A stretch of 64,000 nt of DNA from an uncultured Nitrososphaeraceae archaeon. Lineage in GTDB: Archaea; Thermoproteota; Nitrososphaeria; Nitrososphaerales; Nitrososphaeraceae. How positions within the stretch are numbered: the first letter of the stretch is position 1; every line of letters starts with the position of its first letter. The translations under genes were made by a program, and so were the position numbers. Of the stretch, positions 1-64,000 are shown piece by piece. The notes below the pieces were generated by a model. That model was given only the letters and a program-made list of their open reading frames with translations, was not told the origin of the DNA and ran no database searches. The stretch spans positions 64,001-128,000 of the forward strand of contig CAVSMN010000018.1 in NCBI GenBank assembly GCA_963729045.1. Direction: 5' to 3'.

Positions 1-610
1 TAAAAGATGTAAAGAAATTTGATAACTATTACTGCCGGACTATAATAATATTGATTCTTCAGAAGCTAGGTTTTTGTGAATCAGAATCTAGATACATGTT
101 GCACTCATTACCACTAGAATGACTGCTACTACAGTATTAGAGAAACAAGTTTCAACAACAAAGGATAGTAAATAGTGGGTTGCTCCGTCGTTACTACCAG
201 ACGATAGTTATCTTGTTCATCTATTTCCATTAGATACTATCCTTTGTTTGTTTTCATCAATCTACTATTTGACAATACCGCTTTACTCGCGTCCCTTGAT
301 AAATGATATACATGAACCTGTTACATACCTTTCCTCTTGGTTTTTGAATGCATTTGCGATCGTAATGACAAAGTTCCAAATGAAAATAGAATAAGAAGAT
401 GGATAGAAATTCATCCATGATATGGATCCATACGGAAGCATATTGGTCGTATTACCTTTCTGCTAATAGACGGTTCCAATTATCTCTTAAATAAAAAATG
501 ACGACAAAAAGCTACTTACTATCTTTTGTAAAAAAATACTAATTCAAAATAAAATGATAATGTATGTATTGCTATAAATACACAGATAGTCATGTTGTTT
601 TAGATTACTT

Positions 611-1471
611 GTGGGAACCAGAAGTATTTGGAACGGCAGTATTTCATTTGGGTTAGTAAACATTCCAATAAAGTTATTTACAGTATCTGATAGCAGTAAC
701 GAATATTCGTTTAACCAGTTGGATGAAAAAGGACATAAAATTCAGTATAAAAGATGGTGTCCAATAGAGGAAAAAGAAATCCCGTATGAAGAGATAAAAA
801 AAGGGTACAAGATTGCAAAGGACGAATATATAATAATAGAAAAAGAAGATTTGGATAAAATTAAAGCAGAAACTACTAAAACAATTGACATCAAAGAATT
901 TATTGACATCAAAGATTTTGACACTATTCTTATCGAAAAGAGTTATTATGTCTCCCCTTTTACGGATAAAACAAGTGGAAAAAGAAAAAGCAAACAAAAA
1001 GAAAGTGTTGTATCGGCTTCTACCAAGGCCTATAGATTATTTGTTAGTTCCCTTAAAGAAACAGACAAAATCGCAATAGGAAAGGTTGTGTTAAAAGATA
1101 GAGAACATGTGGTTGCCATTCGTCCATATCAAAGGGGTATGGTAATGCATCAACTAATGTACCAAGAAGAGATAACACCAATAGATGAAATAGACGGAAT
1201 GCCGGGGTCTGAATCTTCTGCATCTTCGGTACCTATAGATGAGAAAGAATTGGAACTTGGGAGAATGTTAATAGGAAATTTGACTAGTTCACAATTTGAC
1301 CAGACACAATATTCGGATGAATATACAAAACAATTAGAAAAAATGGTAACTGCAAAATCTAAAGGGATCACATACAAAACTGAAGAAAAAGAAGGTTTAG
1401 TGGATACTAGTAATAACCTATTAGAGGCTTTGAAAGCAAGTGTTCAAAGAAGCAAAACTGTCAAGAACTAA
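611..1471 (+). CDS. ku: Ku DNA end-binding protein (prokaryotic NHEJ)
   Basis: N-terminus RSIWNGSISFGLVNIPIKL, EIKKGY, TIDIKEF, YYVSP and C-terminal NLLEALKASV match prokaryotic Ku; adjacent to ligD. Confidence 0.95.
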   Translation: MGTRSIWNGSISFGLVNIPIKLFTVSDSSNEYSFNQLDEKGHKIQYKRWCPIEEKEIPYEEIKKGYKIAKDEYIIIEKEDLDKIKAETTKTIDIKEFIDIKDFDTILIEKSYYVSPFTDKTSGKRKSKQKESVVSASTKAYRLFVSSLKETDKIAIGKVVLKDREHVVAIRPYQRGMVMHQLMYQEEITPIDEIDGMPGSESSASSVPIDEKELELGRMLIGNLTSSQFDQTQYSDEYTKQLEKMVTAKSKGITYKTEEKEGLVDTSNNLLEALKASVQRSKTVKN

Positions 1472-1584
1472 TGCAAAATATGAACAAAAAAATCTTGCCG
1501 GGTATATCTGCCTTAGAAGAAGAAGTTGATGTAATAGTACATCTTTTTAATGAAGTTAGTTATTGACAGGTTGTTATATTTTTC

Positions 1585-4566
1585 TTAAACTTTGAAATCG
1601 GAAATGCGTTCAAGAATTTCTTCAAGATTTTGCTTGTGTGATAAAATATCCTTCCATGGATCTATTTTTCTCTTATAAAGGTCAGGTACTGTCTTTATTG
1701 TAAAATCGGTAGGGATAATGTCTACCAGTTCTTCCCATATTAGTGGAACTGAAACCGTCGCATCTTCTACCGGTCTTGTTGAAAAAACAGACGCCAGTGT
1801 TTTCCCAATAGAATTTTGATTATAATCTAAAAATACTTTTCCTTTTCTATCCGTTGTTTTCCATTCTGTAGTAATTTGACCAGGATTGCGTTTATTCAGG
1901 ATTTGAGATATTACTCGGGCAAATTCCCTCGTTTGCTTGTATGTATACATGTTAATTACTGGTAGGAATATGTGCAATCCTGTTTTTCCCGAAGTTTTAA
2001 CATATGATTTTATATTCAATTCATTAAAAATATCTTCCAAACCTAGAGCAATTTCCACTGTCGTTCTAAAAGCAGCTAAACTATAGGCTGGTTCCTTTGA
2101 TTCATTTTTATTATCAATGTTTATGTATGGATCCAAATCAAAAACTATAAAATCTGGATAATTTAATCCACATTCTTCCGTTTCTATTACATCCATTTTA
2201 TTGCATTGATCATAATCATTAACCCGACTATTCCATGGATGTATTTCAATACATCCCAAATTCACAAGCCATAGTAAAGTTTCCTTGTTATTACATACTA
2301 TATAGTTGATCTCATCATTATTTGATTCTGAATATACCTTTACTGTTCTAACATAGTGTGGTTTTATATTTTTCCAATCCTTTTGATAAAATGCTTTTCC
2401 ATATATTCCATCTGGATACCTACTAAGAGAGATGGGCCGGTCTTTAAGATAAGGTAGAAGAAGTTCGCTTATTTTATCGTAGTATTCCATTAAATCTCCT
2501 TTTGTAATAGCTGGACGATATTTTGTTGCGCTCCAAAACTCCTTTTTCAAATTGGAAAATTGTTGGTCAAGTTTAGTTATGGGATCACCGTTCTTATTAT
2601 TGGTTATTTTTAAGTCATTATCATCTTCATCCTTCTCTATGGTATCTGCAAACTTTGAATTTGTAAGACTTGAAATTTCAATGACACATTGGTATGGCGG
2701 CTTGTCTTCTCTAATTCTTAGAAATATAGGTGCCCGCATTATCTTGTTACAGGTCCAATTATTGAATTTCACTTCTACTACTGTTATGGGTCTTACCCAT
2801 ACTGTTTCCCTGTTAAGATATGGAATGTAATCAACAGGACAATATGGAATTTCTATTTCTCTTAGTTTTTTATGAATTAAGGAGAGGCTTTCAAAACTAA
2901 ATCCACTACCCGTATGACCTATGAATCGTAAGTTACTAATGTTATTTTTGGAATTGTCATTATTATTATTGGTATTAGTATGAATATCGTTTTGAGTATT
3001 ATCGATTGCCGCAAGTAAGAGAGATCCAAAATAATTCTTTCGGTTGCCTTCACCCCTTGTATAGCCTATCACCAAACAGTCCTGGGTTTTGATATTTTTT
3101 ATTTTAAGCCAGTCTCTTGTACGGATACCAGAATGATATTTGCTGTTCCTCTGTTTTCCAATTATCCCTTCCAAGCCCATCCTCTTTATGGTCTGAAAAA
3201 CATCTATCCCAAATTCCTCGACAAAGTCAGATATTCGTATTTTTGAGTTCTCTTTCTTAACCAGGTTGACTAGTATCTTTCTTCTTTCTGCAAATGGTAG
3301 CTGCATGAGGTTATTGTTGTCTAAACATAATATGTCGAACACATAATAAACTGCCGGATAATGTTCAGACAAAATTTCAATACTCTTTATAGAATCAACA
3401 TTCATCCTTTTTTGATGGTTTTGAAAATCGGGGTATCCATCATTATCTAAAATAACAATTTCCCCATCCAATATGACAAAGTCTTTGAACATATCTTCTT
3501 TTAGGGCACTTTTAAAAGTGTTCTCAAGTTCAGGATAGCGTTGAGTAATAGTATCACCTACACGTGATTTAATCGTGCAAGTTTTATTTAGCCTATCCAC
3601 AAGAGTGATAGCCCTTACCCCATCCCACTTTATTTCAAATATCCAATCCTTATTGTTAAATGGTTTATCCGTAAGAGACGGTAACATAGGTTTTATTCCT
3701 TCAAAGCACATTTGTTTTAAGGATCGATTAGCAGATGCCAGATTCATAGTGTCAAGACTATGATCCTCCAATTTATCCAGTATATCTGGATTCTCTGGGA
3801 TCTCCGCAGAGTATTTTATGATATTGTTGTCAACTTTTACATCTTTTTTTAGAGTCTTGCTGGATTTGTATTGCATTAAATCTCTATTTTTTTTGCCTGT
3901 TAACACCGATTCAGGTCTACTCTCTGTTATTTCTTTTTCACCATTCGTGTCGCCGTTGTTTGAGCCACAAGCAAAATCATCCTTTAATTTAATTAATAAC
4001 CACTGATTTTTGGTCCTAGTTTTCACCAAAGAAAATTTGCCTCTTAATTTCTGTCCATATAATACAAACGTAATCTTTCCATATTTTTTTTCTAGCTCAG
4101 ACACGTCTAAACCTTCTGGGATATCCTCTTGGTGTTCTTTCGCAGAATATTTCGTTAAAGATCTTTTTTCCAAGCTGTATTCACCAATATCCCATACTAT
4201 TACAGTTCCAGCACCGTAGTTTCCTTCAGGGATAACTCCTTCAAATGACAAGTAATCCACAGGGTGATCTTCTGTTTGTATTGCCAACCTCTTTATGGAT
4301 GGATCCAGCGATGGTCCCTTAGGGACGGCCCAGGATAAGAGAACATCCTCCTTAATAGATTCCAATCTAAAATCATAATGCAATCTTGTCGCTTCATGTT
4401 TCTGGACCACAAACCGAGGTCTTGATTTTGATTGGTTAAGATCGTCAGTTGAGATGATTGCATCGCCTGGAGCTGGAAAATTTTCTTTACTCAGATTGTT
4501 ATTTCCAATGGGCTCAGGAGATGCCTTAAAATTCCTTTTCTTCCTGTACTCGTCTAACATGTCCAA
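1585..4566 (-). CDS. ligD: LigD multifunctional NHEJ enzyme: phosphoesterase - ATP-dependent ligase - primase/polymerase
   Basis: PE motifs HYDFRLE, SWAVPKG, EDHP, YGAG; ligase EIKWDGVR, LDGEI, EGIIGK, WLKIK; Pol RYPDG..FYQK, FDLDP, KTSGKTGLH, DYNQN. Confidence 0.95.
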   Translation of the reverse strand: MDMLDEYRKKRNFKASPEPIGNNNLSKENFPAPGDAIISTDDLNQSKSRPRFVVQKHEATRLHYDFRLESIKEDVLLSWAVPKGPSLDPSIKRLAIQTEDHPVDYLSFEGVIPEGNYGAGTVIVWDIGEYSLEKRSLTKYSAKEHQEDIPEGLDVSELEKKYGKITFVLYGQKLRGKFSLVKTRTKNQWLLIKLKDDFACGSNNGDTNGEKEITESRPESVLTGKKNRDLMQYKSSKTLKKDVKVDNNIIKYSAEIPENPDILDKLEDHSLDTMNLASANRSLKQMCFEGIKPMLPSLTDKPFNNKDWIFEIKWDGVRAITLVDRLNKTCTIKSRVGDTITQRYPELENTFKSALKEDMFKDFVILDGEIVILDNDGYPDFQNHQKRMNVDSIKSIEILSEHYPAVYYVFDILCLDNNNLMQLPFAERRKILVNLVKKENSKIRISDFVEEFGIDVFQTIKRMGLEGIIGKQRNSKYHSGIRTRDWLKIKNIKTQDCLVIGYTRGEGNRKNYFGSLLLAAIDNTQNDIHTNTNNNNDNSKNNISNLRFIGHTGSGFSFESLSLIHKKLREIEIPYCPVDYIPYLNRETVWVRPITVVEVKFNNWTCNKIMRAPIFLRIREDKPPYQCVIEISSLTNSKFADTIEKDEDDNDLKITNNKNGDPITKLDQQFSNLKKEFWSATKYRPAITKGDLMEYYDKISELLLPYLKDRPISLSRYPDGIYGKAFYQKDWKNIKPHYVRTVKVYSESNNDEINYIVCNNKETLLWLVNLGCIEIHPWNSRVNDYDQCNKMDVIETEECGLNYPDFIVFDLDPYINIDNKNESKEPAYSLAAFRTTVEIALGLEDIFNELNIKSYVKTSGKTGLHIFLPVINMYTYKQTREFARVISQILNKRNPGQITTEWKTTDRKGKVFLDYNQNSIGKTLASVFSTRPVEDATVSVPLIWEELVDIIPTDFTIKTVPDLYKRKIDPWKDILSHKQNLEEILERISDFKV

Positions 4567-4722
4567 TTCATTGTAATCGAATATCTTTGAATAATTGGAA
4601 AACTATAAAATAAACATATAGATACATTTTATGACTTAATGGTAGAATATAAGATCTAAAGAAGTAGAATAACTAGCATTTCTAATTCGGTTTAAAAAGA
4701 TCCACTCCATTTCATAGGTCAA

Positions 4723-4947
4723 CTACAAGGCTTTATTCTGGTTGTTCAACTTATTCATATATAGACTAAAAAAAATAAATCCACCAAATCCTAACAACAT
4801 CATTCCTGCAAACATAAAAAACAAAAGATAGAAGGCACCCATTAACCAATAGGCAGTAAAAATAAATCCCATAATGATAAAAAAGAAGGATAAACAGTAT
4901 AAGGCAATCGTTCCCAAGTTGTTTTTAAAATTGTCTCGTCTACTCAT
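4723..4947 (-). CDS. Small two-TM membrane protein
   Basis: 74 aa with two hydrophobic stretches; ATG start. Confidence 0.6.
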   Translation of the reverse strand: MSRRDNFKNNLGTIALYCLSFFFIIMGFIFTAYWLMGAFYLLFFMFAGMMLLGFGGFIFFSLYMNKLNNQNKAL

Positions 4948-5088
4948 TTTGCAGTTTACTCTTTTTCTTATGTATATTATCAGCTATTAACATTGCATCA
5001 TTCATAGACTTGAAGATATATCCTTATTTATTATTGAAAGAAAATATGGTTATTACATATAAGACTTTCAAATGAATCATAAAGTTTG

Positions 5089-5505
5089 TTAGTTTGATGA
5101 AAGTTCTGATCCGCAAGTATTGCAATATTTCGAATCTGTAAGGTTTATTACTTTGCAATTTAGACATTCGATACTAAATCTATTTTCAAATTCCTTTTGA
5201 ACTCTATCAGAGGCAATAGATTCCATGTTATTAGCAAATTCATCCATCATTGTTTTGCATATTGAACCAAGAAAAATTGATGTAAATGGATCAGCGGCCA
5301 GGTGATATTTACCCCCCTCGCGTTTTTGTACATTTATTGAAATTTCAGCAAACTCTCCCTCATGAAGACCTAGATGTTTAGTTGAATATAGTTTGTCAAG
5401 ATTTGACTCTATTTTATGAAAGAAATAATATTCTTGAGGATAATTTTTCCTAAACCAATCGGTAAATTTTCTCCTTGATTCTTCACTAGGCATTTCACAT
5501 AACAT
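5089..5505 (-). CDS. Hypothetical protein with C-terminal zinc ribbon
   Basis: CLNC...KYCNTCG at the C-terminus. Confidence 0.7.
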   Translation of the reverse strand: MLCEMPSEESRRKFTDWFRKNYPQEYYFFHKIESNLDKLYSTKHLGLHEGEFAEISINVQKREGGKYHLAADPFTSIFLGSICKTMMDEFANNMESIASDRVQKEFENRFSIECLNCKVINLTDSKYCNTCGSELSSN

Positions 5506-6029
5506 CTAGAAACGAAAATATTTAAAAGATCAACTTTTAGACCTCAATATTGGATATTAGTGAGATTATTTTTCAAGTAATTGTATCATTAATGATAATA
5601 TTCGATTAATTATTTATTTTTTCGATTTAAAAAAATTAGGCAGGTATTGACCCTTCTTCTACCTTTCCAATTTCTGATTGTTGCTGGGATATCTTCTTTT
5701 CCTTCTTTATCATTTTCTCTTGTTCTTCTTTCTGAGGTAATTCATATTCAAAGCACATACATTATCTTAGGAAACATCATTTATATAATTAGTATTGAAA
5801 GAGAAAAAACAAGGGAATTTTAGGCTTAGGTAGAGGATAGAATTATCAAATCCATCTTACAAGACAAACTATGAATTTTCACCGAGTTCCAGATCTAGTT
5901 TCGATATTATGGTTGCATTTGTATCGGTACCAATGTTTGTATGAATATAAATCCAAAAGATCTGTTGATGATTAATGTTACTATCATTGGCGGATTCATT
6001 TTTTAAGCTAAAAAGATGCTTTTAATACA

Positions 6030-6176
6030 TGAAATATTCCGAATATTTTCACTAAGGGTATGGAGTTTTTGCCCCGATTATAATCACAGAATCAAGCAAC
6101 TTAATTTGCTTTTTGTCTTTGAGTTTACCTTTCACATATTCTGTTAACCTATAATCAGTTGAAGGTTTGATCTTAT
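6030..6176 (-). pseudogene. Decayed HisKA (histidine kinase) fragment
   Basis: Broken minus-strand frames give LTEYVKGKLKDKKQIKLLDSVI and KLHTLSENIRNIS, aligning with LTEYVRDKTKDVHHMELLDRVV..KLSYLNEKILDVT of the neighbouring kinase. Confidence 0.65.
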
Positions 6177-6446
6177 TGGTAGATATCACTCATTAAAAAG
6201 AGTGCAAAGTGTACCACATGAAGACAAATACTGTTGTTATTAGTTTGGATTTCTTGAATAGTTTAAACAGTGTTTGTTAATTCAATTCTAATTAACTAAC
6301 TAGAATGACATTCATAGTTATTCATTTTCGTTTTACTAATTTGGATTAAGAAATTCACTTTCTATTTGTTATTGGCATATTAAATGTCTCAGATCAATGA
6401 ACTTTGTTATTATTTTTATATACAACATCACTATTTACTATAGTAG

Positions 6447-8162
6447 TTGAATATCTCTGAACAAACTACACTTCGTAATCGAAAAACTGATTTGATATAT
6501 GATATGGATACTGCAGTAAGTTACGGAATTCGTTTTTTAGAGAATGTCAGTGAGAGAATGGACATTTGCGTAGATAAGAATGGACCTTCTATAATCATAA
6601 AATCAGATATTTATAAGAGTAATTATATTAAAGCAAAAAATCGGGGTGCAAAAATCAGATTCATCACAGAGATTACAAAAGATAATATTCAATACTGCAA
6701 AAAGCTAGGTGAAATTGTAAGTGAACTCAGACATCTTGATGGAGTGAAGGGATCTGTATGTGTAAATGATTCGGAATTTTTAGGCATGTCAACTTGGAGT
6801 GAAACAAAACTTTTGAATCCTGTTATATACAGCAATGAAAGAGAAGTAATAGAACAACAACAATACATATTTGAAATGTTTTGGAAAAAGGCTGAACCTC
6901 TTACACAAAAACTAATGGAAATAGAAGAGGGAATTGTTCCCGAAGTTATGCAATCCAGGAATAGTCCTGTAGACATTCAAAATAAAGTCTTTGATCTTTT
7001 AAAGTCTGCTGAATCTGAAATACTGGTAATAATGTCTACTTCAAAAGCATTTCATAGACAGGCTGAATCAGGTACTTTTCAGTTATTAAAGGAGTTAGGA
7101 GATGCTAAACCATGGATAATTATTAAAATTCTAACTCCAAAAGATAATGAAATGGAGAGGCTGATAACAATACTAAATAAACCTAATTTTATAATCCGAT
7201 GCATTGAACCACTATCTAAAGTGTCAATACTGGTAATAGATAGAAAGCAGTCTCTCGTTGCGGAAACTAAAGATGATGCAAAACAAATCATATCAGAGGC
7301 TGTCGGATTTGTAACCTATTCAAATAGTGCACCCACAGTACTATCCTATGTAGCAATATTTGATAGTATTTGGAAACAAACAGAGATCTATCAGGAACTA
7401 AAAGATGCACATGAAAAATTAAAAATTCATGACAAAATGCAAAAGGAATTCATAAACATAGTGGCTCACGATTTAAGAACGCCTCTTACTCCAATCATCG
7501 GACTGACTGAGTATGTGAGAGATAAGACAAAAGATGTACATCATATGGAATTACTGGACAGAGTAGTAAAAGATGCAAAGAAATTATCCTATTTGAATGA
7601 AAAAATTTTGGACGTTACTAGATTTGAAAGTAAATTATTTAAACCAAATAAAGAGGTTTTTAGCCTTAATGAATTGATAGTGACCGTAATTAAAGAATTA
7701 GAACACATCTTGGATGATACAAAAAAAATAAAATTTGAATGCCATTTTGATACCGAATATCTAGTGGATGCGGATAGCAGAAGAATAGGACAAGTAATTT
7801 CTAATTTAATTGATAATTCTATTAAATCAATTTCAGAACAAGATACAGGGAGAGGAGTTATATCAATAACTACAAGTATTGAAAAGATAACTAGTACCAT
7901 TACCACTTCCAGAGACGACCATTACCCTCAACATATGGTTATTGTTAGTATAAAAGACACAGGTATTGCATTAGATAATGAGATATTACCTAGATTGTTT
8001 ACCAAATTTGCGACAAAGTCTTTTCAAGGTACAGGACTGGGATTGTATTTATCGAAAAATATTATAGAAGCGCACGGAGGTAAAATCTGGGCTGAAAATA
8101 ATAAAGATGGAATCGGAGCCACCATTTCGTTTAATTTACCTTTAACAAATAAAATAATCTAA
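6447..8162 (+). CDS. Cytoplasmic sensor histidine kinase with duplicated TrmB/PLD-like N-terminal domains
   Basis: H-box AHDLRTPL, N-box NLIDNSIK, DTG, F-box LFTKF, GTGLGL, HGGKIW. Confidence 0.92.
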   Translation: MNISEQTTLRNRKTDLIYDMDTAVSYGIRFLENVSERMDICVDKNGPSIIIKSDIYKSNYIKAKNRGAKIRFITEITKDNIQYCKKLGEIVSELRHLDGVKGSVCVNDSEFLGMSTWSETKLLNPVIYSNEREVIEQQQYIFEMFWKKAEPLTQKLMEIEEGIVPEVMQSRNSPVDIQNKVFDLLKSAESEILVIMSTSKAFHRQAESGTFQLLKELGDAKPWIIIKILTPKDNEMERLITILNKPNFIIRCIEPLSKVSILVIDRKQSLVAETKDDAKQIISEAVGFVTYSNSAPTVLSYVAIFDSIWKQTEIYQELKDAHEKLKIHDKMQKEFINIVAHDLRTPLTPIIGLTEYVRDKTKDVHHMELLDRVVKDAKKLSYLNEKILDVTRFESKLFKPNKEVFSLNELIVTVIKELEHILDDTKKIKFECHFDTEYLVDADSRRIGQVISNLIDNSIKSISEQDTGRGVISITTSIEKITSTITTSRDDHYPQHMVIVSIKDTGIALDNEILPRLFTKFATKSFQGTGLGLYLSKNIIEAHGGKIWAENNKDGIGATISFNLPLTNKII

Positions 8163-9030
8163 AATAGTTCTTGATGTATGTTTCTATTTTAAAGGTTAAA
8201 CAATTAATAATTCGCGACGGTTTTTACATGGAGAAATAATCACACTCGACAAGTGATTATGACTAAACTTTAGTCTACTGATTTAAATTTGTTGGTAACT
8301 TCTGTATCATCATCATAAATCTAGTTTATGACCTCAAATATGACTTGCTAATTCTATATAAGAATAAAGGTTTTCTGTCACAAGATGTACAAATTAAATG
8401 TAATATAAAATATAAAATTTTGCCATATCATAATTACTATTATATCGTCATGGGCCGCGGGTTGCCTTTGTTCCTTTTCCTTGTTGTAATTATAACTTGG
8501 AGTTTGGTTCTTTTTATCATCCCGTAAATATTTGAGAAATATATTTTATATATGTTTTATCACAAAACATCAATACATTCAAACATATGATTTCTTTTAT
8601 GTGAAAAAAATTAGCAATATTTAGTAAATTATTCAAAAATATACATTAGTTAAGGAGCCATCATTTGGTCACATCTATTACTCCATTTTCTATTAATATG
8701 GAAGTAAACGAAATACGAAAATTATAGGAAAGAGACTTGGATGACATACGTGTCCTACTCCTTCAGAAATGATATGGAGAATCTTTTTTATTAAGAGTAA
8801 AATCTTCGTTGCGTTATTTATCATTTTTATCAATTCATGATTTAAGATGAAAGAAGTCCGTAGTCGACGAAAGTATTTGATCAAATATTAGAGGATTTAA
8901 CAGGAGGATCATTAACAGGCACGCAGTCATGTTCATACTGTTGATGCCACGTCAAACTTGACATCTAAATTAATTTGATAAAGTCTAAATTATATAAACC
9001 TGAAGATGACAAGTTTATCCTAACCGCCTA

Positions 9031-9267
9031 CTAAAAATTATCATTTTCTGGTGCCCCATTAAAAGATTTACAATTAGGACATTGCAATATTATGTCGCGA
9101 TAATTATAAACCATTACATTTTCTGCCAAGACAAATCCACAATATCCACAAATGTGGGATTCTAGTGCGATCCCTTTGAACAAAACATCTTTATCATCCA
9201 AAGTAAAAGTTGTATTCGTCTCTGTGTTTGGTGGCGATATGACTTGTAGTTTAACTATTTTAGTCAC
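9031..9267 (-). CDS. Small zinc-finger protein
   Basis: CGYCG and CPNC motifs in 78 aa. Confidence 0.7.
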   Translation of the reverse strand: MTKIVKLQVISPPNTETNTTFTLDDKDVLFKGIALESHICGYCGFVLAENVMVYNYRDIILQCPNCKSFNGAPENDNF

Positions 9268-9515
9268 ATGACATTCATTTACATTATCGGATTTAAGGCA
9301 TCCTTATTTTTCTTATAAAGAAAGATAATCGAACAATAATACTTCAGTCATGATGATTTATTCGGACATTTAGATCTACCTGATTCTGTGTATATGCTGT
9401 TGACATGATTTTTTTTCTATAACAGGTTTAGTTATTACTCGCCCGTAGGGACCAACTTCCTTGTTTTATTGGGATTTTATCCAAAGAAAAAAAAGATTGT
9501 GTCAGCTAAGTAAAA

Positions 9516-10514
9516 TCACGACATGTTTAACAATTCCTTGGCTTCGTAGAAAGCAGATAATTCTTTTGATATATGATCAGCGAAAATTCCAAGTAATTCA
9601 AATTCAATAGGTGACAGAGTCTTTTTACTAAACATTGCCAGTACTCCTATAGGTTTTCCAGCATGGGTTATTGGATAACCTGCAAATGATCTCAGCTTTT
9701 CTTTTTCCGCCCATATGGGATACTTAATTCTGGGATCGTTTACTACATCATTTGTAATGACTGGTTTATTTCTCTTAACAATTGTGCCTATTTTGCTGTT
9801 TAACTTTATTGATACTTTCGAAAACTCGCCGTTGTTGTTTCTGTATTTTCCTGAGCTGAATTTTAAGATAAGATTTATGCTATCTTTATCTAACAACCAC
9901 ATTCTTGCAAATGTAGCATCAAAATATTTGACCAAGCTGTCTACTGTGAGTTGAAGCTTTGTGTTGAGATTTTCTGATTTCCTTAATGAATTTATTATTT
10001 TGTAAATTCTGAATTTCTTTTCGTTGGATTCTTGTTCGTCTAATATAGAATAAGGAGTTGCTTTTATGATTTTAGAATCATAAGTTCGATATTCTGAAAC
10101 CAACTCTGTAAAGCGGTTGATAAAATTATCACTTTCTAATTCATATTGTTCTATGGAATCAAAAACAAAATGACATATGAAATCAAAGTCTCCACTCATT
10201 CTAGCAGAAAACAAACAGAAATCTGAATTTTCAATGTATTTGTTTAATCTTTCCAGGAGGTCAGAAGTATTTCTAGTAATTTTGAATTTTAATAGAATGG
10301 TTCTGCTTATTTTATCCGAGATAAGAGATGGATTGAAGATGGGCGAATATCCCAAAATAGTATTAGATTGCTCTAACCTTTTTAACCTATATCGTATAGC
10401 TCTCTCCGTTATTTTATGTTCCATTTGTCGAATATGGTCTGCAATTTCAGCCACAGGTATACGAGCATTTTTACTTAAATCAGAAAGAATTACTTTATCG
10501 ATTTCATCAATCAT
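9516..10514 (-). CDS. Lrp/AsnC transcriptional regulator fused to a C-terminal GAF domain
   Basis: IDEIDKVIL..NARIP..AIRYRLKRLE HTH; SGDFD RAM motif; GAF motifs PVITNDV.NDPR, SFAGYPI, IGVLAMFS. Confidence 0.9.
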   Translation of the reverse strand: MIDEIDKVILSDLSKNARIPVAEIADHIRQMEHKITERAIRYRLKRLEQSNTILGYSPIFNPSLISDKISRTILLKFKITRNTSDLLERLNKYIENSDFCLFSARMSGDFDFICHFVFDSIEQYELESDNFINRFTELVSEYRTYDSKIIKATPYSILDEQESNEKKFRIYKIINSLRKSENLNTKLQLTVDSLVKYFDATFARMWLLDKDSINLILKFSSGKYRNNNGEFSKVSIKLNSKIGTIVKRNKPVITNDVVNDPRIKYPIWAEKEKLRSFAGYPITHAGKPIGVLAMFSKKTLSPIEFELLGIFADHISKELSAFYEAKELLNMS

Positions 10515-10546
10515 CTTTATGACAAACTAAGATAAATTGATCTTTA

Positions 10547-10625
10547 TTTCTATTTCGGAAAAAATAGAAAATCTAGCTGTCCTGTCCATCAGAAAGGCTC
10601 CATAACATTATTTCCGTTTCAGAAA
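10547..10625. promoter_or_regulatory. Candidate Lrp-type operator: three 15-bp boxes
   Basis: TTTCTATTTCGGAAA (10547), CCTGTCCATCAGAAA (10581), TTTCCGTTTCAGAAA (10611) in the divergent intergenic region. Confidence 0.45.
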
Positions 10626-10682
10626 TATTGTGACATTTTTGTTTCAATGAAGAATATTACTTGGACTTTCGTATAATATATC

Positions 10683-10994
10683 ATGCAACTAGATTTGTTT
10701 GAAATTGACAGAGTAATTGATGATATGGCAAGGGGATATGCGGCTCCATGTGCTACAACATGGTTTAAGGTAACAAACAACAAGAATCCTACAAAGGAAG
10801 AGTATAGAAAAAAGGTGGTGGAATTTATGAAACATTTCGAATATGTTTTGGCTAATCTGTATCCTTCAAATACACAAACAGAATATCTCAGAGATTACGT
10901 AAAAGGTGGATTAAGAAAAGCAATCCATAGCATAAATAGTGGAAACAATAAAGAAGTAGAAAGACGCTATACATACTATACAGATTATTGCTAA
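10683..10994 (+). CDS. Hypothetical protein
   Basis: 103-aa ATG ORF divergent from the Lrp-GAF gene. Confidence 0.7.
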   Translation: MQLDLFEIDRVIDDMARGYAAPCATTWFKVTNNKNPTKEEYRKKVVEFMKHFEYVLANLYPSNTQTEYLRDYVKGGLRKAIHSINSGNNKEVERRYTYYTDYC

Positions 10995-11020
10995 TCTTCA
11001 AAATAAAAGGTAGACAGAAT

Positions 11021-11629
11021 ATGTTAAGATTAGCAATACCATTAATTATCATTTTTATAATTGCAGGAGCTGTAAGCTTTTCATTAGCGTTCACCTATTA
11101 TCCAAAGAAGAATGTGAATGTCAATGTTGATGGTATCTGTTATGAAATTTTAGGACCTGCTTACGCAGACTATAAAGACCTTGAAGCTGAAAGAGAATTA
11201 CGAGTCTTAGCACATGAATATAATGCAATAGAAAAACCAAATTCAATTATACCTATAGTGTATACGGGAACAAAAGATCAAGTGCAGGATTTTATCTCAA
11301 AGTACAATGTCAGAGTAACTGATAATCAAGAAATTGGTGGTGAAATGTATTATACTAATGACTATATCGGTAAAACAATCATCAAAGGAGAAATATCAAA
11401 AGCAAATTTGCTAAAGGTCATCACGGACTTATCTTCACCCAAAAGAGTCATGAATGAAAACGTTCTTTACAATTTGGGAATACAGAACAACACATTCTTA
11501 AGTTCGGAAGAAAGAGAAAAAATTTCATCAGATTCAAATAGCTTTATGCTTGAAGGAATACAAAAGATATTAGAAAATAGAAAAGATAGTATCAAGCAAG
11601 CAGAATGTCGGAGTCAAATTCAAGTATGA
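11021..11629 (+). CDS. Membrane-anchored hypothetical protein
   Basis: ATG at 11021 gives N-terminal TM MLRLAIPLIIIFIIAG; one Cys near each end. Confidence 0.7.
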   Translation: MLRLAIPLIIIFIIAGAVSFSLAFTYYPKKNVNVNVDGICYEILGPAYADYKDLEAERELRVLAHEYNAIEKPNSIIPIVYTGTKDQVQDFISKYNVRVTDNQEIGGEMYYTNDYIGKTIIKGEISKANLLKVITDLSSPKRVMNENVLYNLGIQNNTFLSSEEREKISSDSNSFMLEGIQKILENRKDSIKQAECRSQIQV

Positions 11630-11720
11630 GATGGAATTAGCATTCTTGTCTTCTATTCTGTGGAAATTGCACAATTTGAGTCACATTGAGTTTCTACCAT
11701 TTCATAAATCACTTTGTGTT

Positions 11721-11772
11721 ATTAACTATAATAAGGTAAGTATATAAACTGGTAAGTGATTAATCTGTAAGT
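11721..11772. promoter_or_regulatory. Putative HxlR operator upstream of the regulator gene
   Basis: ATTAACTATAATAAGGTAAGTAT plus further GTAAGT half-sites at about 16-bp spacing; 22/23 inverted copy at 12697. Confidence 0.65.
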
Positions 11773-11790
11773 AGATATAGGGTTGTTAAG

Positions 11791-12246
11791 TTGGTAGAAC
11801 TCAAAACCTCAGAGCAGTATCAAGAAAAGAAAGAAAATCTAAGTCACCAAAAGCTAATAGAGGATATGGAATGCAAATGTTGTCCTGTGTTTAATACCTT
11901 TAATATAATTGGCAAAAAATTTTCTCTTTTAATATTACGCAATATGCATTACGATAAACAAAAACGATTTAACGAATTTTTGAATTCTATAGAAGAGATC
12001 AACCCAAAAACCTTGTCAATACGGCTAAAAGAGATGGAAAAGGATGGTCTTATTAAACGTCATGTATACAATGAAACTCCAATTAGGATAGAATACTATC
12101 TTACTCAAAAAGGTAAAGAATTACAACCAATAATGGAACAGATGGCGTTGTTTTCGCTCAAATATTGTTGTGATCAAATATTTGACAACCCCGATCCTAT
12201 TAAAATTGAAAAGATAACCGCCAAATCTATACGAAATTATATGTAA
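11791..12246 (+). CDS. HxlR/DUF24 family transcriptional regulator
   Basis: CCPV..FNIIGKKFSLLIL..KRFNE..INPKTLSIRLKEMEKDGLIKR..PIRIEYYLT. Confidence 0.92.
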   Translation: MVELKTSEQYQEKKENLSHQKLIEDMECKCCPVFNTFNIIGKKFSLLILRNMHYDKQKRFNEFLNSIEEINPKTLSIRLKEMEKDGLIKRHVYNETPIRIEYYLTQKGKELQPIMEQMALFSLKYCCDQIFDNPDPIKIEKITAKSIRNYM

Positions 12247-12667
12247 ATTAGCAAACCTTTGCACTTATTTGAAAAGTTATTCCTAGATTCTGATTTAATA
12301 AGTTTATAGAAAGAGAAAATCAGAAATATTGGCAGGTTTACTATTTAAAATGCTTGGCAACTCTCTTACAAGATATTAGTATTACATGTTTTATTTTCTT
12401 TCCTAGGGTCTCTTATCGCATAATGATAAAAAACAACAATTAAAATGACTACTCATATATTTCATTTCAATATCTCGATTTGGTATAAATATGAATAAAT
12501 TATTTGAACGTCAAAATTAAAGATTTTTGTTGGACAAAGTTTATTCATTTGATATATGACTGAGTCAAATAATAATATCCCATCTTTTATCATTACTTTG
12601 TATAGAATCTATAGGTTAACTTTTTATATCTCTTTTTAATAATTATTTATTCTTTGAATTTCTTTCT

Positions 12668-12733
12668 ACTTACCAAATCGTCACCTACTATTTTAAATAC
12701 TTACTTTATTATAGTTAATGAGATAAGGTAAGT
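12668..12733. promoter_or_regulatory. Putative HxlR operator upstream of the MFS gene
   Basis: ATACTTACTTTATTATAGTTAAT (12697-12719), extra ACTTAC (12668) and GGTAAGT (12727). Confidence 0.65.
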
Positions 12734-12737
12734 TGAT

Positions 12738-14231
12738 ATGATCAAAGATAGGAATGAAAAAAATAATATGATTAACGCAACGACGGTTGTAAGTCGCCAT
12801 GCGTGGTTAACTTTAGCAATTCTTAGTAGTACTCTATTGACAGTTTTTTTCTCAGAAACCATGCTACTTCCTGCAATACCAGAAATAATTGATGATTTGG
12901 ATATATCTTATGGAACGGCTGCATGGATATTCAGCGCATACTTAATTGTAGCTGCAGTGATGACTCCAGTTGCTGGTAGACTTTCTGATCTGTATGGGAA
13001 AAAGAAAGTTTTACTATCATTACTTGCAATATATATAACAGGACTCACCGCCGGCGGATTTGCAGATAACATAACTTTTCTACTTATTAGCCGGATTATT
13101 CAGGGTGTTGGGTTAGCAGCTGTTCCAGCAGCATTTAGTCTTCTTCGAGATACGTTTCCGCCTGCTAAACTATCTATAGCTGTAGGGGTTTTTGGTTCTG
13201 CATATTCAGCTGGTTCAGTAGTTGGACTATTGGTTGGAGCTAGCATAATCCAAACCTTTGGTTGGCATGCTACTTTTCTAGCTATAATACCTTTCGCTAT
13301 TTTGGTAACATTATTAATTGCAAGATTCGTAAAGGAATACAAAGTACCAAATCGATCAAATAATTCAAAAATACAAAGAGATGTTTCAGAGAAGAAGGGA
13401 AAACCGTTTTCTATAGATATTAAAGGTATAGTGGCTCTTTCAGTTACAATATCTTCATTTCTCATTGCACTTACTGTCATTCAAATTGGTGTAAATAATG
13501 AAAATATATTACAAATTGCGGGAGCATTCATAATATCTGCAATCGCATTATCTGTCTTTGTTATAATAGAAAGAAGGGCTATACCCCCATTCGTTAACTT
13601 GAGATTGTTAAGAGATAAAATCCTTCTACCTTCATTTATCCTACTAATAGCTACAGGAATCACTATGTTCATGATTTATCCAACGATAGTCCAGTTGGTG
13701 AGGAGTCCAGCTCCGTTAGGTTTCGGAGGTGATTCGATAGACGCTGCAAACGTTCAGCTACCTTTCATGATCAGTTTCTTGGTGTTTGCAAGTATCACTC
13801 CATTTATCATAAATAAGATAGGCAGTACAAAACCAATAATAATTGGTGGAATCGTTAGCCTATTTGGAACATTTGGATTACTAATGTTCCATGCAACGGA
13901 GTTCATAGTTTCTGTAAACTTGGCCATAATCGCCTCAGGTCTATCGCTTACAATGACCGCAATTTGGAATATAATAGTGTCTTCCTCCCCAAAAGAATTT
14001 ACTGGAATATCCGTGGGAATTGGTGCACTATTATTGTTCATAGGTATGGCAATAGGTCCGGCCCTGGCTGGAGTATATATGGCTGATCATGAAAATATCG
14101 GAACCAAAGTATCATATCCATCAGCTCAGTCATATGATCTGGTATTTTCCACTGCAGTATTGCTATCGGCAGTATCCCTTGGATTTGCATTTATACTAAG
14201 AAGAAAAACGATACATACTGCGGCGGTTTAA
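12738..14231 (+). CDS. MFS transporter (drug:H+ antiporter-like, about 14 TM)
   Basis: GRLSDLYGKK motif A, SRIIQGVG, many TM segments. Confidence 0.92.
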   Translation: MIKDRNEKNNMINATTVVSRHAWLTLAILSSTLLTVFFSETMLLPAIPEIIDDLDISYGTAAWIFSAYLIVAAVMTPVAGRLSDLYGKKKVLLSLLAIYITGLTAGGFADNITFLLISRIIQGVGLAAVPAAFSLLRDTFPPAKLSIAVGVFGSAYSAGSVVGLLVGASIIQTFGWHATFLAIIPFAILVTLLIARFVKEYKVPNRSNNSKIQRDVSEKKGKPFSIDIKGIVALSVTISSFLIALTVIQIGVNNENILQIAGAFIISAIALSVFVIIERRAIPPFVNLRLLRDKILLPSFILLIATGITMFMIYPTIVQLVRSPAPLGFGGDSIDAANVQLPFMISFLVFASITPFIINKIGSTKPIIIGGIVSLFGTFGLLMFHATEFIVSVNLAIIASGLSLTMTAIWNIIVSSSPKEFTGISVGIGALLLFIGMAIGPALAGVYMADHENIGTKVSYPSAQSYDLVFSTAVLLSAVSLGFAFILRRKTIHTAAV

Positions 14232-14499
14232 GCAACAATACTAGGATAGTATCCCCCAATTTTTTTAGAAACAATACAGAATTGATATTTTTTTAAAAAT
14301 CTATTTGATATTTGATTATCTATCCTTCAAGCGTTGATAACTGTTATAATGAATTAAAGAATCATAAGGGCTTTTGTAATCTGATAAATTAGATATATGA
14401 ATCGTTAATTTTCTTACACATTTCACTCGTAGTAATTTTTCTTAAGTGCTGTATCTGTTCTTGTTATGTATAATAACGAAAATAAATTGGTCAATGTCC

Positions 14500-15159
14500 T
14501 TATTTACGAGGCATCATCCTAAATCGTTTAAGGAATTTTTCATCTCCTTTGGTTCTTATAACAAACTGTTCTCTGTGTAATTTTAGTGGTCTGTCCTCAG
14601 GTTTTGTCAATTCAATTCTTATTCTTGATAGAGTATTAATTTTAAAGATCAATCCCTGAGATGGATCGATGTTTAATTTGTTTGGGACAATTTCTTTTGT
14701 ATTGCTTTCTATATTAATTGGTATAAGGATTTTCTTCATCTTTCCAAGTTCTGGATAGTTTACAACTAAATCTGCCTTAGCATTATTTACTGTATTTGTT
14801 ATCAAATAAGTGCCGGGTCTAATTACCATCGCAGAGAAAATCACTCCATCCTTTAATTCTTTGCTATCAAATGTTTTTATTTGTGATCCCCTTTCGAATC
14901 GATAAATCTCTATCGAATAACCGCCGGCGCCTGTAGAGACATAGAAAACAGCATAGTCCCCTTTTTTTAGTGTATAAATACTCATAATATTGCTTAAATC
15001 GATGTTTACCTGATTAGAAGTATCATTTACTTGCTTATTTTCATTAGTGAGTTGAGAAACATCCTTAGAATTTGTCGTAGATAAAGATGATAACCTATTA
15101 GATGATCTTTCCTCGATTTTGATAATCAGAGATCTTGAATCCGTCAAAATTAACTCCAA
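14500..15159 (-). CDS. Hypothetical protein
   Basis: 219-aa ORF; an out-of-frame ATG lies 7 nt upstream of the TTG start. Confidence 0.65.
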   Translation of the reverse strand: MELILTDSRSLIIKIEERSSNRLSSLSTTNSKDVSQLTNENKQVNDTSNQVNIDLSNIMSIYTLKKGDYAVFYVSTGAGGYSIEIYRFERGSQIKTFDSKELKDGVIFSAMVIRPGTYLITNTVNNAKADLVVNYPELGKMKKILIPINIESNTKEIVPNKLNIDPSQGLIFKINTLSRIRIELTKPEDRPLKLHREQFVIRTKGDEKFLKRFRMMPRK

Positions 15160-15328
15160 TTTTCATTGTTTATCTAAACCTTATTTTCATTAACTATAAA
15201 TATTTTTAGCTTTAAACCAGGTTATCGATTACTAGACCAACTAGAGTCTAGGAGTCAAATTGATACTTTTTACTGATATCAATGTATAATGATTACGATT
15301 AATGTCTAGTTGATCACATATTGATAGT

Positions 15329-15373
15329 AGTTCTCATTCGTGGGGATCATGTTTCCTGCGGTATTAGGATTAT
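15329..15373 (+). repeat. Dispersed double-hairpin repeat, copy 1
   Basis: AGTTCTCATTCGTGGGGATCATGTTTCCTGCGGTATTAGGATTAT. Confidence 0.7.
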
Positions 15374-15562
15374 AATGCAAATATGGACATTTGATTTCAA
15401 AAAGAATTCGACAGGCTAGATAAGCTAGAAAAAAGTTACATCCTTACCTATTATTGCAATTGCAATTCTAGTTTATCTTGCAGAGATATCTACTACACAC
15501 TTATTGGAGGAAAGAGTCAATCTATTACATAAGAACGACCCCATATATCAGCATTACAATAA

Positions 15563-16648
15563 TTATGTGGTCACCTTATCATTAGAAACTGGAGACCGAC
15601 CTTTGCGAACCGTGTAGTAAATCGCTCCAAATCCTATACTAGTCACGATCACTTGGGCTATTTGACCAAAGTAGGGAATAGGAACTATGTACAAAAGATT
15701 GAGTATGACAAATCCGATTAAAAAAGAAGAAATATTGTTGATATCTCCTGATGACGGCTTTCGCCCCAATAACTCGAGGATTTTTTTTCCTATAGCAAAC
15801 GATACCATTAAAGATGAGAAGATTAATCCAATGAGAAGAACCAATAAACCAAAAACTGAGACTGGTATACCTACCACAGTGATTGCCGATAGTACTATTA
15901 CAACTACGAACAATATGATTAATAGAAATCCCACCACCGTGTTTTTTATTATGGATTTTTTCATAACCAACCGAACTGAATCAAACTGATTCGGTAGTAA
16001 CTTGACAAGTATGATACCTAAAATACCAAATCCTATTACAAACAAAATACCAAAAAGATTAAGCCATCCTTCTATATCCGGCATCATTGAGTCTGGGCTC
16101 CTTACCTCTAGGTCTCCGATAGTGCCATTGTTTTGGAAATTGTCAGTCATAGCTACCAGTTGTCCTGATATATTACCCTCATTGGTGATAGTTCCGCCTG
16201 CAACATACGCGTCCTTAGTTACCACAGAAGTTGGATCGAAATGTATGTTGTTAGCTGCTAATATTGCATTTGTTGATTTTCCCCCTAAATCTATCATACT
16301 TCCAGCAGCTACAATTTTTCCTGAAACATCTGCATTCACCGTTACTTGTCGCCCTGCAGCAAGAAGGTCACCCTCTATCGGTGCATTGACATGAATAATA
16401 TTCGCAAATATTATCGCTCCTTTGACAGGGGCGTCAATATTTACCGTTTCTCCAAAGATTACCACCTCATCTTGTATAGGTTCTTGTATTGAAATCTGAT
16501 TTCCCGAAATAACTTGCAAAGCAAAGGCGGTATCTGGCATAACTAGTGGTACTAAAACTAGAGCTGTTATACAGAAGATGAAGAAATATTTTATTCTAGC
16601 AGAAACGCTATTTCGCAACATTTTATTAGATAACCAATACCTAGTCAA
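15563..16648 (-). CDS. Membrane protein with an extracellular beta-helix-like repeat region and C-terminal TM helices
   Basis: Signal-like N-terminus; repeats GDLLAAGRQVTVNADVSGKIVAAG / DAYVAGG; about five C-terminal TMs. Confidence 0.8.
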   Translation of the reverse strand: MTRYWLSNKMLRNSVSARIKYFFIFCITALVLVPLVMPDTAFALQVISGNQISIQEPIQDEVVIFGETVNIDAPVKGAIIFANIIHVNAPIEGDLLAAGRQVTVNADVSGKIVAAGSMIDLGGKSTNAILAANNIHFDPTSVVTKDAYVAGGTITNEGNISGQLVAMTDNFQNNGTIGDLEVRSPDSMMPDIEGWLNLFGILFVIGFGILGIILVKLLPNQFDSVRLVMKKSIIKNTVVGFLLIILFVVVIVLSAITVVGIPVSVFGLLVLLIGLIFSSLMVSFAIGKKILELLGRKPSSGDINNISSFLIGFVILNLLYIVPIPYFGQIAQVIVTSIGFGAIYYTVRKGRSPVSNDKVTT

Positions 16649-17019
16649 ATTTAAATTTATAGGGCAAACATTTTATCTATTACCATCATCCTTTACATTT
16701 ATTAATACTTTAATTTAAGCAAAAATATGACTTTACCCATTTAATCGATATTTGAGAATATTTATGGATGCATAAACAAACAACCTCAAGTCAAATAAGA
16801 GAATAAAGTCGTTGAACAGCACTATGGACAGAGAATAAAACTTATAGTCAGAATAATTTTGTAATAGAAGAAGGCCTCTATTACAATATCCACAGTCTCT
16901 GGGCATTGTTGCATAACCCCATTACCTTCGCCTTGTGTCTATATCAACCACGCACCGGTTGTTTTTTCTGTTATTTTAATGAATTAATCGGTAGAGATAA
17001 GATATAATATCTTCGAGTC

Positions 17020-17080
17020 CAGTCATGACCAAAGAGCTGCTCTGCGGGGGATTAAGTTCCTAGTGGCACTAGGTTCGAAT
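17020..17080 (+). repeat. Dispersed double-hairpin repeat, copy 2 (with 5' extension)
   Basis: CAGTCATGACCAAAGAGCTGCTCTGCGGGGGATTAAGTTCCTAGTGGCACTAGGTTCGAAT. Confidence 0.75.
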
Positions 17081-17245
17081 AAAGATGGATTGTACATACT
17101 CGCCCTAATCATGCTAAATCTTTTTTAATTAGGTTTTGTCATTTGGTCTAAAGATTTGCGATTATGTTGTGAATTTCAAACTACCATTTCCATCTCTGAG
17201 CATGATACAGAACTGAAATTTATAATACCGTCATGATAATATAAA

Positions 17246-19220
17246 ATGACTTTAGCTGAATAACCTTCCACAACCCCTTACGAAATCTAATCTAGTAGAG
17301 AATTTCCCATTTTCAACACAGCGAGAAAATCAGAAAAGGGTATTAGAGGACATACGTACTGCCTTTAATTCTGGTTACAGATATGTGTTATTAGAAGCTC
17401 CGACCGGATTTGGAAAAAGTGCAGTAGCCATAGCACTTGCTTTGAGCTTAGGTTCAAGCTATATCTGTACATCTACCAAAGACTTACAAACCCAATATTC
17501 CAATGATTTTCCATATATTAAGGCAGCTAAGGGAAAAAATAACTTCCCTTGTTTACTTAAACAAGACTTTGTAGACAATGGAACCTATCAATGTGGAATA
17601 TGTGCTTCATCTAATCCAAATGAATGTTATCACACAACTGTTGAATATGGACATTGTATGACTAATGAATCCTTTAAAGAGGATGGCTGCAAGTACAGGA
17701 CGTTTGCGAAAGACTATAAGACAATTAATGAAAGAACAAAAGATGAAAAAATATACATTGACAGTGATACTAAACGAAAATATCAAAAACAATTTTCTGA
17801 ATGGTTACCTATAAGCAAACTAAAGATACGAAGAGAGTGGAAACCTTGTGAATACTTTAATCAACTAAATATCGCATTGGCATCCAGTCATTCTATATTC
17901 AATTATTCTATTTTTCTTGCATTCTTACCATATAATAAACGCCTCTCTGAAAGGGAACTTTTGGTATTGGATGAGGGACATCTTTTAGAAACAGAAATTG
18001 TAAAGTTTAGGGGATTATCAATATCTAAAAAGAGATGGAAACGGTATGTGGGTAATTTTGATATAGTTGATTATGGTTATGACAGTATTGAAAGATGGAT
18101 TGATTTTTTAATAGATCTTGAAACCAAAATGTTATCTGCAATTGGCAATGATTCTTTGGCATCCGTACTGGATATGGAGAGAAATGTTAAATTTGAATAC
18201 TATAATTCAAGAAAGTTATTATCAGAAAACCGAGATTACAAAAAGAGAATAGTTTCTGCAACTGAATTGTTTGAAAGTGATGAAGAAATAGCAAAGAAAT
18301 ATGCTAATGTTGAAATTGCATCAAAAGATAATACAAAAACTCTTGGCGATGAGCTTACTGTTGATGCTATTAAAGACACAGAAAGGTTGACAAGAACAAT
18401 AAACAGCATACTTGCAAACCCAAAAAATTGGATAATTTCAGATATCAAAAAAGACAATTACAAAGTAGAGAAAGTGGAATTAAAACCCCTAGATATATCA
18501 CCCTACTGTAAGGCTGTCTTTGAAAAGGGATCCAAAACGCTGATAATGAGTGCGACTATCCTAAATAACAAGGCATTTTGTAAAAGTATTGGTTTAGATT
18601 CTGATGAAGTAAAATTTATTCAAGTTGAATCTGATTTTCCAATAGAGCATAGAGCAATTTATCCCCTAAATGTTGCATATCTTAATTACAGTAACTTACA
18701 ATCTATTGATATTATGTCTAAAATTTCTAATGTCGTTGATAATTTAATGTCTACTCATAAAAATGACAAGGGCATAATCCATACAACATCGTATGAGCAA
18801 CTTAACTTTATCAAAGAAAATCTATCTAAGGAAAATGCAAGAAGGCTCCTAATTACTGATCCAGAAATACCAAGAGACGAAATTATATCTCAACATTCTT
18901 CCACTCCAAAACCAACGGTACCTATTTCACCCTCACTTCACACAGGACTTGATTTGAAGGATGACCTGTCAAGATTTCAGATTATAACTAAAGTGCCATA
19001 TCCAAACAAAAGTGATAGGTGGACTAATGCAAAGAGAGAGGTTGATGAAGAATGGTATTATTGGCAGACAGCATTGAGATTAATACAGGCATATGGAAGA
19101 TCAGTTAGATCCAAAGATGATTGGGCAAGGACATATGTTTTGGACTCGGCTTTTAACTATTTTATAAGAAAGAATAGAAACACACTACCCGGATGGTTTA
19201 TTCAAGCAATCAAAGGTTAG
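17246..19220 (+). CDS. DinG/Rad3(XPD)-like SF2 DNA helicase with Cys-rich (Fe-S-like) insert; N-terminus probably frameshifted
   Basis: Q-motif FPFSTQRENQ in frame upstream of 17385; APTGFGKS, DEGH, MSAT, KVPYP, QAYGRSVR, VLDS; ATG 17246 is one base out of frame. Confidence 0.88.
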
Positions 19221-19441
19221 CGGGTAGAAAATTTTGCTTATCATTTTATCATATTTACACATCTGAATTCCTTGTCATATTGATCTCATTATTTATCTAT
19301 ATTCTATCAACTATTGGTATCTAAAATATACATATACTATAATATAATAACAATTAAGATTCATCATGATAAATGTAGATGATAAACAAGATCAATTAAG
19401 TAATAGTGAACCAGAAAAGATCTTAATATGAAATAAAAAAA

Positions 19442-20719
19442 TTAAGGATTATTCATTAGTATTTGATCAAACCAATCAAATATCCTTTGATTAGTAATTG
19501 CAGGAGCCCCAGATTGACAATGTTCCTCAGCGCCTTCTTCTTCAGTAAAAAGTATATATTCTTTGGATGAAGATGGAACAGAAACTAGCCCATCGTAAAC
19601 CTTTTTAGGTTGACCTGGAAATGAGTCATCCTTTTCAGCATCTAACACGAGGGTGGGTGTTTTAATATCTTTTATAATATCTTTGATTGAATACGCTTTT
19701 GCTCCAGTAATTAGTTTGTAGGGTGAATTGTTTCCGGTAGTATGCATCCCATGTTTCATATTGAATTTTATGTTTGCATCTGTTTCTATCAAACGATTTA
19801 GGTATGAATTTACAAACTCTGAGTCACCTTTTTCAACTGCATCTGATAATTCTGATGGGAATCCAGATTTTATAGAATCATATCCGTCATAAACGCCATT
19901 ATAAAGAACACATGCAGATATACGAGGTTCAAATGCAATGGTCCTTGCAGCCAAATACCCACCCATACTTATGCCCATTAGAGCTATTTTTTTTGGGTCT
20001 ATATTATATTCACTCTTTCTTGATAATGCAAAATCTAGTACAGGAGTCACAACTTTTTCCCAATCATGTCTAAAAGGAATTTTCTGTTTACGAATTACTT
20101 CTCCCTGGCCTGGTCCCTCAAATATCAAACAATTATATCCTCTTTCTATTGCTGGTGCAGCTGCAAGAGAATATAGCTCTTCCAATGTGGAATCAAAACC
20201 GCCATGAGCTATTAATGTTGGATAGAGAGTGCCTTCATTATTGTCAAGATTTTTTCTACTATTTGTTAGATCATCAATTAATACTTGATTTGACTTTGGT
20301 ACGTGAAAAAAGTAACCTGGTAGAGTGGTTCCTTCATATGGAATTTCCACTTGTTCCACAGGAAATGGAAATAACGCCGTAGCTTTCTTAAAGCATTTTT
20401 TACTTGATTCTATAGTATTTTGAATTCTTGGATCATCAGGCTCGACCAACAAGAATGCAGATACACGATAGTAATTTGATGCTCGTAGATAAGCATCTCG
20501 TGCACTCACTTTATGATGTTTATTAATACAATCTTCCGCATAAGTATGGATCCTTTTTGCTGTCTTTAGCCATTCTTCATACCAACTATCAAAATTACCT
20601 TCCTTAATCCGATATGCTGTTGACAGACATTCTCCAATATCAGCTCCTCTAGAATATGTTTCACTAATTGCTCTCAGCAATTGTAAAGAAAATGTAGGAT
20701 CTTCAAAAACTAGCTTCAT
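19442..20719 (-). CDS. Alpha/beta hydrolase (DHPON hydrolase / FrsA-like)
   Basis: GGFDS, EGPGQG, nucleophile GISMGG, EHCQ. Confidence 0.9.
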   Translation of the reverse strand: MKLVFEDPTFSLQLLRAISETYSRGADIGECLSTAYRIKEGNFDSWYEEWLKTAKRIHTYAEDCINKHHKVSARDAYLRASNYYRVSAFLLVEPDDPRIQNTIESSKKCFKKATALFPFPVEQVEIPYEGTTLPGYFFHVPKSNQVLIDDLTNSRKNLDNNEGTLYPTLIAHGGFDSTLEELYSLAAAPAIERGYNCLIFEGPGQGEVIRKQKIPFRHDWEKVVTPVLDFALSRKSEYNIDPKKIALMGISMGGYLAARTIAFEPRISACVLYNGVYDGYDSIKSGFPSELSDAVEKGDSEFVNSYLNRLIETDANIKFNMKHGMHTTGNNSPYKLITGAKAYSIKDIIKDIKTPTLVLDAEKDDSFPGQPKKVYDGLVSVPSSSKEYILFTEEEGAEEHCQSGAPAITNQRIFDWFDQILMNNP

Positions 20720-20978
20720 TTACTTATATCATATGAAGCCAATGAATTATTAGTATATAAATAAAATAATTTCAAGCTTTATCATATGTGAATTATTTTT
20801 CATATCTCCAAAGTCAAAAACCACCTCCTAATAGTCAAATTTATCGGAGTCCAGTTGCGGTTAGATCTCTAGGGTCGGGTTCTATCACAAGGAAAAAATC
20901 ATGATCCTAGGATGATCATATTTAAGAGTCCAAAATTATGAGTGTCACTAAATACTTTCATGATATACTTTATAATAT

Positions 20979-22809
20979 ATGAATGAATATGAGAATTTTA
21001 AAACGGCCGATATTGTGGCTGAGGCACTCATAGATTGGGGTGTAGATGTTGTATTTGGGTTACCTGGTGATGGTATCAATGGTTTTATTGAAGCACTAAG
21101 ACAAAGACAAGACAAAATAAAGTTTGTTTTGGTGAGACATGAAGAATCCGCAGCATTTATGGCTTGTGCTTATGCTAAATATACAAAAAAGTTAGGAGTT
21201 TGTGTTGCTACGTCCGGGCCAGGTGCCATACATCTTTTAAACGGATTGTATGATGCCAAACTTGATAGTACACCTGTCCTGGCTATTACAGGTACCACCT
21301 ATTCTGATCTTATTGGCTCCAACTATCAACAAGATGTCAATCTTTTGCAGCTGTTTTCTGATGTGGCTACATATAACAACATGATAAACTCACCAGAACA
21401 TGCTGAAATGGCAGTAGATATAGCATGCAGAAATGCTTTGGGCCGTAGAGGAGTGAGTCACTTGACCATTCCAATAGATGTCCAAGAACAAAAATTAAAA
21501 GGTAAATATTCCCCACATAAGGTAAAGGGCCATACCTCGGATATTTTTAACCATGACGTTATTCCAAGTCCGGAATTACTAAGAAAGGCTGCAAATATTC
21601 TCAACGAGGGAAAAAAGATAGTAATACTGGTCGGTCAAGGAGCTCTAGACGCTAGTGACGAGGTTGTTACCATTTGTGAAATGCTTAATGCCCCTGTAGT
21701 CAAAGCCCTTTTGGGAAAAGCCGTAATTTCCGATTACAGTCCCTACAATCTTGGAGGTATTGGCATGTTAGGAACGAGTCCCGCCAGTGACGCAATGAAT
21801 GAAGCAGATACGATACTAATGATAGGAACATCCTTTCCATATATTGACTATCTTCCAAAACCCGGACAAGCAAGAGGAATTCAAATTGACATTCTACCTG
21901 AGAGAATCGGATTACGATATCCTGTGGATATAGGGTTGGTTGGAGACTCCAAACAAACACTGAATTCTCTGATTCCGCTCCTAAACAAAAGATATAAAGA
22001 AGATAACGAATTTTTAACATCAAAACAAAAAGAAATGAAAAAATGGGCAAGTTTGTTAAAAGAACAAGGCAGTCGGTACTGACAAGCCCATTAAACCTCA
22101 AGTCATAGCTACTGCTGTTTCCAATGAATTAGATGATGATGCCATTATCTCCGTAGATAGCGGAACCAATACTATTTGGGCCGCCCGGTATATTTTTGTT
22201 CATGATAAAATGAAATTTTCGCTCTCGGGTACTCTTGCAACAATGGGATGTGGTTTGCCATATGCAATAGCAGCCAAAATTGCATTTCCAGATAGGCAAT
22301 CGGTGGCTTTTGTCGGGGATGGAGGTTTCACCATGTTAATGGGGGAATTTGCAACAGCAGTTCAATATGATTTACCAATCAAGGTTGTGATAATAAAAAA
22401 TAACACATTAGGAATGATACGGTGGGAACAAATGGCTTTTCTCGGAAACCCCGAATATGCTGTAGAATTTACTCCTATTAATTTTGCAAGTTTTGCTGAT
22501 GAATGCGGTGGAAAAGGCTATACTATTACAGAACCAGGAGATGTAGGACTAATCATTCACCAAGCAATGAAGGAAAAAAAACCCACAATTATTGAAGCGT
22601 ATGTAGATCCATTTGATCCTCCAATGCCTCCAAAAGTGGAACCGGAGTTTGTAAAGAACATTGCGGAATCATTTGCAAGGGGACAACCATATGCCTCCAG
22701 GATAGGCTTAACACTCTATAGAAATCAGATCCATGAAAGATTACGAGGTCTCCATCATCATAATTCATTAAAAGATCATGATCACAAGAGTTCTTATAAT
22801 GAGACATGA
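20979..22809 (+). pseudogene. ThDP-dependent pyruvate oxidase/dehydrogenase (PoxB-like), split by a +1 frameshift near 22075
   Basis: FGLPGDG, RHEESAA, TSGPG; the downstream frame starts TDKPIKPQV at 22078 and carries GDGGF..KNN. Confidence 0.85.
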
Positions 22810-22924
22810 CGAAAAAGGACTACAGGCCGCCGACAAAGAAACACGTAAGAGAGTATCAAGAGAAGACGATAAATCTTGATTAAATTTCCTGCCAATCTTT
22901 TATTTCGATACTATCAATAATATC

Positions 22925-22970
22925 AGTTCTAATCCGTGCGGATTAAGTTCCATGTGGTAGTATGTTCTAG
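22925..22970 (+). repeat. Dispersed double-hairpin repeat, copy 3
   Basis: AGTTCTAATCCGTGCGGATTAAGTTCCATGTGGTAGTATGTTCTAG. Confidence 0.8.
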
Positions 22971-23201
22971 TACGACTTAATAGTAATCAATTTCAAAGTG
23001 GATTAGTTTACCATGTATATGAAATTCCCAGACCAAGTGCTCTGTTACAATATCCGTTTCATTAATGGTAAAAACATCTAGTATTTCTCCTGCTGGTATC
23101 TTAATTACTCCAAAGCCAATATATGGTAGAATGGGTTAAAATTCATATCCGGCATAAGAATCTTGTTGGAATAGATATTTGGGCATGATGATAGAAAGAC
23201 C

Positions 23202-23588
23202 TTAAGGGGTAAATTTGACTTTTAATTCATTATTGTCGTTAATGACCTGATACGTTTGCATATTGTTTGTCCTAACAAATGAGATCATTTCTCCAGCTTT
23301 TACGAAATAATCTTGTATATTTTCTGGTAAGGAACTCATATCCATTCCAGCCATTATGGGATCACTTAGCTTTTGACCAGTAACGATATCGAAGGTGGCA
23401 TAATGCAATGAGCAAGATATTATTTTCTTTTCACCATTAATTCGAATTTGGCCCTTAGACATAGGGGTATTCATATGTCCACAACGTTCTTCAATTGCAT
23501 AGAACTGTCCATCAATATTTACAAGTGCTATCTCTTTTCCACCAATGTCTATGTGCTTCATTGATTGAGGAGGAATTTCGTTTGCCAA
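23202..23588 (-). CDS. Rieske [2Fe-2S] ferredoxin
   Basis: CGH...CSLH ligand motifs, FDIVTG. Confidence 0.88.
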   Translation of the reverse strand: MANEIPPQSMKHIDIGGKEIALVNIDGQFYAIEERCGHMNTPMSKGQIRINGEKKIISCSLHYATFDIVTGQKLSDPIMAGMDMSSLPENIQDYFVKAGEMISFVRTNNMQTYQVINDNNELKVKFTP

Positions 23589-24056
23589 TGCAACTTTGAC
23601 TAAATCATTTTCAACGTTCGTGATCTAAGTAAACACAGATTTACATATAAAGTTATCGTATGTCCGATATATTACCATTTTCCGATTATTTACAATGAAT
23701 TTCTAAATTGTATCTTAAAACAAGCTTGTCAAATATTTCTACATCCCATAACTTGCAAATTCCTTATTAAAATATTCTAAGCGTTCTAGATTGTTTTGTT
23801 GTCGATCTAGTGATTTCTTTGGTTTAATGTCATTATTTTTTTAGTTAATTCTATTTGTTTGATAATTTAAAAAAATTTAGTTCCAAATCAGTAAGCGGAT
23901 CTGGTTTGAGACTGTTAATACTTCTTTTACTACCACTATTTTCCAAGCCAGCAACAAGTATAATAATAAAAATTAAGTGGGAGTTAATTGTGTTAGATAG
24001 CTTTGTTCCCTGGTTCGCAAACTAAAATTAAAAGTCTTTGGATCTTGGACAGTGTT

Positions 24057-24479
24057 TATACGGTAAAAATTAGTGGTGATGAAACCCAAGGGAGATATAG
24101 TGTATGAGAAATTGAAGTAGCTCTCCGTAATGGGTCTTCACCTCATAAACATTTAATGGAGGATGAGGCATACTATGTTTTAGATGGAGATTTTTCATTT
24201 CTGTATGGCGATAAAGAGACAAGGGCTGGTAAGGGACAGTTCATATATGTTCAAAGATGGAAGTTTCACACTTACAAGAATATTGGTAGCTCTTCTGAAA
24301 AGTTGTTATTAATTATCACTCCACCACAATTTGAAAAATTCTTTGAAGAAATTGGAATACCAGTTAAAGACAAATTATCATTTCAAACTCCCCAGATAAC
24401 GCCTGCCATTATTGAAAATGTTGTAAAAGCGGCAGCAAAGTATGGCGTTGAAATAAAAATACAGGCAATTGACCAATAA
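24057..24479 (+). pseudogene. Cupin (quercetinase-like) with an in-frame TGA and decayed N-terminus
   Basis: YTVKISGDETQGRYSV*EIEV..PHKHLMEDEAYYVLDG..HTYKN; TGA at 24105-24107 is in frame with ATG 24156. Confidence 0.75.
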
Positions 24480-24892
24480 ACCTCTATGTATGATCTTGCT
24501 TTGAAATGACGTTTCAATCAGTCATTATTTTCCAAATTCCTACTCTTCCCCTTGGTGTTATTCTGCCTGTTTGATTTCTTCAATTCGTTTGGTTGATACT
24601 GAATTTTGTTCTATCATTGAGCATATTTACAATTCCATTCACGAGTCGATTGGTCAAATTCAAATTGATACCCGTGGCTTCTGTAAGACCTTGACGTTTC
24701 TGTTGTAATGATATCCAAACAATTTAAGCTACCGTTTGATATGCTTTAGAATTTCATTAATCTGATCAAAACAAGATTTTGGGATCCATCTTATAATAGT
24801 AATATCACCAAATATTATCTACTACTTCTTTGAAGTGTTTTTATCATCTCCAGAGCCGTCACCTATGCCGGTGCCATAATCGACTACTTTAT

Positions 24893-26101
24893 CTAATTTT
24901 CTGCCAACTTGTTCTTAAATGATTTTTTCAACCAGATTGGAGTAATTATTGTAGTGGTAGCCACCATAATAATTATTGATGTATAGATATCTGTAGAGAG
25001 TACTCCCGATGTTACCCCTACACCGGCCACAATCAATCCGACCTCACCACGAGATATCATCCCTATCCCCACTCTCATCGATCCTTGTTTATCCTTAAGA
25101 AATATCAGAGATGGTAACCCACATCCGACTAACTTTGTGGAAATTGCTATTGCTATGATTATTCCAGAAATTATCAAAACATCTATATTAACACCTCTTA
25201 GATCAACTTGAGCACCTATAATTGCAAAAAATAGAGGTGCAAAAATAAATTGTAATTTGTGAGCATATTCTTCAACTTGTTTGACTAACTTAGTGCTAGC
25301 TACGGCCATTCCTGCAGCAAATGCACCTACAATCGGAGATAGACCTACATAGGCGGCAAGACCTGCAATACCAAAGAAAATGGCTGTAGTAATTCCTTCT
25401 ATACTACCTTTTGACCTCCACAATTTTTCTCTATGCAATATTCTTGGAATGAGAAAGATAGCACCAATGAGTAACACTGCAAATAACCCAAGGATTTTAA
25501 GAATTATGAATGCGATATCCATTATTTGAGGTGTAGTGTTACCTGATTGAACCATAGTAACAACAACTGATAATATGGCTATCGCAAGGATATCGTCGAC
25601 TATTGCTGCTCCAAGTATAAGTCGAGCCTCTTTTGATTGCATCCTTCCTAATTCGGTTAATACCTGAATAGAAATCGCTATACTTGTAGCTGTTAATGCC
25701 GTGGCTATGAGTAGTGTTTCAAATGAATCGAAGCCATATATTGAAAGAACTACAAATCCAACAGAGAATGGCACGATTACACCTAATGCGCCAACTGTAA
25801 ATGATGCCATTCCACCTCTTAGAAACTCTCTTGGTGTAATCTCAAGTCCCGCAATAAACAAGATTATGATGGCAGCTAATTCTCCGATATATTTGATGGT
25901 TTCATCAAGCACCACCAAAGGTTCACCTCCAAATAACGGGAGTCCACCCAAAGCATAGGGGCCAACAATTATGCCTGCTAATAATTCACCTAATACAACC
26001 GGTTGCTTTATCCGTTGGAATATTTCTGCAAATATTTTGGCAGAAAATAGAAGAATAGAAAGAGAAATGATAATATGAATAAAGACAGATTCAGATGCCA
26101 T
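24893..26101 (-). CDS. Cation:proton antiporter (CPA2, NapA/KefB-like)
   Basis: GELLAGIIVGP, ATSIAI, AAIVDD, SRGEVGL. Confidence 0.93.
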   Translation of the reverse strand: MASESVFIHIIISLSILLFSAKIFAEIFQRIKQPVVLGELLAGIIVGPYALGGLPLFGGEPLVVLDETIKYIGELAAIIILFIAGLEITPREFLRGGMASFTVGALGVIVPFSVGFVVLSIYGFDSFETLLIATALTATSIAISIQVLTELGRMQSKEARLILGAAIVDDILAIAILSVVVTMVQSGNTTPQIMDIAFIILKILGLFAVLLIGAIFLIPRILHREKLWRSKGSIEGITTAIFFGIAGLAAYVGLSPIVGAFAAGMAVASTKLVKQVEEYAHKLQFIFAPLFFAIIGAQVDLRGVNIDVLIISGIIIAIAISTKLVGCGLPSLIFLKDKQGSMRVGIGMISRGEVGLIVAGVGVTSGVLSTDIYTSIIIMVATTTIITPIWLKKSFKNKLAEN

Positions 26102-26212
26102 CGACTACAAATATCCTAGAATATTTTCATTATAATAATATAACAGTAAAGTAGATTGCTTTTCTTAATTGTACCCAACGAACTAATTCTACATACACGA
26201 TGCTTAACAATC

Positions 26213-26650
26213 TTAGAACAAATTTTTTGGTATATCATCCAAATCGTAGTAGTAACCTAATATGTTATCAACCGTGTGTTCTAGCTGAGTATTACTGTTT
26301 ATTAGAACGAATATAGTTTTCTCAAATTCATAGATTTTTAGTATTCGTAAATTTTCATATTCTAAAACTACCCATTTTAATCTTCCAAGAATATTGTTAT
26401 TTACTACTGCTGCATGTGGTATTTTTTCTGTTTGAGGTGTTTTATCATCTCTGACGTGGTTAAGGTTCAGCCCTAAAGCTGGGACTATTGCAGAATCAAC
26501 ATAGTTTTTATCAATGCGGGAATTCTCGGCAATATACAATTCTTTCATTTGAGAAGATACCATAATAAAAACAGCCAAAATGTCATCGTCAACTTCTACT
26601 AGATGCCTTATTTTATCGTAGTTTTTATTTTCCACATCATATTCTTTCAC
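26213..26650 (-). CDS. Hypothetical protein
   Basis: 145-aa ORF in line with the antiporter gene. Confidence 0.65.
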   Translation of the reverse strand: MKEYDVENKNYDKIRHLVEVDDDILAVFIMVSSQMKELYIAENSRIDKNYVDSAIVPALGLNLNHVRDDKTPQTEKIPHAAVVNNNILGRLKWVVLEYENLRILKIYEFEKTIFVLINSNTQLEHTVDNILGYYYDLDDIPKNLF

Positions 26651-26998
26651 TGATTTAGTATGAAATTAGACGAATAAATCATTTTAATTCAAAATCTCTG
26701 AATCACAGTCGGAAAGAAAAATTATTTCTTGTTATAACATGCTTGACTCAAAAAAATTATGAATTTCCTTAACTTAATTTCTAAACTACTTTTTTTCCAG
26801 ATAAATAGATTAATTTTCAGATGTATAAAGGAAAGAATTACAAACTATTGAAGCAAGTAGGTCCCTAGTTTAGTAGGTACTTTGATTTGCTTGCAATAAA
26901 ATGAATGGATTATCAAAATAAAAAGCAATCATCCATAAAAAATCATCTTTGAAAACCAAAAGATATCTGGTTTAATAACCAAAGCAGGATTATATCCC

Positions 26999-27367
26999 TT
27001 ATTCTGGTTTCTTTGCATAATCTCCCATACCAGTAAAGTCAATAGAAACACAGGGTTCATCTCCTACTACCCAAGCATCGTGCCCTGGTGGGATTACTGC
27101 GGTATCTCCGGGTCCCCCTTCAATTTCGGTTCCATCATCCATTCTTACTTTCATCCTTCCGGAGATAATTACTGAAGTATGCGGAGCCTGACAACTATTT
27201 GTGTTGACTAATGGTTTTACACATTTCCCCCAACTCCAACCTGGCTCGAGGATTGCTCTACCAATTATGACATTGCCTAAGTTTACAATCTCAACTTTTC
27301 CCTTTTCAAAGGTTCTTACTTCATCAGGAGAGTCGAAATTTTTTGCTAGTAATTTTGTTGTTGACAT
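26999..27367 (-). CDS. Cupin domain protein
   Basis: PGWSW..CQAPH..ISG..IPPGHDAWVVGDEP. Confidence 0.9.
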   Translation of the reverse strand: MSTTKLLAKNFDSPDEVRTFEKGKVEIVNLGNVIIGRAILEPGWSWGKCVKPLVNTNSCQAPHTSVIISGRMKVRMDDGTEIEGGPGDTAVIPPGHDAWVVGDEPCVSIDFTGMGDYAKKPE

Positions 27368-27410
27368 TTTATTATCAAAAGTAGGTTTGTAATGCTTTGA
27401 TTATAAGCAT

Positions 27411-27443
27411 TATTCCATATCTATTCCAAATTTATTCCAAATT
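27411..27443 (-). promoter_or_regulatory. Triple 11-bp direct-repeat box upstream of a TATA-like element (cupin promoter)
   Basis: TATTCCATATC TATTCCAAATT TATTCCAAATT; minus-strand CTTATAA at about 27401-27407. Confidence 0.7.
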
Positions 27444-27619
27444 TTTGAATAACTCCAATTATTTGTATAGTACAAAATGATCTTGTCATGTCAAAAAGTA
27501 TCGATATACTAGCTTCCATTCAATGTATGTATGTATAAAGCCAACATAAACAAGAATATTTCACAGATTGTTACTATATTAGTAACTGTAATGGATTGAC
27601 TAAATCTACAATTTTTTTC

Positions 27620-28273
27620 CTATTGAACTTTGAGTTCTGCACTACCAAATAGAACCGAAAATGCCTTACACCATATCAGGGCGGTGTCATATTTTGACAA
27701 GTCAGTACCAGGAGGAATATCATAATTTTGATTTCCATTATTAGCTTTTAGTTTCCCAAGATTTACAAAATCTAATGCATTCTTATCTGTTGATAAATAA
27801 ACATACAGATCAGGTCCATTTGTTACCTTTAGATTTTCTAATCTAAGTACATTTGTATCGTCCTGGAGGGGAATAATTTTTGCTATGCCCTCTGCATTGT
27901 GAATTCCATCGTTAACACCGGTAAATACACCTGAAATTAGTGGTTGATTTGGATCAAATGAAGTAACAGTTTTATTTATAGATTCATCAATTTTGTTGTT
28001 ACTGCTATCATTGCTTGAATTGGCATATTGAATCATCAGTTGGTTTTTCTGAGAATTGCTCATATTCTCTGCGGCTCTGACCCTTTCATCCTCGCCCATT
28101 TTGCTATACTTCTCAAAAGATATTGAAGAAGCGGAATTGGTAGGAAATTGCTCATTTATTTCTGTTGATATGAACAATGGCGAAGCTAGATAAACTGTTA
28201 TCATCAAGGCAACTACACCAATAGTTAGATAAGTAATTTTCTTAAAAATAGGGTAATGTCCATTACCATTCAT
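27620..28273 (-). CDS. Membrane-anchored DM13 domain protein
   Basis: HNAEG, NGPDLYVYLS, LGKLKANNGNQNY, IWCKAFSVLFG; N-terminal TM. Confidence 0.92.
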   Translation of the reverse strand: MNGNGHYPIFKKITYLTIGVVALMITVYLASPLFISTEINEQFPTNSASSISFEKYSKMGEDERVRAAENMSNSQKNQLMIQYANSSNDSSNNKIDESINKTVTSFDPNQPLISGVFTGVNDGIHNAEGIAKIIPLQDDTNVLRLENLKVTNGPDLYVYLSTDKNALDFVNLGKLKANNGNQNYDIPPGTDLSKYDTALIWCKAFSVLFGSAELKVQ

Positions 28274-28306
28274 AAAGAATAGATTAGATTGAAAGACTAT
28301 AAAGGA

Positions 28307-28339
28307 TCTTCCATATTAGATCCAAATCTGTTCCAAATA
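28307..28339 (-). promoter_or_regulatory. Triple 11-bp direct-repeat box (DM13 promoter)
   Basis: TCTTCCATATT AGATCCAAATC TGTTCCAAATA next to minus-strand TTTATAG (28297-28303). Confidence 0.65.
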
Positions 28340-28468
28340 TTAGTTTTGGTATTCTGATAATTTTATGTGCAAGTCAGTGAGTCATAATGATGCAAAAACA
28401 AGATCTTAAAAATTGAACTGAAAGGAAAGATATGATATACTTTTGTTGAATTTTAGATAGTGTAGGTT

Positions 28469-29686
28469 TTACCCAAATGTAAATGTATATATCTGAAATC
28501 CTTTGCCTTTCACATCAATCATTATTGATCTTGGCTCATAGTCGTCATAAAGCCCTACATTATATAGCCTTTGTTTGTCGACTATAACGTTTCCATCTTT
28601 TTGGACATCAATAGCATGATTATCAATGCCTATTTTTGACAGGTTGCTTTCTAAGATAGATACTTGTTGACCATTACCTGATGCAACAATGTTGATCGCT
28701 TTTGCATAATAGGTCAGAATGATTTTACCATCATCACTAATTAATTCCATATTGTCTTTATTGTTCTTCCAAATTCCATCAAAGTAAACGATATTAGGTT
28801 CTAAAGACGTTTTATTTGGATCAAATTTGTAGTCGACTGATTCATCCGGTTGGAAGCTCTCTATATTACCTAATGGAGATCTGGCTGTGGAATATCCAAG
28901 ATAAATTTCAGGGGAGAGATTTTGATTAGGGTCAACATAATCAAGGCTACCCGAAGTCATACTAGACAACATTGATTTGTTTAGGTTAAACGTTATTTCG
29001 GTCTTATTTTCTAAAGAAGCCTTTTCTGCAAGCAGTGTTTGAATGGTCTTTTCGGTCTCATTATAGCCGCCTTCTCCAATGTGATCATCTCTAATATATC
29101 CCTGAGAATCTATTAGATAGTGCCTTGGCCAATAATTATTGTTATAAGCATCCCATGTCTTGTGTTCGCTATCGAGGACTATAGGGTATTTGATACCAAA
29201 CTCTTTTACTGCATCCTGTACATTCTCTAGATTTTTTTCAAAATCAAACTCTGGTGAATGTACTCCTACAATAACAAAACCCTGGTCTGAATATCTATCA
29301 TACCAATCGTTAAGGTATGGAATAGTTCTAATACAGTTTATACAAGTATACGTCCAAAAATCCAAAAGTACTACCTTGTTTCTTAAATCAGACAGTTTTA
29401 CAGGTTGATTGTTTGCTGTATTTATATAAGAATCAATTCCGGTTAACTCAGGAGCCTTAACAAACCCACTCTTGTCTATGCTTGTAAAAGCGGTTTTATT
29501 TAACTTTAAGGTTACCAAATCACCACTCTTAATTAATGACTTGTCGACTATGTCTTCTAATTGTTTTTGTTGTAAATAGCTTTGAGAGGTATTTATATAA
29601 AAGTTAAAATAAATACCAAAGCCAGTAATTAACGAGATTACCGCCAAGGCAGTAAGAATTGCACTGATATTGTCTTTGTTCATCAT
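28469..29686 (-). CDS. Membrane-anchored thioredoxin-like protein (DipZ C-terminal type)
   Basis: DFWTYTCINC, VHSPEF, NNYWP, GEGGY, PEIYLG, terminal YTFTFG. Confidence 0.9.
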   Translation of the reverse strand: MMNKDNISAILTALAVISLITGFGIYFNFYINTSQSYLQQKQLEDIVDKSLIKSGDLVTLKLNKTAFTSIDKSGFVKAPELTGIDSYINTANNQPVKLSDLRNKVVLLDFWTYTCINCIRTIPYLNDWYDRYSDQGFVIVGVHSPEFDFEKNLENVQDAVKEFGIKYPIVLDSEHKTWDAYNNNYWPRHYLIDSQGYIRDDHIGEGGYNETEKTIQTLLAEKASLENKTEITFNLNKSMLSSMTSGSLDYVDPNQNLSPEIYLGYSTARSPLGNIESFQPDESVDYKFDPNKTSLEPNIVYFDGIWKNNKDNMELISDDGKIILTYYAKAINIVASGNGQQVSILESNLSKIGIDNHAIDVQKDGNVIVDKQRLYNVGLYDDYEPRSIMIDVKGKGFQIYTFTFG

Positions 29687-29712
29687 TTAATCATTCCATC
29701 TCCTCATCAGCA

Positions 29713-30573
29713 TTAACTGCCAATCAGCTGTCCAACAAATGGAATATTAATGAGAAGTGTCAATTGATTGAAAAATATCAATAGTCCTATTACTATTAGA
29801 ATACTCCCCATTATGAGATTGAAATATTTCAAATGTTTTGTCAGCTTCTTGATTACTCCTGTAGCTTGTGAAAAGAACGCCCCTGTAATTAAGAACGGAA
29901 TTCCTAAACCTAATGAATATGCTAATAACAGGTTATAAGCTGTTCCAGGGTTTGTGGCAGCTAATGTAAAAGTGCTCCCCAAGATAGGTCCTACACAAGG
30001 GGTCCATCCCGCAGCAAATGCTATACCAAATACAAAAGAGGTGATATAACTTGTCTTGAATTTAGGAATTTTAGTAAACTTTCTTTCCATATTAAGTCGA
30101 CTTATTTTTAAAGAAAGAATCAAATTTGCTCCAAATGCGATAATAACAATTCCTCCTATGTAAGACAAATATTGTTGAAAATTGTATCCAATGGTTGTGG
30201 CAAAAATGCTATTCAGAATGACACCCAATACTGAAAATACGAGTGAAAATCCCAGTACGAAATAAATTGTATTTATAAAAATATTTAGCCGTACCTTTTT
30301 TGAAACAAATATTATTTGATTACTATTTGGACTTTTATTTTCTTGGCTACCTTGGACTTTTTGTATGTCATCATTTGTTGCCTCTCTAATTGATGAGCTG
30401 GACAGATAAGACAAAAATCCAGGAATGATGGGCAAAATACATGGAGATAAGAATGAGCCCAATCCAGCAAGGGCAGAAAGCAAAATGGGAGTTTCTATTG
30501 TCAATCGAACATTCCCAACCTTCTTTTCTTTGTATAGTCTGTGGTTGCAATTACAATTGTCAATGCAATACAA
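29713..30573 (-). CDS. ccdA: CcdA/DsbD-like disulfide-exchange membrane protein (true start probably near 30504-30513)
   Basis: SFLSPCILP and WTPCVGPILG conserved Cys motifs; YSLGLGIPF. Confidence 0.9.
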   Translation of the reverse strand: MYCIDNCNCNHRLYKEKKVGNVRLTIETPILLSALAGLGSFLSPCILPIIPGFLSYLSSSSIREATNDDIQKVQGSQENKSPNSNQIIFVSKKVRLNIFINTIYFVLGFSLVFSVLGVILNSIFATTIGYNFQQYLSYIGGIVIIAFGANLILSLKISRLNMERKFTKIPKFKTSYITSFVFGIAFAAGWTPCVGPILGSTFTLAATNPGTAYNLLLAYSLGLGIPFLITGAFFSQATGVIKKLTKHLKYFNLIMGSILIVIGLLIFFNQLTLLINIPFVGQLIGS

Positions 30574-30626
30574 ATCAAAAAGTTTTTGTTCATGGAAACA
30601 CTAGTCATAAAAATGCATTAATAGTT

Positions 30627-30659
30627 ATTTCCAGATCTATTCCAGATCTATTCCAGATC
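30627..30659 (-). promoter_or_regulatory. Triple 11-bp direct-repeat box (ccdA promoter)
   Basis: ATTTCCAGATC TATTCCAGATC TATTCCAGATC. Confidence 0.75.
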
Positions 30660-30764
30660 TTGTTTGACAAAAATGATTTGATTTTATTTAAAGGATTGGT
30701 GAGTTATATACTACTGCTAAAAAACAACAATCCAACAACGAGAATAGTTGAATGACTCGGCAAT

Positions 30765-31052
30765 TTATTCCAGAGTTATCTTTAGGAATATGATTAAGCC
30801 CGCCATTTCAGCAATGGAAATAGTAAGTAGATAAGGTACAAGTAAATCAGAAAATAACATTGACATGGTAATGTACGAATAAACAGATATTATGCTATTT
30901 ATCATAAGCAAGCTGCAAAAGAAGATCAAGCCTAAGGTAAAGTTGGCTCTGCTGTTTAGGTATATTTTTGCAAATGTAAATACCAAAGCACCTAGCAATC
31001 CCAAATTTACCATATTAATAAGTGCATTGATTGTACCCATCCAAACGTCCAT
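30765..31052 (-). CDS. Three-TM membrane protein next to the wHTH regulator
   Basis: 95 aa hydrophobic; FTLGLIFF motif. Confidence 0.75.
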   Translation of the reverse strand: MDVWMGTINALINMVNLGLLGALVFTFAKIYLNSRANFTLGLIFFCSLLMINSIISVYSYITMSMLFSDLLVPYLLTISIAEMAGLIIFLKITLE

Positions 31053-31096
31053 TTAACTAAATCGTATGTAAATGCAGTGTAAGTATTTATTTATTT

Positions 31097-31118
31097 ATTT
31101 CCAGATCTATTCCACATT
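31097..31118 (-). promoter_or_regulatory. Double 11-bp direct-repeat box (membrane protein promoter)
   Basis: ATTTCCAGATC TATTCCACATT. Confidence 0.65.
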
Positions 31119-31123
31119 CTAAT

Positions 31124-31435
31124 CTAGGATTTGTTTTTTCTGGATTTTTGTATTTTATCTTTTACTTCTTTAAAAGCCTCCATGTTTACCTCTAAATAAG
31201 TTGATATAAAGTACAAAATACCATATTTTTCTCCTTCCTTTGTAATTAGATTATTTTTTTCTAAAACGTGTATATGGTGTTGTATAGCCTTGTAGTCAAT
31301 TTTGATAATATCCGATAATTGATTGATATTGTATGGTTGTTCAATTAGCAATTCTATTATAGATATTCGATTCATGCCACCCCTTGACCCTGCAAATAAA
31401 AACCAAAACAGTTTCTTAGCGTTAGGGTCGGCCAT
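31124..31435 (-). CDS. Archaeal ArsR-like winged-helix regulator
   Basis: LFWFLFAGSRGGMNR..PYNINQLS..DYKAIQHHIHVLEKNNLI..YG..YF. Confidence 0.88.
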   Translation of the reverse strand: MADPNAKKLFWFLFAGSRGGMNRISIIELLIEQPYNINQLSDIIKIDYKAIQHHIHVLEKNNLITKEGEKYGILYFISTYLEVNMEAFKEVKDKIQKSRKNKS

Positions 31436-31521
31436 TATCCATCTTATTTTTGATTAAGCATCTAATAGATACTCTAGATAATAAGTTTGACATATTTAGT
31501 ATTGATAATCAAATTCAGATT

Positions 31522-31556
31522 AGAGCAGTTCTCATCCATGAGTATTGAGTTCCTTG
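31522..31556 (+). repeat. Dispersed repeat, copy 4 (3'-truncated)
   Basis: AGAGCAGTTCTCATCCATGAGTATTGAGTTCCTTG. Confidence 0.7.
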
Positions 31557-31636
31557 CAATAACAGAATCATGTATAAGCAATTTACAACTGATTTGACAT
31601 TAGGTTTTGGTCTAAAGTTTTAACCATGGCAAGTTA

Positions 31637-32626
31637 TTATCTAACCGCCAAAGCCCAAGGATGTTGTAAACGATATTCCTTAGGCCAAGGAATGTCTAAT
31701 ATATTCCACGATATTCCAGAATCTTCAGAGCAATATATACCTCTATTATTCAAACAATAGAATTCATCCTTGATCTTGGGATTAGATTGAAGAATAGAAA
31801 TTACTGTTCCCTTTGATTCAGGTAAACCACTATTAGACAAAACCCATTCTTGATTTTCTTCGTCAGAATCACGTCTATATACAAAAGTCTCTAGATCTTC
31901 TATGGCGTGTGACTTCCAAGCATTACTAGCTGCCGATACTATAATATTATAAGGGTTATCAGAATTTACTGCAACACTATAAAGATAAGTATGATTTTCT
32001 AGTCCCTTATTTAGTCTGTACCATGTATTTCCATAATCTCTGCTTTCAAAATATCCATCTCCTGCTGCTGAGTAGAGTCTTTGTGGGACCTTTTTATGAG
32101 TTCTTAATGTGTGAGTATCGTATGGCCCATCTTTTGCTTTGTCTATCCATGACTTTCCTCCATCAACACTCTTGATTAGTGCTCCTGCCTCAATTGCAAC
32201 GAAAATATATTCTTTATTATTTACATCAGGTTCTATCCAACGAACATGATGAGTCCACGGTCTTGGAGGGAATGACCAACTCGAAGATGAAGGCAATTTA
32301 TTAAATTCATCGATCTTTTCCCATGTATTACCTCCATCAATTGACGAATAAATTATACTTGGTTCCATTCCTACAAATAACTTGTCAAACCTCTTTTCAC
32401 CTTTTTCCATAGAGCGTGTAGCAAGAGACATAATGTTACAACCAGAGGTATTTAACGACGTTTTATTCCATGTATAGCCATTATCATCAGTTTTCCAAAG
32501 TCCATTATCAAAAGTACCACAATACGCCCTCTCAGAATTTTGCGAATCAAATGCCAGGCTGCTTGGATCCAACCCTTTCAAGTGTTCTTGAACTCTCCAT
32601 CCATCTTTTGAAGAATCCGCTACCAA
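31637..32626 (-). CDS. BNR/Asp-box beta-propeller protein (glycosyl hydrolase-like)
   Basis: Repeated S.DGG.TW Asp-boxes; WSFPPRPWTHHVR. Confidence 0.85.
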   Translation of the reverse strand: MVADSSKDGWRVQEHLKGLDPSSLAFDSQNSERAYCGTFDNGLWKTDDNGYTWNKTSLNTSGCNIMSLATRSMEKGEKRFDKLFVGMEPSIIYSSIDGGNTWEKIDEFNKLPSSSSWSFPPRPWTHHVRWIEPDVNNKEYIFVAIEAGALIKSVDGGKSWIDKAKDGPYDTHTLRTHKKVPQRLYSAAGDGYFESRDYGNTWYRLNKGLENHTYLYSVAVNSDNPYNIIVSAASNAWKSHAIEDLETFVYRRDSDEENQEWVLSNSGLPESKGTVISILQSNPKIKDEFYCLNNRGIYCSEDSGISWNILDIPWPKEYRLQHPWALAVR

Positions 32627-32995
32627 AAGTGAGTTTTGTAGCGAAGCTAAGACTAGTAGTCAACTATAATAATCATTATTGTTTCTAGATAACATTATTT
32701 AAGAATTAATTTTGAAGGTATATGAAATGCAAACTTGACGAGAAGATACTTTTATTCAATCATCGTCATAACTATTAGTTCGCATCATCCATTGAGAACT
32801 AGTAACAAATTTGACTATAAAATTGAGTTGGAATAAGATGTTGATAAGGTAGCAATTTAAGACTATCACGAACATACTAAATAAAAAATTTTAACTATTA
32901 AGCCAATGGTAAAATATCGATTAAATCTAAAATTAAGGATGATTGATTGACACTTTATCTATCAACCAAACTCTGCAGAGTACTACGGCAGATTA

Positions 32996-33220
32996 TTGGA
33001 AATATCAGACTATGCTGCAAAATATGAGGACGATAATATTATCATAGTGCCTGACTATACTAAAGTGCTACTAGCCTCTGTTACAGATCCAATCAAACAT
33101 GATAGGGAAGCAGAATGTTTTTTATCATATTCTGACAACGAAAAGATAGCTTATGCATATATAACAACATTCGAAAAATTATGGTTACTTCAGACCGTAA
33201 CGAGATTGGAGGTAAGATAA
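32996..33220 (+). pseudogene. Solo fragment of the TrmB/PLD-like kinase sensor domain
   Basis: IIIVPD..FLSYSDNEKIAYAYITTFEKLW resembles ILVID..FVTYSNSAPTVLSYVAIFDSIW in 6447..8162. Confidence 0.55.
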
Positions 33221-33534
33221 AATCTTTTACTACCCTAATATCAACTATCATTCTATTTCCTCTTTGGAGAAAATTATTGATCTTATACAGGATAGAATCA
33301 TTCCTTCCATCTAAATATTTCCTGTTTTATCATGAATGTTTCGAGAATCTTGTATATAAAACTAAATCGCAAATCTATATTTGGATGAATATGTCGATCT
33401 CACGAATTGAAGACTTTTGAAAATATCAGAATTTAATTATCTTGTTTTGCTTTACTTTACTGTACGAGTTCCTAAATATCTAAAGAGAAACTGAAATTTT
33501 TTAAATATGTAGTATTCTTAATATATTTCAGAAC

Positions 33535-34050
33535 ATGAATACTATTGATTGTATTGCCACAAAACTGGATATAAGAGAATTTAATAATGAGAATGTCTCG
33601 TCAAGCATAATATCTACAATTCTTGATTCTGCTAGGTATAGTGGCAGTGGTCTAAATACTCAACATTGGAGATTCATAGTAATAAAAGAAAAAAATAACT
33701 TAAAGAAATTGTCTGAAGATAGTACTAGTGGGCAGTGGATAATTGGAGCAAATTTTGCTATCATAATATTAACAGATCCAAAATACGGCTTTCATGTACT
33801 AGATGCAGGAAGAGTTATACAAAATATACAATTATCTGCATGGGATAATGGTGTTGGTTCAGGATTATATACGGGTATAAGAGAAGATGAAATGAGAAAC
33901 GATTTCAATATCCCATCTAATCTTAGCATCTCTGCTGTAGTGGGTTTTGGATATCCTAAAAAGTCTATTACAGGCAAGAGGAAAAATCGCAAACCATTAA
34001 ACGAATTGGCTTACAAAGAAGTTTTTGGAAATTCGGATAATTTAACGTAA
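33535..34050 (+). CDS. Nitroreductase family protein
   Basis: IREF..SGLNTQHWRFIVI..DAG..QNIQLSA..GVGS..GFGYP..RKPL. Confidence 0.9.
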   Translation: MNTIDCIATKLDIREFNNENVSSSIISTILDSARYSGSGLNTQHWRFIVIKEKNNLKKLSEDSTSGQWIIGANFAIIILTDPKYGFHVLDAGRVIQNIQLSAWDNGVGSGLYTGIREDEMRNDFNIPSNLSISAVVGFGYPKKSITGKRKNRKPLNELAYKEVFGNSDNLT

Positions 34051-34893
34051 AGGGTCACAGAGAAGATTTAAAGAGATTTATTCTGATACGTCATTCGGGG
34101 CGTATGGGAGCTAGTAACAAATTTTACTAATTTAACGGATTTATAGACAGAAATCTTGATGTGTAATTCAATATTATCAAGTTAATTTTCAATGTGATCC
34201 CTTCAATATTAATTGTCTTAAGAGCTTGCCTACCGATACCTACTCCATAGTCAAGTTTTGATTAGTAAATTTCATACTGATCTTTACTCATCAACTATAA
34301 ATCTACACAGATCAAGAATTATCAAACGATACTCGTAAAAATCAATATATATCCAGGAGAAGAACATACTCATCTCCATATGTACTAATTGTTCTCTTAT
34401 GCTTTTATTCCATAATACAATTCTGTGAATGGCTAACCCCAAATCTAATCTCCGATCTGCAATGGTAAAGTCGCATCCAATATTTTGATAGAACAATTCT
34501 GCTACTTTTTCTTGTGTATTATATTTTAGTAGAATCTAGATAAAAGCCCATATAGTAACTGGCCAGTGGATTTAGTAATGGATGTGTTATGAGTATAAAT
34601 TACTTATTTTTTTAATTCTAAGAAATAGGAAATGAATGAACAATTTCCTAATTTCTTCTATAGAAATTCGTTATTCTACTATCAAATTCCTGATTGCTCA
34701 TAATACTTAAGAATTAATTACAGTCTAATGATTAGTAAACAATAACGGGAATCAAAGATACTAAGGATCTTTTTGTTGAATACCAAACCAATCAGTTTTT
34801 CATTTTTTTCCAATTTAGTGGTGGTTATAATCATTGGATAAGGTATTCAAAACTAATAGCAAATGTTATAAAATAGGTTTGAATGAATAATGT

Positions 34894-35460
34894 GTGACAA
34901 ATACAAATCAACCCTCGAAGAAGAATGAGAAGGCGACAATTAACGGCAAATTTAAACGAGTTATCATATTACCGTTAGTAGCCATACTAATTACTTCCAC
35001 TTTCCTCGGTGTTTCATTAGGCCAAGATCGATATGCATACTCTCAATCTTCCAATACCAGCTCCACAGTGAATGCAACAAGTACCGGAGTAGACCTAGTA
35101 GATATTCGTCCTTCACCTTCAAATGTAAAGACGGGGAACACTTTTGAACTACTAGCAACAGTGGTTAATAAATCACCAGACACAATAATATTACCTGCTG
35201 GCCGTTGTGATTCACCTTTAACTGCGTTCTTCATGGCAAATGTAGTCATAAGACAGGATCAACTCCAAGGCTGCACCGCTAATTCATCCCCATTCGAATT
35301 AAACCAAGGAGAAGAGGTTACAGTTGCCGGTCCAGTTCCAGGTACATTATACCAAGCAATCAAGGCGGGAAAAACTCCAGCGACCGCCACTGTTTATTAC
35401 CTAACTGAGGATATGCAGCCTGGTAACGTTACAAAACCATTTGTATTTACTATTAGTTAG
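34894..35460 (+). CDS. Secreted or membrane-anchored hypothetical protein with a Cys pair
   Basis: N-terminal hydrophobic helix, Ser/Thr linker, beta-rich domain. Confidence 0.75.
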   Translation: MTNTNQPSKKNEKATINGKFKRVIILPLVAILITSTFLGVSLGQDRYAYSQSSNTSSTVNATSTGVDLVDIRPSPSNVKTGNTFELLATVVNKSPDTIILPAGRCDSPLTAFFMANVVIRQDQLQGCTANSSPFELNQGEEVTVAGPVPGTLYQAIKAGKTPATATVYYLTEDMQPGNVTKPFVFTIS

Positions 35461-36038
35461 TACTAAGATGGCATTGTAATGACAAAAGATAACGAAAGAC
35501 AGTTTCTTTCTAAAGTATGCAGACGGTGGTATTACATAGAATAATCAAATTGAAGTTTAGGATGTCCCAATTTTCGGCTCTGTTAACTTTAAGAAAATTT
35601 TTAAACGCCTCAAATAAGTATCTCTTGTTAGAGGCGATCTCATTTCTTATAGATATAAGGAATATGCGTTACAGTACTCCTCATTTTCTATTTCTTCTTG
35701 TGATTTTCTAAATACTATTTTCTCTCACTTTTTTTAGCGAGTCTTAATAATGTTAAAATTACAACTGGCCGGGTGGTTTCCGTTGCATATTTTGTCACTA
35801 AAAAAGGTCCAAATACGATATTTCAAGAATTATTCATACTTTTCAAATACTGAATATTCAAAATGATTTATATGAATACCATTTTTGTAAACCCTTTTTG
35901 TAAGCACCTAGATTATATGATTAATTTAGACATATCCACCATTTTTGATGTTTAGGACAAGGATGTTTAACAAATCCTTTTAGGACTAGATTCTATTTAC
36001 AAACTTAAATGGTATCAGTACTGCATTCCTTAATCAAA

Positions 36039-36515
36039 TTAGACTGACATTTTTGAAAATGCTTCTTCAGCTGCCTTTTTCATTTCTTCTTTTGTTAGAT
36101 CCTTGATGTGTGTAGCGATTGCCCAGATATGTCCAAACGGATCTTGGATGCTTCCATGTCTATCACCATAGAACTGATCTTGAACTGGGAATAACGATTT
36201 TCCTCCTTCAGCTACTGCAAGATTAAATGTTTTGTCCACATCTTCGACATATAGATACAACGATACTGGACTTCCACCTATACTAGTAGGCGATAAACTT
36301 TTCATTTTTGGAAATTCATCTGATAACATAATTTTTGAATCGCCTATCATTAATTCTGCATGAGCTACGGATTTATTATCCGGCATCATCATGGTTCCCT
36401 TGTCAATTGCTCCAAACACTTTTTTATAATATTCAATTGCCTTTAGTCCATCTTTTACTATTAACATAGGTGTGATTGAATGATACCCATCTGGAATTTT
36501 TTTTACATCGTTCAT
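36039..36515 (-). CDS. VOC/glyoxalase family protein (PhnB-like)
   Basis: YHSITPML, HAELMIGDS, DQFYGDRHG.IQDPFGHIW. Confidence 0.92.
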   Translation of the reverse strand: MNDVKKIPDGYHSITPMLIVKDGLKAIEYYKKVFGAIDKGTMMMPDNKSVAHAELMIGDSKIMLSDEFPKMKSLSPTSIGGSPVSLYLYVEDVDKTFNLAVAEGGKSLFPVQDQFYGDRHGSIQDPFGHIWAIATHIKDLTKEEMKKAAEEAFSKMSV

Positions 36516-36780
36516 TAATAATTCTATAAATTGGTTAAATTTATAATAGCTTGTTTAAGTTTGTTGACTGTTTGTTAATTATAAATATTGTAATTAAATG
36601 TGTATAATAGTACTACTCAGCGTAAGTTTTCATGTGTCTTTTGACATAGTATTAAAATATTTCAACATACATTGGATTGAAAGATCTGAAATTTTCAAAT
36701 ATAAATAGAGAGGATAATCAAGATATTAAATACGCGAACAACAACTAATTATTCCAGTTATTTTCTCACTCCTTTTGGTT

Positions 36781-37392
36781 TTAATTTTTCTTTACCTCAT
36801 AGTGGAGCAAAACTAAACCACAGTCAAATCCTCTTGATTCGATCAAGGTAAATCTTTGAATCTCCTCTAGGTTTTTAAAGATAGTTTTTCCGTTTCCAAT
36901 TACAACAGGATTAACAAATAAATAAAATTCGTCAATTAGTTTTTCTTTAATCAAAGAGGAATCGAAAGAAACACCACCGTAAACTATGATATCCCCGCCA
37001 TTTTGGTTCTTTAATTTGGTTATTTCGTCTTTGAGGTCACCTGTTGCAATGTCTGTATTTATCCACCTAGATTTGTTTAGTGTTTTAGTGAATACAACTT
37101 TAGGAATTTCAATCATTTTTTTAGCTAGTGCATTCATCGGGTCATCGGGTTTGTTCATAACGTCTGTCCAATATGGAATAAAGCCATCGACCATTTTTCG
37201 TCCCATAATAATGGTATCAACAGATTCAGTTATATCATTTACATATTTTATGTATTTATCATCCCAGACTAGCCAGTCCATTTCATTGTTTGGTCCTGCG
37301 ATACAACCATCAACTGAAATTTGCACCTGTAGTCTTAATTTTCTCATTACCTTTTTGTTATTGTTCATCTGTACTTCCCTCACAATTCTCAT
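36781..37392 (-). CDS. Dihydrofolate reductase / RibD C-terminal family protein
   Basis: ISVDGCIAGP, IIMGRK, YGG, LIDE, PVVIGNG. Confidence 0.9.
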   Translation of the reverse strand: MRIVREVQMNNNKKVMRKLRLQVQISVDGCIAGPNNEMDWLVWDDKYIKYVNDITESVDTIIMGRKMVDGFIPYWTDVMNKPDDPMNALAKKMIEIPKVVFTKTLNKSRWINTDIATGDLKDEITKLKNQNGGDIIVYGGVSFDSSLIKEKLIDEFYLFVNPVVIGNGKTIFKNLEEIQRFTLIESRGFDCGLVLLHYEVKKN

Positions 37393-37937
37393 TTAGAAGA
37401 TCCTGTGTTCCCTTTGCCGAATTTCATTGACAAACTCAAAACATTCTTGCAAATTAGGATTAGTCATGAGTAATAAGACATCAAGGGCGCCTAATAAGTA
37501 TACACGGGATCAAATGTATAGTTGAAATTCATATTGCTTTGTAAGAAAAGAACGATAATAGGCAGAAAGTTGTTCCAGTTGGAGATAAATTGATAGATAT
37601 TGGAATTTTCTTCTTAACCAACATCACAATTAAATCATGTGGATATGATTCAAGATTAAACTCATTCTCTATATATAGTAACATGTGACTTTATAGAATT
37701 AAGATATATACAATACGATAAGACAATGACTGATTCAAAAAAAGAGGTCGAGTTGAATTAAGGTAATATACACACATTTTATCTCTGAAGAGAGACCAAA
37801 CTTTCTTATAAATCAAATACTTGAATTTTTCAAGTAATTATTGTTTGTTAATCCCGAAGTAGAATCTATAGCATATGGAACTAGTCTAGTTATGTTTTAT
37901 ATATTGATTAAAATATATCGTTTTACCTATTAGTAAC

Positions 37938-37983
37938 AGATCTTATCCTTAGAGATAGAGTTCCTAGTGGTAATTTGGCTCAT
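37938..37983 (+). repeat. Dispersed repeat, copy 5 (degenerate)
   Basis: AGATCTTATCCTTAGAGATAGAGTTCCTAGTGGTAATTTGGCTCAT. Confidence 0.55.
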
Positions 37984-38065
37984 GGTTATAGTAGTTCTTA
38001 TTATTAAGGTGTATTATTAAGTAGAACTTTTTCTTCACGCCCATCCCCACGCACATGTTTATGTG

Positions 38066-38446
38066 TTATCGTTCATTGACAATACTTAGGATATTACCAT
38101 CAGGATCTTTAAACCATGCAAGTTTCATCTTACCATCAATATGAATATCCCCTTCTATTGTTACGTTCTGACGATCATAGTGCTCGAAGGTTACACTCTT
38201 AGCTTTAAGTGTTTGTACAATATCTCCTATGTTTTCACCTACATACCAAGTTACTGTCGTGGCCTGATTGGTTCCAGCATATTGAGATTGATAAATGAGA
38301 AGGTCAGTGGTACCGCTCCTGAACATTATCGAGCTCAATCCTTCAGATCCAACCTGTTTTAGACCTAGTACTTCTTCGTAAAACTTTTTGGCTATACTCA
38401 GATCCTTAACAGCAATATTTACCGTAAGGTTTTTGTCTCCCAACAT
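38066..38446 (-). CDS. VOC/glyoxalase family protein
   Basis: AVKDL..AKKFYEEVLGL..AWFKDPDGNIL. Confidence 0.92.
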   Translation of the reverse strand: MLGDKNLTVNIAVKDLSIAKKFYEEVLGLKQVGSEGLSSIMFRSGTTDLLIYQSQYAGTNQATTVTWYVGENIGDIVQTLKAKSVTFEHYDRQNVTIEGDIHIDGKMKLAWFKDPDGNILSIVNER

Positions 38447-38868
38447 TTTGATGTATTTAATGAAATGATATGTTAAATAATCATTGCGGGCACTAAACTC
38501 TATAATTTATAATAATGAACAAATTTTGATAACCGGAGAAACAATAATTATATATCAATATCAATGACAATTGGGAATCATATTTCTATCATAATTGAAA
38601 TAATGATATGTTAGATAATTTTTAATATAGTCATTTTTATCACCTAAAAACTAGGTAGTTTTTTGACTTTTTGTTCAAAATCGGTGATAAAGTAAAGAAT
38701 AATTCTATATTTTTACACAAGCATAAGTCAAACGATAGTTTATACACTAAACTAGTAATCCCAATTTATCGCTTTTATATATATCTTCGATCTATGTATT
38801 CAATAAAGTAGACCAGTAAGTTAAACATGTACTTTTTAAATATGATAATTGACATATAAGACATCTAT

Positions 38869-40722
38869 ATGCTATTAGATAAATTAACGAATGATAAGAG
38901 AAAATTTCTATTTTTTTCTACCATAATTGTAGCATTATCTTTAGGCTTCTATTTAATACCAAATACAATTAATACGATGGTTACAAGCAGTCAGATCTTT
39001 GTTAGTGCTTTTGCTCAACAAGCATCGCCATCTATGCCTAATACTGATGACAATTTTACAAATGCAAATATAAATAATGATACCCTATCGTCAAGTAATA
39101 GTTCTGGTAAACCTACAGGAGACGATTTAATCAAACTGTATGATAAAGTGGACCAGTCTGTAGTCCAAGTAACGCAAAAATCAGATATACCGGGAAAGTC
39201 TAGGCTTGGTTCGGGTTTCGTATATGATAAGGAAGGACACATAGTTACCAATTACCACGTCGTGGCTGGAGACAATATCAGTAAAGAGTTTGACGTAACG
39301 TTGACTGATGGATCCACATATAAAGCTAAAGTTGTAGGTGTGGACCCTTATGCTGAGATAGCCGTTTTAAAGATCCCATTAGAAAATAATACCCAAGTGA
39401 GTGAGAAGCTAATACCTTTACAGGTAGGCAACTTTTCTGAAGTGAGTGTAGGAGAAAGGGTTGCTGCTGTTGGTAATCCATTTGGATTGTCGGCTTCTAT
39501 TACTGAAGGAATAGTAAGTGGCTTGGGAAGATTACTTCCAGCTTTACCTCCTGAAATTGATCAAATACCTCTTATTGAAGACTCTCCTGCTTTTTCAATT
39601 CCAAACATTATACAAACAGATGCTGCAATAAATCCTGGAAATTCCGGTGGACCGCTACTAAATATGGATGGTGAAGTAATAGGAATCAATACTGCTATTT
39701 TCTCTAATACTGGCGTGTACTCAGGAGTAGGTTTTGCAATTCCTTCTTATTTAATACAAAAGGTAGTGCCTTCCCTTATTACTACAGGGGAATATCAACA
39801 CCCCTATTTGGGAATATCTGGAACAGACATAGATGCAGATATTGCAGATATAATGAACCTTCAGAATACTACGGGATTTCTTGTTATTCAGGTTACTGCT
39901 GATAGTCCTGCGGATAAGGCTGGTATACATGGAGGATCAATATTAACGAAAATAGACGGAAGAGATGTAGAACTTGGAGGGGATGTAATAGTTGGAATTG
40001 ATGATAAACCCATTAGAAAAATAGATGATTTACTATCTTATCTAGATAAAGAAAAGAAGGTCGGAGAAAATGTCACTCTTTCAATTGTAAGAAATGGACA
40101 GATAGAAAAAACAGATTTAACCTTGGCAGACAGACCTACATCTACGGTTTTAGGCAGCGAAATTATACAAGACACACAAGAAGACAGGCCCGCCCTTGGT
40201 ATTAATGGTATTAATGTTACACCTGAAATAGCCTCACAAATGAACGTACCTTCTAATATTACTAATGGAGGGAAAGGATTCTTAGTAATTGATGTTCTTA
40301 GGAATGGTTCAGCAGAAAGCGCCGGGGTTAAGGGTGGATATATTGCCTCAAATATTGATGGAAACCAAGTAGAGCTTGGAGGAGACATAATAATTGGAAT
40401 CGATAATACCACTATAGGATCGGTAGAAGACATAAAGAATGCACTTTCTACAAAACAGATAGGAGATAGTGTGCAACTCACTATTTATCGAGATAACAGC
40501 ACACTGAATATCCCGGTTGTATTAAAGAAGGAATCACAACAAGATTGGATAAAAAATACCATACCTCTACCTCCTTCTTCTCCTTCACCACAAATCCCTG
40601 GAAATCCCTCTCCATTCCAACCTTTCAATCCGTTCAACGATTTTGGTGATGATGGGGGCATCTATGATCAATGTGTAGAGATGATGGGTAAGGATACTTG
40701 TGACAGATTATTCGGAAGATAA
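38869..40722 (+). CDS. HtrA/DegP-like serine protease with two PDZ domains
   Basis: GSGF, TNYHVV, QTDAAINPGNSGG; two similar PDZ repeats (LGI.G..GGD.I.GID). Confidence 0.95.
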   Translation: MLLDKLTNDKRKFLFFSTIIVALSLGFYLIPNTINTMVTSSQIFVSAFAQQASPSMPNTDDNFTNANINNDTLSSSNSSGKPTGDDLIKLYDKVDQSVVQVTQKSDIPGKSRLGSGFVYDKEGHIVTNYHVVAGDNISKEFDVTLTDGSTYKAKVVGVDPYAEIAVLKIPLENNTQVSEKLIPLQVGNFSEVSVGERVAAVGNPFGLSASITEGIVSGLGRLLPALPPEIDQIPLIEDSPAFSIPNIIQTDAAINPGNSGGPLLNMDGEVIGINTAIFSNTGVYSGVGFAIPSYLIQKVVPSLITTGEYQHPYLGISGTDIDADIADIMNLQNTTGFLVIQVTADSPADKAGIHGGSILTKIDGRDVELGGDVIVGIDDKPIRKIDDLLSYLDKEKKVGENVTLSIVRNGQIEKTDLTLADRPTSTVLGSEIIQDTQEDRPALGINGINVTPEIASQMNVPSNITNGGKGFLVIDVLRNGSAESAGVKGGYIASNIDGNQVELGGDIIIGIDNTTIGSVEDIKNALSTKQIGDSVQLTIYRDNSTLNIPVVLKKESQQDWIKNTIPLPPSSPSPQIPGNPSPFQPFNPFNDFGDDGGIYDQCVEMMGKDTCDRLFGR

Positions 40723-40884
40723 AAAATAAACATTATTTTTTTGTTCAAGTATTTTTCTTTTGCAATTTATTCCTTATATCATAGTTGACTGGCGTTACCT
40801 TTACTATTTTTTATTTTCTTTAACACCTTCCTTGACAATATCATAAAAGGAAGTATCTCTCCAGATTATTAGAGGAAGAAAGGT

Positions 40885-40939
40885 AACAACACATAACATA
40901 ACACATAACACACATACACACATACACACATACATATAC
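40885..40939 (+). repeat. Imperfect (CA/CATA)n microsatellite
   Basis: aacaacacataacataacacataacacacatacacacatacacacatacatatac. Confidence 0.8.
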
Positions 40940-41006
40940 CAACCATTGTCGTTCCATACTTTTCGCATTTACCTTTACTATTTTTATTTGCCTTAGCTTA
41001 ATACGA

Positions 41007-41414
41007 ATGTTGAAATTAAATGAAAGGGTTTCATATTTTTGGGCTATAAGTCGATGCATGATTAAGTTCTACAAGATAAATTCAAAAATTTTCATGAACA
41101 GCTGGTATAACAGTTTTTTAGTCATAATCATGTCTAATGCTTCAGTTCAAAGTGAGGTATACGCAGCAAACCCCGGCGGAAAACCCCTTTTCAATTGCGT
41201 ATATGACAGTGATAAAAATAAAGAGATATGCTGTGACGGTACAGATAACAATCCAAAATGCCTTGAATGTGATGCAGACCTTCAAACAGGGCAGAAATAC
41301 AATTGCAAACAAGTACCTGCAAAATCTGAAGATGTTCAACCCGCAGATCTGGTAAAGAAACCGGATCAAGGAATAGCTAAACTTCCTCAAAATCTATCAG
41401 AATCTGAACAATAA
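41007..41414 (+). CDS. Small Cys-rich, probably secreted protein (start uncertain)
   Basis: Six Cys in NCVY..ICC..KCLEC..YNC after a VYA|A signal-like site. Confidence 0.6.
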   Translation: MLKLNERVSYFWAISRCMIKFYKINSKIFMNSWYNSFLVIIMSNASVQSEVYAANPGGKPLFNCVYDSDKNKEICCDGTDNNPKCLECDADLQTGQKYNCKQVPAKSEDVQPADLVKKPDQGIAKLPQNLSESEQ

Positions 41415-41592
41415 AGGATCATCGTTTTAGACTATGAAACATATAATTAGGTAACAAAAAAGGATGATTTGGTTTTAGTCTAGAACCTAAACCTAGAATA
41501 GATAGCGGAAATATGAATAATAAAAGTGAAGCAGTAAAGAAGCAAATATTTTCTTTTTTTATAAAGTCAGTATGAAATAACTCTTTTCTAGC

Positions 41593-41617
41593 TGAGCCTT
41601 AAATATTTTAAGGCTCA
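41593..41617. other. Perfect 11-bp inverted repeat
   Basis: TGAGCCTTAAA-TAT-TTTAAGGCTCA. Confidence 0.6.
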
Positions 41618-41901
41618 ATTAATTCAAATTAATTGGTTAAGATAAGTAATCTAAATGATAATGAATTATTGTTTAAGACTATAATAATAGTTAAGAAATG
41701 TATTTGATTAATTTATCTCAGATGAATTTTCTAAAAGAACTTTATCCTCATAGATTAAAGGATTACGTTTTCTATTTTGTTATCTAAAGTTTTAACCTAA
41801 ATCAACGATATCATATTTAAAAACTTTTGCTACCAATCATTGAATATAGTTTGTATTCAATTCATAATATTTGTTAAATATCTTTACCATAAAACATAAT
41901 T

Positions 41902-43719
41902 ATGACTGAAAATAATAGCAGTCAGACTAATTATTCTTATGATGTCATAGTTATTGGTGGTGGTTCTGCCGGTCTAAGAGCTGCAATTGAGGCTCACGAC
42001 AATGGATCAGTTGTTCTTCTAATTAGCAAGAGTAAACAAGGTGATCCTCATACGGTGCTTGCAAGAGGAGGAATTAATGCTGCACTTGGAATCATGGACC
42101 CCAAAGATAACTGGATGATACATGCTTCTGATACCTTAATAGAAGGCGAACATATTGCTGATTATGAGAGAGTTGAAGTTCTTTGCAAGAGTGCTCCTGA
42201 TGCTATCCGTGAATTAGTCAACTGGGGCGCTAGATTTCATAGGGAGCAAGATGGGAGACTAACACAACGTTTCTTTGGAGCTCATACTTACAGAAGAACT
42301 GTTTTTTATGAAGATTGGACTGGTAATGAGATAGTCCGTGTCCTGATGAAACAGGTTAATGAGAGAAAGATCGATATCATAGATAATATCTATATTACAA
42401 AGTTGCTACTAAAAGATAACATAGAAAACGTAGATGGATACTCAAATTCTTCACCATCCAAAATAATAGGAGCAATTGGCATTGACATCAAGGAAAAACA
42501 ACTTGTGAAATTTAATTGTAAATCTTTAATACTTGCTTCAGGAGGATATACAAGAGTATATTCGATAAGCAGTTCGAGAAATTATGAACACTATGGTGAA
42601 GGAATTGAGCTGGCATATGAAGCAGGAGTAGATTTAGTAGATATGGAAATGGTTCAATTTCACCCTACTGGTATGGTATGGCCTGAAAATGCATTAGGTA
42701 CGCTTGCTACTGAAGCTATCCGAGGAGAAGGAGGCATTTTACTGAATTCAAATAATGAACGATTTATGAAAAAATATTATCCCGAAAGGATGGAACTAGG
42801 TCCTCGAGATAAAGTTGCACGAGCCATTTATAACGAGATCGCAGAAGGTAGAGGTACTGTCCATAAAGGAGTTTGGTTAGACGTCACTCATCTTCCCTTG
42901 AAAAAAATATTAGATAGATTGCCCACCATGTATAAACAATTTAAGGATATAGCCGGAGTCGATATTTCTAAGGAGAAAATGGAAGTTGGTCCTACTGCAC
43001 ATTATTCTATGGGCGGATTATTAGTAGATATAAATTGCAAAACAAAAGTTGAGGGTTTATTCGCAGCTGGCGAAGTAATAAGTCAGATTCATGGTGCCAA
43101 TAGGCTAGGTGGTAACAGTCTACTTGATACATTGGTTTTTGGAAAAATAGCGGGGAGGGAAGCCTCGATTTTTGCAAAGCAGTTACAAACCCCACTTGAA
43201 GACACTTCACTAGAGTCGGAAGTAGATATGGATATACAAAAGTTTGAAAAAGATCTTTTTGTGGTATTGGATGAGCCATTAAGTTTTCGCAAAGAAATAC
43301 AAGATCTAATGAATCAAGTTGCAGGAATAGTAAGAAGTGCAACAAATCTTCAAAAAGGGTTAGATAAAATTCTAACTTTAAAGGATAGGTTTTATTCTCA
43401 GATTCGAATACTACCGAAAAATGAATTAAATAATGATAACCACATCAAGAATCTCATTATAACTTTGGAAGTCAGGTCATCTTTGGTTGTATGTGAGGCG
43501 ATAATAAAGAGTGCCTTTATGCGAAAAGAAAGCAGAGGTGCGCACTTTCGTTCTGATTTTCCAACTATCAATAACGATGTGTGGCATGTTAATATCTATT
43601 GTACCAAGGAAGATGGAAAAATGACACTATATAAACAAAATGTTAAAGAAGTAAAAGGAACTCTGAAGGAAGTGATAAGAGACCATTTAAAACCCATTCA
43701 TAATAACGAGTCTGAATGA
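41902..43719 (+). CDS. SdhA/FrdA/NadB-family flavoprotein, with no Fe-S or anchor subunit nearby
   Basis: GGGSAG, HTVLARGGINA, QFHPTG, TEAIRGEGG, HYSMGG, HGANRLGGNSL, ESRGAH. Confidence 0.9.
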   Translation: MTENNSSQTNYSYDVIVIGGGSAGLRAAIEAHDNGSVVLLISKSKQGDPHTVLARGGINAALGIMDPKDNWMIHASDTLIEGEHIADYERVEVLCKSAPDAIRELVNWGARFHREQDGRLTQRFFGAHTYRRTVFYEDWTGNEIVRVLMKQVNERKIDIIDNIYITKLLLKDNIENVDGYSNSSPSKIIGAIGIDIKEKQLVKFNCKSLILASGGYTRVYSISSSRNYEHYGEGIELAYEAGVDLVDMEMVQFHPTGMVWPENALGTLATEAIRGEGGILLNSNNERFMKKYYPERMELGPRDKVARAIYNEIAEGRGTVHKGVWLDVTHLPLKKILDRLPTMYKQFKDIAGVDISKEKMEVGPTAHYSMGGLLVDINCKTKVEGLFAAGEVISQIHGANRLGGNSLLDTLVFGKIAGREASIFAKQLQTPLEDTSLESEVDMDIQKFEKDLFVVLDEPLSFRKEIQDLMNQVAGIVRSATNLQKGLDKILTLKDRFYSQIRILPKNELNNDNHIKNLIITLEVRSSLVVCEAIIKSAFMRKESRGAHFRSDFPTINNDVWHVNIYCTKEDGKMTLYKQNVKEVKGTLKEVIRDHLKPIHNNESE

Positions 43720-43921
43720 GGAGTAACAAACATCATTACAAGTATTATGACATATCAACATATCAACATATCAATCTTGTTACTGCTGCAGTCTATCTCC
43801 TAATAATGATTGGATGAATTACAATTAGTATTTCTATTGTGGACATTATGCTAAAAAAACCCTCCTCCCTTGACCATAAAATAGATAATTACAGTGTTAC
43901 AATTACATGACCCGGCTTGAT

Positions 43922-44507
43922 TCAATTGGTAACATTGAATGAGTTATCAGATGTACTTTCGGGAAATTTTTCTAAAGTCCACTGTTGACCCAAACCATTA
44001 TTTTGTGTCCAAGTTTGTATAAAAGCACCGGGAAGAGGGTTTGATGCTCGAATTTCAAGAACCATGCCATTAAGTTTACTCTTTATAAATCCATCACCAG
44101 TAATTGTCCACTGTTGACCCAAACCATTATTTTGTGTCCAAGTTTGTATATAAGCACCGGGACGTGGATCTGATCCTCGAATTTCAAGAACCATGCCATT
44201 AAGTTTACTCTTTATAAATCCATCACCAGTAATTGTCCACTGTTGACCCAAACCATTATTTTGTGTCCAAGTTTGTATAAAGGCACCGGGACGTGGATTC
44301 TGATCCTGGAATATCAAGAACCAAGCCATTAAGTTTACTCTTTATGAAATAAGATGATTCACTGTATGCATAGTCTAAATGATTTGAAGATAACAAGAGT
44401 ATACTGACTATTCCTAAACCTAAAGATACTGCGGCAATTAAATGATAATTGTATGTATTTCCATTATTTTTTGTCATAATGATTAATACATTATGATATC
44501 GGAACAT
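43922..44507 (-). pseudogene. Secreted ricin-B (QxW) lectin with three 129-bp repeats, +1 frameshift near 44298
   Basis: Signal peptide in ORF 44256..44507 joins repeats FIKSKLNGMVLEI..QTWTQNNGLGQQW; GTGGATTCTG vs GTGGATCTG in the next repeat unit. Confidence 0.85.
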
Positions 44508-44898
44508 ATAAACAAATTATTCATAGGAACCAAGTTAACTATGTTTAACCAATATGGTATTTCTAACGAAATCCTTTGATTCAATTATGAAGTTTGATTT
44601 GATTTGTATTGAAAAGACATATCTTTATCTAAATTATGCTTTGTATTTACCATATCACACCAGGTCATCAGTATTTAAAAACTTGTTAAATAATCTCTAT
44701 TTTACAATAATGCAAATCAATCCTAGTAGTACAAGTATCAATTCTAGAGAATATAGACTGGAGGTAGAGGTTATAAAGTATAAATGAATCGAAAGTACAC
44801 TTTATCATATAACAATTTTCATGTAAATCTTATTCTAAGGTATTGATCGCATTTTATTATACTTATATTATGTCCTTCACATTGGACCTAAAAAAATT

Positions 44899-44952
44899 CA
44901 GTCATGAAGTAAACCCATGGGATCAAAGTTCCTAGTGGCACCAAGGTTCTAT
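44899..44952 (+). repeat. Dispersed double-hairpin repeat, copy 6
   Basis: CAGTCATGAAGTAAACCCATGGGATCAAAGTTCCTAGTGGCACCAAGGTTCTAT. Confidence 0.75.
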
Positions 44953-45213
44953 CATACACTAGGCCGATATTTTCCAAATATCATAATTAAAATATTGTCG
45001 ATAAAACATTAGACAATTCAAGATGGTATCAAACTGTGTCTTACCTTTTCAACTTTTGATTATTGTCAATACTTTCTTTTCTTTTTGAGCATAGTATTTG
45101 ACACTAAATCTATATCATGTTCAAAAGACTAAACCTTAAATACTTTTTTCACATTGATTCTAACATGAGGAAACAAAATTTAGGATATTGTTTTACTAAG
45201 AGGGACAAATACC

Positions 45214-45513
45214 ATGGTTAAAGTAGGGCTTTATGTTAAATTGGAAGCAAAACTAGGCAAAGAAGATGAAGTAGAACAGTTCCTCAAAGATGGATTACCA
45301 ATAGTTCAGGAAGAGCCAGATACTGTGGCATGGTTTGCAATTCGCCTAGGACCATCCACTTTTGGAATATTTGATGTTTTTCCAGACGAATCTGGTCGAC
45401 AAGCTCATCTTTCAGGACAAATTGCTGCTGCCCTAATGGAAAAATCTTCGGATCTACTTGCAAGCCCCCCATCTATTGAGAAGATAGATATCATTGCATC
45501 TAAACTTCCATAG
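45214..45513 (+). CDS. Antibiotic biosynthesis monooxygenase (ABM) family protein
   Basis: LEAK.GKEDEVEQFL..EEP.TVAWFA..FGIFD.F.DE.GRQAHL. Confidence 0.88.
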   Translation: MVKVGLYVKLEAKLGKEDEVEQFLKDGLPIVQEEPDTVAWFAIRLGPSTFGIFDVFPDESGRQAHLSGQIAAALMEKSSDLLASPPSIEKIDIIASKLP

Positions 45514-45617
45514 CTGGATCGCTTCTGGATCCAGTTGGGAACCTGTAGGAGAACACTTATTAAAATATCTATTGTTGACTCATTTTTTTAGATGCGGTCT
45601 CGATAATGTAATTTGAT

Positions 45618-45651
45618 TAGAACCTCAATTCGGTCATGCAACGCAGTTCTC
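45618..45651 (+). repeat. 5' fragment of the dispersed repeat
   Basis: TAGAACCTCAATTCGGTCATGCAACGCAGTTCTC; TAGAACC is the reverse complement of the 3' end GGTTCTA. Confidence 0.45.
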
Positions 45652-45950
45652 TTATGAATTAGCAATTCACGGATGGGCCGGTTTTCTTTCTTTTTCTTCT
45701 TCCATAATTACAGTTACGACAATTACTTTCTTAATTTGATCTAATCTGATATAAAATATGCCCTAAGCCGATCAAATCAAATTGCAAATGCAAAACAAAT
45801 TGAATTTGATGATGAATATAAGAATATTTAACATTCACATTATCCGGATTAGGTCATTTTTATGTAATATATTTTCTCTTACTGATTTTCCCTGTACCTT
45901 ACGATTTAACTTTAAATCCTACATAAGGGAATATATAAAGATCATAAAAT

Positions 45951-46952
45951 ATGCGAAAAGGTATTATCTATTGCTCCATGCTTATTTTCTTTTCAATTTC
46001 CTGTATGATTTTTGTAATTTGTGCAGATGCACAATCGCCAACTAACAATAGTAAGGACATCAGTGGTATTTACTTGTCAGACAAGCAGACTATTTATCAT
46101 GTTAAACAAACAAATAATACAGTTTGGATATTAGGGACTGATGCTCCAAATGTTGAGTCCAGCACCATTGCAAACATTTTTAGTGGAACGTTAGAAAATA
46201 ACATTAGCAAGATAACTGGAAAATGGATAGATTCTCCATTATCAAATAATACTAACAGTGGGAATGTTGATTTTAATATTTTGATGAACGACTCAAATAA
46301 TAATATAACTTTAACTAAAATTCCATCAACATCAGGATCAAGCAACGTTTATCCGGCAACTATATTGGCCAAATATGATCCCATTCTTCATGGTCCATTA
46401 ACAATTTATGTGTCAATGGAAAATTTATTGATCAATGAAGCACGTGCTCCTACTTCCGATATTTTATACGTTGGTATAAGCGGTCAAAAGAATAATGACA
46501 ATCCTTTGACCGCAACTAAATACTTGGGAGCTAGAGGAGATGGTGCAAACATAACAACAAACCTAAGAATTGGTCCATTTACATTTAATAATGAAAACGA
46601 TTCCCTTAAAGTAGAAATTTTGGGACTAAATAAGGCAGACAGTACAACATCATTTACATTAATCAACCTTAGAGATACTCTTATTCAACTAATGGAACCA
46701 TCATACAATATTTCTGATCTGGTTCAGGCGACAAACGTCATTAGGTCCTTATCTCCAGGATTAATTCCAGGAGGATGCAACGGTTTGGTATTCATAGATG
46801 AGATACCTCTGTCATCTGAATTTTTAAGAAATTCAACTGCCCTTAACGGAGAACACATTATAGAAAAAACTTATCCTGGAACCACAAGTCCACCCGGATG
46901 TGGACCACCTTCACAGTATATCGTTAAACTATCCATAACTACTCATAGATAA
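45951..46952 (+). CDS. Secreted hypothetical protein
   Basis: Signal peptide, Asn/Ser-rich, C-terminal GC..GCG. Confidence 0.75.
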   Translation: MRKGIIYCSMLIFFSISCMIFVICADAQSPTNNSKDISGIYLSDKQTIYHVKQTNNTVWILGTDAPNVESSTIANIFSGTLENNISKITGKWIDSPLSNNTNSGNVDFNILMNDSNNNITLTKIPSTSGSSNVYPATILAKYDPILHGPLTIYVSMENLLINEARAPTSDILYVGISGQKNNDNPLTATKYLGARGDGANITTNLRIGPFTFNNENDSLKVEILGLNKADSTTSFTLINLRDTLIQLMEPSYNISDLVQATNVIRSLSPGLIPGGCNGLVFIDEIPLSSEFLRNSTALNGEHIIEKTYPGTTSPPGCGPPSQYIVKLSITTHR

Positions 46953-46959
46953 TTCTACA

Positions 46960-47005
46960 AGTTCTCATCCATGAGGATTAAGTTCCCTGTGGTAGCAGGG
47001 TTCTT
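46960..47005 (+). repeat. Dispersed double-hairpin repeat, copy 7 (best preserved)
   Basis: AGTTCTCATCCATGAGGATTAAGTTCCCTGTGGTAGCAGGGTTCTT, starting 8 nt after a stop codon. Confidence 0.85.
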
Positions 47006-48034
47006 ATGTTTTATATTGTGATTAATTATTTAGTGATTAACAAGAAGCAGAATGGTTTATTCTTGATACTCTTTGTTATCATTGGATTATATTCAGTACA
47101 TTTACTAGGTGAATTTTCAAGTGCAAAAGGAAGTGTAACTGGCGGTAATCAAGATAAAGTCTTTGTGATGTACGCTGGATCTCTTGTAAAGATATTTGAA
47201 GATGTACTTGGACCTGCATTTCAAAGCGAATCTGGATATCCATACGTCGGGGAAGGGAAGGGGTCTGTTCAAGTTTCAAATTTGATTAAGGATGGATTTA
47301 GAACACCAGATGTATTTGTTAGTGCTGGAACGGTACCAATGACAAGGCTAATGAATACTACTCCTCCCCTAGTAGATTGGCTTTTAAAGTTTGGATCAGC
47401 CGAAATTGTGATTGCTTACTCGCCCAATAGTCCACACTTTGGTGATTTAGAAAAAGCAAGAATGGGTGAAATTCCATGGTATGAAGTTGTTTCTCAGGAT
47501 GGTTTCAAATTTGGTAGAACAGATCCTGAGTTGGATCCAAAAGGATACTATGGAATTATTACCGCTGAATTAGCAAATTCCTATTACAATGATTCATCTA
47601 TCAAGAATAGAATATTTGGAGAGGATAGAAATCCCAAACAGATATTTCCCGAAGAAACGCTTAAGACAGTGTTAGAAACGGGTTCATTGGATGCAGTCAT
47701 AGCATACAAACATGAGGCCATATCAAGAGATCTTCCCTACATCACTTTACCCAACGAGATCAATCTTGGTGATCCCACATATTCTGATTTTTACAAACAT
47801 GCAAATTACACTTTGCAAGCTGATCAAAAAACAATTTACGGGGAACCAGTTGACTTTTCAATCACTATTCCAAAGACTGTTAAGAATATGGACGGTGCAA
47901 TCTCGTTTGTAAATTTTGTAATTTCCAAAAATGGTTCACAGTTACTAGAAAGTCAGGGACTTAATCCGATCAACATAACATCTGAAGGAAATACCGATGA
48001 TATTCCTTTGTCTATAAAAGAGGCAATTTCGTAG
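47006..48034 (+). CDS. Molybdate/tungstate-binding protein (WtpA/ModA-like)
   Basis: YAGSL, GSV, PDVFVSA, GRTDPELDPKGY, LPNEINLG. Confidence 0.85.
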   Translation: MFYIVINYLVINKKQNGLFLILFVIIGLYSVHLLGEFSSAKGSVTGGNQDKVFVMYAGSLVKIFEDVLGPAFQSESGYPYVGEGKGSVQVSNLIKDGFRTPDVFVSAGTVPMTRLMNTTPPLVDWLLKFGSAEIVIAYSPNSPHFGDLEKARMGEIPWYEVVSQDGFKFGRTDPELDPKGYYGIITAELANSYYNDSSIKNRIFGEDRNPKQIFPEETLKTVLETGSLDAVIAYKHEAISRDLPYITLPNEINLGDPTYSDFYKHANYTLQADQKTIYGEPVDFSITIPKTVKNMDGAISFVNFVISKNGSQLLESQGLNPINITSEGNTDDIPLSIKEAIS

Positions 48035-48067
48035 GAATGCAGTCTTATCCCTTGTTGAGCAAATTTG

Positions 48068-48126
48068 TATGACCGGGTAGCTGTCCTCATCCGTGGGGAA
48101 TAAGTCCCTAGTGGTATTATGGTTAT
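48068..48126 (+). repeat. Dispersed double-hairpin repeat, copy 8
   Basis: TATGACCGGGTAGCTGTCCTCATCCGTGGGGAATAAGTCCCTAGTGGTATTATGGTTAT. Confidence 0.75.
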
Positions 48127-48193
48127 GTTTTAATGCAATTTAATATCAAATCTTATCCACCCTTATTCACTATTAACACGGAATGATGGCCTA

Positions 48194-48217
48194 ATTCTCA
48201 TTCTAGAGAATGAGAAT
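48194..48217. promoter_or_regulatory. Perfect 11-2-11 palindrome upstream of the cupredoxin-like gene
   Basis: ATTCTCATTCT-AG-AGAATGAGAAT followed by TATA-like TTTTATGTA (48221). Confidence 0.65.
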
Positions 48218-48251
48218 AGCTTTTATGTAACTTCAAACTCCCTTTTTATTA

Positions 48252-49072
48252 ATGGATAATAAAAATAATTTATCGAATATACATCTACTTTTAGCTATTG
48301 CTGGTATGTTGGTTTTATCCGGACCCATCTCGTATGTTTTCTCCAATAATGTATTTGCGCAAACAAATTCTACTGATAGTGTTGATGTACAGCCAAATAT
48401 TAATGCAGAAAGCATTTTTAACACCAAAACAATGACGTTAGGCAATAATGTAAAAAATCTTGTTATCCTCATTCCTAATGAAGGTCACCATGCTGCTGGT
48501 GAAGACAATGAAGCCAGATTTTTGGATCAACACTTTGTACCAGAAAATGCTGTAATTAGCACTGGAACTACCGTACAATGGTTTAACGGTGATGCAGGTC
48601 ACGAACGTACAATAGACGTGAAGGACATTGACGGTAGCACTACATTTTTTAACACTGGAGAGATAGTTGATAGTCAAGCATCAAATCCATATTACATTTA
48701 GTAATCCAGGTGTGTATAATTATGAAGCAGAAGGTGACCCAGGTGTAACAATGACTGGTTCTGTAACAGTAGGTAATATCCAATCATCAGTAACGCCGTC
48801 TAGCACAGCCATATCCACAAGTTCAAACTCTAGCAATATTGATACGGTGGGAATTTTGATGGTACCAACGCAAAATATTGATGACTACATCCAACAGATA
48901 ACAGGTGCAGGGATTACTGTTGACAATACATACGACTTTAAAGACTTGAGAGGTGGACAAGAAGGAACAGGTGATACACAAACATTAATTGTATGGACCA
49001 CAGGTGGTAAAGATTTAGGTGAAACACTTTCATTCTTAAGTGGGCTTATCCTCTGAATTACCATATAGTTAA
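48252..49072 (+). pseudogene. Secreted cupredoxin-fold-like protein with two +1 frameshifts (near 48690 and 49043)
   Basis: FVPENAVI..GTTVQWFNGD..H; ITFSNPGVYNY..MTGSVTV; restored C-terminus LSSELPYS*. Confidence 0.75.
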
Positions 49073-49158
49073 TAATTAACTATTTTTTATCAGGTACTTT
49101 TGATACCTCGGATTATTTGACAATTTACAAAATCATAATATGCCAATCTGGTCAAGTC

Positions 49159-49197
49159 GTCATGATTGGGATTAAGTTCCAAGTGGTACAGGGTTAG
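49159..49197 (+). repeat. Dispersed repeat, copy 9 (internal deletion)
   Basis: GTCATGATTGGGATTAAGTTCCAAGTGGTACAGGGTTAG. Confidence 0.7.
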
Positions 49198-49700
49198 GAT
49201 TGTTCTAATCATCCAGTTTGAAAGACAAAGATATCCCATAATGATTAGTACATACACCAACATGTTTAATAACAAAATCCTAGTTGAGAAGTATTAAAGG
49301 CATCAGTATGATGCGGCGCCGTCAACACCATGATTAGTTTTCAAGTCTCATGCTTTTGTGCCTATGACCAATGGAACAAGTAGTTGCGAAGCTATTGCAT
49401 TTGACGATAGACACTTATCACATGAATGTAGCCCTCAATACTATTTCCCTAGGACATTGTAAGAAATTCGTAACTAAAGTTAATAAACGATATACCTAAT
49501 TCATTAGAGAATTATGAAATAATCATTTATTCAATTATTCAAGAATATTTCATCTTTTTTGACAATAATGATACTTAGATTAGAGTTTAGACCAAACTCA
49601 TCGATTTGGCTAAATAATGAATAACAAATAGATCGATGTTAACAAGTTAATAAAGTATGAGCGAAACTTATGCTATCAAATTAATAGTTGCCAAGACCAT

Positions 49701-49725
49701 GGTCCTCATCTGTGCGGATTAGTTC
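49701..49725 (+). repeat. Dispersed repeat, copy 10 (first hairpin only)
   Basis: GGTCCTCATCTGTGCGGATTAGTTC. Confidence 0.6.
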
Positions 49726-50195
49726 TCAATAAACCTTGTGGAATTTAATCTGAAATCCAAAAGTTAAAGATTGTTAATCAGAATCAAAAATTATTTTATT
49801 AGATGTGAATCAATCTGCTTTTGTTGAGAAAGAATCAGAGCCATAATAAAGGCGAAATGTCTGGAATGACAGGAATCTGAATTCTCGCCTAAATAAAATG
49901 TCAGGAATAACCTTATGTCATGCTTTTTCTTAAATCATGTTATAATTTGAAATCCGCAATAGAAAGAGAAAATGTCCGACCTTTCATTCTCTTTTCAAAA
50001 TCAATGGATAACAAAACAACCCGAGAAGATTACACTTTTTGAATTTTCTACATGATCTGTCATTAATAATGATAAAGAGTGATTCTAATAATAGTTGAGT
50101 TGAATAGTTATTGTTGCCCAAATGGTCTTGCCTGACTTATAAAACTCTGAGCCTATGCAAAGGCCATTGAGAAAGTCTTTATTGAAATTGTCTCT

Positions 50196-51323
50196 TTACT
50201 TGTTATCTTTGTATAGGTCCTTCAAAACTTCTACCATGTAATGTTTCATCTCATTATAAGAATCTTCCAGCTCTTGTGTTCTCCTTTTTACTTCTCTTCT
50301 TAGAATAATATTCCATCGTCTGAGTAAAATTACTAAGATAGTAACAGCAATAATACTGGCAACAATAGATAAAGAAACGATTCCTGTTCTTTGTTCGGAA
50401 AGAGCATTGTCAATCTTTGAATATATTTCTGACGTGGGAGTCACTATTTGAATAAAAAATGAAGATTGATTGTTTATATATGCAGGATACTGAGTGGTTA
50501 ATCTTTCACCACGACCATAATCATAAACTGCGAAACCTGATTTGCCGTTTAATAAATTCCGAGTCGCATCGTTCAAGATTTTATTGTGATTGATAAATTC
50601 TTGTGTATAATTGCCAAAAAAGTTTTGTCCCACAAGCGTCTCGCTTGCGCCATTAGCTAGCATGAAACCGTTTTTATCGTATACTACCAAAAACTTCGAA
50701 CTAATATCTTGAATATTTCCATAGTGTGCAAAAAATGGTATTGTAGGTATCGATGTTACAATCATCCCCATATATTGACCCGTATCTTGATTCAGGATCG
50801 GATAAGATATGAATTCTCTGAGTATCTGTTGTCTCTCAAAATCGCCATTAGAGAAGACGGGCAAGTGGCCACTTGTTGTCTGCTTTACCCAGTCTCTAAA
50901 TGAGAAATCTTCGCCGAGAACAAATTCTGATGGTTGGGTAGATATAGTATTTACCATAACATTGTTCTTGTCCAAAATAAACAGGCTATCTATCGTAAGA
51001 TTGTGTTTATTATAAGCGTCATCCAAAAGCTTTGTAGTTTTGTCGTCTCCCAATTCTCCTAGCTGTATATAGTGCGAATTTGTTAAACCATAGAGCATTG
51101 ACATAACTAAGTTGATATCTGAGCCTATATGTCGAGCAATATCATTTGTAGCTTGTATCTGAAGCTCTTTTTGTTGTTCAAATACAGTCTTTTTTAGGTC
51201 CGCAGCAGTCATATTTTGGATATAAAATAATAAGCCATTTGAGCATAAGATAATTGAAATAAGTGAGATGATACCTATCTCTCTTTCTTTTCCCAAAAAT
51301 ATATCCATAATAAGTACCTGCAA
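50196..51323 (-). CDS. Two-TM Cache-domain sensor with no kinase or other output domain
   Basis: TM - IDSLFILDKN..DFSFRDW..ISYPI..VYDKNG - TM - short coiled coil EVKRRTQEL. Confidence 0.8.
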   Translation of the reverse strand: MQVLIMDIFLGKEREIGIISLISIILCSNGLLFYIQNMTAADLKKTVFEQQKELQIQATNDIARHIGSDINLVMSMLYGLTNSHYIQLGELGDDKTTKLLDDAYNKHNLTIDSLFILDKNNVMVNTISTQPSEFVLGEDFSFRDWVKQTTSGHLPVFSNGDFERQQILREFISYPILNQDTGQYMGMIVTSIPTIPFFAHYGNIQDISSKFLVVYDKNGFMLANGASETLVGQNFFGNYTQEFINHNKILNDATRNLLNGKSGFAVYDYGRGERLTTQYPAYINNQSSFFIQIVTPTSEIYSKIDNALSEQRTGIVSLSIVASIIAVTILVILLRRWNIILRREVKRRTQELEDSYNEMKHYMVEVLKDLYKDNK

Positions 51324-51447
51324 GTAGTTATAGTCGGGTATTAATAATATTATGCAGAGTCCGCCGTGGATGGGCTACTCGTTCATCTATAATCAAAAAT
51401 AATGTGGTCCGCAATAGAATCTATTTATTAGTTATTTGACTGTGATC

Positions 51448-52125
51448 GGCGCTGTTAACTTAGGCGTTTAGCACTTCCTTGTTGTGTATTTTTACAAAAA
51501 GATTCAACCAGTTTTTGACATGATTTAGTTTACACTTCTCTTTACTACATGGAAAGTAATCGTCAAATCCTTCAGTTCGATCCTTGAAATACTGCATTGT
51601 TCTTTCTATCAGGCTTTTCTCTAATGAGGAATGAAAATGGTGTTTTAGTTTTAGGAATCTACAAGCTATTGGGTACCATGTTCCCAATCTGTAGATATAG
51701 AATGTTTTCCATGAATCTTGACCAAACCTGAGAGAAACCTTTCTGCTATTAGCATGTTCCTCTTCTTAGATATGGATAGTGCGAGAATCTGCCTATTTTC
51801 TGGCTCGATTGCTGCCCATAACCAGGTGTATTCAGAGCCGACTTTTATTAATGTCTCATCAATGATGTATTCTGATATTTTTGTTCTTCTTGTTGAAAAC
51901 CTTTCGAGGTTTATACTTTTAAATCCAATTCCAAATTGCAACGTGACTTCTATTGATAACATGTAAAAAGGACAATGCTTTGACAGAATTTCTGAGCGAT
52001 AAACCAAGAAAGTACAAATAAAGACCATGGTAAATATGCTCTGAAGATATTCTCTTTCTTTTACTTAACATAACAGAAATAAAGCATCTTTAAGCTAAAG
52101 ATTTATAGTTAAGTTAACAGGATCC
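51448..52125 (-). mobile_element. IS6-family insertion sequence with inactivated transposase
   Basis: Inverted repeats CTGTTAACTTA (51452) / TAAGTTAACAG (52110) with GG..CC termini; flanking TGTGATc / TGTGATt duplication; IIDETLIKV, LWAAIEP, STD, IERTMQYFKDRTE; nonsense and frameshift lesions; ATG at 52071. Confidence 0.9.
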
Positions 52126-52161
52126 TGTGATTGATTTTCCTTTGTATTCTTTACAATACTT

Positions 52162-53686
52162 TTACCATCCTAGAGCCTTTGCCGACTTTACTGCAGCATC
52201 ATCAAGCGCTTGTTTAGGTTCTTTTATATCATAAAAAACCTCCTCTAATGCTTGTCTTATGTGTTCAGCAATATCTTGATACTCTGGAATATTAGGTCTG
52301 CTTCCTCCAGTAGGAATGATTGAAATCATATCGTCATAAAATGGAATAGATTTTCTTAAGTGATCCGAATAGGAGGTTGCACCTTGCCCCAGTGTTATCT
52401 GTGTTGGTAGAAATCCTTGCTTAGCTAAGCCAAGGAGATAATATTTCTGGCTCTAACAATTGTTCAATTATTTCCCATGCTACATTCTTATTGGAAGAAG
52501 TCACCGGAATGCTAATCACCCATCCACCCATCAATGTAGAGTTCTTAGTTTTATTATCAGGCACTGGAAACATTGGAATAAATCCTATATTGTCAATCTG
52601 TTGTCCTGTTAAATTGGACCATTTACTGGGCATCCAAGATCCTTCAATCATTACTGCAAATTTCCTGTTAGCAAATTCATCTCCAAAGAAATGTTTTTTC
52701 TGTGGTATAATATCTGAATCAACCTGAGTTTTGATAAATTCCATGGCTTTAACCCCTGCTGAACCATTATAAGCTGGAAACCAATACGCACCTTTAGTTG
52801 GGTGGCCACTCTTTTGTTTAATTATTTCTCCTCCAAGCTCCCATAAGTAGGGATACCATAGGTCAGGAGAATGACTAGCCCCTGTGAGGTGAACTCCTTC
52901 CGTTCCCTGCGGTCTTAGTGCTGTATTAAGCTTTTTAGCAGCGTCAATATATCCCTCCCACGTCATTAGCATAGAGGGCTCAATGTTAGCTTGTTTTAAT
53001 AGGTCCTTCCAATACCATATTCCCCTCACGTCAGTTTCATACCAAATACCATAAGGTTTGCCTTTATAGATACCACCAGCCCAGTTTGATTGATACCATT
53101 CAGAGATCCTCCCCCATTTTTCAGTATAATTAGTAAGATCTGTTAATAATCCCTTTCCGGCAAACTCTCCAAGCCATATCTGGTCTAATGATATAATATC
53201 GATATGAGTACCATTTGATATTGTCTTCAACATTTCATCTTTAGTAGCATTATGAGTCAGATCATGAAGTTCGATATACTTTAGATTGATGTCAAGGTCA
53301 GGCTGATTGATTTTTAATTTATTGATAGCATCAACCAATAGTTCCTTCACCATATCTGCTTTGCCCATTTGGTTAAAAAGGGCTGTAATGGTTACATTCT
53401 CTTTTGGTTGAGGAGCCCCAAGAACATAATAAGAGGATGTTTTAAACTGATCCAATTGTAACAGCCCTGCTGTCACAATAATGAAGAGAAAAGTTATAAT
53501 CATCAAGTATTTGATTTTTTTCATTAAGGATGCAGCGTATGTCTTCTCATACAATGACATTCTCTCTCTAAAAATTAGGTAAATTTCTTTGTCTTGTGTA
53601 TTTAATTTATGATCTAGGTTTAGGAATTTATTGAAAAAATTATTGTGAGGATTTTCAAAGGCTGACTCTACCATGAATAGTAACAA
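52162..53686 (-). pseudogene. ABC-type carbohydrate-binding protein, +1 frameshift near 52426
   Basis: DQIWLGEFA.KGLLTDL, FAVMIEGSW, GGW; the other frame continues AKQGFLPTQ..RPNIPEY..EPKQALDDAA..LGW*. Confidence 0.85.
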
Positions 53687-54598
53687 AAATTACAATGCTT
53701 ATAAGGTTTTTTGTTTCATTCAAATTCCGATACAAAATCGAACAGGATATTAATTATATAATAAAGCCTAGAACTCGTTGCTGATTCTTGTGTGTAACCC
53801 GATAGAACTTAATTTGCAGGCAGGCAGGATCAATAGATGTTACAAACAGAATTATGAATGCTTAAAGATGTAGAGTATCTAATGAAGAAAAATCAATGTA
53901 GTTTCCTATCTCTGTATATCACTACAATTGGAAGCCTAATACATATTCTAACAAGTGGAATTGTGAGCTAAGTTGGTATCAGCTAATTAGGGATATATAA
54001 TAAGATAAAAGAAAAAAAATCCTAGTAAATAATAATATATCTAGTCATGGTAAAGTACATGGTAGTTTATACCATTGCAAGCCATTTCATGCTCTTAAAG
54101 TAAGGCATAGATTACTCTTTGGTATTTCTTATATGGAGACAAGAGAAGATATATTTGTAACAATTCAATAGAAATCTAGTTTAACGTACGATTATATCAG
54201 CTGTCTTAATAAGGGTCTATCAAATAGGGTAAAAAGTTTAATCTATTAATATCATAACCCACGGGAATCGGCGGTAAGAAATAATGTTCCATTTGGAGAA
54301 GTCCTTGCATACACCCTCTTTTTTTCTCTGTCAGAGATAAAAAGGAACAATCTTCTTCTCTGATCAATTCTTTCCAACCTCTAACTGAAGATCTGGAAGG
54401 AATGCGATAATATGTAGAATCGACCTCGACAAATTTGAAGAATTTTGAGTATTAGGGTAAATAATCCTTATTATCCATAATTCTTGGTTGCTCAAAAATT
54501 ATATTCGAATATTAATAGAATTCATGAATTCAATATTTTCTTTAATTATTTCAATTTCAATCAATATTTATAAGTTTGATCAATAGTATGATTATTCA

Positions 54599-54993
54599 TT
54601 GAAATTACTGACAATCGATGACAACACCGACATCACTCGCTTATTGGCGGGGTATTGTAAGAGGGATGGAAATTGATTGTAAGGAGGTCAATGATGGTCA
54701 AAAGGGATTGTTTGAGATTCAAAATCGGCATTATGATCTAATATTTTTGGATATTGAAATGCCATTTTACACAGGATTTGATATATTAAGACAATTGAAA
54801 AAACAAGGTGTGCGACATAAATGCATAATAATATTAACTGGATCCAATTTGAAGATAGATGATATCGCTGACTATATAGATGTTGGAGTCAGAGAAATCC
54901 TTAAGAAACCAATAGGATTGGATCAATTTGATAAGGATTGTGAAAAGTTATCTGACGAATGACAAGTGGTCGATTCATCAAGAACACAAATAA
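54599..54993 (+). pseudogene. Single-domain response regulator with two +1 frameshifts
   Basis: TTG 54599 MKLLTIDDNTDI in one frame; IFLDIEMP..ILT..LKKP in the next; DKIVKSYL in a third. Confidence 0.8.
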
Positions 54994-55139
54994 CCTATTT
55001 GGGAGGTTATTCTATATCTTTGTTAACATAAACCATATCATAGCGAGTCGAGCCCACTAACCATCAGTCTCACATGTCATTTTAACGCATTGTATTAGAT
55101 TAAGTCAACCACTGATTACAATTGTGAACTACATCCTGT

Positions 55140-55547
55140 TCAATTGAACATGAATGTGCATAATGATGTCCTACTATATCCCATGGGAATGAATTTATTC
55201 CAATCTTGTATTATTTTGTTAAATCCAATTTGTATTTCAATTTCTGATTCTTTGCTTGACTGACAGATTTGAAAACCTCCATCATTGATACTGTTGTTTT
55301 CGACTTGTACAGATGTAGTCAGTGTGCCATGAACTATCTTGAAATTGTTGAAAATGAGACTGAGAATAATTGGTTCAATTGTTGTTATATTAGATGAATT
55401 GGATGACGCATGATGATATAGTTTGGGGACTGAAAACAATCCATCAAATCGTTGTTTGTCTTCTTTACAGAGCTCTTTTCTAAAATCTATCCATTCTGAT
55501 CTTTCAATGTCTATCAACATTCTGAATGAGGAGACAGAACAATCCAT
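55140..55547 (-). CDS. Small PolB2-associated protein-like (arCOG07300-type), degenerate
   Basis: SVSSFRM....E..EW..FRKEL..EDKQRFD.LF..IEPIILSL; overlaps the stop of the RadA-like gene. Confidence 0.6.
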   Translation of the reverse strand: MDCSVSSFRMLIDIERSEWIDFRKELCKEDKQRFDGLFSVPKLYHHASSNSSNITTIEPIILSLIFNNFKIVHGTLTTSVQVENNSINDGGFQICQSSKESEIEIQIGFNKIIQDWNKFIPMGYSRTSLCTFMFN

Positions 55548-56443
55548 CAGGCTCCACTCAAATTAACTAATCTTGTTGGTGAGAAGCTTAAGCTTTTATC
55601 CCTGTCTAGATGTGCCAATTGTTCGGTATTCACGCTATTTATAGATCTGTTGTTCCGGCATGTTATTTGTTCTATTTTAAAAATCTGTTCGTTCTTATTT
55701 TTATTCTTATCCGTAGAGTACTTTATGTTTATAGCGTTATTGAATTTGAATGCTATAGGATTGTCCTTAATATTTTCACAATCATCGCAAGTTAGAATTA
55801 CGAAATATTTTACTGAAAGACCAATCAAAACGTCAATCATTTCATGGACTATTCTTATATTCACTTGAATAGCATTTCTTGATGTTTCTGAATAACCATT
55901 ATTTTCAAATTTTTTCATTCTGCTTTTTACATTCGAAGAAACCAATGTATCGAACAAGTCCAGTATAATGATCTGTAACTTGTTACCTATTTCTCTCACC
56001 ATCTTGGGAAGTTCATAAATTAACATATTAGCCAATTGGGAAAATGTGAAGGCTCTACTAATGATAATCCCATCAAGGATGCTGTTAATGTCTATTTCTT
56101 TCTTTATTGCTTGATTAACTAAATTGATATAGAAACATCCTAGATTATTACCGCTTCCTGCATCTATTAGAATGGTTCTTTTCTTTTCAACTTTATTATC
56201 TTTATCACTTGTTTTAGATGAATGATAATCAATGCAAATTCTTGCAATAACACGATTTAAAAAATTGCTGCTTTGATGGGATTGATTTTGGATACAAATG
56301 TTTTTCTTATCTGAAAAAGATAAGAGTTTATCAATCTCAGGTACTTCAAATAATTTCCTGTTTATGTCATTAAATTCATCAAAGGCAGTACAAAAATTAT
56401 TATCTACATTGTGATTGTTCTCTCGATAATAGTATGCTCGCAA
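55547..56443 (-). CDS. Degenerate RecA/RadA-like P-loop protein (no intact Walker A seen)
   Basis: TILIDAG.GN, IISRAFTFSQL, IIILD. Confidence 0.6.
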   Translation of the reverse strand: MRAYYYRENNHNVDNNFCTAFDEFNDINRKLFEVPEIDKLLSFSDKKNICIQNQSHQSSNFLNRVIARICIDYHSSKTSDKDNKVEKKRTILIDAGSGNNLGCFYINLVNQAIKKEIDINSILDGIIISRAFTFSQLANMLIYELPKMVREIGNKLQIIILDLFDTLVSSNVKSRMKKFENNGYSETSRNAIQVNIRIVHEMIDVLIGLSVKYFVILTCDDCENIKDNPIAFKFNNAINIKYSTDKNKNKNEQIFKIEQITCRNNRSINSVNTEQLAHLDRDKSLSFSPTRLVNLSGA

Positions 56444-56968
56444 ATTAACTTTTTACATCTCCGTAAAGTTATTTTAGACAATTTCCGTTCTAGTTGATAA
56501 ACGTTTGAAGATTTTTCGGATTGGCTTTGTTGTATTAACGATGGGCAATTTTATTATTTTTTTTGATTTTATCATACAATTATATGTTATAACATGTTAA
56601 TATATGTTACGCAGCGTAATACATGTATTTACTATGTTGCAATTCCTGTGTCACTATTTTCATAAAATTAAATCTGGGTAAAATTAATTAGTTATTTTTT
56701 GTTTCTTAATACAAAAAGTAATTTGATACCTTTCTATCTCTGAACGCCAACTATCAAGGAAATCATAAGAGAAGAGGATCTCGCCTCTTCGAACCAATGA
56801 GTGGTTATAAAAAGGCCGGTCAACTATTGAAAATGTAGACCAAAATCTAAGCCAAATATGTTGAGTAATGCGACAGAGCACTAATGATAGCTAAAACTGA
56901 TAGATAGCAATCATCAAATACAATTGATAGAAATAGACAAATTTAGAGAAGGCGAAATCTAAACTGAT

Positions 56969-57250
56969 ATGACAGCCATGAGTGCTATTCATGTTGTTTC
57001 CATTAGAGATTTTGTTTCAGCGGATTTAGATATTAAAAAAAGTGCGATGACTTTTGTTGAAAAAGAGGTTGAGTATGCCCCTTCAGATGATATTATAATT
57101 GATTTTTCTAATGTCAAATCAATTACTCCCGAATTTGCCCACCAATATTTGATGAGTAAGCGCAAAATTAAAAAGGAAATTCACGAAGTGAATCTACCTT
57201 CACATGTGGAATCGATAATCAACAAAGCACAGAAATCTATCAATAAGTAA
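56969..57250 (+). CDS. STAS-like (DUF4325-type) small protein
   Basis: IIIDFSNVKSITPEFAHQY..EVN. Confidence 0.75.
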   Translation: MTAMSAIHVVSIRDFVSADLDIKKSAMTFVEKEVEYAPSDDIIIDFSNVKSITPEFAHQYLMSKRKIKKEIHEVNLPSHVESIINKAQKSINK

Positions 57251-57816
57251 TATATTCTCTCTTGGCACTTAGATATTTTTAATATTATTAGATTACATGA
57301 ATTTCTAATTTACTCGTACATTTGAGGATTCTTTACATTAGGCTTAAAATCTTTTTATAATTGATATATTCATGACTCTCATTGCAAGCAATAACAATTT
57401 GGACGCTTAAATAAAAGTTACAAAGAAGCAATGCTTAAGCTCAATGACAAGGCTTCTTCACAATTTAAACAAAATATGGATAATATGAGAGTAAAGAATC
57501 CTCAAACTGAAGATGAACAGATTTCAACCAGGCCCGGTGGGATGTTATTTAAAAATGAATGAAATCCTTCTAATTTAAAAACAGGTATCCTATGATTTTG
57601 ATAATTGATCAATTATCTCATGATATAGGTGAGCATATTCATCAAAAAACATAGACTCGGTGGGCTTAATTTCAGTATGGCATAAAGGGACAGCAGTTTT
57701 GGCACACATCCTACTTCTTATTTTGGTAATTTGAGTTATAAATTGAGAGTTGTTATCATATATCTACGCGTACTAACCCTTTAGAGCATATGGAAGATAA
57801 AATGAGGGGACAGTCC

Positions 57817-58072
57817 GTTTCAATCCTTGTTCTATTGGAATAGTCTTTCATAGCGCATGGTTCGTTATTATCCATTTTCTAATCCCATATCCCTAATTTT
57901 ACCAATGATAATGCTATTGAAAATAATCCAATATAGAGAAAAATGACAAACCAGATAGCACCATCTACTTCTTTTAGTCTCTTCATTTTATTCATTTCAT
58001 CTGCTCCTTTTGTATATCACCATTAAATATATCAAGTTTCAATCCTTGTTCTATTGGAATATTCTTTCAGAG
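57817..58072 (-). CRISPR. Two CRISPR-type 37-bp repeats 182 nt apart; no cas genes in the window
   Basis: GTTTCAATCCTTGTTCTATTGGAATAGTCTTTCATAG (57817) and GTTTCAATCCTTGTTCTATTGGAATATTCTTTCAGAG (58036), 35/37 identical; the minus strand ends ATTGAAAC. Confidence 0.65.
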
Positions 58073-58599
58073 AGCCTAAGTAGGCGTACAATTGAGCACA
58101 GTCTACATCATTTTTTACCATTATCCTCAGATGCGTCATCGGTATTAGCTATTTATGAGACCCTATTTAAAGATCCAACGCTCCATATTTTCCTATAACA
58201 ACAACTAACGCACTTATTGCCAAAGTTTTGATAGAAGTCATTTAATAATAATTTGATTGACAAGATGCTCTTATTGTCACAAAGGACTTAACTCTAGTTA
58301 TATCAGAGTCTGCAAAAGAATCTTTTAGGAAAGTAGGTCTAGCACAATTAGAAAATTTATTTTTTCAACTTAATAATTATGAAAATGATGATCAGATCCT
58401 AGATACAAAATATGTTACTGCTGACACTGATGAGCTGATTTTAGAAGCTTAATTTATCTAAATAAAAAATATATTTTTTATTTCTCTTGTTTACTGTATT
58501 TTCCGAAACTCCTTAATAATACAATCTGCACGTTTGTATTTTAATTCCATTTACAAAACTTTTGATAAGCGATATTTCGTCAATTCCGCAAATATCATA

Positions 58600-58620
58600 A
58601 GTGGTAGTAGGGTTCTAATA
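58600..58620 (+). repeat. Dispersed repeat, copy 11 (3' part only)
   Basis: AGTGGTAGTAGGGTTCTAATA. Confidence 0.5.
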
Positions 58621-58853
58621 CCTTAATGATAACATATTTCTAAAATATTATTTTTCATAAGCTAGCCCAGGGGGCATTACAATAAACTTATTTTGAGCGT
58701 AATTTTGTTTTGTGTTAAGATCAAAAATAACTGAATTTTCAAATCGAACTTAAGAGGTTTTGGGTCGGATACGTAAAAGGGGGAAACAAATACTACGAAA
58801 AGTTCAAGTTAAAGATTTCATAAATAATTAAAATAAATTAGATGATGCATATT

Positions 58854-60752
58854 CTATTTTTCCATCTCTGAAATTTTATTCATAAGCAAATTATAATGAA
58901 GTTCGGTTAATTTGCCTTTTGAAAAAGCATCCTTAATCTCTCTTACAAGCTTTAACTTTAATGAAAGATCTATTTCTTTATTATCGTCCATAGAATCGAT
59001 TTTTTTCATAAATATCTCCTGATATAGTATGGATATTTCGTCTTTCAAATTCGAATAGTGAAATTGGCTTATCTTACCTTTTGAAAATGAATCAGAGATT
59101 TCATCTTTCAGTTTATTCAGTGATTCAAAATCATGGTCATCTCGACTACCCTCTTCATATAGTGACTTTATTTTCTCATGGTGAAGATTTAATTTTTTTA
59201 TGTCTCCTCTTGTTTTAGTCCATCCTATAATACTTGGAATAGAAGCGCCAATGATCGTCGAAACAATTAAGCCATACAGAGGAATCCAGTATTCAGTAGG
59301 TAGGGGAGCAGGCAATTCCTTAAAACTCGCAGTAAAGGTACCATATTGGGTTAGGCAAAAGGACGTATCCGCAGTGTCGTTGTAAATATTCAAAGTTTTT
59401 TGTATTGGTTCTATGACTGGATCATAAAAATTGTAAGATTCTTCTATACATTGTTTCAGCGGTCTAGTAGTATTTGAATCAATATTCTCATTCCAGCCTA
59501 CAAACTCATAGCCACTATTTGCCTTCGCTATACAGGTTATACCCGGTACTTCATACAAGTATTGATTTATTGGATATTCAGTTTTATCATCACCACATAA
59601 AATCCTTCCAGAGTTTAAGGGAAATGTATTAAATGTAATTCCCACAGCAACTTTGTTTTTAGGACCATGGATTGCGAACAAGCTATCAGAATCCTCAGAT
59701 GTCAAATAAATAATGTTACTGTTCTCATCTACTTCAATATTCGAAAGTGGTTCAGACATGTTGATATTAGAAAATCTTTTTGTTTTTTCGTTCAGAGAGT
59801 ACAGGCCGTGTTCTGCTAGTACATATACTGTATTGGTATTCTCATTGACTTCTAATTCTAAGAGCGGCCCTAACAAAGGAATTATCTTATCAATTTTAGT
59901 ATTCGTAGTTCCATTTATAATTGAAACATCGTTATCAGAAATTACATATATCATGTTATCGTTCTCATTAACCTCTAAAGTACGAGGTTTGTTTTTTAAC
60001 TCAAGACCCGTCATTTGAGTATCATTATACTGTTTGTAAAAATTCTTCTCAGTAATTATATATACAGAATGGTCATTTTCATTGATTTCAATATCGGTCG
60101 GCTCTTTTTTATCTGGAATGGATAATTTTTCCAAAAACTTCAAATCATCATCAAAAATGAATAGTTCTGGTGGATCTTCATTAAGTACGTAAACTTTTTC
60201 TGCGTCTTCATCTACCGCTATTTTGGAAAAGTTTGCCTCTATATCATATTTATTAACTGAGTTGATATTAAGTGGATTGGAACCGTTATCATCAATCAAC
60301 CTTATACCATCTTTTCCTGCAATATACAACTTACTTTCTTTTTCATTGACTTCAATATCGGTCGGCTCTTGATTCAAAGGTATATTTTGTAGTAACTCAT
60401 CGGTTCTTCCGTCAATTATAGAGATAGTTTCTGAAGGGGATTTACCTGAAATATATACATGATGTATTTTGTCATTTACTTCCTCATCGTGAGGTATTGT
60501 ATTAATAAAAATTTCTTTTAGGGTTCCCAAATTGTTGTCTAAAATTGATATAGAATTAGAACGTTCGTTAGCCACATATACTTTGTTTAAAAATTTATCG
60601 ACTTTTACCTCATTTGGCTCTATTCCTACTTCTAGCCGGGGATTGGTCATATGATATTTTTCATTAATACTCTCCAGAGTCTGCCCAATTGCATTATTAT
60701 TAAAAAACAGATTAGACAAAATAATTATCAAAAACAGAAAGATAACAGACAA
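58854..60752 (-). CDS. YVTN/YncE beta-propeller surface protein with TM anchor and cytoplasmic tail
   Basis: Signal peptide, KVYVANERSNSISI, repeated EPTDIE.NE, CIAKANSGYEFVGW, TM YWIPLYGLIVSTIIG. Confidence 0.85.
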   Translation of the reverse strand: MSVIFLFLIIILSNLFFNNNAIGQTLESINEKYHMTNPRLEVGIEPNEVKVDKFLNKVYVANERSNSISILDNNLGTLKEIFINTIPHDEEVNDKIHHVYISGKSPSETISIIDGRTDELLQNIPLNQEPTDIEVNEKESKLYIAGKDGIRLIDDNGSNPLNINSVNKYDIEANFSKIAVDEDAEKVYVLNEDPPELFIFDDDLKFLEKLSIPDKKEPTDIEINENDHSVYIITEKNFYKQYNDTQMTGLELKNKPRTLEVNENDNMIYVISDNDVSIINGTTNTKIDKIIPLLGPLLELEVNENTNTVYVLAEHGLYSLNEKTKRFSNINMSEPLSNIEVDENSNIIYLTSEDSDSLFAIHGPKNKVAVGITFNTFPLNSGRILCGDDKTEYPINQYLYEVPGITCIAKANSGYEFVGWNENIDSNTTRPLKQCIEESYNFYDPVIEPIQKTLNIYNDTADTSFCLTQYGTFTASFKELPAPLPTEYWIPLYGLIVSTIIGASIPSIIGWTKTRGDIKKLNLHHEKIKSLYEEGSRDDHDFESLNKLKDEISDSFSKGKISQFHYSNLKDEISILYQEIFMKKIDSMDDNKEIDLSLKLKLVREIKDAFSKGKLTELHYNLLMNKISEMEK

Positions 60753-61555
60753 TAAAACGACACCTACCCATCATATCCCTAATCAGATTACTACATGACA
60801 GAATATTTCATAAACCATTCAATTTCCATTCTAGTAAATAGAGTATTTATAAGTTTCGCTAAGATCATTTAAAAGGCGTTTTCACCTACGATTAGAATAA
60901 ATGATGAATCTAATGACCAAATAATTATTAATTTTGAGTAGGAAACACCAACAAACCTTATCGATACAAAAGCGGATATAATATCGAAGTAACCCCATGA
61001 AGTCCTTGAAAGATTAGTAAAAGGTATCTAAAACAAAGGATCAATTGCATCAGATATTTATGGGTATTCTAACATAACTAGCGAATCTTGTAGAATATTT
61101 AGATATCTTAATGAGTAATTTTATTCAAATCAATTTTGTATAAAACACACCAAGTAACATAATCCTCTGTTAGACCTTATATCGTTAGTTCTTTTACAAG
61201 TTAACCTGCCATATCTTTTATATTTAGATCAAAATCAATCTATTCAATGTCTTAAAAGATTTTTGTTTTACAAACCAGTAAAATTCTAACAATAATTGAG
61301 AGTTTTCTATCCTAAATAAATAACATATGATGACAGTCGTAAAAAATTTAGGAGTATCATGCCTAGTCGCCTCATCAAATGACAATTCTTTTTTCGTAGG
61401 CTATAATAATTGACCGTGTTCTCGGATTTGAGTGTATGTGGTTAATCTCGGCCTTTGAGGATTAGTGCTGGTATCGGTGTTTTAAATTGGATTTCCAAAT
61501 CAATAGTAGAAAGATATACTTCAACTCTTTATAGATAAACCGGAATTATGATTGA

Positions 61556-61894
61556 CTAATTCCTTTTTGCAAAACTTGATGCATGACATCCCGGTAAATA
61601 ATTTTGTACTGTAATATTAATGGTAATGTAATCATCAATGTGTCTATGATTTTCATAACCTTCGATAGTTATAACATCATTAGATGAAATACTTGATGTA
61701 GTTCCCCATAAACAAACATAATTCTTTGACGGATTTTCATTTAGAAATTTTTTGTATTCGGCAAATTCAACCAGAAGAAAAGTATCTCCGTTTAAAATCA
61801 AGGTACCTTCGTTATTTTCATAAAGTGAAAGTTTACCACCAAATTTCTTAATTCTTCCAGAAAAACACCAAACAGTAAACTTATGGCAATCCAA
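61556..61894 (-). CDS. Hypothetical protein
   Basis: 112-aa ORF, no recognised motif. Confidence 0.45.
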   Translation of the reverse strand: MDCHKFTVWCFSGRIKKFGGKLSLYENNEGTLILNGDTFLLVEFAEYKKFLNENPSKNYVCLWGTTSSISSNDVITIEGYENHRHIDDYITINITVQNYLPGCHASSFAKRN

Positions 61895-62303
61895 TATATA
61901 ATTACTCTATCGCTAGCATATTAATCGTATCACTAGGATTTGGAATTGTTTATTCCGTCCACTTGGTTACTCGTAAATTTTTAAAATTCCGGATAGTAAC
62001 GTAGTAACAGATATCCTTAAACGGATTGAATAAAGTGAAAATAAATTCACAATAATATGACATAAAGTTCTAATGTGTATCTTCTTTTCATCCATAATAA
62101 TCATTAACTAATTGTAAATTTTTACCAGAATAAGTGTTTTGAACAATACAATATTTTGAAAAACTTGATAATTTTCAAACAAATTAACTGTGTATGAAAA
62201 GGTAAATTGATTACAATCAAAGAATATTGATCGCATTCGAACATCAAATATCTTACTAAATACTAAATACATATCTATTATCTATGATATTCAAAATAGA
62301 AAG

Positions 62304-64000
62304 ATGGTAGATTCCATTATCAGTAAGCAGAATAAACCTACCCAACAATTTCCATTTGAAAGATTTGCATCAACTAATAGATACACTGATTTTGACTTCC
62401 TCAAAAAAGATAATGATTGGATAATGTATATTTCAGACATCAATGGACAGTTTAACTTATGGAGACATAACTCTAATTTGACTTCTGAGGTACAATGCTT
62501 TCCTTATCCATTAACTAATTTTATCGATCATTCAATAAGACATTTTTTTTCTTCTCCGGTAGATAATAGTTTAATCTTTTTTGCAGATCATCAAGGGGAT
62601 GAAAATTTCCAGATATATAGAATTGAAGATATTTTCAATTCCTGGCTTGAACCCATAACCTCTGATCCAACGATAAGACATGAATGGGGTTCGGAATGTT
62701 TCAGTCATGATGGAAAATACATTACTTATGGATCGAATCGAAAGAATCCTTCTGATATGCTTATATATGTAAGGAACATGAGCAGTGAAAACAAAGATTT
62801 TTGTATTACAGATAGGGAAGGTTGGTATATTCCAGGCTACTGGTCTCCCAATAATAAAAAATTAAACTGTTCTCAATTAATAACTTTAACTGATTATGCC
62901 ATATGGATTCTCGATGTAGAAAGTAGAAGTATGGAAAAAATTAATTTAGAGTATGAACAAAAAAGCAAATTCATTGTTGGACCCTGGTCTGTTAATCAAA
63001 ACGGCTTTTACATTCTATCTGATTCAAAAAGAGAGTTCATGGGTCTTGCATTCTACAATATTGATACTTCAAAACTGGAATGGATATTAACTTCTCCTCA
63101 TGACATAGAATCAATTGATATTAGTTTAGATGGAAAACTGCTTTTGTGGACAGAAAATGTGGATGGTTATAGTAAATTGTACAAGAAAGACATGGTGAAT
63201 CAAGAAATTACGGAAATTACTCCAACCATTAAGAAAAATAATAAGATTGTTCCTTTGAACGGCGTTATTGAAGATCTCAAATTATCTTCAAATGGAAAAA
63301 GAATCGGCATCATGATGGATATGCCTACATCTCCAACCAATATTTATTTGATAGATCTCAATAAGAATGACGATAATAATAATTGTACGCGCGTTACTAC
63401 ATCCTTATATGGTAATTTATCTGATGATAAACTAGTCAAGCCACAATTAATAAAATACAAAAGTTTTGATGGATTAGAGATTTCTGCATTCATATATGTT
63501 CCTAATAACACTAATTTCAAAAAAATAAATGAAAAGGATAAGCTAAAATTTGGTGCTATCTTGTCAATTCATGGTGGTCCTACAGCTCAAGAAAGACCAT
63601 ACTATGATTATTCTGGGCTTTATCAATATCTTTCTTATAATGGATTGACAGTGATTGCACCCAACTTTAGAGGAAGTACTGGGTATGGCAAAAGTTTTGA
63701 AAGAAAAATATATCATGACTGGGGTGGTAATGAACTAAAGGACCTAGAATATGCAATAAAATGGCTCATCTCTCAGGATTGGATTGATCCTAAAAGGATA
63801 GGGCTATTTGGTGCTAGTTTTGGGGGATTTGCAGCATTAAGTTGTATAACTCGCCTACCCCAGTATGGATTAAGAGCTGCAGTGGACATTGTTGGTCCAA
63901 GCAATCTTGTAACATTTATCAAAACAGTACCCTGAACATTGGAAAAGTCTCACTATTGAGCTAGTAGGGGATCCAGACAAAGAAGAAATTTTTCTTAAGG
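62304..64000 (+). CDS. S9 family (acylaminoacyl/prolyl oligo-) peptidase; +1 frameshift near 63931; runs off the window
   Basis: Beta-propeller, IHGGP, NFRGSTGYG, nucleophile GASFGG; the next frame continues PEHWKSL..LVGDPDKEEIFL. Confidence 0.9.

Follow-up and report, generated by a model that had tools for sequence, protein, structure and literature searches.

The window analysed here is a stretch of 64,000 nucleotides from contig C18 of an uncultured Nitrososphaeraceae genome (G000), and it carries a short dispersed repeat with all of its copies located between crude ORF calls (Table 1), in agreement with the intergenic position given in an earlier sequence-only reading of this DNA. Eight of the eleven copies listed in that reading were recovered as strong plus-strand matches (nhmmer E 2e-6 to 5e-13), whereas the copy at 49168 is partial, the one at 58600 is borderline, and the one at 49701, which resembles the 5' half of the motif only, was absent from the nhmmer matches at E<0.1. 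A 5' extension (CAGTCATGA..) ascribed to several copies does exist, and that of the 44907 copy shares homology with the arm next to the integrase gene in an intact element from the related genome G031 (local alignment, z = 8.0 against shuffles). The sequence TAGAACC at 45618 had been taken for an inverted end of the repeat, but nhmmer found no minus-strand copy in the window. A repeat search returned families with 7 and 5 copies, and the first 27 nt of the consensus gave three matches (with up to three mismatches) versus 0.00 expected.

Table 1. Copies of the repeat in the window, with positions counted from the first letter of the window.
Feature	Position	Strand	nhmmer E	R1 E
att-type copy (core and element arm)	15320..15386	+	1.2e-9	5.6e-13
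Copy with 5' extension (CCAGTCATGACC..), mosaic junction	17025..17091	+	1.8e-6	
Repeat copy	22916..22981	+	1.9e-10	3.0e-14
Repeat copy, only the 5' flank kept in G032	31518..31584	+	2e-6	
Repeat copy	37929..37995	+	1.5e-7	1.6e-10
Copy retaining an upstream arm (..GGACCTAAAAAAATTCAGTCATGAAG..) that resembles the arm on the integrase side of intact elements	44860..44963	+	3e-7	
Copy at cassette-type indel	46951..47017	+	5e-13	
Repeat copy	48073..48139	+	4.9e-11	
Partial copy (core and part of arm)	49166..49194	+	1.1e-3	
3'-arm fragment of 23 nt, borderline	58600..58622	+	0.055	

A scan with an iterated nhmmer profile, as the sequence-only reading had proposed, found further copies in this genome (29 in total at E<1e-4, confined to four of the 22 contigs) and in relatives from the same genus, labelled Ca. 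Nitrosocosmicus, to which the repeat family is restricted. The reported plus-strand orientation holds for every copy in the window, but not for the contig as a whole, as nine minus-strand copies are located at 0.7-30.5 kb of the same contig. The closest complete genome, G032, was used for locus comparison with G000, and the part of C18 with minus-strand copies corresponds to inverted segments of what is one plus-strand array in G032; the strand switch is therefore a rearrangement. More widely, copies are co-oriented on 25 of the 26 contigs having at least two of the 150 listed matches. The two opposed groups of copies in C18, together with a loose likeness of the motif to the ORB of this genome's oriC (AGTTCC-AGTGG..GGGTT), could be read as polar replication-linked protein sites, such as a Ter-like fork trap, KOPS-like sites or dispersed ORB-like Orc1/Cdc6 sites, but we regard this as extremely improbable: the strand switch is a rearrangement, and the ORB likeness lacks significance, with scores as high in 57 and 430 of 2000 shuffled sequences and no nhmmer match in the origin. 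The replication-strand bias suggested previously did not hold up either, since in G032, with cdc6 at 563.6 kb, plus-strand copies lie on either side of this gene and minus-strand copies on both replichores, and in the complete genomes orientation showed no agreement with the replichores around cdc6/oriC, with GC skew being uninformative.

As a short, dispersed, intergenic, multi-copy repeat with local strand polarity, the family has the general appearance of a non-autonomous transposable element, either a MITE or a REP/IS200/IS605-type hairpin element whose strand bias would follow from replication. We consider this very unlikely, as all 29 copies are confined to the four contigs mentioned above, orientation is mixed inside each replichore of G032, and the Y1_Tnp transposase domain (PF01797) was found in none of five genomes (6 of 14 control genomes were positive); Y2_Tnp was likewise found in none of the five, although no control was positive for this domain either. 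With regard to a MITE, there was no motif-only presence or absence among the G000 and G032 loci compared, and positional orthologues were either kept or had decayed in place, while a REP or IS200/IS605 element would call for a Y1 transposase and a stable hairpin, neither of which was found. The GTTC sub-repeats at the motif ends are direct rather than inverted in the motif alignment, and the two stems with a compensatory change, put forward from single copies, did not survive comparison with shuffled sequences (80.1% paired cells versus 78.5%, a level attained by 45 of 500 shuffles). An alternative stem register paired worse than the first, the covariation score of 0.198 compares with 0.173 in shuffles and was reached by 57 of the 500, RNAalifold predicted no pairs in a consensus of the copies, and folding was no better than for shuffled sequences and like that of flanking controls (z -0.2 for DNA and -0.6 for RNA). 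The same results bear on a structured small RNA or cis-regulatory RNA element, in favour of which single copies allow short GC-rich stems to be drawn and the plus-strand RNA fold is slightly below that of shuffles (the z of -0.6); with covariation not above shuffles, no consensus structure and no Rfam match at gathering thresholds, we consider this proposal of the sequence-only reading very unlikely. Orientation is also independent of the neighbouring genes (the gene on the 3' side of 22 C18 copies is convergent in 11 cases and co-directional in 11), and in one orthologous case decay is faster in the motif than around it, the positional orthologue of the 48073 copy in G032 being more decayed than its own flanks.

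The anatomy of the motif points elsewhere, and each copy is very probably an att junction in two parts, with a 5' core and a 3' element-side arm. The core (..CCGTGGGGATT) corresponds to the 3' end of an intron-bearing tRNA in antisense. It reads ..GCGGGCCCGTGGGGATT in intact elements, extends over at least CCGTGGGGATT in most copies, and is identical to the tRNA acceptor and T-stem 3' end. The 3' part of the motif (AAGTTCC..GGGTTCTAATAC) belongs to the element side, and this arm, AAGTTCC-TAGTGGTAGTAGGGTTCTAATAC, stands where the tRNA body would be, and the variable 5' part would be the end of the preceding element or an older flank. Among 67 copies, 63-94% agree with the antisense tRNA at the last 10 positions ahead of the junction, with the 11-nt anchor used biasing offsets -11..-1 upward, and 0-10% agree at the next five. 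The tRNA itself was recognised with Rfam RF00005 (57.8, 57.8 and 46.4 bits) and by ARAGORN, its exons are identical across six genomes, and from the anticodon loop CTTTTAA we take it to be a probable tRNA-Lys(UUU). Four genomes have ..GGGCCTAAAAAAGGATTCAGTTATGAAGCGGGCCCGTGGGGATT in common in the DNA that precedes their orthologous integrase-like genes on the upstream side, followed by the 3' part of the motif in G031 and G018 and by the antisense tRNA body in G042 and G007.

The intact tRNA is present at the end of the main array in five relatives, antisense to the copies and with its 3' end facing them, at 0.9 kb (G012), 1.6 kb (G018), 10.5 kb (G042), 15.2 kb (G032) and 38 kb (G015) from the nearest copy, and in G007 it was placed at the array end by alignment only. 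The motif score drops with distance from the tRNA in three of four genomes (rho -0.48, -0.70 and -0.53). Counting against the att reading, there is no such gradient in G042 (rho +0.12), and in G000 the tRNA is located on contig C9, 3 kb from the contig start, with the C18 array on a separate contig. In G031 there was no tRNA within 5 kb of the contig end.

This last genome does contain the one clear case of an intact element: on its contig C9, direct plus-strand copies at L140:366-416 and 12481-12532 flank a segment of 12.1 kb. Besides ORFans, the segment encodes a PrimPol protein of 878 aa and an integrase-like protein of 417 aa, with the gene for the latter lying 99 nt away from one of the copies. 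The 417-aa protein is tyrosine-recombinase-like; the sequence-only reading had suggested looking for a transposase or recombinase gene bounded by the same ends. Integrase-like genes are also present in the tRNA-proximal segments of G042, G007 and G032. The assignment of this family to the tyrosine recombinases is a distant one: the G031 protein had no Pfam match at E<=0.001 and the G032 protein matched PF00589 under the cut-off (E 7.5e-4), relatives with 52-63% identity scored above the PF00589 cut-off, the family matched the XerA-type model NF040815 with E 2e-6 and 2e-8, and a family profile had XerA (5hxy, E 0.46) as its sole match in the PDB. An alignment of 17 sequences has invariant R, K, HxxR, H and Y columns (R163, K191, H294, R297, H319 and Y327/Y339), which we read as the putative catalytic residues.

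The distribution of these genes fits the motif imperfectly. No integrase-like remnant was found in C18, where the modules in the window consist of ordinary metabolic genes, and a copy was present within 150 nt at only three of the 22 integrase-like loci examined; both observations count against the att reading, as does the finding that the number of integrase-family members does not follow the number of motifs. There are 38 family matches in G044 and eight in G003, both of which have no motif, and no family match in G017 and G006, yet these have 11 and 10 motifs. None of the 145 ORFs in the array region of G032 gave an integrase match at E<=1e-5, and at a looser threshold one ORF, located beside the last copy, had a weak match to PF00589.

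Comparison of gene order between species shows a mosaic with breakpoints falling in the core. When 25 copies from C18 were compared with G032, both flanks were shared at two, only the 5' flank at four, only the 3' flank at six and neither flank at 13, so that ten of the 12 copies having any flank in common with a G032 copy share one side only. In the window, positional orthologues with both flanks kept were present for the copy at 15320 (G032:130,758) and the partial copy at 49166 (G032:171,656). The copy at 17025 is an example of the mosaic junctions: column 20 of the motif is the start of a downstream block including a gene for an XPD-like helicase, and in G032 this block lies at 295,757 behind a different copy. 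The exchange of flanks at the core is seen in a three-way recombinant: the copy at G032:43,279 combines two C18 copies and changes from one to the other inside the core. Of 108 intergenic ends of homology blocks, 11 lie in the motif versus 3.9 expected, a number reached in only 11 of 5000 simulations.

The copies are also associated with insertions and deletions. At the 46951 locus there are two copies in G032 and in G037 versus one in G000, and the pair in G032 flanks an insert of 1,847 nt with a PNPOx-family gene and has its junction at the 5' edge of the motif; G032 and G000 here show the occupied and the empty state of one site, with the junction in the repeat. At the 31518 locus G032 has 7.5 kb of extra DNA beginning about 15 nt past the 3' end of the motif, and at the 37929 locus an additional 2.5 kb lies upstream of the G032 copy at 160,299. 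On the opposing side, some copy-adjacent indels have no second copy bounding them, and the copy at 44860 lies within a 1.1-kb indel relative to G032 with ends that have no motifs.

Taken together, we hold it to be highly probable that the copies are att junctions resulting from site-specific integration of tyrosine-recombinase elements at the 3' end of one tRNA gene. Among the four possibilities offered by the sequence-only reading, a recombination site is the one that holds, based on the tRNA-derived core, the flanked element of G031 and the tRNA at array ends. Elements would insert at the tRNA 3' end in a fixed orientation, re-using the same site or any copy of the core, and such serial integration would give an array extending away from the tRNA 3' end, with the copies co-oriented because they stem from one site. 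The integrase and replication genes would then decay and leave the cargo genes, and recombination between cores would delete, duplicate, move or invert modules. We infer this order of events, the making of the junctions by the integrase, and the role of the arm as the P' arm of attP. Exchange at the core may likewise be catalysed by the recombinase, although homologous recombination between copies could be the source of the flank exchange instead of the integrase.

The spacing of the copies sits less easily with serial integration, as many inter-copy intervals (45 of them at 0.7-2.3 kb, mostly with one gene each) are small for decayed whole elements. They would suit an integron-like capture platform, in which single-gene modules with one att copy each are moved in trans by the tRNA-targeting integrase, and the array is a store of cassettes rather than a graveyard of elements. 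We see this as a possible but doubtful alternative. It would account for the single copy in G000 versus two copies around a 1.85-kb single-gene insert in G032, and for a motif-plus-gene unit present twice in one array of G012, at 97% identity and with 28 kb between the two. On the left this duplicated unit starts at the 5' edge of the motif, although at its other end it stops 310 nt short of the next copy. The module genes belong to small detoxification, stress and regulator families, which are typical of integron cassettes, and long synteny between species is absent. However, integron cassettes are mostly co-oriented, whereas the largest ORF is on the motif strand in 22 intervals and on the opposite strand in 23; an attC-type hairpin is absent, with DNA folding (z -0.21 and -0.23 for the two strands) as in the flanks; most arrays have no adjacent integrase; and no circles or active exchange were observed. 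In its active form, which we put forward tentatively, this would be a tRNA-anchored archaeal system with modules excised as circles and reinserted at any core copy by distant XerA-like integrases, and Nitrosocosmicus would then have a common, shufflable pool of accessory genes. If the single-gene modules do move on their own, the system would be analogous to integrons in function while consisting of other components.

Returning to serial integration at the tRNA gene, this reading would account for a hypervariable island of 100-200 kb in ammonia-oxidising archaea of a genus widespread in soil. Dozens of integrations, one after another at a single tRNA gene, would have produced it, with recombination at leftover sites shuffling accessory genes between species. 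The reading also supplies candidates for attB (the tRNA 3' end), for attP (arm, core, arm) and for the integrases, and we know of no site-specific integration tool for ammonia-oxidising archaea.

Integration into tRNA genes is well represented among thaumarchaeal elements, with 39 cases (57%) reported by Krupovic et al. 2019 (PMC6563490), who also describe tyrosine-recombinase elements building arrays via re-use of a site, and in whose main text the word Nitrosocosmicus does not occur. Like the attL/attR repeats and arrays of tRNA-targeting elements, the repeats described here have a core from a tRNA 3' end, are found as direct repeats around integrase-like and replication genes, and form arrays with an intact tRNA at one end and all copies co-oriented; in contrast to those elements, most modules have no remaining mobile-element genes, and the conserved repeat is about 55-60 nt including the arm, versus a median att length of 17 bp given for thaumarchaeal elements (Krupovic et al. 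2019, PMC6563490). The family is similar to REP/BIME-RAYT and IS200/IS605-derived palindrome elements in being short, intergenic, strand-polar and present many times per genome, and differs from these in having no Y1 transposase or stable hairpin and in the confinement of its copies to one island. Another related system is the accretion and mobilisation of ICEs and CIMEs in Streptococcus thermophilus, a bacterial system of few, non-autonomous, att-flanked modules: in both cases a tRNA-type site holds a tandem of att-flanked modules that have no recombinase and an element that carries the integrase, but here there are dozens of modules in an archaeal host and mobilisation is only putative. Clusters of attC sites without an integrase also exist (Ghaly et al. 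2022, PMC9668308), and as in the integron arrays treated there, co-oriented sites lie between small accessory genes, with cassette-sized indels bounded by sites and mostly no adjacent integrase. Integrons differ in the folded attC-type hairpin, which is absent here, and the genes in the present arrays are in either orientation, the recombinase-like proteins are not IntI but have a distant XerA-type match only, the site is tRNA-derived and the array is anchored at the tRNA. Overall, the structure is of a known kind but of unusual scale, with 20-50 detectable copies over about 90-200 kb and conservation throughout the genus setting it apart from known tRNA att arrays.

The first 27 nt of the consensus proposed in the sequence-only reading matched the window three times at ≤3 mismatches (0.00 expected), and a repeat search of the window recovered families of seven and five copies. 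A profile made from the copies and iterated once over the full assembly of this Nitrososphaeraceae archaeon (G000; 2.85 Mb, 22 contigs) found 29 copies at E<1e-4, of which 22 are on contig C18 (143 kb, which includes the window), three on C17 and two each on C1 and C13, with none on the remaining 18 contigs (2.44 Mb). Of the 11 positions originally claimed eight are strong copies, that at 49168 is a partial match (E 1.1e-3) and that at 58600 a 23-nt fragment (E 0.055), while 49701 was undetected at E<0.1; the intergenic, plus-strand placement is true of every copy in the window, with adjoining genes in both orientations. Further to the left, C18 0.7-30.5 kb contains nine copies, every one on the minus strand, and the iterated profile found none between 30.5 and 79.3 kb. 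The copies are clustered, forming arrays. Where at least two of the 150 matches listed fall on one contig, strand is uniform in 25 of 26 cases, C18 being the exception, and stray opposite-strand copies elsewhere on complete chromosomes are a minority. The end of C18 recurs at the starts of C1 and C13 (Table), and the copies on these two contigs sit within the stretches resembling it (92-96% identity); the MAG could have merged variants from different strains, or the triplication could be genuine.

The two stems with compensatory change suggested for the repeat did not survive comparison with shuffled sequences, as 80.1% of cells pair versus 78.5% in the shuffles, 45 of 500 shuffles being as high, and an alternative stem register paired worse than the first. 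RNAalifold gave no consensus structure for the copies, and neither as DNA (z -0.2) nor as RNA (z -0.6) did single strands fold better than shuffled sequence or flanking controls; these results speak against a structured element. There was no Rfam match at gathering thresholds and no tRNA gene within the window, and contigs from four soil metatranscriptome runs matched window 36000-50500 with short gene fragments only, such contigs being unable to reveal a 60-nt RNA. An IS200/IS605 or REP-type element was ruled out, no Y1 transposase being present in any of five genus members searched, among them the two with most copies; Y2_Tnp was likewise found in none of five genomes, but the control genomes also gave no match. 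Transposase genes of other types are present, namely an IS240-type DDE fragment in the window and three identical DDE_Tnp_1 genes (IS4/IS5-type) in the array, or run of copies, of G032, the closest complete genome. The window also contains a pair of 40-nt repeats starting GTTTCAATCC, which is CRISPR-repeat-like but only a pair, with one weak third match.

A replication-strand bias had also been proposed, and this is contradicted by G032, where the positions of plus- and minus-strand copies around cdc6 (563.6 kb) indicate that orientation is not set by replication direction (Table). Six contigs, C18 among them, gave noisy GC and AT skew with no usable switch. In G000 the cdc6 gene is adjoined by the likely oriC, where two ORB elements and a mini-ORB point the same way next to an AT-rich stretch; the motif was rejected as an ORB-like site, its likeness to these own-origin elements (C9:190.3 kb) not being significant. 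With regard to the strand switch on C18, G032:57-197 kb is collinear with the right arm together with the repeat-free centre (34.8-79.1 kb), while the left arm with its minus-strand copies is an inverted match to pieces of G032:189-243 kb, and on this alignment the switch is a rearrangement.

A covariance model built from 28 copies matched 17 of 18 further genomes of the same genus (Ca. Nitrosocosmicus in the record titles), and none of 12 genomes representing 12 other families of the order. In a larger genus sample the repeat was present in 30 of 34 genomes at E≤1e-6, those without a match at this threshold being G003, G036, G040 and G044. A 20-letter pattern scan of one genome per species (185,579 species) matched 90 stretches; among the 80 listed, 72 are titled Ca. 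Nitrosocosmicus, Nitrososphaeraceae, Nitrososphaerales or, in four cases, 'Nitrosopumilus sp.' MAGs, and eight are bacterial single matches. Viral contigs scanned with the pattern had no match.

Direct comparison of the motif with tRNAs yielded a Lys tRNA at E 0.32 only. We then took the 260 nt upstream of an integrase-like gene in G031 and aligned it with the equivalent sequence from G042 and G007, where the gene has orthologues (76-78% identity), and from G018, where there is a fragment. All four have ..GGGCCTAAAAAAGGATTCAGTTATGAAGCGGGCCCGTGGGGATT in common, followed on the 3' side by the 3' part of the motif in G031 and G018, and by the antisense tRNA body in G042 and G007; the core of the repeat is the 3' end of this tRNA. 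The tRNA exons are identical in six genomes, an intron follows the anticodon loop CTTTTAA, and the Rfam tRNA model gives 46-58 bits; we read the gene as Lys(UUU), with varying ARAGORN labels. In G012, G018, G042, G032 and G015 it closes the main array, running antisense to the copies and pointing its 3' end at them; when G012, G015 and G032 were compared by tblastx at their array ends, the one segment in common was situated beside it.

Table. Positions of repeat copies, the tRNA gene read as Lys(UUU) and other features of the arrays and their surroundings
Feature	Genome or contig	Position	Strand	Remarks
Copies	G032	131-324 kb, 609-669 kb, 1.83 Mb	+
Copies	G032	43-44 kb, 1.36-1.44 Mb, 2.72 Mb, 3.18 Mb	-
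tRNA	G012	1,175,527-1,175,618	-	nearest copy 0.9 kb
tRNA	G018:C7	121,588-121,679	+	nearest copy 1.6 kb
tRNA	G042:C2	1,456,830-1,456,923	-	nearest copy 10.5 kb; integrase-like gene (1,455,5xx-1,456,774) between tRNA and array
tRNA	G032	339,073-339,165	-	nearest copy 15.2 kb; integrase-like gene and SF3-helicase-like ORF between
tRNA	G015	514,164-514,255	+	nearest copy 38 kb; integrase-like gene between, 69 nt off the tRNA
tRNA	G000:C9	3,000-3,091	-	3 kb from contig start; 3' end toward gap
Likely oriC	G000:C9	190,280-190,560		adjoins cdc6
C18 end	G000:C18	137,871-142,963
C18 end, recurrence	G000:C1	1,659-6,755		96%
C18 end, recurrence	G000:C13	4,852-9,641		92-93%
~150-aa protein family	G000:C18	4812-5340, 23981-24433, 41285-41737, 53430-53882		outside window; also on C13
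Ku gene	window	611-1468	+
LigD gene	window	1588-4566	-	phosphoesterase, ligase and PrimPol domains
IS240-type DDE transposase fragment	window	51669-52028	-	PF13610, E 3.6e-7
40-nt repeat pair	window	57817-57856, 58036-58075		219 nt apart, 93% identity
40-nt repeat, weak third match	window	20769-20808
Three 129-nt tandem units	window	43977-44363		100, 95, 64% identity
Ricin-type lectin gene	window	43925-44329		overlapped by tandem units

Across 67 copies, the ten positions 5' of the junction correspond to the antisense tRNA in 63-94%, a figure inflated by the alignment anchor, the six positions farther 5' in 36-51%, and the five positions 3' of the junction in 0-10%. The element arms include two named classes, a AGTTCTCATCC type and a GGGCGCG type, and in the alignment of copies columns 11-15, 32-36 and 50-54 of the consensus form three direct GTTCY sub-repeats (spacing ~21 and 18 nt), which could be candidate arm-type binding sites for a recombinase. 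The 5' extension described earlier for several copies is, at window 44.9 kb, a homologue of the G031 element's integrase-proximal arm (z = 8). In three of four genomes, motif scores are lower the farther a copy lies from the tRNA (rho -0.48, -0.70 and -0.53, versus +0.12 in G042), which fits array growth at the tRNA end.

The G032 array has a 414-aa ORF with a weak PF00589 match 138 nt past its last copy, belonging to a family that is multi-copy across the genus. A recombinase gene bounded by the repeat had been suggested as a thing to look for, and contig C9 of G031 provides a candidate: the gene for a 417-aa member of this family (133,177-134,427) has a strong copy 99 nt away, with a second direct copy 12.1 kb off, and besides ORFans the segment so flanked encodes a pentapeptide-repeat protein and a PrimPol protein of 878 aa. 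The direct copies here flank an element that carries replication as well as integrase-like genes. The G032 protein falls below the PF00589 cut-off and family relatives above it, the G031 protein has no Pfam match at E≤0.001, and NF040815 (XerA-type) matches the family at E 2e-6 and 2e-8. The sole PDB match of the family profile was XerA (5hxy, E 0.46), and phmmer with one of the proteins found nothing in PDB at E≤1. An alignment of 17 sequences has no variation in the R, K, HxxR, H and Y columns. The family is assigned to the tyrosine recombinases as putative distant members. Serine recombinases number one per genome, distant from the arrays; none of the PF00589 matches in G012 and G015 adjoin arrays, and G000 has no PF00589 match. 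Against the integration model set out below, integrase-family and motif copy numbers are uncorrelated, and of 22 integrase-like loci inspected just three are within 150 nt of a copy. In G044, which has zero repeat copies, there are 38 matches to the family, many with stop codons, and its elements may use a different site.

Homology between pairs of the 67 copies, from five genomes, is commonly one-sided, with 3'-side blocks starting at motif columns -1 to 18 and 5'-side blocks stopping at columns 17 to 26. When 25 C18 copies were compared with G032 (88-89% nucleotide identity), two had both flanks in common with a G032 copy, four the 5' flank only, six the 3' flank only and 13 neither. Flanks are exchanged at the core, as at G032:43,279, where the 5' flank of C18:139,832 is joined to the 3' flank of C18:25,319 and the switch falls between ATCCAAGG and CTTGTGG. 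The single copy at window 46951-47017 corresponds to two copies in G032, with 1,847 nt of inserted DNA between them that includes a PNPOx-family gene. Ends of homology blocks fell in motif windows for 11 of 108 intergenic ends versus 3.9 expected (11 of 5000 simulations as high). Indels near window 44.9 kb (1.1 kb) and after window 31.5 kb (7.5 kb) lack two-copy boundaries, and the positional orthologue of the copy at window 48.1 kb has decayed more than its flanks.

The small accessory genes of the C18 and G032 arrays include those for glyoxalase, cupin, SnoaL, DUF1428, PhnB-like, RibD_C, GNAT, ABM and SRPBCC proteins, regulators and transporters, with no mobile-element hallmarks besides IS copies, and long synteny with the G015 and G012 arrays is absent, what they have in common being just shuffled single genes and multi-copy paralogues. 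A multi-copy family of ~150-aa proteins is scattered in the island, the variable region formed by arrays and accessory genes, here and in G015, G012 and G032; it matched no Pfam family, and transposases were rejected, the products being secreted proteins in which Q/S/N-rich repeats accompany a signal or anchor segment. The repeat-free core, with array arms on both sides, contains adjoining Ku and LigD genes, a complete NHEJ pair, with a 69%-identity orthologue in G015 and only a 29% ligase match in G012. Tandem units overlapping a lectin gene were also seen in the window (Table).

Of 45 inter-copy intervals 0.7-2.3 kb long, 22 have their largest ORF on the motif strand and 23 on the opposite strand. 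Such single-gene spacing is tight for what would be the remains of whole elements, which speaks against the att-junction model, and an integron-like reading of the island, although unlikely, keeps some room because many modules are single genes. Archaeal integrons, as described by Ghaly et al. 2022 (PMC9668308), are built on attC hairpins, whereas the motif has no such hairpins. On the likelier reading, that of att-type junctions, we infer that a tyrosine recombinase would insert elements at the tRNA 3' end, each leaving a core joined to an element arm, and that the same site, or any core copy, could be used again to give a co-oriented array. Mobile-element genes would then decay while cargo remains, and recombination between cores could delete, duplicate, move and invert modules.

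It is textbook knowledge that tyrosine-recombinase integration at tRNA genes generates direct repeats, and that repeated use of one site generates arrays. For thaumarchaeal elements, Krupovic et al. 2019 (PMC6563490) give a median att length of 17 bp and place 57% of integrations in tRNA genes, and they mention arrays from one re-used site; the word Nitrosocosmicus is absent from the main text of that paper. Literature searches on Nitrosocosmicus intergenic repeats and on thaumarchaeal integrated elements yielded no description of the repeat. The repeat family belongs to a known kind of system, and is unusual for such arrays both in its scale, with 20-50 copies over about 90-200 kb and genus-wide occurrence, and in its abundance of single-gene modules.

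Follow-up and report, generated by a model that had tools for sequence, protein, structure and literature searches.

Repeats between unrelated genes in a Nitrososphaeraceae genome as probable attachment sites of elements integrated in tandem at tRNA-Lys genes

The stretch of DNA analysed here (the window) comprises 64,000 nucleotides of contig C18 of an uncultured Nitrososphaeraceae archaeon, the closest named relatives of which bear the name Candidatus Nitrosocosmicus. Window coordinates are contig C18 coordinates minus 64000. Four to five ORFs lie from 45214 to 49056, all on the plus strand and on the same strand as the repeats found among them (Table 1). The WtpA/ModA-like binding protein proposed by an earlier, sequence-only reading of this DNA was confirmed as a solute-binding protein (SBP_bac_11), as was the absence of a permease gene beside it. 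The ORF labelled as an ABM monooxygenase in that reading found no Pfam support even at E<=1, and the cupredoxin-like label was weakly supported through the intact 272-aa orthologue of genome G032 only (Copper-bind, E 0.0062, 17.4 bits, under the 21.2 cut-off, a weak plastocyanin/azurin-family match), the window copy of this gene being split. ARAGORN found no tRNA genes in the window.

Table 1. Repeat copies, genes, and variable segments in the window (window coordinates)
Feature	Position	Strand	Evidence
Weak att-type site (arm + tRNA-Lys-like end)	9432..9497 (C18 73432-73497)	+	nhmmer E 0.012
Att-type site	15312..15389	+	nhmmer E 1.6e-07; synteny: orthologous site G032 130748
Att-type site	17023..17099	+	Core match, nhmmer; block found at 295.7 kb in G032 begins inside site (distance 0)
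Att-type site	22904..22986	+	Core match; nhmmer E 3.9e-11
Weak att-type site at synteny break; G032 7.5 kb longer here	31520..31565	+	nhmmer E 0.013
Att-type site	37919..37983	+	Core match; nhmmer E 6.6e-07
1.0-kb segment missing from G032 and G037	44869..45877	+	Junctions read from sequences
Degenerate site, 46 nt within 5' end of segment 44869..45877	44919-44967	+	nhmmer E 0.003
99-aa ORF without family assignment, in segment 44869..45877	45214-45513	+	Pfam
333-aa ORF, hydrophobic N-terminus	45951..46952	+	No family found (Pfam)
Att-type site	46945..47017	+	Repeat search, core match, nhmmer; metagenome contigs diverge at 46969, 47002
Solute-binding protein gene, SBP_bac_11, no adjoining permease	47006..48034	+	E 1.1e-23
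Att-type site	48077..48152	+	Repeat search, core match; nhmmer E 2.4e-11
Split gene, one extra base at 48689	48252..49056	+	Contigs of 3 runs without extra base; segment missing in G031
Att-type site	49134..49222	+	Repeat search, core match; nhmmer E 3.2e-06
Partial site, 5' half	49701..49725	+	Repeat search; contigs of 2 runs jump 49698 -> ~50022

The core of the repeat, GGATTAAGTTCCNNGTGGTA, matched six times in the window (17049, 22940, 37953, 46975, 48097, and 49169), always on the plus strand, against 0.04 matches expected, and none of 100 shuffles reached six. A repeat search of the window returned families at 46975/48097/49169 and at 46961/48083/49702. Copies were recovered at or near the places where the sequence-only reading had put them, but the one at 44899 is degenerate, with one extra base, and the one at 49701 consists of the 5' half only; a supposed repeat fragment at 45618 was recovered by no tool and by eye resembles the 5' part only. 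The array is not confined to 44899..49725 as that reading had it, since nhmmer found 26 copies on contig C18 (E<0.05) and about 35 genome-wide (E<1e-4). The repeat is short (~58 nt), intergenic, and multi-copy, and its 13-nt core is at least 90% conserved in an alignment of 34 copies (the 35 with E<1e-4 minus one bearing an internal insertion). It was present in all same-genus genomes searched and almost absent elsewhere.

The proposed co-orientation of genes and repeats held within 45-49 kb but not elsewhere on contig C18, where genes lie on both strands and repeat orientation does not track them. Copies in the 45-49 kb stretch, co-oriented with the genes and 8-50 nt from gene ends, might suggest a structured small RNA or a transcript-level signal (terminator or leader) belonging to the adjacent genes, and the plus strand does fold somewhat better with RNA parameters (mean -10.2 vs -5.3 kcal/mol). 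We nevertheless hold such a signal to be very improbable, given that copy orientation is independent of genes contig-wide, that the mean folding z is just -0.87, and that RNAalifold gave one 5-bp hairpin at -2.45 kcal/mol. A second candidate hairpin showed no covariation beyond shuffles (143 of 500 scored as high), and pairing in one shifted register was at least as good. The Rfam search was empty, both for the window as a whole at the gathering score and for 44800-49800 at E<=10. A folded RNA or single-strand DNA site was rejected on the weak folding z, the lone hairpin, the lack of covariation, and the empty Rfam search.

Each copy proved to consist of a conserved arm of about 30 nt and, attached to it in reverse complement, the final 8-17 nt of a tRNA-Lys gene. 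On the tRNA strand, the arm (reverse complement of AAGTTCC..TGGTA..GGTTC) comes first and the tRNA-derived 8-17 nt come second, extending from AAT in the T-loop through the 3' end. In the copy C18_8174, the 17 nt preceding AAG match the reverse complement of the tRNA-Lys(TTT) end at 16 of 17 positions, and the copy C21_60638 matches tRNA-Lys(CTT) at 16 of 17. When the 34 copies were compared with the ends of 31 tRNAs, 16 matched Lys(TTT) best, 7 Lys(CTT), 6 Arg(GCG), and 5 another tRNA. At six places the tRNA-Lys(TTT) end is followed by a second arm family, oriented like the main family; the tRNA end matches exactly over 15 nt (GGGCCCGTGGGGATT) in two of the six copies shown, the rest having one mismatch or being less complete. 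This second family also occurs at G032 317566, 21.5 kb from the tRNA. Two observations count against a tRNA-derived origin: most array sites have ACGCGCCC in place of the ACGGGCCC of the tRNA, and the commonest subfamily shares just 11 nt with the tRNA end. A short, intergenic, multi-copy repeat found in one genus only could alternatively be a miniature transposable element (MITE- or REP-like) that spread by transposition and gathered in dispensable DNA. This origin, already disfavoured, has very little to recommend it: terminal inverted repeats are absent, with an internal 5-bp palindrome only; a search of the genome for a Y1 transposase (PF01797) gave none; within arrays the orientation is uniform, and cognate tRNA genes anchor them; and the variable part equals tRNA 3' ends.

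The anchoring was seen in four other genomes, G032, G015, G012, and G007. In each, tRNA-Lys(TTT) marks the end of the GTGGTA-type array and tRNA-Lys(CTT) that of the GTATGGTA-type array. The tRNA was on the strand predicted beforehand in all eight arrays (two per genome), a sense that fits distal attachment sites. The G032 island carries about 35 sites over about 193 kb, 35 of 35 on one strand, with a median spacing of 2.2 kb and 16 of 34 spacings below 2 kb, and the site score drops with distance from the tRNA (Spearman rho -0.60, p 1.5e-4, n=35). Compared with contig C9 of the present genome, G032 carries a 23-kb insertion placed exactly at the 3' end of tRNA-Lys(TTT). Contig C18 shows two opposed arms because it contains an inverted piece of the same island in comparison with G032. 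These arms, together with two arcs in G015 and a strand set by position rather than by genes, would also be expected of a polar chromosomal motif whose strand is set by replication direction. That explanation, likewise already disfavoured, strikes us as scarcely credible: minus-strand copies lie on either side of orc1/cdc6 at 132 kb in G015, plus-strand copies lie on either side of orc1/cdc6 at 564 kb in G032, copies are limited to a few islands, and the opposed arms are an inversion. It was rejected on the absence of a strand switch at orc1/cdc6. The GC skew of contig C18 was uninformative on replication polarity.

Some observations count against the anchoring. Three of seven CTT-type copies in G012 are on the opposite strand; small clusters at 197-208 kb and 2857-2871 kb in G015 and at 656-669 kb in G032 are tied to no tRNA; and in G015 a CTT-type site follows an integrase beside tRNA-Ser(TGA) in an unexpected sense. 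A search for empty sites in other genera and site-poor genomes gave no usable case, as the LigD marker was either on another contig than tRNA-Lys(TTT) or 600 kb away from it.

An integrase gene or fragment adjoins the tRNA, on the same strand, in six of the eight anchored arrays, including both arrays of G015, both of G007, and the TTT array of G012 (a fragment); none was seen directly beside either tRNA-Lys of G032, and one also lies beside the tRNA in G031 C6, outside the eight. The adjoining gene is intact in several genomes. Its protein matched the PHROG_1 integrase (E 1.5e-15) and, weakly, the Pfam Phage_integrase model (19.7 bits), while an integrase profile found nothing among PDB sequences. 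Between the tRNA and the first site, proximal elements that keep an intact integrase span 16 kb in G007 and 23 kb in G015; in G012, which retains an integrase fragment only, the span is 0.9 kb. As the sequence-only reading had noted, the window holds no integrase, and a Pfam scan of the 128 ORFs of contig C18 gave no recombinase. Decayed copies occur elsewhere in the genome, as fragments beside tRNA-Lys(CTT) on C14, as a gene with one stop beside tRNA-Arg(GCG) on C12, and as a fragment at C18 12560-12808. Since only these broken copies were found in the assembly, which is 87% complete, the local array may now be immobile.

Two findings on the integrases count against their role: among about 25 homologues in 5 genomes few adjoin a site, and in G032 the integrase at 323964 is antisense to the tRNA, at a distance of 14 kb. 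The HUH-type enzyme that the sequence-only reading had proposed to look for was rejected, since no HUH/Y1 transposase is present in the genome. A serine recombinase, present as one conserved copy of ~200 aa per genome, has no specific link to the repeat, because three other genera of the family (g14, g15, and g16) carry the enzyme yet gave no repeat match (0 of 8 genomes); it may still be the acting enzyme, as other genera could use other sites.

Comparison with other genomes and with contigs of 24 metagenome runs revealed segments that had been gained, lost, or moved. Where the window has one copy (46945-47017), G032 and G037 have two copies with an extra 1.8-kb segment between them. In G031 and G007, two sites enclose the binding-protein gene in different surroundings, its module being found elsewhere, with edges at sites, in G031, G007, and run X10; G031 is without the segment that follows this gene. 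Metagenome contigs part at both edges of the copy at 46960-47003. Two blocks, C18 81047-83264 and C18 130298-131984, are relocated to G032 295757-297981 and 194418-196099, respectively, with edges at sites in both genomes. Overall, 10 of 83 synteny-block ends fell within 30 nt of a copy, compared with 2.06 expected under a uniform distribution and 4.53 when placed in intergenic DNA only (p ~0.012).

The recombination-bounded modules of the sequence-only reading stand in part, breakpoints being enriched at sites, but not every indel is bounded by them. The remaining 73 of 83 block ends lie more than 30 nt from any site, and the segment 44869-45877 and a 323-nt segment from 49699 have a site near the 5' end only, all of which counts against a site-specific origin, as does a deletion in G039, of whose two edges one is 17 nt away from a site and the second coincides with none. 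A contig joint in run X10 (45559 -> 49600, side 46 nt) touches no site, and the contigs showed no excision product. Core identity of orthologous window-region sites between this genome and G032 was 75/117, a rough ungapped count, compared with ~88% in neighbouring blocks. Among relatives of the binding protein in named genomes, a site adjoins the gene at 4 of 34 loci only, so the family as a whole is not tied to the sites.

Integrons (IntI, attI, and attC cassettes) are one-way arrays of sites that separate unrelated, often single accessory genes, with a tyrosine recombinase at one end, and archaeal integrons have been reported. The present arrays share the one-way order of short sites, a tyrosine recombinase at one array end, and modules that differ between strains. 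They differ in using a tRNA gene for entry, in an integrase that is part of mobile elements, and in having genes co-oriented with sites at 45-49 kb of the window only. attC sites are imperfect palindromes that have conserved inverse core ends and fold as a single strand; the present sites have no attC-type palindrome and no conserved end motifs, bearing out the earlier remark that their ends do not fit; an attC-like single-strand fold was not found on either strand (z -0.36 to -0.87, a 5-bp hairpin only, no covariation). In pdif or Xer modules, 28-bp XerC/XerD-type sites with two 11-bp arms alternate in orientation around the modules, whereas all sites of one of our arrays share an orientation and the consensus holds no such dyad. 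The likeness to integron/attC or pdif architecture drawn by the sequence-only reading did not hold up against the tRNA-Lys 3' ends in the repeats, the arrays anchored at tRNA-Lys, and the integrase adjoining tRNAs.

A working integron-like platform may still be envisaged, in which the element integrases, acting in trans, would take up, excise, and reshuffle single-gene modules that each bring an att site, with tRNA-Lys as the entry and the island as a maintained store rather than a graveyard. The many G032 spacings below 2 kb, the binding-protein gene and the two C18 blocks that differ in location between genomes yet are bounded by sites in each, the conserved 13-nt core, and a gene content like that of integron cassettes (small enzymes and binding proteins) speak for it. 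We consider it distinctly unlikely, as orthologous sites of the window region have decayed relative to G032, site quality drops away from the tRNA, genes occur on both strands relative to sites, only broken integrase copies are present in the assembly, and few relatives of the binding protein adjoin a site. Furthermore, the G012 element has been cut to a fragment by deletion, and short modules therefore arise without cassette mobility. The integrase at the G032 island end was rejected as an integron-like head, since it sits inside the 23-kb insertion at tRNA-Lys(TTT). A more specific version, in which the two tRNA-Lys genes are the entry sites of an integron-like store and attP-like modules of one or two genes are excised and reshuffled by trans integrases of the 16-23-kb elements, is in our opinion doubtful. 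If it were true, ~6% of the chromosome would be a site-specific cassette library, and a large part of the flexible genome in these soil ammonia oxidisers could be explained in this way.

Based on these data, we conclude that the repeats are probably att sites left by integrative elements that a tyrosine integrase inserts, in tandem, into the 3' ends of tRNA-Lys genes. A new element would enter at the tRNA and push older elements outward, and serial entry would build a one-way array of co-oriented sites. As they aged, elements would lose the integrase and most genes, and short segments with unrelated accessory genes on either strand would remain. In at least one subfamily, the sequence normally just after the tRNA is present too, so that internal sites resemble whole attP sites. 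Gain, loss, and relocation of segments would result from recombination between direct att sites, through an integrase supplied in trans or through homologous recombination; both the order of insertion and the enzyme responsible for the rearrangements are inferred. The window locus lies in the old, distal part of the ~200-kb island anchored at tRNA-Lys(TTT), in which most elements are now without an integrase. She and colleagues reportedly described, in 2001-2004, archaeal chromosome segments bordered by direct repeats of tRNA 3' parts and left by trapped integrase-bearing elements, the trapping being said to follow the splitting of an SSV-type integrase gene on integration. In the present elements, by contrast, the integrase gene adjoining the tRNA is intact in several genomes.

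What the sequence-only reading suggested might be an undescribed archaeal gene-capture system would accordingly belong to a described process, tandem accretion at a tRNA gene in which decayed elements keep their att sites (cis-mobilizable elements, CIMEs), as outlined in excerpts of PMC5704250, citing Pavlovic et al. 2004. As given there, CIMEs share with our arrays the integration in a tRNA 3' end (tRNA-Lys in the cited streptococcal case too), the decay to integrase-less, att-flanked segments, the use of the same site by further elements, and co-oriented att sites that part unrelated cargo. They are described there as bacterial and as comprising two or three elements, whereas the present arrays belong to an archaeal genus, hold ~35 sites over ~190 kb with many single-gene segments, and are two in number, each with a site subtype that matches its tRNA-Lys gene. 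No transfer genes were recognised in them. According to excerpts of PMC6563490, cryptic integrated elements of Thaumarchaeota are integrase-defined, mostly below 20 kb (median 17 kb), and found most often at tRNA genes; att sites shorter than 26 bp predominate, and arrays formed by site re-use are mentioned. Our proximal elements of 16 kb (G007) and 23 kb (G015) fit this description, which in its available portions does not include long arrays of integrase-less segments with a conserved arm; the available main text has 0 occurrences of 'Nitrosocosmicus'. Excerpts of PMC3146451 on Dehalococcoides report genomic islands in tandem at the tmRNA gene ssrA, similar in site-specific integration at a single small-RNA gene and different in target gene and host. 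The portions of the Nitrosocosmicus literature on repeats and integrases or tRNA islands that were available gave no description of arrays of this kind.

Because the repeats would be leftover attachment sites of elements inserting beside tRNA-Lys, the locus represents a known kind of genomic island, and the tempting reading as an archaeal integron is replaced by a tested one. The scale, with ~35 sites and ~190 kb at one tRNA in G032, is unusual for archaea. The flexible islands of this genus would be records of serial integration at two tRNA-Lys genes, and the sites offer a ready marker with which such islands can be delimited in genomes or metagenome bins of ammonia-oxidising archaea from soil, insertions ranked by age, and integrase-bearing elements located. 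If the short modules still move, they would constitute a natural site-specific platform in a group without genetic tools.

Between 44.9 and 49.7 kb of the window, copies of one short repeat lie between ORFs that are all on the + strand. The repeat itself, proposed in a sequence-only reading, was borne out, with six matches to the core GGATTAAGTTCCNNGTGGTA (up to three mismatches) in the window against 0.04 expected and none of 100 shuffles getting to six. Three core copies, at 17049, 22940, and 37953, lie far beyond this stretch, and a profile made from 33 seed copies and searched over the contigs of the host genome (2.85 Mb, 22 contigs, 33% G+C) gave 52 matches at E≤10, 35 of them below 1e-4, mostly on C18, the contig that carries the window at 64001-128000, and on parts of contigs C1, C12, C13, C17, and C21. 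The repeat is therefore real, with firm statistical support, and the supposed array is only a piece of something far bigger. At E<0.05, C18 has ten copies below 31 kb, every one on the - strand, and 16 above 73 kb, every one on the + strand. In a crude ORF map of C18 the repeat strand often differs from that of adjacent genes, with + copies at 73432, 128272, and 130162 adjoining - genes and - copies at 6125, 8119, and 25251 adjoining + genes, so the co-orientation of genes and repeats that had been described for the 44.9-49.7 kb stretch is correct there but local only, and does not extend to C18 overall.

By Pfam, the ORFs of C18 are a mixture of small accessory enzymes, regulators, transporters, and binding proteins, with one IS6-type fragment (DDE_Tnp_IS240; window 51448-52100, -), about 650 nt of which is multi-copy in all genomes of the genus that were searched. 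The repeat-free backbone separating the two site arms holds a 990-aa, three-domain LigD (window 1585-4557, -; phosphoesterase, ATP-dependent ligase, and primase-polymerase), near which, at C18 42-62 kb, lie a second ATP-dependent ligase, an H2TH glycosylase, and an AP-endonuclease-like gene. A thiamine-pyrophosphate enzyme is divided between two + ORFs 130 nt apart (window 20979-22079 and 22210-22806), one with the N-terminal and middle domains and the other with the C-terminal domain, and a repeat copy lies directly 3' of it. At window 43977-44363 a 129-nt unit occurs three times in tandem (100, 95, and 64% identity) within a ricin-B-lectin ORF (43922-44329, -). A multi-copy family of 530 nt (79-88% identity; C18 4813-5342, 23902-24435, 41291-41816, and 53437-53961, and three copies on C13) encodes a protein of about 150 aa without a Pfam match and is found in and out of arrays, also in the same-genus genome G032.

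Allowing up to two mismatches, GGGATTAAGTTCCNNRTGGTA was found in 18/18 further genomes of the genus and in 0/12 genomes from other genera of the order, and a reversed-pattern control was near zero. A family-level search recovered the repeat in 5/5 genus genomes, four copies in one genome of the genus g51, single matches in the genera g56 and g60, and none in the remaining 14 genera sampled within the family. The named relatives of one window protein were from Candidatus Nitrosocosmicus or Nitrososphaeraceae.

Read as its reverse complement, the variable stretch on the 5' side of the repeat, as far as GGGATT, corresponds to the 3'-terminal nucleotides of real tRNA genes. The copy at C18 8174 matches tRNA-Lys(TTT) (own contig C9, complement 2999-3091) at 16/17 positions, the C21 copies match tRNA-Lys(CTT) (own contig C14, 114694-114783) at 14-16/17, and one subfamily matches tRNA-Arg(GCG) at 13/17. 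When 31 tRNA ends were compared with 34 of the 35 copies at E<1e-4 (one, with an internal insertion, was left out), the best end was Lys(TTT) for 16, Lys(CTT) for seven, Arg(GCG) for six, and another for five. The copy at 8174 also has the motif AATTTGACTA, which is found 3' of the tRNA-Lys(TTT) gene in the same-genus genomes G015 and G032, so at least that subfamily looks, from its sequence, like a complete attP of arm, tRNA end, and other arm. In a second family, at first taken for an independent 50-nt repeat, a different arm comes after the tRNA-Lys(TTT) end, of which 15 nt match exactly in 2/6 copies; this family occurs in the same arrays and the same orientation as the main repeat. There is a constant base difference between array sites and the tRNA end (ACGCGCCC against ACGGGCCC). 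As for the tRNA genes themselves, ARAGORN assigned a 17-nt intron to the TTT gene, which it named tRNA-Leu(taa) in one genome; the CTT gene is 90 nt long, yet received no intron.

Were the copies distal att sites, every array would have to terminate at its cognate tRNA gene, with the gene and the repeat as written on opposite strands. This expectation, set in advance, held in 8/8 arrays of four same-genus genomes (see table), and the site subtypes were paired with the tRNAs, GTGGTA with Lys(TTT) and GTATGGTA with Lys(CTT). Three more CTT-type copies in G012 are on the opposite strand, small site clusters outside the two arrays were tied to no tRNA, and one CTT-type site, which adjoins an integrase associated with a tRNA-Ser, runs in the sense contrary to expectation.

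Site arrays and their cognate tRNA-Lys genes in four comparison genomes (strand in brackets)
Genome	tRNA	tRNA gene position	Sites
G032	Lys(TTT)	339074-339164 (-)	array 130.7-323.8 kb (+)
G032	Lys(CTT)	1344188-1344277 (+)	array 1354-1443 kb (-)
G015	Lys(TTT)	514164-514255 (+)	array 552-669 kb (-)
G015	Lys(CTT)	2476433-2476522 (-)	array 2413-2453 kb (+)
G012	Lys(TTT)	1175527-1175618 (-)	array 1087-1175 kb (+)
G012	Lys(CTT)	2091279-2091368 (+)	copies 2099-2127 kb (-)
G007	Lys(TTT)	C24 42182-42273 (-)	array C24 5-26 kb (+)
G007	Lys(CTT)	C28 132265-132354 (-)	array C28 14-88 kb (+)

A family of 390-440-aa proteins directly adjoins tRNA-Lys genes on the same strand, at both tRNAs in G015 and G007, in a further same-genus genome (G031), and as a fragment in G012. 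The family matched PHROG_1 'integrase' (E 1.5e-15) and scored 19.7 bits against Pfam Phage_integrase, under the cut-off of 27.1, and a PDB search with a three-sequence profile returned no relative. Its sequences carry the motifs SGIRIGAF, HGFRK, LMGHS, and DSYIR, which we take to be consistent with the catalytic set of tyrosine recombinases. Between the tRNA and the first site lie 16 kb in G007 and 23 kb in G015, beginning in both with an intact integrase gene; the corresponding segment of G012 measures 0.9 kb, has only a fragment of the integrase, and is a direct example of an element decayed to a short module. Compared with contig C9 of the window genome, G032 carries a 23-kb insertion at the 3' end of tRNA-Lys(TTT); the G032 integrase at 324 kb is antisense to the tRNA, at a distance of 14 kb. 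A Pfam search of the window genome's own assembly (87% complete) gave no integrase match, and tblastn located broken copies at C12 401312-402331 (one stop, just 3' of tRNA-Arg(GCG)), C12 98-1097 (frameshift), C14 115089-115637 (just 3' of tRNA-Lys(CTT)), and C18 12560-12808 (adjoining a site).

The same assembly also has, in single copy, a serine recombinase of about 200 aa (C12 250197-250796, +) with a resolvase-type catalytic domain and a C-terminal helix-turn-helix seen by eye. It is kept at 69-81% identity in all seven family genomes that matched, from four genera, and was not found in 19 other families of the order sampled.

The best reading of the locus is tandem accretion at tRNA-Lys. 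Elements with a tyrosine integrase would insert at the tRNA-Lys 3' end, newer ones shifting older ones outward from the tRNA; aged elements would drop the integrase and most cargo while retaining att sites, and recombination between direct sites could then remove or relocate segments. Within the G032 island, sites score lower the farther they lie from the tRNA (Spearman -0.60, p 1.5e-4, n=35), with medians of 21.8 bits below 200 kb and 40.6 bits above, and the sites are spaced at a median of 2.2 kb (16/34 spacings below 2 kb). The window is syntenic with 163-172 kb of G032, in the distal, older part of that island; orthologous sites in the two are strongly diverged, with a rough, ungapped core identity of 75/117. 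The G032 island runs one way, with its 35 sites all on the + strand; the left arm of C18 corresponds to a part of it in inverted orientation, which accounts for the opposed site arms on C18.

The locus was compared across the genus, and junctions were read from the sequences. G032 and G037, a further same-genus genome, are syntenic with the window locus at about 89% identity, and where the window has one copy (46945-47017) both have two, with an extra 1.8 kb between them that holds an oppositely oriented PNPOx-like gene. In G031 the binding-protein gene (SBP_bac_11) is in a different context with a copy on each side, the downstream one joining directly to sequence 3' of the window copy at 49134, so the 48.1-49.2 kb segment is missing from G031; in G007 the gene is likewise in another context. 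Contigs from the metagenome run X10 part from the window on either edge of the 46945-47017 copy, at 46969 and at 47002, and in contigs from X10 and a second run, X2, position 49698 is joined to about 50022, the gap opening 2 nt ahead of a partial copy. Between C18 and the G032 island, 10/83 block ends fall within 30 nt of a copy, against 2.06 expected under uniform placement and 4.53 in intergenic DNA only (p about 0.012). The idea of gene cassettes bounded by the repeat is thus partly right, as segments do differ between genomes at copies, but not every indel edge has one: G032 and G037 lack a 1.0-kb segment (44869-45877) that does not have a copy at both of its edges, a deletion in the same-genus genome G039 (about 44621 to 46943) has one edge 17 nt before a copy and the other without one, and some indels have a site at one end only.

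Two further observations concern assembled sequence. At 48689 the window has one extra base relative to contigs of three runs, which include an RNA library; the base splits a gene that is intact in G032 (272 aa), and is either a strain frameshift or an assembly error. A 5-kb segment that includes two att-type sites occurs three times at 93-96% identity (C18 137871-142963, C1 1659-6755, and C13 4852-9641), the C13 homology beginning within a site and including a 0.7-kb insertion; either true paralogy or a mixture of strains in the assembly may account for it.

In complete genomes the copies are grouped in islands, with a single strand per island. A reading as a marker of replication polarity was rejected, as the strand does not switch at orc1/cdc6, with - copies either side of the gene at 132 kb in G015 and + copies either side at 564 kb in G032. 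A reading as RNA was likewise rejected: folding was unremarkable (best mean z only -0.87; a single 5-bp hairpin of -2.45 kcal/mol in RNAalifold), a second candidate hairpin showed covariation not above shuffles, and an Rfam search of the window gave no match. The analogy with integrons fails its defining tests, with these folding and covariation results and no recombinase among the 54 + 74 C18 ORFs scanned with Pfam, and that with pdif modules fails its own.

Literature listings gave no description of such a process for this genus, and the main text of a study of Thaumarchaeota (PMC6563490) does not mention Nitrosocosmicus. That text describes integrase-defined cryptic elements at tRNA genes in Thaumarchaeota and arrays arising via re-use of one site, and tandem accretion is known in bacteria, where a decayed element with its att sites kept is termed a cis-mobilizable element (PMC5704250). 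The locus is an ordinary but unusually long example of a known process.
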